A DNA stretch of 24,000 bases from Dechloromonas aromatica (nom. nud.) (GTDB taxonomy: Bacteria > Pseudomonadota > Gammaproteobacteria > Burkholderiales > Rhodocyclaceae), in the NCBI GenBank assembly GCA_004555545.1, contig SFHR01000032.1, forward strand, positions 16,161 to 40,160, in the 5' to 3' direction. Made by a program: the position numbers and the translations under genes. This document shows, one piece after another, positions 1 through 24,000 of the stretch (position 1 is the stretch's first letter; the number at the start of each line of letters is the position of its first letter). Under the pieces are notes generated by a model. The model was not told where the DNA came from and ran no database searches. It worked only from the letters and a program-made list of their open reading frames with translations.

Positions 1-54
1 AAAACAAATAATTAAATTTTTTCATATGATTTTTATACGAAAACACTTTGAAAT

Positions 55-83
55 TTGAAAACAAAATTTTATTTGATTAAAAT
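55..83 (+). promoter_or_regulatory. candidate sigma70 promoter for tRNA-Leu
   Basis: TTGAAA (55-60), 17-bp spacer, TAAAAT (78-83), about 35 nt upstream of the tRNA 5' end. Confidence 0.4.
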
Positions 84-118
84 TCGCAACTTCTTTGTAG
101 CCCTTTTAAAAAAAAAGT

Positions 119-203
119 GCCTATGTGACGGAATTGGTAGACGTGCTAGTTTCAGGTATTAGTGTTGCAAGACGTGGGGGTTCGAGTCCCTTCATAGGCA
201 CCA
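119..203 (+). tRNA. tRNA-Leu (anticodon CAG), long variable arm, encoded CCA
   Basis: Manual cloverleaf: acceptor GCCTATG/CATAGGC, anticodon loop TTCAGGT, long extra arm, T-arm GGGGG-TTCGAGT-CCCTT, 3' ACCA. Confidence 0.9.
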
Positions 204-227
204 AAATTAAGTAAAAAAATATGAACA

Positions 228-275
228 TTTTCCACGAGAATTCTCAAAAATTTTTTGATAAATCTCGTGGAAAAA
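228..275. repeat. CCACGAG palindromic element, full copy 1 (candidate bidirectional terminator)
   Basis: Arms TTTTCCACGAGA (core 232-238) and TCTCGTGGAAAA (core 264-270) around an AAAAATTTTTT centre. Lies between tRNA-Leu and bamD. Confidence 0.9.
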
Positions 276-357
276 TTTTTTATATTTTTTATTTATAAAA
301 TCTTGCGAATTTCAGTAATTCAGTAAATATTTTTTCTTTTTATTTTTTTGATTCTTT

Positions 358-1200
358 ATGTTGATAAAAAAATTTCCATTTTCCGCATTTTCCGCATTTT
401 CCGCATTTTCCTTTTCATTTTTATTTTTATTTTCCTTGCTTTTTGCGTTATTTTTATCCGGATGTTCATCAACGCAAGAAAGGGACGAAACTGTTGGCTG
501 GTCGGCGCAAAAAATTTACTCTACTGCAAAATCTGCTGCCTCTGAAGGACTTTACGAAAAATCCGCAAAATATTTAGAACGCTTGGAAGCCCGTTATCCT
601 TACGGACGCTACGCTCAACAAGCACAATTAGAATTATGTTATGTCTGGTGGAAAGCCGATGAAATCGCTAACGCTTTGGCGGCTTGTGATCGCTTTTTGA
701 AATTACACCCAAATCACCCAAACGCTGACTACATCTATTATTTGAAAGGTCTGATAAATTTCAAAGAAGATTTAGGTTTTGTTGCCTATTTAGGTTCATC
801 TGACCCAAGTGAACGTGATTCTGACGCTTCCAAAGAAGCATTGAATTCCTTTGCCGAATTATTACGGCGTTATCCAAATAGCAAATATGCTCCGGACGCT
901 CAAAAGCGGGTTTTATATCTGGTGAATGCGTTGGCTCAAAAGGAAATCCACGTAGCCAAATATTACATCAAACGCCAAGCATTTTTAGCGGCGGCAAATC
1001 GGGCTCAACAAGTTCTCAAAGATTTCCCGAACACGCCTTCTAACGAGGAAGCGTTGTATATAATGGTTGTTGCTTACAAAGAATTAGGTTTGAGGCAACT
1101 TCACGACGACACCTTGCGAATAATGCAGCAAAATTTTCCGGATTCAAAATATTTCAAAGAAGGATTGTTTGCCGATAAAAAATGGTGGCATCTTTGGTAA
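358..1200 (+). CDS. bamD: outer membrane protein assembly factor BamD (lipoprotein)
   Basis: 280-aa ORF with signal peptide and lipobox LFLSGC. TPR-like body with BamD/YfiO-type motifs (RYPYGRYAQQAQLELCY, YPNSKYAPDA). Confidence 0.9.
   Translation: MLIKKFPFSAFSAFSAFSFSFLFLFSLLFALFLSGCSSTQERDETVGWSAQKIYSTAKSAASEGLYEKSAKYLERLEARYPYGRYAQQAQLELCYVWWKADEIANALAACDRFLKLHPNHPNADYIYYLKGLINFKEDLGFVAYLGSSDPSERDSDASKEALNSFAELLRRYPNSKYAPDAQKRVLYLVNALAQKEIHVAKYYIKRQAFLAAANRAQQVLKDFPNTPSNEEALYIMVVAYKELGLRQLHDDTLRIMQQNFPDSKYFKEGLFADKKWWHLW
378..411. repeat. 9-bp tandem repeat ATTTTCCGC x ~3.8 inside the bamD signal peptide
   Basis: Perfect units at 378-386, 387-395 and 396-404 plus a partial unit. Encodes FSAFSAFSAFS in the signal-peptide h-region. 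Confidence 0.9.
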
Positions 1201-1201
1201 A

Positions 1202-1237
1202 GTAAAAAGCAAAAAGCAAAAAGCAAAAAGTAAAAAA
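1202..1237. repeat. 7-bp tandem repeat G(C/T)AAAAA x5
   Basis: Read directly; starts immediately after the bamD stop. Confidence 0.85.
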
Positions 1238-1250
1238 GCACAAAAACAAA

Positions 1251-1298
1251 TTTCCACGAGAAATCTCAAAAAATTTTTGGGAAATCTCGTGGAAAAAA
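1251..1298. repeat. CCACGAG palindromic element, full copy 2
   Basis: Cores at 1254-1260 and 1286-1292 with an AAAAAATTTTT centre. Lies between bamD and holA. Confidence 0.9.
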
Positions 1299-1305
1299 TT
1301 CTATT

Positions 1306-1335
1306 CAAATCAAGTCAAATCAAATCAAATCAAAA
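1306..1335. repeat. 5-bp tandem repeat CAAAT x6
   Basis: Read directly; ends 3 nt before the holA ATG. Confidence 0.85.
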
Positions 1336-1337
1336 TT

Positions 1338-2393
1338 ATGCAAATCATCGCAAATACAAAATCTTTGAATAAGTTGGAAAAACCTATTTATCTGATTTTT
1401 GGCAATGAACCTTTATTGATTTTGGAAACCGCCGATTTAATTCGTAACAAAGCCGTCAAACAAGGTTTCAGCGACCGCAAAATTTTAACCGTAATTCATA
1501 ACGCTTTTTCTTGGAATGAATTGCCAGCCGCCGTCGGCAGTATGTCGCTGTTTGGCGATAAAACGCTGGTTGATTTGCGAATTCCCAACGGCAAACTCGG
1601 CAAAGACGGCAGCAAGGAAATTGTCAGTTGGTGCAACAATATCAATTCTTACGCAAAGTCTGCGTTGTTGCTGATTACAATGCCGGAATTATCTTGGCAA
1701 GACGAAAAAGCCGCTTGGTTTCAGAGCATAGACAAAGTCGGCGAAATCTTTAAAGTCGTCGCTCCAAAATCCGAAGAATTACCAAAATGGTTAGCAATGC
1801 GTTTGCAAAAATATAAATTATCAACCGACGAGGAATCTTTGCGTTATATCGCCGAACGCGTGGAAGGAAATTTGTTAGCAGCACATCAGGAAATCCAAAA
1901 ATTAGCATTGATTTATGCAGATTCCGAAAACCAAACCTCGCTAAATTTGGAGCAAATCAAAGCGGCGTTAGTTGATGTGGCTCGTTATGATTTGGACGAT
2001 TTACGCCAGATTTTTTTGAGCGGTGATTTGCCTAAATTTTCAAAAATCTTACAAAATTTATTGCAAGAAGGCGAACCGCTAACCTTGATTGTTTGGGCAA
2101 TCAGCGAGGACGTGCGGAGTTTATACATTTTAAAAAATATGCAGATTTCCAGCGGAGAAAATAATTTTGCCGTATTGTTCAAAAAATGCAATATTTGGGG
2201 AATTCGGCAGACGTGGCTAAAAGTTGCGTTACAAAAAATGCAGTCAGAAAAATCCGTAAATTGGATTGCCAGATTAGCTCGGGCGTTGGAAGTTTGTGCC
2301 GCCTTAGATAAAAAAATCAAAGGTGCGGATCGCTTTGAGCAACCCATTTTAGAATTATTGCTACGCTTGGCGTTGGTGTTGTATAAAAAATAA
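1338..2393 (+). CDS. holA: DNA polymerase III delta subunit
   Basis: 351-aa ORF. N-terminus PIYLIFGNEPLLILETADLIR and central EGNLLAAHQEIQKL are typical HolA motifs. Confidence 0.85.
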   Translation: MQIIANTKSLNKLEKPIYLIFGNEPLLILETADLIRNKAVKQGFSDRKILTVIHNAFSWNELPAAVGSMSLFGDKTLVDLRIPNGKLGKDGSKEIVSWCNNINSYAKSALLLITMPELSWQDEKAAWFQSIDKVGEIFKVVAPKSEELPKWLAMRLQKYKLSTDEESLRYIAERVEGNLLAAHQEIQKLALIYADSENQTSLNLEQIKAALVDVARYDLDDLRQIFLSGDLPKFSKILQNLLQEGEPLTLIVWAISEDVRSLYILKNMQISSGENNFAVLFKKCNIWGIRQTWLKVALQKMQSEKSVNWIARLARALEVCAALDKKIKGADRFEQPILELLLRLALVLYKK

Positions 2394-2394
2394 A

Positions 2395-2439
2395 TTTTCC
2401 ACGAGATTTTCAAAAATTTTTTTAGAAATCTCGTGGAAA
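2395..2439. repeat. CCACGAG palindromic element, full copy 3
   Basis: Cores at 2399-2405 and 2430-2436. Begins 2 nt after the holA stop, in the convergent holA/miaA gap. Confidence 0.9.
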
Positions 2440-2446
2440 TTTGTTT

Positions 2447-3454
2447 TTAAGTATTTTCCATTACGATTTTTTTCAATTGCAAATATAAATCTTCGCGTTC
2501 GCTATTATTTTGGCTGATTCCGAAATTCTGACAATCTGCGTTTAAAACCTTGTTATTTTTTAGCCACGTAATCTGACGTTTTGCCAACTGCCGAGTTGCG
2601 GCGATGCCTTTAAAAATTAAATCTGCTTGGGAATTTGAATCTGGATTTTCTAAAAATTGCCAAACTTGCCGATAACCAACGCAACGCATAGAACTATGAT
2701 TTTGAGTTAAACCGAGTGGCAAATATTTTTGCCGAATTTGCTGGACTTCATTGATAAAACCATTTGCTAACATTTGTAAAAATCGTTGCTCTATGAGTTG
2801 ATGCAAAAACGCACGTTGCTCCGGATTTTGCGGATATAAAGCAAATTTATGAATTTGATAATTTTCCTTAAACAAAAAATTATTTTGATTTTGATTTTGC
2901 TTTTCTGCATACTTGGAAAGCGGAATTTTAGCGGCATAAAAAACTTCCAAAGCCCGTTGAATTCTTTGACTATCATTTGGCGACAATCTTTTTGCCGTGA
3001 TTTCATCAACTTCTTGCAATTTTTTATATAAATACGGCAAACCAAAATTTTGCAAATCGCTATCAATTTGCTGTCGGATTTCTGCATTTGCGGACGGCAA
3101 ATCTGCCAAACCGTTCAGCAGAGCGTAAAAATACATAGTTGTGCCGCCAACTAAAACGGGAATTTGATGATTTTTGATGGCGTTTTCTATGCAAATTTTG
3201 ACGTCCTTACAAAAATTTGCCACATCATAATTTTGTAACGGCGAAATCAAATCTACCAAACTATGCGGATATTTTTGGAGCATTTGTGCCGATGGCTTGG
3301 CGGTTCCGATATTCATTTCGCGGAAAACTAAGGCAGAATCAACGCTGATAATTTTGATTTTTTTGCCGCCGAACTCGTCATATAAACGACAAACCAAATC
3401 GGTTTTTCCGGAGGCGGTAGTTCCCATAAGCAAAATTACGCTTTTATTGTTCAT
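2447..3454 (-). CDS. miaA: tRNA dimethylallyltransferase
   Basis: 335-aa ORF with P-loop GTTASGKT, VDSALVFREMNIGTAKP and VLVGGTTMYF, matching MiaA. Contains a QNQNQN insert encoded by (ATTTTG)3 at about 2883-2902. Confidence 0.9.
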   Translation of the reverse strand: MNNKSVILLMGTTASGKTDLVCRLYDEFGGKKIKIISVDSALVFREMNIGTAKPSAQMLQKYPHSLVDLISPLQNYDVANFCKDVKICIENAIKNHQIPVLVGGTTMYFYALLNGLADLPSANAEIRQQIDSDLQNFGLPYLYKKLQEVDEITAKRLSPNDSQRIQRALEVFYAAKIPLSKYAEKQNQNQNNFLFKENYQIHKFALYPQNPEQRAFLHQLIEQRFLQMLANGFINEVQQIRQKYLPLGLTQNHSSMRCVGYRQVWQFLENPDSNSQADLIFKGIAATRQLAKRQITWLKNNKVLNADCQNFGISQNNSEREDLYLQLKKIVMENT

Positions 3455-3480
3455 ATTTTTTGAATTGTTGATTCTTAGAT

Positions 3481-3548
3481 TTTTTCCACGAGATTTTGAT
3501 AAAAATTTTTAAAAATTTTTAAAAATTTTTTGCTAATTCTCGTGGAAA
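3481..3548. repeat. CCACGAG palindromic element, full copy 4, with expanded spacer
   Basis: Cores at 3486-3492 and 3539-3545. The spacer holds a perfect (AAAAATTTTT)x3 at 3501-3530. Confidence 0.9.
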
Positions 3549-3551
3549 TTT

Positions 3552-3600
3552 TTATTACTTTTATTACTTTTATTACTTTTATTATTTTTATTATTTTTTA
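3552..3600. repeat. 9-bp tandem repeat TTATTACTT x3, then 2 degenerate units
   Basis: Read directly; overlaps the stop codon of the response-regulator gene. Confidence 0.85.
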
Positions 3601-4739
3601 TTTTTTGAATTTGTTGGCAAATTTAAGTTTTCTGCTTCTATGGTGTTATTGGTTGATAATATCAAAGCCCGTTGGATTACATTTTCCAACTCGCGGACAT
3701 TACCTTTCCAGTCATAATTTATCAGAGCTTGTTGAGCCGCCTCCGATAACGCCATTCCTTTTCGGTGAAATTGTTCGCTATGCTTGGCTAAAAGTTGTTT
3801 GGCAATCGTTACAATGTCTTCTTTGCGTTCGCGTAACGCCGGAATTTTGATGGGAAATACGTTAAGCCGGTAATACAAATCTTCACGGAAAATTCCTTGT
3901 TTGACTGCTTCTAACATATCTCGGTTGGAAGTTGCAATCACGCGAACATTTAATTCTATGGTTTTTTTCCCGCCGAGCCGTTCTACTTCTTTTTCTTGTA
4001 GAATTCGCAATAATTTGGATTGCAAATTTAACGGCATTTCGGTGATTTCATCTAATAATAACGTGCCATCTTGAGCTTGTTCAAATTTTCCCGGAGATGC
4101 AGTATTCGCACCGGTGAAAGCACCTTTTTCGTAACCAAAAAGTGTAGCTTCCAATAGATTTTCCGGAATCGCCGCACAATTTATAGCCACAAAAGGTTTA
4201 TCGCTACGATTTGAATTTTGGTGAATAAATTTGGCGACTACTTCTTTGCCGGTTCCGGATTCGCCGGTTAATAGCACGGTTGCATCAGTTTGAGCTACAC
4301 GTAAAGCCATAGCGAACATATTTTTGCTCACCGGAGAAATATCAACAATATTGACATTATTGCCGCCGATTTGGAAATTTTGCAACTCATATTTTTTGAT
4401 GATATCTAACAAAGATTTTGGCTCAAAAGGTTTGAGTAGAAATTCACAAGCACCGCTTTTCATAGCTTCTACGGCTTTATCAACTTCAGCATAAGCGGTC
4501 ATCAAAACAACCGGCAGATGCGGTAATTTTTCGCGGATTTTCTTGAGCAGCGTTAAGCCGTCCATAGGCATCATCCGCACATCGCTGATAACAATAGAAA
4601 AAGCAACTTCGGAAAGAATTTTCAAAGCCGCTTTACCGCCATCAACGGCGTGAAATTCTCGGTTAGATAATTCCAAAGTATCACAAATGGCTTCCCGCAA
4701 ACAAGGATCGTCCTCAACAATTAAGATTGGTAAGTTCAT
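3591..4739 (-). CDS. sigma54-dependent response regulator (REC + AAA+), no C-terminal HTH domain
   Basis: 382 aa. REC domain (DDP...SDVRMMPMDG...KP). AAA+ with Walker A GESGTGKE, GAFTGA motif and Walker B LLLDEI. The protein ends about 25 aa after GNVRELEN. Confidence 0.85.
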   Translation of the reverse strand: MNLPILIVEDDPCLREAICDTLELSNREFHAVDGGKAALKILSEVAFSIVISDVRMMPMDGLTLLKKIREKLPHLPVVLMTAYAEVDKAVEAMKSGACEFLLKPFEPKSLLDIIKKYELQNFQIGGNNVNIVDISPVSKNMFAMALRVAQTDATVLLTGESGTGKEVVAKFIHQNSNRSDKPFVAINCAAIPENLLEATLFGYEKGAFTGANTASPGKFEQAQDGTLLLDEITEMPLNLQSKLLRILQEKEVERLGGKKTIELNVRVIATSNRDMLEAVKQGIFREDLYYRLNVFPIKIPALRERKEDIVTIAKQLLAKHSEQFHRKGMALSEAAQQALINYDWKGNVRELENVIQRALILSTNNTIEAENLNLPTNSKNKK

Positions 4740-4773
4740 AATTTTTATTTCATATTTTTTTGTATATTCTTAT

Positions 4774-5910
4774 TTAAAACACTACCAAATTATCGCGATT
4801 TATCAATTCAGGTTCTTGGATAAAACCCAAAATTTCGGCGATTTTATTGCTCGGTTGTTTTAGCAATCTTTGCGACTGGCTATGGTTATAATTTATCAAG
4901 CCACGTGCGATTTCTTTTTCTGGATCACTTTCGGCGTAAATGCCGACCAACTCGCCACGCACGAAATTTCCTTGCAAACGCACTACGCCGATGGGCAATA
5001 AACTTTTATTTTCTTGCAGAGCTTTTTTGGCACCTTCGTCTATGAATAATTTTCCGGCGACTTGCAAGTGATCCAAAATCCATAACTTTTTGGAATTTTG
5101 CGAATTTTGCGGATTGCTTTCGGCGGATAAAAACGTGCCGAGATTTTTGCCATCAGCTATGCGTAACAAAACATCTGGCTCTTTGCCGTTGGCGATAATT
5201 GTATGCGTTCGGCTTTGAGCGGCTCGTTTGGCGGCTAAAATTTTGGTAATCATTCCGCCTTTGCTGAGCGTGGAAGCGGCTCCACCAGCCATAGTTTCTA
5301 AAACCGGATCTCCGGCGATGGCATTTTGGACTAATTTTGCATCCGGATTTTTACGTGGATCGCTGTCGTATAAACCATTTTGGTCGGTCAAGATAACTAA
5401 CAAATCCGCTGCACAAGTATGAGCCACCAACGCTCCGAGCGTGTCGTTATCACCGAATTTGATTTCGTCCGTAGAAACGGTATCATTTTCGTTGATAATC
5501 GGAATAGTTTTGAGTTTTAGCAATTCCAACAACGTCGCCCGAGTATTTAGGTAGCGAGTTCGGTCAGCGTGATCTTCGTGAGTTAGCAAAATTTGAGCAG
5601 TTATCAGACCATATTTTCCGAAAATTTGTTCGTAGCCATTTGCCAGACGCATTTGCCCGATCGCAGCACAAGCTTGTAATTCCGGAAGTAAAGTCGGGCG
5701 CGAAGTTTTGCCGAGTCGTTGAAATCCACAGACAATTGCTCCGGAAGAGACCAAAATAATTTCGTGATTACTTTCTATGAGTTTGGCGATTTGCTTTGCC
5801 CATTGGTTGATTAGTTCAAAATCAAAACCTTTACCGTTATCGGTCACCAAAGCCGAACCAACTTTGATAACCCAGCGTTTGCATTGTTGGATTTGTAAAT
5901 TTTTTTGCAT
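4774..5910 (-). CDS. proB: glutamate 5-kinase (with PUA domain)
   Basis: 378-aa ORF. WVIKVGSALVT, VSSGAI, INENDTV and FGDNDTL motifs, plus a C-terminal PUA-like region. Confidence 0.9.
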   Translation of the reverse strand: MQKNLQIQQCKRWVIKVGSALVTDNGKGFDFELINQWAKQIAKLIESNHEIILVSSGAIVCGFQRLGKTSRPTLLPELQACAAIGQMRLANGYEQIFGKYGLITAQILLTHEDHADRTRYLNTRATLLELLKLKTIPIINENDTVSTDEIKFGDNDTLGALVAHTCAADLLVILTDQNGLYDSDPRKNPDAKLVQNAIAGDPVLETMAGGAASTLSKGGMITKILAAKRAAQSRTHTIIANGKEPDVLLRIADGKNLGTFLSAESNPQNSQNSKKLWILDHLQVAGKLFIDEGAKKALQENKSLLPIGVVRLQGNFVRGELVGIYAESDPEKEIARGLINYNHSQSQRLLKQPSNKIAEILGFIQEPELINRDNLVVF

Positions 5911-5920
5911 TTGAATTTTT

Positions 5921-7166
<1,246 letters not shown>

Positions 7167-7185
7167 TTTTGTTGAAAAATTTTAC

Positions 7186-7443
7186 TTATAAATCTGCTTT
7201 TTGCAAAATTTCATACGCTTTACATTTCAGTGCCTGAGAAATTTTGAGTAAATTCAGCAGAGTTAAATTACTTTCGCCGCGTTCAATTTTTCCCATATGA
7301 CCTCTATCAACGCCACTTTCGAACGCTAATTGTTCTTGAGAAAATTTAGCAGTTAAATTTTTACGGACATCTTTTATTGCTTCACCTAATTTTTTTAAGT
7401 CGCCGTTTTCATCAATTTTTGCGGAAATTCTGATTTTTGCCAT
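7186..7443 (-). CDS. XRE-family helix-turn-helix transcriptional regulator
   Basis: 85 aa from MAKIRISAKI. HTH_3-like core FSQEQLAFESGVDRGHMGKIERGESNLTLLNLLKISQAL. ATG at 7443 preferred over the upstream ORF-track start. Confidence 0.75.
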   Translation of the reverse strand: MAKIRISAKIDENGDLKKLGEAIKDVRKNLTAKFSQEQLAFESGVDRGHMGKIERGESNLTLLNLLKISQALKCKAYEILQKADL

Positions 7444-7478
7444 AATGCGAGAAGTATTAAACAAAACAGCAAATATAA

Positions 7479-7525
7479 CCACTTTATTTATTTCCACTTT
7501 ATTTATTACTCTTTTTTTGTATAAT
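7479..7525 (+). promoter_or_regulatory. direct-repeat candidate operator plus extended -10 in the XRE / Sel1 divergent region
   Basis: CCACTTTATTTATT occurs twice (7479-7492, 7494-7507), followed by TGTATAAT at 7518-7525. The same TGTATAATGCAAA block forms the tRNA-Phe promoter -10. Confidence 0.4.
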
Positions 7526-7583
7526 GCAAAATATTTTCACAAACAATATTTTTAACTTAAATAACAAAAAAGGAGTTTTTATT

Positions 7584-7838
7584 ATGGCAATGGGATTATT
7601 TACAGCTATAATTGACGGTGTAAGAGCCGGTTTGAATTATGATATCGCAAGAGATGTGAGATGGGCAAAAGAAGGTGATGTAAATGCCCAAGTCAGATTA
7701 GCTTATAGATTTTTAAGGGGTGATGGGCAGTTCCAAGATAATGATGAAGCATTAAAATGGTTTAGAAGAGCTGCTCATAATGGTTCTGAACTTGCAAAAC
7801 AAGAATTAGAAAAACTGAATTCTATGGGAATTTATTAA
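7584..7838 (+). CDS. small Sel1-like repeat (SLR) protein
   Basis: 84 aa from the ATG at 7584, preceded by AGGAG (7571-7575). AKEGDVNAQVRLAYRFLRGDGQFQDNDEALKWFRRAAHNGSELA fits the Sel1 repeat consensus. Confidence 0.7.
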   Translation: MAMGLFTAIIDGVRAGLNYDIARDVRWAKEGDVNAQVRLAYRFLRGDGQFQDNDEALKWFRRAAHNGSELAKQELEKLNSMGIY

Positions 7839-7853
7839 AAATATTGAAAAGCA

Positions 7854-7899
7854 TTTTCCACGAGATTTCTAAAAAATTTTTTAGATTTCTCGTGGAAAA
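7854..7899. repeat. CCACGAG palindromic element, full copy 7
   Basis: Cores at 7858-7864 and 7889-7895. In the convergent gap between the Sel1 gene and the gmhA-like gene. Confidence 0.9.
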
Positions 7900-7928
7900 T
7901 TTTTATTTTTTTTATTTTTATGTTTTGT

Positions 7929-8531
7929 TTATTTATTTTCCAAACCTAATAATTTTGCGTCTATTCCATCGCACAAACAATGCAGAGTTAGCAAATGGAT
8001 TTCTTGGATTCTCGCTGTGCGGTCGTGAGGAACACAAATATTTATATCACTTTCTTTAAGTTTATTGGCGATTTCTCCTCCGCCTTTGCCTGTTAGTGCT
8101 ACAACGTGCATATCGCTGTCGTGAGCGGCTTTGATGGCTTGTAAAACATTTGAGGAATTACCAGAAGTAGAAATTGCTAACAAAACATCGCCAACATTTC
8201 CTAATGCACGAACTTGCTTGGCGAACACTTGCGAAAAATCATAATCATTGCCGACCGCCGTCAAAATGGATGTATCGGTGCTTAAAGCAACGGCGGCAAG
8301 TTCTTGGCGTTCAATTTCAAAACGTCCGACCAACTCGGCGGCAAAATGTTGAGCGTCGGCAGCGGATCCGCCATTTCCGCAAGATAAAATTTTGCCTCCG
8401 TTCATCAGTGTAGCGACCATTAAATTGATGGCTTCAACGATTTTTGGCATCAAAATTTTTTCGGAATCCATATGGCATTGTATGCTTTGCTGAAATTGTC
8501 CGCTGATGCGTTCGTATAAAAAGTTAAACAT
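7929..8531 (-). CDS. SIS-domain phosphoheptose isomerase family protein (GmhA/DiaA-like)
   Basis: 200 aa. GNGGSAADAQHFAAELVGRF, TAVGNDYDFSQVF and LLAISTSGNSSNV are typical of GmhA/DiaA. The two subfamilies cannot be separated by eye. Confidence 0.8.
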   Translation of the reverse strand: MFNFLYERISGQFQQSIQCHMDSEKILMPKIVEAINLMVATLMNGGKILSCGNGGSAADAQHFAAELVGRFEIERQELAAVALSTDTSILTAVGNDYDFSQVFAKQVRALGNVGDVLLAISTSGNSSNVLQAIKAAHDSDMHVVALTGKGGGEIANKLKESDINICVPHDRTARIQEIHLLTLHCLCDGIDAKLLGLENK

Positions 8532-8538
8532 TTTGCTA

Positions 8539-8555
8539 TTTTTCCACGAGATTTA
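8539..8555. repeat. CCACGAG element, half copy (left arm only)
   Basis: TTTTTCCACGAGATTT (core 8544-8550). The expected right arm is replaced by tandem arrays. Confidence 0.7.
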
Positions 8556-8560
8556 TAATT

Positions 8561-8614
8561 TTTTTTATAGATTTTTATAGATTTTTATATATTTATAAAT
8601 TTATAAATTTATAA
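8561..8614. repeat. compound tandem repeat: 10-bp ATTTTTATAG-like x3, then 8-bp ATTTATAA x3
   Basis: Read directly (8561-8590 and 8591-8614); overlaps the ispG stop codon. Confidence 0.85.
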
Positions 8615-9823
8615 AAAAGTTTGCTTTATGTAATTTTCTATGATTTTGATGAATTCTTTGAATAATTCTTCAGCGTTACCTTTCAAAGTTGCGATTTTTT
8701 TGCCATCAACATAAACCGGAGCGGCTGGTTCTTCGCCGGTTCCGGGCAAGGAAATTCCTATGTGAGCGTGTTTAGATTCTCCGGGCCCATTGACTATGCA
8801 GCCCATAATGGCGATATTCAACATTTCCACGCCCGGATATAAAACTTTCCAAGTCGGCATCTGCGTTTGCAAATATAAATTTACATCTTCGGCTAATTTT
8901 TGAAAAACCGTGCTGGTAGTTCTGCCACAACCTGGACAAGCAATAACGGTTGGTTTGAAAGCCCGTAAATTCAAACTCTGCAAGATTTCTTGAGCAACTC
9001 GCACCTCATCACAACGGGAGCCGTTCGGAGTTGGAGTCAGAGAAATTCGGATAGTATCGCCAATTCCTTGATTTAACAAAATCGCCAACGCCGCCGTAGA
9101 AGAAACAATTCCCGGAATTCCCATTCCAGCTTCGGTCAATCCCAAATGTAAAGCATAATTGCAGCGTTTAGATAATTCTGTATAAACGCTGATTAAATCT
9201 GGCACCGCAGAAACTTTGCACGATAAAATGATTTGCTGTTTTGGCAAACCTATTTTTTCGGCGATTTCTGCGGATTGCAAAGCTGAAGTAATCAAAGCAT
9301 TCTGCAAAACTTGCTCGGCGGAAAGCGGATTTTGGCGTTGTTTATTGTTATCCATTTCGGCGGCTAACACGCTTTGATCCAAACTGCCCCAATTTACGCC
9401 GATTCTGATCGGCTTGTTATATTTACAAGCCATTTCAATCATTGTGGCGAATTGCTGATCTTTTTTGCTACCAAAACCGACGTTGCCCGGATTTATGCGA
9501 TATTTGGCTAAACTTTTGGCACAATCTGGGAAATCTTGCAAAAGTTTATGTCCGTTGTAATGAAAATCGCCAATTAAAGGCACGTGGCAATTTTGCTTAT
9601 CTAAATTTTCCACGATTTTTGGAATTGCGGCGGCGGCTTGTTCATTATTGACGGTCAGACGCACCAACTCCGAACCAGCGTTGGCAAGTTCCAAACATTG
9701 CTGAGTAGTTTTTGCTACATCAGCGGTATCCGTGTTAGTCATAGATTGCACAACCACCGGAGCATCGCCGCCGATTTTGATATTTCCGATTTGCGTGGAA
9801 AATGTAGTTTTTTTGCTTTGCAT
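8609..9823 (-). CDS. ispG: 4-hydroxy-3-methylbut-2-en-1-yl diphosphate synthase
   Basis: 404-aa [31 protein letters not shown] and NGPGE motifs of IspG/GcpE. Confidence 0.92.
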
Positions 9824-9839
9824 AATTGTTTATTTATGT

Positions 9840-11186
9840 TTATTTCAATGCTTTATTTCCAATATCGTGGCGGAAATGCATACCATCCCAAGAAATTTTG
9901 CCTACTTCTTCATAAGCAATTTTTTGAGCTATTTTGGTGCTATCACCAAGAGCCGTCACGCATAACACGCGTCCGCCGTTGGTTACAATCTTGCCATCAG
10001 CGTTGATAGCAGTTCCGGCGTGGAAAACATAAGAATTATTTTCTTTAATTTCTTCTTTTTCTGCGTTACTGATATTGATGTTATTTTTAGTAAGAAAAGT
10101 GATCACATCGCCTTTTTTGGGTGTTTGCGGATAATTTTGAGCCGCCAAAACCACTCCTAACGCCACACGACGATCCCATTCTGTATCAATTTGATTCAAA
10201 GTCCCATCAATAGCGTGTTCTATCAAATCAGCAAAATTAGTTTTCAGACGCATCATAATCGGTTGAGTTTCCGGATCGCCCATCCGACAATTAAATTCCA
10301 AAACTTTAATTTTGTTAGTGGCATCTGGATTTTTGCTTATCATCAAACCTGCGTATAAAAAACCGGTAAAAGGAATTCCCTCATCAAGCATACCGCGAAT
10401 AGTTGGATAAATCACATCTCGCATAACTTCGGCGTGAATTTTTGGCGTGATTATCGGAGCTGGTGAATATGCTCCCATTCCGCCGGTATTTGCTCCGGTA
10501 TCGTTATCGCCAACGCGTTTGTGATCTTGTGACGATGCTAATGGAAGAACATTTTTGCCGTCACACATTACGATAAAACTTGCCTCTTCGCCATCCAAGA
10601 ATTCTTCAATTACTACTTTGGCTCCGGCGGCTCCAAAACTTGCGTTATTGAGCATATCATCCACGGCTTGATGTGCTTCTTCCAGTGTTGTTGCTACGAC
10701 TACGCCTTTTCCGGCAGCCAAGCCGTCGGCTTTGATAACAATCGGAGTGCCATTTTGATCTATGTAATCGTGAGCGGCTTGAATATTTGCCGGATCAGAA
10801 TTATCAAAAGTTTGGAATTTTGCCGTTGGGATGTTGTATTTTTGCATAAATTTTTTGGCAAATTCTTTGGAAGATTCCAAACGAGCAGCTGCTTTGGTTG
10901 GCCCAAAAATATGTAAGCCGCGACTTCTGAATTCATCAACAATTCCGGCAGCCAAAGGAGCTTCTGGTCCGACAATAGTAAATTTGATACGATTATTTTT
11001 ATCGGCAGCGAAATCTGCCAATTTTTGGATTTCTGTTTCTTTGATGTCTATATTTTCAGTGTGATATTCAAGATGCGTTCCTGCGTTTCCGGGAGCGACA
11101 AAAACTTTGCCGATAGTTTCGGATTTTGCTAATTTCCAAGCCATAGCGTGTTCGCGTCCGCCGGAACCGATAATCAGAGCGTTCAT
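9840..11186 (-). CDS. purD: phosphoribosylamine-glycine ligase
   Basis: 448-aa ORF. MNALIIGSGGREHAMAWKL, ATP-grasp core KADGLAAGKGV, GDPETQ, and GGRVL near the C-terminus. Confidence 0.92.
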   Translation of the reverse strand: MNALIIGSGGREHAMAWKLAKSETIGKVFVAPGNAGTHLEYHTENIDIKETEIQKLADFAADKNNRIKFTIVGPEAPLAAGIVDEFRSRGLHIFGPTKAAARLESSKEFAKKFMQKYNIPTAKFQTFDNSDPANIQAAHDYIDQNGTPIVIKADGLAAGKGVVVATTLEEAHQAVDDMLNNASFGAAGAKVVIEEFLDGEEASFIVMCDGKNVLPLASSQDHKRVGDNDTGANTGGMGAYSPAPIITPKIHAEVMRDVIYPTIRGMLDEGIPFTGFLYAGLMISKNPDATNKIKVLEFNCRMGDPETQPIMMRLKTNFADLIEHAIDGTLNQIDTEWDRRVALGVVLAAQNYPQTPKKGDVITFLTKNNINISNAEKEEIKENNSYVFHAGTAINADGKIVTNGGRVLCVTALGDSTKIAQKIAYEEVGKISWDGMHFRHDIGNKALK

Positions 11187-11238
11187 AAAAGATTTTTTCC
11201 TTGTAATAATTATTATCTGTGATTGAATTTATAAATAT

Positions 11239-11299
11239 AAAAATTTTTTAAAAATTTTAAAAATTTTAAAAATTTATAAATTTATAAATTTATAAATTA
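11239..11299. repeat. compound tandem repeat: AAAAATTTT (9 bp) x ~4, then ATAAATTT (8 bp) x3
   Basis: Read directly in the purD/valS divergent region. Confidence 0.85.
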
Positions 11300-11365
11300 A
11301 ATAGTGATGTTTAGTTTAAAAATCGTCAAAAATTGTTAGACGAGAAATTTTAAATGAAAATATTT

Positions 11366-11389
11366 CATAAATTCATAAATTCATAAATT
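11366..11389. repeat. 8-bp tandem repeat CATAAATT x3
   Basis: Perfect units at 11366-73, 11374-81 and 11382-89. Confidence 0.85.
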
Positions 11390-11411
11390 ATTAAAAAAAC
11401 TTTTCTAAAAC

Positions 11412-11456
11412 TTTTCCACGAGATTTCCAAAAATTTTTATAGAATTCTCGTGGAAA
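11412..11456. repeat. CCACGAG palindromic element, full copy 8
   Basis: Cores at 11416-11422 and 11447-11453. It lies in a divergent (promoter-side) intergenic region, so it cannot terminate either neighbour. Confidence 0.9.
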
Positions 11457-11474
11457 TTTTTATTTAATCTACAA

Positions 11475-11506
11475 GAAATATAAAGAAATAAAGAAATAAA
11501 GAAATA
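11475..11506. repeat. 8-bp tandem repeat GAAATAAA x ~3.5
   Basis: Read directly, just upstream of the valS start. Confidence 0.8.
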
Positions 11507-13506
11507 CTCAAAATTATTATGTTAGACAAATCTTATAATCCAGACGATATTGAAAAAAAATATTACTCCTTTTGGGAAAATAACGGCTTTTTTGATGCCG
11601 GTAAAGATTTACAAAAAGCCAAAAATCCAGAACAAAATTTCTGCATTATGCTCCCACCGCCAAATGTCACCGGAACGCTTCATATGGGACACGGCTTCAA
11701 TCAAACGCTGATGGATTCGTTAATTCGCTATCACCGTATGAAAGGCGATAACACGCTTTGGCAGCCCGGCACCGATCACGCTGGAATAGCCACGCAAATT
11801 GTGGTGGAACGTCAGTTGGATGCTCAAAAGATATCTCGGCACGACTTGGGACGCGAAAAATTCGTAGAAAAAGTTTGGAAATGGAAAAAACTTTCCGGAG
11901 GCACGATTACTCAACAAATGCGACGTTTAGGCACTTCTCCGGATTGGAAACGCGAACGCTTCACTATGGACGAAGGACTTTCCAAAGCAGTAGTGGAAAC
12001 GTTTGTGCGTTTATACAATGATGGTTTGATTTATCGCGGCAAAAAATTAGTAAATTGGGATCCAAAATTACAAACGGCAGTATCAGATTTAGAAGTCGTG
12101 CAAAATGAAGAAAATGGCAATTTATGGCATATCCGCTATGATTTGGCTGATAACTCCGGAGATTTCTTGATTGTAGCAACCACGCGTCCGGAAACGTTGT
12201 TCGGAGATACCGCCGTGATGGTGCATCCAGACGACGAGCGTTATCAAAAATATATAGGCAAACAAATCAAATTACCGCTGACAAATCGCACCATTCCGAT
12301 TATTGCCGATGCTTATGTAGATAAAGAATTTGGAACCGGATGCGTAAAAGTTACACCGGCTCACGATTTCAATGACTACGAAGTTGGCAAACGCCATAAT
12401 TTGCCATTGATTTCGGTTTTAACTTTGGAAGCTAAAATGTCCGCCGAACCTGAAGCTTGTGTTCCCGAAAATCTACACGGCTTGGATAGATTAGTCGCCA
12501 GAAAAAAAGTAGTCCAAGAATTACAAAATCTCGGCTTGTTAGTCAAAATTGAAGAGCATAAGCATAAAATTCCACGCGGCGACCGGACCGATGAAATCAT
12601 TGAGCCGATGCTTACAAATCAATGGTTTGTGGCTATGTCTAAACCGACGGCAAAAAATGGAATTTCCATAACGCAACGAGCTTTGGACGCCGTCAAAAAC
12701 GGAGAAGTGAAATTTTTCCCCGAGAATTGGGTAAATATTTATAACCAGTGGCTCAATAATATTCAAGATTGGTGTATTTCTCGTCAGCTTTGGTGGGGAC
12801 ACCAAATTCCAGCGTGGTATGGCGAGGGCGATATTTTAGTAGTCGCTCATAACGAAAATGAAGCCAAACAAATCGCCGCCGAAAAATTTAATTATCACGG
12901 CGAATTAGTTCGCGATAATGATGTTTTAGATACTTGGTTTTCGTCGGCTTTATGGACGTTTTCCACTTTGGATTGGACTGGCGATGAAAATTTAGATTTG
13001 CAAAATCCTATGTTACAGCAATATTTGCCGTCTTCGGTGCTGATGACCGGTTTTGATATTATCTTTTTCTGGGTCGCCAGAATGATCATTATGACTTTGT
13101 ATTTAACCGACAAAGTGCCGTTTAAACACGTTTATGTTCACGGTTTGATACGCGATCAAGATGGTCAGAAAATGTCAAAATCAAAAGGCAATGTGATTGA
13201 TCCGATTGATATCATAGACGGAATTGGTTTGGAAAAACTATTGGAAAAGCGGACTTTTGGTTTGATGAATCCAAAGCAAAAAGATGCGATTATCAAAAAA
13301 ACTAAAAAAGATTTTCCAAATGGATTTACCGCAATTGGCACGGACGCTTTACGTTTTACTTTTTTGAGTTTAGCCTCGCCCGGACGCGATATAAAATATG
13401 ATTTTGCACGTGGAGAAGGTTATAGAAGTTTTTGTAATAAACTTTGGAATGCAACGCGTTTTGTGTTAATGAATATTTCTGATGAAGATAAGCAGAAATT
13501 AAACAA

Positions 13507-13552
13507 TTTCCACGAGAATAATCCAAAAATTTTTGAACAAATCTCGTGGAAA
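13507..13552. repeat. CCACGAG palindromic element, full copy 9, in-frame inside valS
   Basis: TTTCCACGAGAATAATCCAAAAATTTTTGAACAAATCTCGTGGAAA (cores 13510-13516 and 13543-13549), translated as [16 protein letters not shown]. Confidence 0.9.
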
Positions 13553-14099
13553 GAACACTGGATTTTGTCGGCTTTACAAAATACGATAGCCGAAATTCAT
13601 AAAAATTTTGCAAATTATCGTTTTGATTATATAGCCAAAACTTTTTATGAATTTGTTTGGAATGAGTTTTGTGATTGGTATGTAGAAATTGCCAAAACCA
13701 CTCTGAACGAGCAGATCAACGAATCCGAAAAATTAAAAGTGCGTTTTGTGTTAGTTTATGTTTTGGAAAATATTTTGCGTTTGGCACATCCTTTGATTCC
13801 GTTTATCAGCGAAGAGTTATGGCAAAATGTAGCCGAAATTATTAACGCCAAAAAAACGCCATCAATTATGTTGGCAAAATTTCCGGATTTTGACGCTACG
13901 CTGGTGGATTCAAACGCCGAGCAACAAATCTCAAATTTGAAAACTTTGGTTTCGGCAAGTCGTAATTTACGCACGGAAATGCAAATTTCTCCGTCCGTAA
14001 AAACTCCATTGGTGATAGAAATTGCCAAAAATAATTCGCAAAAACTCGTGGAAATTCAGGAATTTATGCCATATTTGAAATCGTTATCAAAATTATCTG

Positions 14100-14346
<247 letters not shown>

Positions 14347-14423
14347 ATAAAATAAATACAAATATTTAATACAAATATTTGATATAAATACAAATACAAA
14401 AATACAAAGAAAGGAACAACCAT

Positions 14424-14843
14424 ATGAGTAGCGTTTTCAATGTATTCAATATCTCGTCAAGTGCAATGACTGCTCAATCAATTCGTTTGAATACCGTTGC
14501 TTCTAATTTGGCAAACGTTGATAGTATTATTGACGAAACCGGACAACCTTACCGCTCCAAGCAAGTGGTATTCCAAGCCGTGCCGACAACAACCGATACG
14601 ACAAATGTTTCGCGTGGAGTTCGCGTCAATCAGATTGTGGAATCAGCCGCACCGCCGCGTTTGGTTTATGAGCCAAATAATCCAGCCGCCAACGCCGACG
14701 GTTATGTTGAATATCCAAACGTAAATGTAGTGGAGGAAATGACCAATATGATTTCGTCCTCGCGTTCTTATCAAAGTAATGTGGAAGTTATGAATACGGC
14801 TAAAAACTTGGTCACCAGCACTTTACAAATAGGTCAAGCATAA
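14424..14843 (+). CDS. flgC: flagellar basal-body rod protein FlgC
   Basis: 139 aa. Clear FlgC signature at both ends (SAMTAQSIRLNTVASNLANVDS ... YVEYPNVNVVEEMTNMISSSRSYQSNVEVMNTAK). Confidence 0.88.
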   Translation: MSSVFNVFNISSSAMTAQSIRLNTVASNLANVDSIIDETGQPYRSKQVVFQAVPTTTDTTNVSRGVRVNQIVESAAPPRLVYEPNNPAANADGYVEYPNVNVVEEMTNMISSSRSYQSNVEVMNTAKNLVTSTLQIGQA

Positions 14844-14871
14844 CAATAACAACTTAACTTAACAAAAAATA

Positions 14872-14917
14872 TTTTCCACGAGATTTTCAAAAGATTTTTT
14901 AGATTTCTCGTGGAAAA
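14872..14917. repeat. CCACGAG palindromic element, full copy 10
   Basis: Cores at 14876-14882 and 14907-14913. Lies between flgC and ilvE. Confidence 0.9.
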
Positions 14918-14930
14918 ATAAAGTAAAAAT

Positions 14931-14970
14931 ATCAAAAAATATCAAAAAATATCACAAAATATCAAAAAAT
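14931..14970. repeat. 10-bp tandem repeat ATCAAAAAAT x4 (A-tracts phased at 10 bp)
   Basis: Read directly, 24 nt upstream of the ilvE ATG. Confidence 0.85.
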
Positions 14971-14993
14971 ATAAAAAAAGGAAATATAAATTT

Positions 14994-15947
14994 ATGGCAA
15001 CTGCAACTGCTCCAACAATGGACGACCGCGATGGCGTTATTTGGTTTAACGGAAAATTAGTAAATTGGCGTGATGTCAAAATTCACGTTTTAACTCATTC
15101 TTTGCATTACGGCTCCAGCGTCTTTGAAGGCGTTCGGGCTTATAAAACCGCAGATAATCGCACGGCAATTTTCCGCTTGAATGATCACACCAAACGCTTG
15201 TTAGATTCCGCAAAAATTATCCAAATGCAAATTCCTTATTCTTTTGACGAGCTCAACAAAGCGCAGTTAGACGTAGTCCGCGAAAATAATTTGGTTGATG
15301 GCTGTTATTTGCGTCCGATTGCTTTTTATGGTTCCGAAAAATTAGGCGTATCTCCAAAAAATTCCAAAGTGCATACTGCGATTGCGGCTTGGTCTTGGGG
15401 AGCATATTTGGGCAAAGAAGCGTTAGAGCGTGGAATTCGCGTAAAAATTTCCAGTTTTAGCCGTTTGCACGTAAACGTTACAATGGTCAAAGCCAAAGCA
15501 TCTGGAAATTATCTAAATTCAATTATGGCAAATAATGAAGTCGTAGATCAAGGTTATGATGAAGCGGTTTTGCTTGACACTGACGGTTATGTAGCCGAAG
15601 GTTCGGGCGAAAATATTTTTATCGTTTCTCGTGGAAAATTATTTACGCCGGATTTGGCGTCGTGCTTGGACGGCATTACGCGTCGCTCTATTATAACTAT
15701 TGCCGAAGAAATGGGCTTGGAAGTAATTTGCAAACGGATAACTCGCGATGAAGTTTATACTGCCGATGAAATGTTTTTCTGTGGAACAGCCGCGGAAATC
15801 ACGCCGATTCGCGAAATTGATAACCGCCAAATCGGAGAAGGCAAACGCGGCGAAATCACTGCAAAATTACAACAACGCTTTTTTGATATAGTTTCCGGCA
15901 AGGAAATCAATAACCCACTTTATAAAGATTGGCTGACGTTTATTTAA
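14994..15947 (+). CDS. ilvE: branched-chain amino acid aminotransferase
   Basis: 317-aa ORF. Class IV aminotransferase motifs (HSLHYGSSVFEGVRAY, KAKASGNYLNS, EGSGENIF, GITR, CGTAAEITPI). Confidence 0.9.
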   Translation: MATATAPTMDDRDGVIWFNGKLVNWRDVKIHVLTHSLHYGSSVFEGVRAYKTADNRTAIFRLNDHTKRLLDSAKIIQMQIPYSFDELNKAQLDVVRENNLVDGCYLRPIAFYGSEKLGVSPKNSKVHTAIAAWSWGAYLGKEALERGIRVKISSFSRLHVNVTMVKAKASGNYLNSIMANNEVVDQGYDEAVLLDTDGYVAEGSGENIFIVSRGKLFTPDLASCLDGITRRSIITIAEEMGLEVICKRITRDEVYTADEMFFCGTAAEITPIREIDNRQIGEGKRGEITAKLQQRFFDIVSGKEINNPLYKDWLTFI

Positions 15948-15948
15948 A

Positions 15949-15988
15949 CAAATAAGCAAATAAGCAAATAAGCAAATAAGCAAATAAA
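15949..15988. repeat. 8-bp tandem repeat CAAATAAG x5
   Basis: Read directly; starts 2 nt after the ilvE stop. Confidence 0.85.
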
Positions 15989-15991
15989 AGA

Positions 15992-16055
15992 AAAACCGCT
16001 AAGACAATAATTTTTATATAAATAATTTTTATATAATTAAGTCATTAGCGGTTTT
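15992..16055 (+). terminator. long hairpin (14-bp stem with one bulge), whose loop holds a 16-bp tandem duplication
   Basis: AAAACCGCTAAGAC (15992-16005) pairs with GTCATTAGCGGTTTT (16041-16055). The loop is AATAATTTTTATATAA x2. A T-rich tail follows after 6 nt. Confidence 0.4.
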
Positions 16056-16071
16056 GATGTATTTTTTAAGA

Positions 16072-16132
16072 GACAACAACTAATCTATTAAGACGAATAA
16101 TCCCAAATTGCCGTTGGGATTATTTTGTTGTC
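16072..16132 (+). terminator. nested hairpin, possibly an intrinsic terminator or small structured RNA
   Basis: Inner stem AATAATCCCAA (16096-16106) / TTGGGATTATT (16114-16124) with loop ATTGCCG. Outer stem GACAACAA (16072-16079) / TTGTTGTC (16125-16132). Confidence 0.4.
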
Positions 16133-16165
16133 CAAAAAGCGAAATGCGATTATACAAAAATAAAA

Positions 16166-16210
16166 TTTCCACGAGAAATCTCAAAAATTTTTTGAAAAAT
16201 CTCGTGGAAA
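16166..16210. repeat. CCACGAG palindromic element, full copy 11
   Basis: Cores at 16169-16175 and 16201-16207. In the convergent gap between ilvE and the Lys-rich protein gene. Confidence 0.9.
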
Positions 16211-16236
16211 TTTTATTTTTTATGATTTTTTATTGT

Positions 16237-16920
16237 TTATTTTTTATCCTTTTCTTTCTCCTTTTTCTCGCGTTTTTTGGGAACTTTTGGCGGAGCTTTC
16301 GGAAGAATTCTGCCATCTAATTCTGCGGTGATTTTTTCGGATTTTGCCCGTAATGCTTGTTCTTCTTTTTCGGCTCGTCGTGCGGCACGTTCGGCTTTTT
16401 TAGCTTCTTTGGCACGTTTTACTTCTTCGGTCTGAATCTTGAATCTGCCGGTTGGAACCAAATTTTGTAATTGCTCCACCAGCGATAAAACTTTGGGAAC
16501 AATTATATCTTTTTGGTCACGATAATAAATATAACGCTGATTTACTGAATCATCATAATTACGCGTCCGCGTTGGTTTTTCAGGCGATTTAATATTCGTA
16601 TTTTCAGCTTTATTTTCATTGCTTTTTTCTGCAATTTCATCATCATTTTTGACGATTTCGGCATCACTTTTTTTGGCTTTTGGTTTTTTGCTTTCTTTGC
16701 TTTCTTTGTTTTCTTTTACATCTTTTGATTTTTCCACGAGATTTTTACTCTTTTTTTTAGGAGTTGTAGAATTTTTCAAAGATGCGAAAACTTTTTCAGT
16801 GACTTCTTCATCGGTCAAATTTTGATTTTGATTTTGATTTTGATTTTGATTCTGATTTTCATCACTTGACAACTCAAATGATAAAGATAAATGCGAGGAA
16901 GTTTTTTTTATTTTTGGCAT
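16237..16920 (-). CDS. hypothetical Lys/Glu-rich low-complexity protein with an (NQ)6 repeat
   Basis: 227-aa ORF, no signal peptide. (NQ)n, KESKESK, a charged helical segment (EEVKRAKEAKKAERAARRAEKEEQALRAK) and a basic tail. No family recognised. Confidence 0.5.
   Translation of the reverse strand: MPKIKKTSSHLSLSFELSSDENQNQNQNQNQNQNLTDEEVTEKVFASLKNSTTPKKKSKNLVEKSKDVKENKESKESKKPKAKKSDAEIVKNDDEIAEKSNENKAENTNIKSPEKPTRTRNYDDSVNQRYIYYRDQKDIIVPKVLSLVEQLQNLVPTGRFKIQTEEVKRAKEAKKAERAARRAEKEEQALRAKSEKITAELDGRILPKAPPKVPKKREKKEKEKDKK
16819..16860. repeat. 6-bp tandem repeat ATTTTG x7 (coding, gives NQNQNQ...)
   Basis: Read directly inside the 16237-16920 ORF. Confidence 0.9.
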
Positions 16921-16952
16921 ATACGGAAAATCCTTTGTTTTAAATATTTTGA

Positions 16953-16992
16953 AAATTTTTAAATTTTTAAATTTTTAAATTTTTAAATTTTT
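16953..16992. repeat. 8-bp tandem repeat AAATTTTT x5
   Basis: Perfect units from 16953 to 16992, upstream of the Lys-rich protein gene and downstream of the kinase gene. Confidence 0.9.
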
Positions 16993-17007
16993 GTTTTAGC
17001 TATTATT

Positions 17008-18477
17008 TTACTCCTGCAAATTTATCGGCAAAATAACCGTGAATTTTGTGCCTTTGCCAACTTCGGATTCAACCAAAATATCGCCGCCGTGATGTTGAAT
17101 AATTTCATAAGACAACGATAAACCCAAGCCTGTGCCTTTGCCAACCGCTTTGGTGGTATAAAACGGCTCAAAAACGTGTTTGATAACATTTGGCGGCATT
17201 CCTTTGCCGTTATCGCTGATGCTAACTTCCACTTGATTTGGATTGCTTTCCGAAAGTTTGGTTTCCAAAATTATTTTGCCCGGCGTAGTTTCTATGGCTT
17301 GACAAGCATTAACCAAAATATTCATAAAAACTTGGCTCAATTTTGCCGGTACGCATCTGATGCGTGGCAAACTTTGATCGTAACGACGTTCTAACTCGGC
17401 TTTATATTTTATCTCGTGCCAAACAACATTGACCGTACCGTCCAAAATTTGATTGAGATCGCTATCTTCCCACTCGCCTTTATCAACGTGCAAAAATACT
17501 TTCATATCTTGAACTATACGTTTAACACGATTTAAGCCATCGGTCGATTCGTTTAGCAAATCTAAAATATCGTCTTTCAAAAAATCATAATCAATATCTT
17601 CTTTGAAAGCCCGTACAATTTCTTTGAAAGTTTCTGAATTTGTATTGCCGATGTTGTCTTCATAAAGCTTGATAAAATTCAACAAATGTTCAACATATTG
17701 TTTAAGCGTTCCCAAGTTAGAATTGACAAAACCAACTGGATTATTGATTTCGTGAGCCACTCCGGCGGCAAGTTGCCCAATTGCCGACATTTTTTCAGAT
17801 TGCATCAAGCGTTTTCTGGTGCTATCAACTTCTGACAATGCTTCGGAAAGTTCTTTGGTGCGTTCTTCCACGCGTTTTTCCAAATTTGCGTTCAAATCGG
17901 ATAATTCCGCTTGAGCTTTGAGTAATTGAGCATTGCGTCTAGCCATTTGATTATAAAGTTCTTCCATTGCTTTTAATAAAGCGTGAGAAGCCAAATTTTT
18001 ATCTTCACAACTAATATGGCGTGGTTTATTTTCAAATTCAGCGAAAAAATTTGCCATTTCTTGATCAGATCCAAGAATATGAAAAGATAGCCAAACCGTG
18101 ATGTAATGGGCTAATTCTTCCAAAATGGAATTTTTATTTTTGCCAGAATCATTTGTATATTCTTCTCGCATAGAAGCAACATATTTCATAAAGTAATTAT
18201 GCTGCCGAAAATGTTGGCGTAAATGTTCGGCATAAAGTTTGTTGGTTTCTTGTTTATTTTTATACAGCAGCATAATTTTTTCTTCGTCGGAGAAATGCAC
18301 TTGGGCGTATTCTTCAAGTTTGTCTAATAACAAAAATAATTCTTTTTCGGTGATTTGCTGTTTATTTACCAATACTCCGATCAAAGCGTTAAGCAAATTT
18401 ACTAATTGCTGATGTTCTTTATCAACAATATCAATGCCGGTGTTGTAATAATTATCCCATTGAAAAGCTTTCAACAT
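17008..18477 (-). CDS. cytoplasmic sensor histidine kinase with an N-terminal hemerythrin-like domain
   Basis: 489 aa, no TM segment. Hemerythrin ligand motifs are present (DKEH, HFSDE = HxxxE, HLRQH = HxxxH, HILGSD = HxxxxD). Then a coiled coil, H-box GVAHEINNP, and N/G1/G2 boxes (NILVNA, DNGKGM, GTGLGL). Confidence 0.85.
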   Translation of the reverse strand: MLKAFQWDNYYNTGIDIVDKEHQQLVNLLNALIGVLVNKQQITEKELFLLLDKLEEYAQVHFSDEEKIMLLYKNKQETNKLYAEHLRQHFRQHNYFMKYVASMREEYTNDSGKNKNSILEELAHYITVWLSFHILGSDQEMANFFAEFENKPRHISCEDKNLASHALLKAMEELYNQMARRNAQLLKAQAELSDLNANLEKRVEERTKELSEALSEVDSTRKRLMQSEKMSAIGQLAAGVAHEINNPVGFVNSNLGTLKQYVEHLLNFIKLYEDNIGNTNSETFKEIVRAFKEDIDYDFLKDDILDLLNESTDGLNRVKRIVQDMKVFLHVDKGEWEDSDLNQILDGTVNVVWHEIKYKAELERRYDQSLPRIRCVPAKLSQVFMNILVNACQAIETTPGKIILETKLSESNPNQVEVSISDNGKGMPPNVIKHVFEPFYTTKAVGKGTGLGLSLSYEIIQHHGGDILVESEVGKGTKFTVILPINLQE

Positions 18478-18498
18478 AATAAGTCACATTTCTTTTGC

Positions 18499-18553
18499 TT
18501 TATTTTTATTTTTATTTTTATTTTTATTTTTATTTTTATTTTTATTTTTATTT
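18499..18553. repeat. 6-bp tandem repeat TTTTTA x9
   Basis: An A every 6 nt from 18502 to 18550, in the kinase/hflX divergent region. Confidence 0.9.
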
Positions 18554-18618
18554 AATTTTTGGTTTTAATTTTGTTTTGCTCTTTAAATTATATTTTTTAT
18601 GCTTATAAAAAATTTTTA

Positions 18619-18636
18619 AAATCTCGCGGAAAATAT
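18619..18636. repeat. CCACGAG element, degenerate half copy (right arm, CTCGCGG)
   Basis: AAAATCTCGCGGAAAAT (core 18623-18629), with one mismatch in the core and no left arm upstream. Confidence 0.55.
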
Positions 18637-18659
18637 TTTTTTTGTAGTTTTATATTTTT

Positions 18660-19952
18660 ATGTCTGCAAACAATTTTTTATCAGAACAAGTTTTCACTAA
18701 AAATAAACATAATTTACATAATTCTAACGCAAATTTTCCACGAGAAATCGCTTTAATTTTGCAGGTTGATTTTGATAGCGACAAAGTTCAAGCCGCTTTA
18801 AAATTACAAGAATTACAATTACTCACAGAATCCGCCGGAGCAGAAGTAGCCGAAAAAATTATCGTAAATCGCAGCGTGGCAAATCCAAAATTTTTCATAG
18901 GTTCTGGCAAAGTTGAGGAAATCAAAATTTTAATCGCTGCCAAAAATATAAATTTGTTAATCGTAAATCACAATTTATCACCGGCTCAAGAACGCAATTT
19001 GGAGCGAGAATTAAAAATTCGCGTGATTGATAGAAATGCTTTAATTTTAGATATTTTTGCTCAACGTGCCGCCACTGCGGACGGGCGTTTGCAAGTAGAA
19101 TTAGCACAATTACAGCATTTATCAACTCGTTTAGTTCGCGGTTGGACGCATTTGGAACGTCAAAAAGGCGGAATCGGCTTACGTGGGCCCGGCGAAAGTC
19201 AGTTGGAAACGGATAGACGTTTGTTAAATCAGCGAATTATATTTTTGAAACAAAAATTAGCCAAATTATCAAAACAACGGAGAACGCAGAATTTTTCCAG
19301 ATTTGATAGCAATAAAAATTTTGCAATTTTAAATGTTGCATTTATCGGCTACACAAATACCGGAAAATCAACGCTTTTCAACGCTCTGACGAAAGCGAAT
19401 GTTTATTCGGCAAATCAATTATTTGCCACACTTGATACAACGGCTCGGCGTTTATGGTTGGCAGATTCGCAAAGTCAGGCAATTGTTGCTGATACAGTTG
19501 GTTTTATACGTGATTTGCCACATAGTTTGATTAACGCATTCCACGCCACTTTGGAGGCAACTTGTTATGCAGATGTTTTGTTGCACGTGATAGATTTTTC
19601 TTCAGCAATGAAAGATGCAGAAATCAAAGCGGTCAATGAAGTTTTACAAGAAATAAATAATGATATTGGCAGTCAAATTCCGCCACAGATTTTGGTTTTC
19701 AACAAAATAGATTTGGCGATAAGCAATGAAAGAGATTTGCAAGAAAAGTTGTCACAGAATTTTGAAAATATTCAAAACGTAAATTTAGACGCTTTGGATC
19801 CGTTAATTCCAAACGTTTATGTGAGTGCTAAACAAAAATTAGGGTTAGAAAATCTGAAATTATTGTTAGCAAAATTTGCCTTACAGAAAATGCGTAAAAA
19901 TAATAAAAATTCAGAAAATGATGAAAATGCAGATTTTCCACGAGAAATCTAA
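18660..19952 (+). CDS. hflX: GTPase HflX
   Basis: 430-aa ORF with the HflX N-terminal domain (FAQRAATADGRLQVELAQLQH, GPGESQLETDRR). G1 GYTNTGKST, G3 DTVGF, G4 NKID. Confidence 0.9.
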   Translation: MSANNFLSEQVFTKNKHNLHNSNANFPREIALILQVDFDSDKVQAALKLQELQLLTESAGAEVAEKIIVNRSVANPKFFIGSGKVEEIKILIAAKNINLLIVNHNLSPAQERNLERELKIRVIDRNALILDIFAQRAATADGRLQVELAQLQHLSTRLVRGWTHLERQKGGIGLRGPGESQLETDRRLLNQRIIFLKQKLAKLSKQRRTQNFSRFDSNKNFAILNVAFIGYTNTGKSTLFNALTKANVYSANQLFATLDTTARRLWLADSQSQAIVADTVGFIRDLPHSLINAFHATLEATCYADVLLHVIDFSSAMKDAEIKAVNEVLQEINNDIGSQIPPQILVFNKIDLAISNERDLQEKLSQNFENIQNVNLDALDPLIPNVYVSAKQKLGLENLKLLLAKFALQKMRKNNKNSENDENADFPREI

Positions 19953-19980
19953 AAATTTTTTTGAAAATCTCGTGGAAAAA
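19934..19980. repeat. CCACGAG palindromic element, full copy 12, containing the hflX stop codon
   Basis: Cores at 19938-19944 and 19969-19975. The hflX frame reads the left arm as FPREI, then TAA. Confidence 0.9.
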
Positions 19981-20056
19981 ATTTAAAAATTTAAAAATTT
20001 AAAAATTTAAGAATTTAAAAAATTTTTAAAAATTTTTAAAAATTTTTAAAAATTTG
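19976..20056. repeat. compound tandem repeat: AAAAATTT (8 bp) x5, then AAAAATTTTT (10 bp) x3
   Basis: Read directly; abuts the -35 of the tRNA-Phe promoter, in a UP-element-like position. Confidence 0.85.
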
Positions 20057-20057
20057 C

Positions 20058-20085
20058 TTGACATTTATTTTTTTTAATGTATAAT
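20058..20085 (+). promoter_or_regulatory. consensus sigma70 promoter for tRNA-Phe
   Basis: TTGACA (20058-20063), 16-bp spacer, TATAAT (20080-20085) preceded by TG. The tRNA starts at 20103. Confidence 0.65.
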
Positions 20086-20102
20086 GCAAACTTTCTTTCA
20101 AA

Positions 20103-20178
20103 GGCCAATTAGCTCAGTTGGTAGAGCGGAGGACTGAAAATCCTTGTGTCCGTGGTTCGATTCCGCGATTGGCCACCA
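20103..20178 (+). tRNA. tRNA-Phe (anticodon GAA), encoded CCA
   Basis: Manual cloverleaf of 76 nt: acceptor GGCCAAT/ATTGGCC, D-arm GCTC-AGTTGGTA-GAGC, anticodon loop CTGAAAA, T-arm CGTGG-TTCGATT-CCGCG. Confidence 0.92.
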
Positions 20179-20204
20179 AATTTCTTCTGTTAAAGATAAT
20201 ATGT

Positions 20205-20241
20205 GCATTTACTAATATTTTTAAGTAAATGCTTTTTTTTT
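20205..20241 (+). terminator. Rho-independent terminator after tRNA-Phe
   Basis: Stem GCATTTACT (20205-20213) / AGTAAATGC (20224-20232) followed by a T9 run. Confidence 0.65.
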
Positions 20242-20249
20242 ATATTTTT

Positions 20250-20792
20250 ATGTCTGCGAATAACCCAACTAATAACACAATAATTAACGAAACTAACGAC
20301 AATGTTAGGTTAATAAAAAAATACCCAAATCGGCGTTTGTATGATACAAAAAATAGTGCTTATATAACTATTACAGAAATAAAAAATTTGGTGCTTACTT
20401 GCGAACCTTTTATAGTTTGTGATGCAAAAACAAATGAAGATTTGACGCGTAATATTTTGTTGCAAATAATATTAGAAGAAGAAAGCGGTTCAATGCCATT
20501 ATTTTCAAAAGAAATATTAAATAGTTTCATTCGTTTTTACGGCAGCACTATGCAAGGAATGTTTGTAAAGTATTTGGAAAATACTATGAATACTTTTTTA
20601 GATTTTCAAAGTAAATTACAAGGCGAAAATACTACGTTACAAAATGAATTTTGGACGCAATTTTTTACTATGCAAAAGTCATCATTACAAAATTTAATGA
20701 ATAGTTATATTGAGCAATATCAAACTATGTTTAGTTCATTAAAAACATTTGCGACTTTGCCGAATTTGGGTGAATTAGATAAACAAAAATAG
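20250..20792 (+). CDS. phaR: polyhydroxyalkanoate synthesis repressor PhaR
   Basis: RLIKKYPNRRLYDT...DAKTNEDLTRNILLQIILEEE is the PhaR N-terminal DNA-binding signature. ATG at 20250 preferred, because the ORF-track start overlaps the terminator. Confidence 0.85.
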   Translation: MSANNPTNNTIINETNDNVRLIKKYPNRRLYDTKNSAYITITEIKNLVLTCEPFIVCDAKTNEDLTRNILLQIILEEESGSMPLFSKEILNSFIRFYGSTMQGMFVKYLENTMNTFLDFQSKLQGENTTLQNEFWTQFFTMQKSSLQNLMNSYIEQYQTMFSSLKTFATLPNLGELDKQK

Positions 20793-20850
20793 TTATAATA
20801 AAAATATAATAATAATAATAATATAATTAAGTAAAAATAAATAAAATATT

Positions 20851-21537
20851 ATGAGTATAAGTGTAGCAAAAAATTTAGCATTGTTTGATTTAGATAATAC
20901 TTTATTATCATCAGATTCAGATTACTTATGGGGCGAATTTGCTTGTGAAAATAATATAGTTAATGCAACAGAATTCCGCAAAAAAAATAATGAATATATG
21001 CAACAATATCGGCAAGGAGTTTTGGATGCCGATGAGTTTGTGGCATTTCAGTTAAATGTTTTGACAAAATTTCCACGAGAAACCTTAAATAATTTTTATA
21101 AAGAATACTTTGATAACAAAATCAAACCGGTTATATTACCAAAAGGAATTGATTTGGTTCAGCGGCATTTACAAAATGGCGATTTGTGTGCGTTAGTTAG
21201 TGCAACAAATACTTTTATTACTGCTCCGATTGCCCGTTATTTTAAAATACCTTATTTGATTTGCACTACTGCCGAACAAAATATGGAAAACGGAAATTAT
21301 ACCGGCGAATGTATAGGTAAAAAATCATTTAGAGAAGGCAAAATTTTTCGCGTAGAACAATTTTTACAAAACTACGGATTATTTTGGGGAAGTTTTGAAA
21401 AAACATACTTTTATAGCGATTCATTTAATGATTTGCCATTGTTAAATAAAGTATCAAATCCAGTAGCAGTTAATCCAGATGCAAAACTATTAGAAGCGGC
21501 TCAAAAAAATAATTGGACTATTTTAGATTTGCGTTAA
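20851..21537 (+). CDS. HAD-IB family hydrolase (SerB-like phosphatase family)
   Basis: 228 aa. Motif I FDLDNTLL, motif II VSATN, and a C-terminal YSDSFNDLPLL aspartate motif. Confidence 0.8.
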   Translation: MSISVAKNLALFDLDNTLLSSDSDYLWGEFACENNIVNATEFRKKNNEYMQQYRQGVLDADEFVAFQLNVLTKFPRETLNNFYKEYFDNKIKPVILPKGIDLVQRHLQNGDLCALVSATNTFITAPIARYFKIPYLICTTAEQNMENGNYTGECIGKKSFREGKIFRVEQFLQNYGLFWGSFEKTYFYSDSFNDLPLLNKVSNPVAVNPDAKLLEAAQKNNWTILDLR

Positions 21538-21582
21538 TCTTATAGAATTTAGTATTTATCAAAAATAACAAAATTTAAGCAA

Positions 21583-21614
21583 AAATAATTAAATAATTAA
21601 ATAATTAAATAATA
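21583..21614. repeat. 8-bp tandem repeat AAATAATT x4
   Basis: Read directly, immediately upstream of the OMP gene start. Confidence 0.85.
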
Positions 21615-21619
21615 AAATA

Positions 21620-22897
21620 ATGATGAAAAAACACTTTATTTATACAATATTTTTGCTTTGTAATTTTGTTATTTTTATTTTTAATTTACAAAATTTATCA
21701 GCAGAAGAAAATGTAGAAAATATTTATACACAAGCATTGCAAGAAATAAAAAATAATGATTTACTACAAGCACAAATTTTATTAAATAAAGTTATAAAAC
21801 TTGATGCTAATCACGCCGGAGCAAAATTAGATTTGGCAATTTTACAATGCAAAATCGGCAATAAATTTCAAAGCGAAATATTATTAAAAGAATTAGAAAC
21901 AAAATATATATTAAGGCAAAATATAAAAAGTATTATTCAACAAATTCGCAATAGTTCTTGCAATGAAAATGATGCTAACAATAATAACAAAAATATCAAA
22001 AATGCATTTTGGTTAAAGTTGGCAGTTGGTTATGATACAAACATAAATCAAGGCACAACAAACCCTTTATTTGAAGCCAGTGACGGCAATCAAACTATCG
22101 TATTTATATTAGCTGATAATTTTGTAAAACACGGCGGAGTAAATTTTAATGTAAATGTCGGTTTTATGCACAAGATTAGTGATAGAAATGACAAAATTTT
22201 CGTTAAATTAAATACCAAAAATCATAATCACTATACTTATTTTAATACGGCAACTGGACAAATTTTATATCAAATGCCGGAATTTTATCTCGGTGCAAAT
22301 GATAATATAAAAATTACTTCTAATTTTGCTTATAATGTTATAAATTTGGACGCCAAACCATATTTATCACAGCAAAAATTTTCGCTTGGACTAACTCCGT
22401 TTTATGATAATAAAAATAATAATTTTCAGACAACTTTTGGCTTTAATTTAACGCGAAATACTTATAGAAATCTCAAAGCATATAATGCAAAAGTTTATGA
22501 ATTAAAAACAGATTTGAAGTATTCACAAAATAATTATTTGACAACACTAACGGCTGGAATTTTGTTTGATAAAGCAGAAAATAACCGTCCCGGCGGAAAT
22601 AAAAAAGGATTTTTTATTGCTGCAAATCATAAATACTCGCCACATAATAAATGGTTATTTGAAGTTTTTGCTCATTATCAAAAATGGAATTCTTCGCGTA
22701 TATATTTAGCGAATTTTATTCCACGCAAACGCAATCAAAAACTTTTTGCTTATGGCTTTACTGCTGATTATAGTGTGAATAAAAATAATAGTTTTGGTAT
22801 TGAATTTATGAATTTTAATAATCAAGAAAATATAAGTTTATTTGAGTATAAAAATAGATCATTACAATTATATTGGCAATATTATTTTGAAAAATAA
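21620..22897 (+). CDS. outer-membrane protein: signal peptide, TPR-like N-domain and ~14-strand beta-barrel (Slam/DUF560-like or YaiO-like)
   Basis: 425 aa. Hydrophobic signal sequence, a TPR-like helical ~100 aa (YTQALQEIKNNDLLQAQILLNKVIKLDANHAGAKLDLAILQCKIG), then about 14 alternating amphipathic aromatic-rich strands ending ...LQLYWQYYFEK. Confidence 0.55.
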   Translation: MMKKHFIYTIFLLCNFVIFIFNLQNLSAEENVENIYTQALQEIKNNDLLQAQILLNKVIKLDANHAGAKLDLAILQCKIGNKFQSEILLKELETKYILRQNIKSIIQQIRNSSCNENDANNNNKNIKNAFWLKLAVGYDTNINQGTTNPLFEASDGNQTIVFILADNFVKHGGVNFNVNVGFMHKISDRNDKIFVKLNTKNHNHYTYFNTATGQILYQMPEFYLGANDNIKITSNFAYNVINLDAKPYLSQQKFSLGLTPFYDNKNNNFQTTFGFNLTRNTYRNLKAYNAKVYELKTDLKYSQNNYLTTLTAGILFDKAENNRPGGNKKGFFIAANHKYSPHNKWLFEVFAHYQKWNSSRIYLANFIPRKRNQKLFAYGFTADYSVNKNNSFGIEFMNFNNQENISLFEYKNRSLQLYWQYYFEK

Positions 22898-22911
22898 AAA
22901 ATACTATAAAT

Positions 22912-23562
22912 TTACGGCAATCTTCCGGCTTCTATCATTTTATATTTGAGTTGATAAGGCGTAATCCAAATTACTTTATCATCAAAATTTTGGGTTTCTG
23001 CTTGGCTAACAAAATAAGTATCATTATTACTATTTTCTTGCTCATTACTATTAGCAGAATTTTTGCCACGTGCATTATGTAAAACAATCACGGAAGCCAC
23101 TTCTATGGCTAATTTATCATTTTTATTATTACTATCTGCCAAAATGTCTGCTAATGATTTTCTTACACTATCATTACCTTCACCGGTTGCCAAATTAAAA
23201 CTACAAAGTTCATCATCTTCCAAAGGTTTAGAAAACGCCACATTTACATAATAACTAATTGCATTTCCAAAGCGATCTGTTTTTGGAACTCCTAATAAAA
23301 CGCTTGGCAAAATTCCGTGCGTCAAATTACAATTTTCGCTTTGCAAATTATTTTCATTTTCTGCCGGACAAGGCAATCTCCCGTGAGTAATCGCAAAGCC
23401 GTATAAACTTTCTCTAATAGTATTTAATAAAATTTCGTCTTGTTGAGTTTTGTTATTTTTATAAATTGAATTTACTAATATCAAACTACTTCCTAACAAC
23501 AAGGAAATAACGCTTAAACTAATAACCAATTCTATTAAAGAAAAACCATTTTTTTTATACAT
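22912..23562 (-). CDS. prepilin-type N-terminal cleavage/methylation domain protein (type IV minor pilin or pseudopilin-like)
   Basis: MYKKNG|FSLIELVISLSVISLLL: class III signal with G-1, F+1 and E+5. 216 aa, with Cys pair in GRLPCPAENENNLQSENC. Confidence 0.8.
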   Translation of the reverse strand: MYKKNGFSLIELVISLSVISLLLGSSLILVNSIYKNNKTQQDEILLNTIRESLYGFAITHGRLPCPAENENNLQSENCNLTHGILPSVLLGVPKTDRFGNAISYYVNVAFSKPLEDDELCSFNLATGEGNDSVRKSLADILADSNNKNDKLAIEVASVIVLHNARGKNSANSNEQENSNNDTYFVSQAETQNFDDKVIWITPYQLKYKMIEAGRLP

Positions 23563-23563
23563 A

Positions 23564-23635
23564 TTTTTATTTTACTTTTTATTTTACTTTTTATTTTACT
23601 TTTTATTTTACTTTTTATTTTACTTTTTATTTTAC
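23564..23635. repeat. 12-bp tandem repeat TTTTTATTTTAC x6
   Basis: A C every 12 nt (23575 ... 23635), starting 2 nt upstream of the prepilin start codon. Confidence 0.9.
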
Positions 23636-23645
23636 TTCGCAACAA

Positions 23646-23692
23646 TTTTCCACGAGATTTCCAAAAAATTTTTTAGATTTCTCGTGGAAAAA
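23646..23692. repeat. CCACGAG palindromic element, full copy 13
   Basis: Cores at 23650-23656 and 23681-23687. Lies between the TonB-like gene stop and the prepilin gene. Confidence 0.9.
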
Positions 23693-23711
23693 TTGTATTT
23701 ATAAATAATAT

Positions 23712-24000
23712 TTAATTCAAACTAAATCTAACCGGCAAAATAAATTCTCGTGGAGCATTTTCTTCCAAACCTTTTATACTTTTTACTGCTTTTAACGCAG
23801 CATTATCTAAAATTTCATAACCGCTGGAATTTTCAACTCTGCTGATTATCACATTACCATTGTTATCTAAAAAAATTCTGACTTCTACCACGCCTTGAAT
23901 ATTATTTTGAATTGCTTCCAAAGGATAAAACAAATGCTGTTTTTTGAGTTTATTAAAATGCTTTGTAATTTGCTTTTGCCAATTATTTTTTGTAATTTCT
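23712..24000 (-). CDS. TonB C-terminal-domain protein (5' end outside the window)
   Basis: YPLEAIQNNIQGVVEVRIFLDNNGNVIISRVENSSGYEILDNAALKAVK fits the TonB_C fold signature. The frame stays open upstream of the ORF-track TTG start, to the window edge. Confidence 0.75.
   Translation of the reverse strand, partial: EITKNNWQKQITKHFNKLKKQHLFYPLEAIQNNIQGVVEVRIFLDNNGNVIISRVENSSGYEILDNAALKAVKSIKGLEENAPREFILPVRFSLN

Follow-up and report, generated by a model that had tools for sequence, protein, structure and literature searches.

Given the density at which one short motif recurs in the window (the whole 24 kb stretch of DNA analysed here, from an uncultured, AT-rich betaproteobacterium known from metagenomes), we asked what kind of element it represents and how its copies arose. 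The heptamer CCACGAG occurs 17 times and its complement CTCGTGG 16 times, giving 33 cores against the 0.58 expected from dinucleotide-preserving shuffles of the window (largest shuffle count, 3). A first-pass annotation of this DNA had reported exactly these counts, and its expectation of once or less is in agreement with the shuffles. At up to one mismatch, TTCCACGAGA has 35 matches in the window against 0.97 expected.

In the genome-wide frequency check proposed by that annotation, related DNA chosen without regard to the motif (54 kb) carried 1.35 cores per kb, showing that the abundance is not local. Core spacing in this DNA was more even than random (CV 0.50 vs 0.91; 0 of 5000 simulations as even), a regularity that could also result if each gene end simply carried one element. 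The family extends across the genome and the lineage, with at least two further species-level lineages carrying the element, and the core is identical in lineages at 92% (ValS) and 85% (pilin) identity. It was absent from one GC-rich relative and from IMG/VR viral contigs.

Anatomy of the unit and the pair

The repeating unit is non-palindromic, about 30 nt long, and reads 5'-(A-rich)-TTTTCCACGAGA-WW-TCYC-AAAAA-TTTTT(T)-G. Since A5T5 is self-complementary, two units in inverted orientation can overlap there and form a 46-bp element with one common A5T5 centre; longer pairs, of about 57, 67 and 77 bp, may have formed by 10-bp A5T5 slippage. The window holds 13 inverted pairs and 7 single units. 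All 13 full copies listed in the first-pass annotation were recovered at their sites with 12-nt arms, and the 3x10-bp spacer expansion it described corresponds to the (AAAAATTTTT)x3 centre of the pair at 3482..3549, downstream of the sigma54 RR-proB-obg operon, which is x2 in the sister strain L134. Its two half copies fared differently: the one placed at 8539 is a single unit (12-mer core followed by a T tract, 8540..8572, + strand, core at 8544) in the gmhA/ispG intergenic region, the one placed at 18619 is a one-mismatch core (TTCCGCGAGA, 18622..18631, - strand) in the divergent HK/hflX gap, and six further singles with intact cores, at 14045, 15628, 16734, 18738, 21073 and 23747, had been missed.

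The pairs, described earlier as palindromic, depart from true palindromes at the two bases that follow GAGA. These are anticorrelated between the two arms, matching in 18% of pairs vs 50% expected; 68 pairs have the asymmetric form AA..AA, 54 have TT..TT, and 24 are truly palindromic. The 12-nt arms are invariant while the remainder of the element drifts. When arm covariation was checked, the arms never showed compensatory change in the stem, which points to a constraint on the sequence rather than on the structure.

Pairs at gene ends

In the window, inverted pairs occupy the tandem bamD/holA junction (1250..1296) and the convergent junctions of holA with miaA (2395..2440, with 8 bp duplicated within the right arm in three sister strains) and of ilvE with a 227-aa ORF (16165..16211, -34.1 kcal/mol). 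Others lie directly 3' of tRNA-Leu, upstream of bamD (228..274, folding at -25.7/-24.2 kcal/mol on the two strands), at the flgC/ilvE junction (14872..14917) and between a pilin-like and a tonB-like gene (23646..23691). A strain-variable 700-bp HTH + Sel1 cassette has a pair at its left edge (7110..7168) and another at its right edge (7854..7899, the convergent Sel1/gmhA junction), and strains without it carry one hybrid element in place of both. The earlier division into eleven intergenic and two genic copies stands for the genic ones, in obg (6120..6177, degenerate, encoding 20 aa) and in valS (13506..13553, encoding 16 aa within a length-variable loop, with an invariant Ser codon forming part of the right arm). 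It does not hold for the pair at 19934..19979, counted as intergenic, whose left arm lies inside hflX and which takes in the final codons of that gene together with its stop, upstream of tRNA-Phe. The valS/flgC junction, singled out as an element-free exception, is tight in intact strains, spanning 13 nt; compared with these, the valS of the window has a private 62-bp deletion.

Pairs lie a median of 26 nt 3' of stop codons, and in an ascertained sample of gaps of at least 40 bp a pair was present in 95% of the convergent, 63% of the tandem and 45% of the divergent ones. Each pair makes a hairpin of about 20 bp between A and T runs, with -17 to -34 kcal/mol on both strands and z-scores of -3.6 to -9.7. 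A simple scan for conventional terminators showed no excess: it found 16 vs 22 expected, and none of them lies at a gene end. Position, folding on both strands and the failure to find other candidates are in agreement with the earlier proposal of a bidirectional intrinsic terminator, although this proposal does not cover the whole family. The annotation had itself argued that termination cannot explain everything, citing an intact copy in the divergent purD/valS region; an inverted pair is indeed present there (11412..11457, 45/46 nt identical in the sister species), and the 45% of divergent gaps with a pair agree with the argument. The pairs thus resemble bidirectional intrinsic terminators in their stable hairpin, their A-rich 5' and T-rich 3' flanks and their place between convergent genes, whereas ordinary terminators lack one invariant 12-nt stem genome-wide, half-sites in genes and copies in divergent promoter gaps.

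It is distinctly improbable that the element is an RNA or DNA structure only, that is, a lineage-specific bidirectional terminator or mRNA-stabilising hairpin whose stem is fixed by a dedicated binding factor and whose singles are decayed or incidental. Such a feature would account for pairs directly after stop codons, near-saturated convergent junctions, stable two-strand hairpins with T-enriched flanks and the missing alternative terminators; the asymmetric form moreover follows the orientation of the upstream gene in 40 cases against 16, and the conserved 2x2 internal loop might serve for recognition or protect against RNase III. However, the transcribed strand folds no better than the other (-19.9 vs -20.3 kcal/mol, p = 0.24, about -20 on either strand), and neither the divergent gaps nor the uncompensated arms fit. 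Singles, which cannot fold, nevertheless retain the full 30-nt unit and consist of rare codons inside conserved genes; their number exceeds by about 14-fold the roughly 11 predicted (an estimate that scales the window shuffle rate to 451 kb).

Single units in genes arose by substitution

In 451 kb of related DNA we counted 217 pairs and 160 singles, 97 of the latter in coding sequence; single units that form no hairpin make up about 40% of sites and lie mostly within conserved protein-coding sequence. Those of the window lie in valS (14023..14055, - strand, KLVEIQ, kept in the sister species), in ilvE (15606..15638, - strand, GENIFIVSRGK, aligning without gaps to Burkholderia GENFFLVNRGK), within the 227-aa ORF in antisense orientation (16730..16762, + strand, encoding KNLVEK), in hflX (18734..18766, + strand, NFPREI) and in a HAD-family histidinol-phosphatase gene (21069..21101, + strand, KFPRET), whose orthologous site is retained in a third lineage (L152); an imperfect unit (CTCCACGAGA, 23725..23757, - strand) lies at the 3' end of the tonB-like ORF. 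With four singles forward and three reverse within 24 kb, a Chi- or KOPS-like polar signal is ruled out.

The T tract accompanies 51 of the 54 coding-sequence singles with the full 12-mer (background 22%), and no trace of a second arm was found beside these 54. Coding-sequence singles are antisense in 68 cases and sense in 26, and 39 share one frame, encoding NLVEN. Of the 89 Leu-Val-Glu tripeptides in the 451 kb, 43 are encoded by the rare-codon CTCGTGGAA, where codon usage predicts 0.8, and tripeptides exceed their reversed forms (LVE 89 vs EVL 46; FHE 22 vs EHF 3). Against distant homologues, no insertion was seen at the single-unit sites of IlvE, ThrRS, ProC and GluRS (the last with two 1-aa gaps), and in NqrC the core aligns with QIVE, with an 8-aa insertion directly upstream. 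The invariant Ser codon in the right arm of the valS pair adds to this evidence. Sites without insertion point to substitution, and singles in conserved genes thus arose by this route.

These data bear on a non-autonomous mobile palindrome (REP/REPIN, MITE or RPE-like) that multiplied by copy-and-paste, later becoming domesticated as a terminator, and occasionally inserted in frame, an origin we consider unlikely. The stereotyped 46-bp consensus, with its fixed asymmetry in both orientations, looks as if one master copy had given rise to it, the obg pair falls where the protein has an insertion of 13 aa compared with E. coli ObgE, and short-read assembly contigs end at the repeats. The cassette edges and a synteny break with the sister species exactly at the left edge of the 11412 pair also place breakpoints at elements, a pattern that fits a recombinogenic repeat as well. 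Against mobility stand the 97 coding-sequence singles, with the five checked in conserved proteins free of insertion at the core, the strong rare-codon and tripeptide evidence for substitution, and arms that stay invariant while the rest drifts. Target-site duplications were absent at any boundary offset and no GTAG-type REP head was seen. The annotation had noted that the window lacks a transposase or RAYT gene, which we confirm, and its suggested wider search found no RayT homologue in 653 kb. Comparison of nine strains at 98-99% identity gave no presence/absence polymorphism, their elements differing by point mutations in the arms only, and Rfam returned no match. REP/BIME (RAYT-mobilised) and MITEs (Correia/NEMIS, ERIC, RPE) are likewise short, abundant gene-end palindromes and possible terminators or mRNA stabilisers, and RPE can sit in frame within genes, like the copies in obg and valS; they differ from the present element in its substitution-made half-units in conserved coding sequence.

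Substitution origin, even spacing and presence on both strands are also properties of the cyanobacterial palindrome HIP1 and motifs of its type. A hyper-abundant maintenance or protein-binding motif without uptake role, reflecting HIP1-like repair or methylation bias or a nucleoid or replication protein site, would share them, and would agree with the type IV pilus genes not found in the approximately 0.65 Mb searched. The outer 9 nt, TTTTCCACG, match the DnaA-box consensus, TTWTNCACA, at 8/9 positions. Nevertheless, this likeness breaks down at the final base and leaves the invariant GAGA out of account, a composite of about 30 nt at about 1 per kb far exceeds the length of repair-driven motifs, and known binding-site regulons are orders of magnitude less dense, making this account quite improbable.

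Likeness to DNA uptake signals

The first-pass annotation held the element to be unlike DUS and USS; in sequence it is indeed unrelated to them, but its genomic behaviour, overlooked at that stage, is of DUS/USS type. Its density, genic singles and back-to-back pairs after genes match the genomic signature of DNA uptake sequences. Pasteurellaceae USS (Hin type AAGTGCGGT plus two phased T tracts) likewise have a G+C-containing core followed by one-sided A/T tracts over about 30 nt, a layout described for H. influenzae (PMC3458573), and occur about once per kb in both orientations. Many copies are genic, with reading-frame bias and about two-fold tripeptide enrichment (PMC3458573, PMC2817400), the latter reported for USS/DUS (PMC2817400), and inverted pairs serve as terminators, a role that is putative here. 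In contrast, the present host is betaproteobacterial, the paired share is far larger, and pairs overlap through the self-complementary A5T5 with a fixed 2-nt asymmetry; for our element an uptake bias is a prediction.

Neisseriaceae DUS (AT-GCCGTCTGAA and dialects, recognised by the minor pilin ComP) also have an invariant 12-nt core in a betaproteobacterium, lie mainly between genes, with inverted-repeat copies forming part of terminators downstream of genes, and share one core among related species (PMC3630211; bioRxiv 10.1101/2025.10.24.684340). They differ in that our element resembles no DUS dialect in sequence, has an extended A/T tract, and belongs to a host whose ValS is closest to Rhodocyclales/Azonexaceae-type lineages (65-68% identity) rather than to Neisseriaceae and in which no ComP-like pilin was identified, the sole pilin-like gene of the window not being ComP-like. 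Homologues of ComEC (Pfam Competence, 6e-42) and ComEA (HHH_3, 1e-23), the latter adjoining an element, are present; type IV pilus, secretin, PilT/PilB and DprA genes were not found in about 0.65 Mb of family DNA, much of which consists of overlapping strain copies and which covers part of the genome.

We therefore favour, with a probability of roughly 0.55, a candidate uptake signal of the USS/DUS type whose pairs double as terminators. The uptake machinery would bind and import signal-bearing fragments over others, and recombination of the imported conspecific DNA would act as a molecular drive, fixing mutations that improve the match. Under such a drive the signal would build up where tolerated, in permissive gene frames and above all between genes, and the 46-bp pair may have been recruited as the main intrinsic terminator of the organism, working in both directions; dual use as uptake signal and terminator is documented for DUS and USS (PMC2817400; bioRxiv 10.1101/2025.10.24.684340).

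The very stereotyped pair interior, with its fixed asymmetry, is not predicted by independent build-up of two uptake units and hints at master-sequence copying or an additional constraint, and the insertion in obg suggests that some copies may have entered as blocks. The 58% of cores that belong to pairs likewise count against the uptake reading.

DNA uptake sequences have so far been described from only two bacterial families, and the element reported here would be a third, independent signal of this type.

Abundance and anatomy of the repeat

The heptamer counts of the first-pass annotation were reproduced, with 17 occurrences of CCACGAG and 16 of its complement CTCGTGG in the window, and these 33 cores compare with 0.58 expected from dinucleotide-preserving shuffles. 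Allowing at most one mismatch, the 10-mer TTCCACGAGA gave 35 matches where 0.97 were expected. The 13 full palindromic copies described earlier were all recovered at the same positions as inverted pairs of cores, and the unpaired cores lie at 8544, 16734, 18738 and 21073 on the + strand and at 14045, 15628 and 23747 on the - strand. The second of two half copies proposed in the same annotation does exist as a site, but its core, at 18622, carries one mismatch and is not intact. A polar chromosome motif such as Chi or KOPS, with strand skew over tens of kb, was rejected because four forward and three reverse singles (lone units) are interleaved within 24 kb; a CRISPR-like or tandem array was also discarded, the copies being dispersed every ~1.3 kb without a shared spacer architecture.

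Across 451 kb of related DNA we counted 217 pairs and 160 singles, in a sample that is ascertained because the majority of its loci were located through a pair. The singles occur in both orientations (73 forward, 87 reverse), and 97 singles and 9 pairs lie within coding sequence. The density in 54 kb not selected for the motif was 1.35 cores and 0.78 sites per kb, and the spacing there had a CV of 0.50 versus 0.91 for random placement, none of 5000 simulations being equally even, a regularity that is confounded by the placement of one copy per gene end.

Alignment of all half-sites defined a unit composed of an A-rich flank, TTTTCCACGAGA, WW, TCYC, AAAAA, TTTTT(T) and G, with conservation extending well past the 12-mer. 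Singles within genes keep the whole unit, since the T tract is present in 51 of the 54 that have the full 12-mer, against a 22% background, and the half-site alignment displayed no residual second arm at these sites; the unit is therefore ~30 nt long and asymmetric. Each pair consists of two inverted units overlapping on A5T5, a self-reverse-complementary tract. The core-to-core spacing is quantised at 30-33 nt (187 pairs), 40-44 nt (22), 52-55 nt (5), 63 nt (1) and 78 nt (1), which reflects a 10-bp slippage of A5T5 that is polymorphic among strains. The family thereby shares three properties with the DNA uptake sequences of Pasteurellaceae (USS) and Neisseriaceae (DUS): a short specific motif that is strongly over-represented (in USS and DUS hundreds- to thousands-fold) and present at about one copy per kb, a non-palindromic unit in both orientations at genic and intergenic positions, and, subject to the same confounding by one-per-gene-end placement, a spacing more even than random.

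Between the two arms of a pair, the dinucleotide following GAGA is anticorrelated, matching in 18% of the pairs versus 50% expected, and an internal loop of 2x2 A·A or U·U mismatches is therefore present in every hairpin. Among about 200 pairs, 68 have the form AA..AA, 54 its reverse complement TT..TT, and true palindromes number only 24; among tandem junctions, 40 place the AA form on the sense strand versus 16. This 2-nt asymmetry, at +8/+9 after the core (for example at 7866-7867 and 7885-7886 in the window), is not accounted for by G-U pairing, because hairpins of the transcribed strand are no stabler (sense -19.9 versus antisense -20.3 kcal/mol, p = 0.24); our guesses as to its cause are that RNase III, or the formation of cruciforms, is being avoided. 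The outer nine bases of every unit, TTTTCCACG (228-236 in the window), match the DnaA-box consensus, TTWTNCACA, at 8/9 positions, a resemblance that is probably a coincidence. That the family represents another binding or maintenance motif seems distinctly unlikely.

Source lineage and stability of the sites

Our gene calls agree with those of the first-pass annotation. In order, the window carries tRNA-Leu, bamD, holA, miaA, the sigma54 response regulator-proB-obg operon, an HTH/Sel1 pair, gmhA and ispG-purD, followed by valS, flgC, ilvE, a histidine kinase gene, hflX, tRNA-Phe, phaR-HAD-unknown, a prepilin-like gene and tonB. Neither Pfam nor NCBIfam gave a match for a 425-aa ORF at 21620-22897. 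The G+C content ranges from 26 to 41%, being 26-28% at 20000-24000 (phaR-HAD-unknown-pilin-tonB) and 32-41% elsewhere, and the ValS protein shares 65-68% identity with its counterparts in Azonexus, Dechloromonas and Methylophilaceae. The low G+C together with these identities therefore identifies the source as a low-GC betaproteobacterium, which, judged by the ValS marker, is not close to Neisseriaceae.

Public assemblies yielded nine strains at 98-99% nucleotide identity (L134, L136-L143), a sister species (L012, ValS 92% identical) and a third lineage (L152, pilin 85% identical, 27% G+C), and a specific pattern scan of metagenomes added 120 stretches, nearly all from one co-assembly. The same core is found in all of them; it is absent from a GC-rich relative (L153/L154), and no copy of the motif was found in IMG/VR viral contigs. 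No Rfam family matches the repeat: only two tRNAs were over threshold in the window, and the elements gave sub-threshold hairpin noise (27 bits versus a gathering score of 211). A literature search on the motif found nothing relevant. Descent from the Neisseriaceae DUS (GCCGTCTGAA) or the Pasteurellaceae USS (AAGTGCGGT/ACAAGCGGT) was rejected, as the core TTTTCCACGAGA shares no register with these consensus sequences (PMC2817400).

The valS gene of the window is without 62 bp present in every other strain and in the sister species (14100-14131, junction 14109-14118), and falls into two ORFs, one of 870 aa and one of 76 aa, the smaller of which has the C-terminal tRNA-binding arm (Pfam Val_tRNA-synt_C, 1.6e-22). 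The ends of the deletion show microhomology; either the assembly is wrong here or an essential gene has a genuine frameshift. Many short-read contigs of related DNA start or finish inside an element (L012, L013, L016, L025, L035, L039, L074 and L152), and the repeat is what fragments the short-read assemblies of this lineage into 1.5-9-kb pieces.

No target-site duplications were found, nor any direct-repeat excess at any boundary offset. The sites of the window are common to all nine strains apart from one element-bounded cassette, and the differences among strains at the sites comprise point mutations in the arms, one 8-bp duplication and the A5T5 copy number. The sole structural polymorphism is this 700-bp HTH + Sel1 cassette, located between two elements (7166-7866), which is present in the window, in L141 and partly in L142, and absent from L134, L140 and L143; strains without it have one hybrid element instead. 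The cassette carries a gene for an HTH_3 repressor-like protein along with a Sel1-repeat ORF, and gene order past it differs in L142. Upstream of valS, synteny between species breaks exactly at the edge of a 45/46-identical element. The absence of a RAYT (REP-mobilising transposase) gene noted for the window extended to 653 kb, part of the genome, where an E. coli RayT query gave no match. We rejected a MITE such as Correia, given the lack of target-site duplications and of presence/absence polymorphism of elements among the nine strains, and a REP/REPIN-RAYT system, given that there is no GTAG head, that copies occur in coding sequence and that this partial genome has no RayT match. A mobile palindromic repeat of whatever kind is unlikely, and it would leave the singles in coding sequence unexplained.

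Pairs at gene ends and singles within genes

Pairs lie a median of 26 nt past stop codons. In the ascertained sample, among gaps of at least 40 bp, a pair is present in 95% of those between convergent genes, in 63% of tandem gaps and in 45% of divergent ones, and no gap shorter than 40 bp holds one. On either strand the pairs have folding energies of -17 to -34 kcal/mol. T makes up 5.1 of the 10 nt that follow the stem on the sense side, and 6.7 of those on the antisense side; because the stem ends in AAAA, the U run is non-contiguous unless the flanks pair. Using a simple terminator scan we found no excess of other terminator-like hairpins (16 versus 22 expected), none of them at a gene end. 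Intergenic copies are thus, on their positions and predicted hairpins, often inverted pairs in terminator position, as expected of USS and DUS. A pure terminator, or a hairpin with a sequence-specific factor, is unlikely as well and would likewise not explain the singles in coding sequence.

The last six codons and the stop of hflX (FPREI*) come from the left arm of an element (19934-19952), and in the sister species a truncated left arm similarly abuts the stop of the gene that lies upstream of valS. AT-rich short tandem repeats, with periods of 5-12 and as many as 13 copies, adjoin most intergenic elements, at 1199-1250, 3550-3605, 7899-7939, 14925-14979, 15945-15987, 16938-16992, 18499-18577, 19976-20055 and 23564-23637 in the window, and their copy number varies by strain, as in the TTTTGTTGA and TTTTTTTA runs of L137-L142.

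Genic singles carry CTCGTGG on the coding strand in 68 of 94 cases, and one reading frame takes 39 of the 94, encoding (K)KNxQNLVEN. Leu-Val-Glu occurs 89 times versus 46 for the reversed tripeptide (EVL), and is encoded by CTCGTGGAA (CTC GTG GAA) in 43 of the 89, compared with 0.8 predicted from codon usage; for Phe-His-Glu the counts are 22 versus 3 for its reverse, with 15 of the former encoded as TTC CAC GAG. This frame bias and enrichment of encoded tripeptides in the proteome repeat those of USS and DUS, which show a roughly two-fold tripeptide enrichment plus frame bias (PMC2817400).

The origin of the genic copies was judged by core-level alignment to solved homologues. No insertion was observed at the cores of IlvE (VSRGK versus VNRGK in an otherwise conserved block), ThrRS (KSRGN versus RTRRG), ProC (NFENLVEKA versus NLRELFIKA), GluRS (just two single-residue gaps near the site) and NqrC (NLVE versus QIVE, but with an 8-aa insertion directly upstream). 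In ValS a pair occupies a loop of variable length, and the codon for an invariant Ser is contained in the right arm of that pair. With the exception of the obg pair, which lies within a 13-aa insertion relative to E. coli, the genic copies aligned here arose by point substitution and not by insertion, another property of the USS and DUS kind. Two singles are found in xseA (exonuclease VII large subunit; L106 1438-2715) and one in the ComEC gene (L103). For DUS and USS, enrichment in genome-maintenance genes has been reported.

Uptake genes and a candidate uptake signal

E. coli K-12 protein queries against ~0.65 Mb of family DNA, part of the genome, identified a ComEC homologue in L103 (Pfam Competence, 6e-42) and a ComEA homologue in L014 (HHH_3, 1e-23), the latter adjoining an element. 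Queries with HofQ, HofB, HofC, YggR and Smf gave no homologue in this part of the genome, so that PilQ, PilB, PilC, PilT and DprA were not found there. An orphan prepilin-like gene (22912-23562, - strand) encodes 216 aa with a GFSLIE leader; the predicted model of the protein, a confident one (pLDDT 87.6), has a weak type IVb pilin match alone, and the protein is not ComP-like. The homologue in the GC-rich relative ends a sigma54 activator-secretin-TPR-MshE-T2SSF cluster. A histidine kinase gene near the prepilin gene (17008-18477) matches NCBIfam 'T2SS_HK'. The identical prepilin protein is indexed in 371 blocks of a public collection, implying that the organism is very widespread in metagenomes.

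The features observed comprise a density of ~1 per kb, asymmetric units of either orientation, even spacing and inverted pairs in terminator position, together with copies in conserved genes derived from substitution and rare codons, frame bias, tripeptide enrichment, lineage specificity and no sign of transposition. This combination is the published signature of DNA uptake-enhancing sequences, which the papers considered here describe in Neisseriaceae and Pasteurellaceae only (PMC2817400, PMC3458573, PMC3630211, bioRxiv 10.1101/2025.10.24.684340), a 2025 survey of 177 genomes being confined to those two families (bioRxiv 10.1101/2025.10.24.684340). Considering this match, the best explanation in our view is a third independent uptake signal whose pairs were co-opted as the terminator of the genome, with a probability of roughly 0.55; both preferential uptake and termination are inferred. 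We would give even odds to the fuller proposal of a sequence-specific uptake system that evolved independently in a betaproteobacterial lineage that is uncultured, low in G+C and not part of Neisseriaceae, with a ~30-nt signal whose paired form is the terminator. The candidate signal would be a ~30-nt composite of the 12-nt core and the A5T5 tract, read by a putative receptor, and its self-complementary tract would let two signals fuse into the standard terminator of the organism. The core-plus-T-tract layout is like that of the Haemophilus USS, and in its invariant 12-nt core and its preponderance of terminator pairs the family is closer to the Neisseria DUS.

The motif is a sharp marker for binning contigs of the lineage and explains why its short-read assemblies shatter at ~1-kb intervals. 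Were the repeat only a terminator or a selfish element, it would still be a clear-cut example of a genome that draws nearly all of its terminators from one sequence. If the uptake reading is true, the family would provide a natural test of the molecular-drive model, because the signal here is long, AT-embedded and easily scored, and a new system for seeking the receptor, which for USS has so far been predicted only (PMC12616744). Should the organism ever be cultured, the motif would be an obvious addition to DNA constructs. A third unrelated signal would show that the 'self-recognition' solution evolves repeatedly.

Follow-up and report, generated by a model that had tools for sequence, protein, structure and literature searches.

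The valS locus and its palindromic element

The window, i.e., the whole 24-kb stretch of DNA that was analysed, contains a valS open reading frame into which a complete palindromic element is embedded. The product was matched to T. thermophilus ValRS 1GAX by phmmer (E=4e-193), and Pfam placed tRNA-synt_1 at residues 15-627 and Anticodon_1 at residues 680-831. The features of the gene were as follows:

11519-14131, + strand: valS open reading frame, 870 aa, ValRS (957-964 aa in close relatives)
13507-13552, + strand: complete palindromic element, in frame, valS codons 663-678 (13505-13552), 16 residues
13507-13517, + strand: left arm TTTCCACGAGA of the valS element, coding for (N)FHE, with the rare codons TTC and GAG
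13525-13534, + strand: centre AAAAATTTTT of the valS element, the hallmark of the family
13542-13552, + strand: right arm TCTCGTGGAAA of the valS element, coding for (I)SWK, its TCG codon at the Ser676 position
14024-14056, + strand: second valS copy, half-decayed and in frame, core ACTCGTGGAA with 1 mismatch, 10 residues

The palindrome at 13507-13552 comprises 46 bases, TTTCCACGAGA-ATAATCC-AAAAATTTTT-GAACAAA-TCTCGTGGAAA, with N24 separating the arms. The sequence-only reading had described it as a full family copy lying in frame in valS, and this was borne out: both cores were perfect, the centre AAAAATTTTT was present, and codons 663-678 contained zero stops and zero frameshifts, the segment being framed by a 14-residue block on its N-terminal side and by HWILSAL downstream. 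The 12-bp stem given in the same reading was one pair too long, as the perfect arms measure 11 bp and the next outer pair is A/G.

The element was found at the identical site in four other independent assemblies (L082, L186, L203, and L081) and in 14/14 cluster members; the assemblies came from different samples, and the sequence was identical or near-identical. Because the same site was occupied in four independent assemblies, the element is not an assembly artefact. The window valS is truncated owing to a 71-nt deletion, which was the sole difference detected in an all-against-all BLAST of 123 barely overlapping contigs; presence/absence polymorphism was not observed in this comparison. Where the second valS copy lies, the protein has an insertion of 6 residues that is specific to the lineage and missing from every other aligned ValRS.

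Abundance, anatomy, and placement of the repeat family

The 10-mer core TTCCACGAGA occurred in 30 perfect copies in the window, compared with about 1 expected, even when one-mismatch matches were included in the expectation. Twelve inverted core pairs, spanning 44-66 bp, were present. Outside valS, the following copies and lone cores were recorded:

229-273, unstranded: intergenic copy, 29 nt past a tRNA gene
1251-1295, unstranded: intergenic copy after bamD, belonging to the commonest subfamily, whose interior is identical at 23 loci
2396-2439, unstranded: copy filling the holA/miaA convergent gap, with stop codons 3 nt away on one side and 8 nt away on the other
3483-3548, unstranded: long variant of 66 bp with three A5T5 units, after a sigma-54 response-regulator gene
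6121-6176, - strand: nearly complete copy, in frame, in the C-terminal part of obg, 20 residues, one arm perfect and the other with 2 mismatches
7111-7167, unstranded: 57-bp variant after an HTH gene
7855-7898, unstranded: copy in a convergent intergenic gap
8542-8551, + strand: lone intergenic core, second arm missing
11413-11456, unstranded: copy upstream of valS in a divergent gap, with an identical counterpart in the sister species and a synteny break at its left edge
14873-14916, unstranded: copy 30 nt past the flgB stop codon
15627-15636, - strand: lone perfect core in a class IV aminotransferase gene, coding for SRGK within IVSRGKLFTP, which we take to be a conserved motif
16166-16210, unstranded: copy in a convergent gap, the palindrome running into the A/T flanks to give 32-nt arms
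16732-16741, + strand: lone core (half copy) in a gene of 227 aa, reading KNLVEK on the coding strand
18736-18745, + strand: lone core at hflX codon 25, NFPRE
19935-19978, unstranded: copy running across the end of hflX, including its final codons and stop codon
21071-21080, + strand: lone core in a HAD hydrolase gene, KFPRE
23647-23690, unstranded: intergenic copy

A two-arm scan of metagenome contigs yielded 120 loci, about 110 of which were located on low-GC contigs of the same lineage (mean ~36% GC), nearly all of them from one co-assembly. About 200 perfect pairs were counted in ~420-500 kb of same-lineage contigs. The family unit is 42-46 bp long, with a density of ~0.45 elements/kb and 1.25 cores/kb; the core-to-core length was mostly 41-43 bp, with minor modes at 54 and 64. 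Single cores numbered 132, while 75% of cores were paired. The consensus of the family is aaaaaatTTTCCACGAGAwwTyyCAAAAA(n)TTTTTGrrAwwTCTCGTGGAAAatttttt, and its flanks are A-rich on the left and, after 1-4 A, T-rich on the right, i.e., inverted-symmetric.

Placement was evaluated on crude gene calls (88% coding). The distance from a stop codon to the element had a median of 25 nt, with 104/156 elements lying at 0-30 nt, and the default position of the family was 10-35 nt 3' of stop codons. Elements occupied 35/46 convergent gaps and were also present in tandem gaps (92) and divergent gaps (16). The intergenic copies of the window folded at -17.2 to -26 kcal/mol. With its hairpin, A- and T-tract flanks, and post-stop placement, the family is built like an intrinsic terminator working in both directions or a 3'-end hairpin, and would act as such. 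A simple scan of the window returned 16 conventional terminator-like hairpins against 22 expected, nearly all of them intragenic, and called none of the palindrome-family hairpins.

The element matched no Rfam family, two tRNAs being the sole matches, and the palindrome was absent from an IMG/VR scan. A literature search by core sequence returned only unrelated primer and oligonucleotide matches.

Perfect cores were also frequent inside protein-coding genes, occurring in 71 of 370 called genes (~19%) and in 6 of 21 within the window. Intact in-frame copies were identified in RNase E (rne; disordered C-terminal half, ISTRNAENFSENLVE), HemA (hemA; dimerisation domain, FHENSEKIYENLVE), RnfC (rnfC; N-terminal domain, FHEISKKIFDFLVE), and a TPR protein (FHEKSKKFFKNLVE). 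Single cores in genes accounted for 72 of the 132, and 37 of these 72 read xLVE on the coding strand, which does not reflect ordinary codon usage, since CTC makes up just 4% of Leu codons. What the genic single cores lack is the second arm, whereas the interior of the element and its T5 run are kept, and for this reason they resemble half-decayed in-frame copies. Length insertions were evident for the second valS copy, hemA, and rnfC. In contrast, the cores lying in the sequence motifs KMSKSRG of MetRS and SRGKLFTP of the aminotransferase added no length, and a pure insertion model does not account for them.

The conservation of the arms was quantified in 422 kb. Cores with 0, 1, and 2 mismatches numbered 525, 59, and 275, respectively, compared with 0.5, 15, and 217 for permuted cores, and partner arms were either perfect or absent. 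It follows from this excess of perfect cores and from the all-or-none state of the partners that the arms are conserved as a word and not merely as a stem. Positions 11-12 of the inner stem were systematically mismatched (AA/AA or TT/TT), with Watson-Crick pairs in 8-15 of 71 cases against 34-36 expected, and compensatory changes were not found in the inner stem. Owing to these systematic mismatches, covariation is unusable as evidence for a selected hairpin. An identical asymmetric sequence of 43 bp was present at 23 of 197 copies, which suggests that a master copy was spread by duplication.

The ValRS loop and a possible nucleotide-level constraint on the element

The valS element lies in a loop between the catalytic and anticodon-binding domains. 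Measured from NATRFVL to [DE]xWI, this loop ranged from 16 to 53 aa across 191 ValRS, and its position between both Pfam domains agrees with the earlier description of a length-variable linker before the anticodon-binding domain. In the window valS the loop is 28 aa long, compared with a median of 30 aa (range 18-35) in the nearest repeat-free relatives (66-67% identity) and a median of 21 aa (range 16-53) in 74 other beta/gamma-proteobacteria. The sequence-only reading had the segment several residues longer than in E. coli; the loop does exceed the beta/gamma-proteobacterial norm of 20-21 by 7-8 residues (an Enterobacteriaceae MAG has 21), but does not exceed that of the nearest relatives.

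All close relatives carried the element, namely a cluster at 99% identity, a lineage at 94% (L203), and a sister species at 92% (L081). The next ValRS relatives were Rhodocyclales betaproteobacteria, 66-67% identical. A scan of GTDB genomes with ValRS gave a best relative at 61% identity and no close repeat-free genome, and the data contained no empty valS allele. Since the nearest repeat-free relatives have an equally long loop, a net insertion of 15 codons cannot be shown, and the ortholog alignment did not uphold the proposed lineage-specific insertion of that length. An insertion event in valS is one that we infer rather than see. A fair statement from the alignments is that the element occupies, and appears to have replaced, the hypervariable core of an indel-prone ValRS loop.

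Two further details bear on how the copy arose. The TCG codon of the right arm provides the nearly invariant ValRS Ser676, and a Ser supplied by the arm at such a position could indicate a partial in-situ origin. The core-to-core spacing of 44 bp was seen in the valS copy alone among the family, which fits a later adjustment to the reading frame. The same ValRS loop carries an in-frame palindrome of 102 bp, an unrelated element, in a distant groundwater bacterium; this palindrome contains the same 11-bp arms.

The structural setting was modelled with AlphaFold2. Mean pLDDT was 60.7, with the catalytic core below 50, so the model was usable only in the anticodon-binding region. There, residues 641-690 reached pLDDT 81-97 and the element segment 81-92, the confidence for the segment resting on three sequences. 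Residues 652-676 were predicted as short helical turns and loops between the long helices 629-651 and 677-698. In the HMMER alignment to 1GAX, the element segment matched a shorter loop with 12 fewer residues.

Synonymous and amino-acid changes were compared between the window and two lineages. Relative to the sister species, 0 of 14 identical-residue codons in the element differed synonymously, against 28.4% gene-wide (P=0.009), while 2 of 16 residues were changed, against 7.5% gene-wide. Relative to the 94% lineage, the corresponding values were 0 of 13 against 20.6% (P=0.05) and 3 of 16 against 5%. With the local synonymous rate of ~19%, P was ~0.05-0.065 per lineage, and this test should be read with the caveat that preferred AT-rich codons themselves change slowly. 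The 94% lineage matched the window throughout the left arm and the centre, yet differed from it at 13 of the 30 nt that precede the element. The arm codons are rare (TTC 20%, GAG 12%, TCG 12%) and were kept in all three lineages. Because synonymous sites are frozen and rare codons retained, the constraint would act on the word itself, as DNA or RNA, rather than on the encoded peptide. Nucleotide-level constraint inside the essential valS is suggestive, with P ~0.01-0.05 per lineage and weaker at the local rate.

The hairpin formed by the valS copy was predicted at -16.8 kcal/mol with a 6x6 internal loop, the weakest among the window copies, though more stable than shuffled sequences (z=-5.0). 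In the sister species, an arm substitution was accompanied by a value of -12.8 kcal/mol. The sense tail of the hairpin is GAACACTGG, which lacks a T-tract, and the antisense tail, TTGTTTAATTT, is T-rich. With no T-tract and the weakest stem, the valS copy does not have the features of an intrinsic terminator, and internal termination of valS transcription is unlikely on these grounds. The earlier suggestion of an internal attenuator or RNase site found no support. An effect on antisense transcripts is conceivable from the T-rich tail.

Origin, maintenance, and relation to known repeat systems

The preferred reading, to which we assign a probability of roughly 0.6, is that the valS palindrome is a genuine copy of the family that arose by duplicative spread, landed in frame, and is a tolerated passenger maintained at the level of the word. 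The family would multiply by copy-and-paste, and a protein recognising the 10-11-bp arms would keep these letter-perfect. Now and then a copy may enter or replace a permissive stretch of a coding sequence, and those copies that keep the frame in tolerant loops would survive and be translated. The valS event would predate the split of the three sampled lineages, and its site would be the hypervariable loop that joins helices one and two of the anticodon-binding region. Loop residues would have been replaced by the copy, which did not simply add 15 codons, and the ~16 encoded residues would be a tolerated passenger and not a functional module of ValRS. With its weakened stem and without a T-tract, the copy is probably no terminator of valS transcription. 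The nucleotides of the copy would be held constant by whatever force preserves all copies, and not by selection on the peptide.

With approximate RAYT and IS608 TnpA sequences as queries, tblastn returned nothing significant in ~0.5 Mb, a fraction of the genome, and the 24-kb window contained no competence genes. Target-site duplications were not visible at the flanks of the copies, which mirror each other (A-rich on the left, T-rich on the right) instead of forming direct repeats; a duplicated AT dinucleotide would still be compatible with them.

A competing account, which we consider unlikely, takes the core as a DNA uptake signal (USS/DUS-like) or another driven motif, with the valS palindrome built largely in situ and without transposition. 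Biased uptake and recombination would let two inverted motifs build up in a tolerant loop, and pairs elsewhere would double as terminators. Much of the family could be accommodated in this way: the density of cores per kb, the large excess of perfect over mismatched cores, which extends to single cores incapable of forming a hairpin, the strong orientation and frame bias of the 72 genic single cores, the cores in sequence motifs with zero added length, the extended AT-tract adjoining the core, and the inverted pairs at gene ends. For valS itself, the frozen synonymous sites and a loop no longer than in the nearest relatives are also in line with it. However, three quarters of the cores are paired, and the whole ~44-bp unit, asymmetric interior included, is identical at 23 loci. 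Moreover, the genic singles keep the element interior and resemble truncated elements, the second valS copy, hemA, and rnfC are clear length insertions, and by ValRS similarity the lineage does not belong to the Neisseriaceae or Pasteurellaceae. Duplicative mobility of a tiny hairpin element was ranked as the more likely origin of the valS copy, since it accounts for the identical asymmetric copies, the genic length insertions, and the truncated-element appearance of the singles.

The remaining accounts concern the valS copy alone. That its hairpin serves as a functional internal mRNA signal, whether attenuator, RNase site, or translational pause, seems improbable: the stability relative to shuffles, the conservation of arms and centre at synonymous sites in three lineages, and an antisense TTGTTTAATTT that could stop antisense transcripts would all suit such a role, but the sense T-tract is missing after the stem, and the hairpin, already the window's weakest, is further weakened in the sister species. 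Conservation is also equal in hundreds of unrelated copies and in hairpin-incapable single arms, so a valS-specific role is not needed. Still less probable is an adaptive ValRS module, e.g., a new contact with tRNA or a partner, in which the palindromy of the 16 encoded residues would be incidental and preserved by protein selection. The segment directly follows a helix which in the T. thermophilus ValRS-tRNA structure presumably contributes to anticodon recognition, and it was modelled with short helical turns at pLDDT 81-92. Against this, the loop is hypervariable in both length and sequence across ValRS, and the model confidence is based on just three sequences. Amino acids of the segment change at 12-19% compared with a gene average of 5-7.5%, with synonymous sites unchanged, and this faster change next to frozen synonymous sites contradicts protein-level selection. 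An assembly or sequencing artefact, e.g., a repeat-induced chimera, might be suspected from the out-of-frame 71-nt deletion downstream, which is absent from all other assemblies; since four independent assemblies and all 14 cluster members show the element at these codons, the probability of an artefact is negligible.

Among known repeat systems, the Rickettsia palindromic elements (RPEs) are ~100-150 bp long and occur in Rickettsia. They are found in intergenic regions and in frame in unrelated housekeeping genes, where they are translated into additional peptide stretches in tolerant surface-type regions, with no transposase known (PMC10969869). The present family likewise recurs in frame, in valS, rne, hemA, rnfC, the TPR gene, and obg. 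It is set apart by length and host (44-46 bp, ~15 codons, in an uncultured low-GC betaproteobacterium), by its terminator-like default, by letter-perfect arms over hundreds of copies, and by common genic half copies. The analogy with RPEs drawn by the sequence-only reading thus stands for behaviour, with in-frame copies in six genes and half copies in ~19% of called genes, and fails for family membership, given the different size, host, and terminator-like intergenic default.

The uptake sequences of Haemophilus (USS) and Neisseria (DUS) are motifs of 9-12 bp present at ~1 per kb, in which perfect copies far outnumber near-copies and inverted pairs after genes act as terminators. Within genes, known uptake sequences show orientation and frame bias and a preference for less constrained protein parts (PMC2346458). 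The present core is similar in density (1.25 per kb) and in the ratio of perfect to one-mismatch copies (525 vs 59), and its inverted pairs also sit after genes, at a median of 25 nt past the stop codon, where a terminator function would follow from their anatomy. Unlike USS and DUS, the present cores are mostly paired in a ~44-bp unit, identical units occur at 23 places, many genic copies add length, and the host lies outside both known families.

REP sequences and REPINs carry a GTAG-like tetranucleotide at the 5' end, form REP doublets, and are mobilised by RAYT, a Y1 HUH transposase. With the present family they share small size, very high copy number, imperfect palindromy, and a mostly extragenic location close to the 3' ends of genes, together with a sequence-specific conservation that implies recognition by a protein. 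The present consensus starts with TTTCCACGAGA and lacks GTAG, each unit has a single hairpin, and genic copies are frequent. SPRITE-type repeats of S. pneumoniae are dispersed and form a hairpin with a T-rich tail, like a Rho-independent terminator (PMC10969869). Compared with SPRITE- and MITE-type repeats, the present element is shorter, with perfect 11-bp arms, an A5T5 centre, and frequent in-frame invasion of coding sequences. Its arms constitute terminal inverted repeats, as in MITEs, whereas its copies lack a detectable target-site duplication. By this comparison, the family is closest to RPEs in behaviour, and closest to terminator-forming uptake-sequence pairs and SPRITE-like repeats in anatomy.

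The finding in valS is real and more general than first noted. To our knowledge, Rickettsia is the only textbook case of selfish palindromes in frame in housekeeping proteins. The present repeat, much shorter and terminator-like, behaves in this way on a larger scale, and its host is a free-standing lineage of betaproteobacteria. With an unrelated second element in the same ValRS loop of a distant bacterium, protein loops may be a common landing pad. Such a family also poses a practical risk in these genomes, to which gene callers, terminator predictors, and assemblers are exposed.

We further raise, tentatively, the possibility that TTTCCACGAGA is the recognition word of a new sequence-specific system of uncultured bacteria, either a third independent uptake signal or a tiny hairpin element with its own enzyme, in which inverted pairs serve as terminators and the drive overrides codon choice. 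If this is true, the TTTCCACGAGA drive would write itself in frame into about 1 gene in 5, essential ones included, and the 11-bp arms shared with the 102-bp groundwater palindrome would reflect shared recognition machinery and not coincidence. The family offers a clean test case for transposition versus uptake-signal-type drive, and, taken together, the unchanged synonymous sites, the rare codons, and the accelerated amino-acid change of the valS copy would mean that a nucleotide-level force operates within an essential gene.

Internal architecture of the palindrome family

Throughout the family, the two bases immediately inside each palindrome arm were systematically non-complementary, AA/AA or TT/TT (for example, at window 1262-1263 and 1283-1284), and each element therefore contains two direct GAGAwwTCTC boxes. 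These boxes are about 21 bp apart and flank the A5T5 centre, which is of the bent-DNA type. The AA orientation relative to transcription was preferred in tandem gene contexts (40 vs. 18).

Longer variants were extended by extra AAAAATTTTT units of 10-11 bp each. Phased AT tracts of the A5T5 type were also found separately, standing alone in intergenic DNA. The following sites were recorded:

Window 3483-3548, longer palindrome variant
Window 7111-7167, longer palindrome variant
Window 19991-20084, further site given with the longer variants or phased AT tracts
Window 11222-11302, further site given with the longer variants or phased AT tracts

The gap between valS and flgB (window 14318-14420) was full of AT-rich low-complexity repeats, aaactaaactaaactaaaataaaataaatacaaata..., and, unusually, carried no palindromic element.

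Copies and cores within coding sequences

Two further copies were located within genes, the decayed one in valS coinciding with a 6-residue lineage-specific insertion:

Window 6121-6176 (-), near-complete in-frame copy in obg, 3' of the GTPase domain codons
Window 14024-14056, half-decayed second copy in valS, core with one mismatch

Perfect cores were also observed without additional residues, within the MetRS signature KMSKSRG (contig L152, 2675) and the aminotransferase IV motif IVSRGKLFTP (window 15627). Both probably reflect codon choice in place, not insertion.

In the region of window 14100-14335, valS lacks 71 nt that are present in L082 and L186, from the same close cluster, and in the 94% lineage L203, and this loss ends the protein at 870 aa. 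The codons lost are DNLESSQDDALAPISVVDGGLRLM, and the junction was placed at approximately 14109-14118, a 10-nt stretch covered by both BLAST alignments. Codons of the C-terminal coiled coil run on in a different frame up to about 14330, and ValRS measured 960-964 aa in all 14 other cluster members examined. The shortened valS reflects either an error of assembly or a truncation particular to this strain.

A palindromic element in a distant groundwater bacterium

An element of about 102 bp, unlike the window family, was found in frame in several genes of a distant groundwater bacterium from the Hainich wells (GC 42-45%), the ValRS of which shared only 34% identity with that of the window. Its layout is GGAACAGTCTCG...TTTCCACGAGAC-N20-GTCTCGTGGAAA...CGAGACTGTTCC, encoding the peptide EQSRNEADTFPRDLAARGDSSRGKVVGEVGETV (34 codons), and its inner arms are identical to the 11-bp arms of the window family. 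The host genes encode LepA, LeuRS, ValRS and two further ORFs; in ValRS and LeuRS, the element occupies the same loop, following the NKLWN..RF.L helix. It was present in these contigs:

L178, 3350-3393
L140, 8636-8679
L146, 4284-4327
L165, L096, L202, L179 and L166, further contigs

Homology edge upstream of valS

Upstream (5') of valS, the window and the sister species (contig L081) become homologous at the left border of the intergenic element or no more than a few bases from it (window 11400-11413 vs. L081 2022-2035), and gene content to the left differs between the two. On this basis, palindrome elements may mark rearrangement breakpoints.
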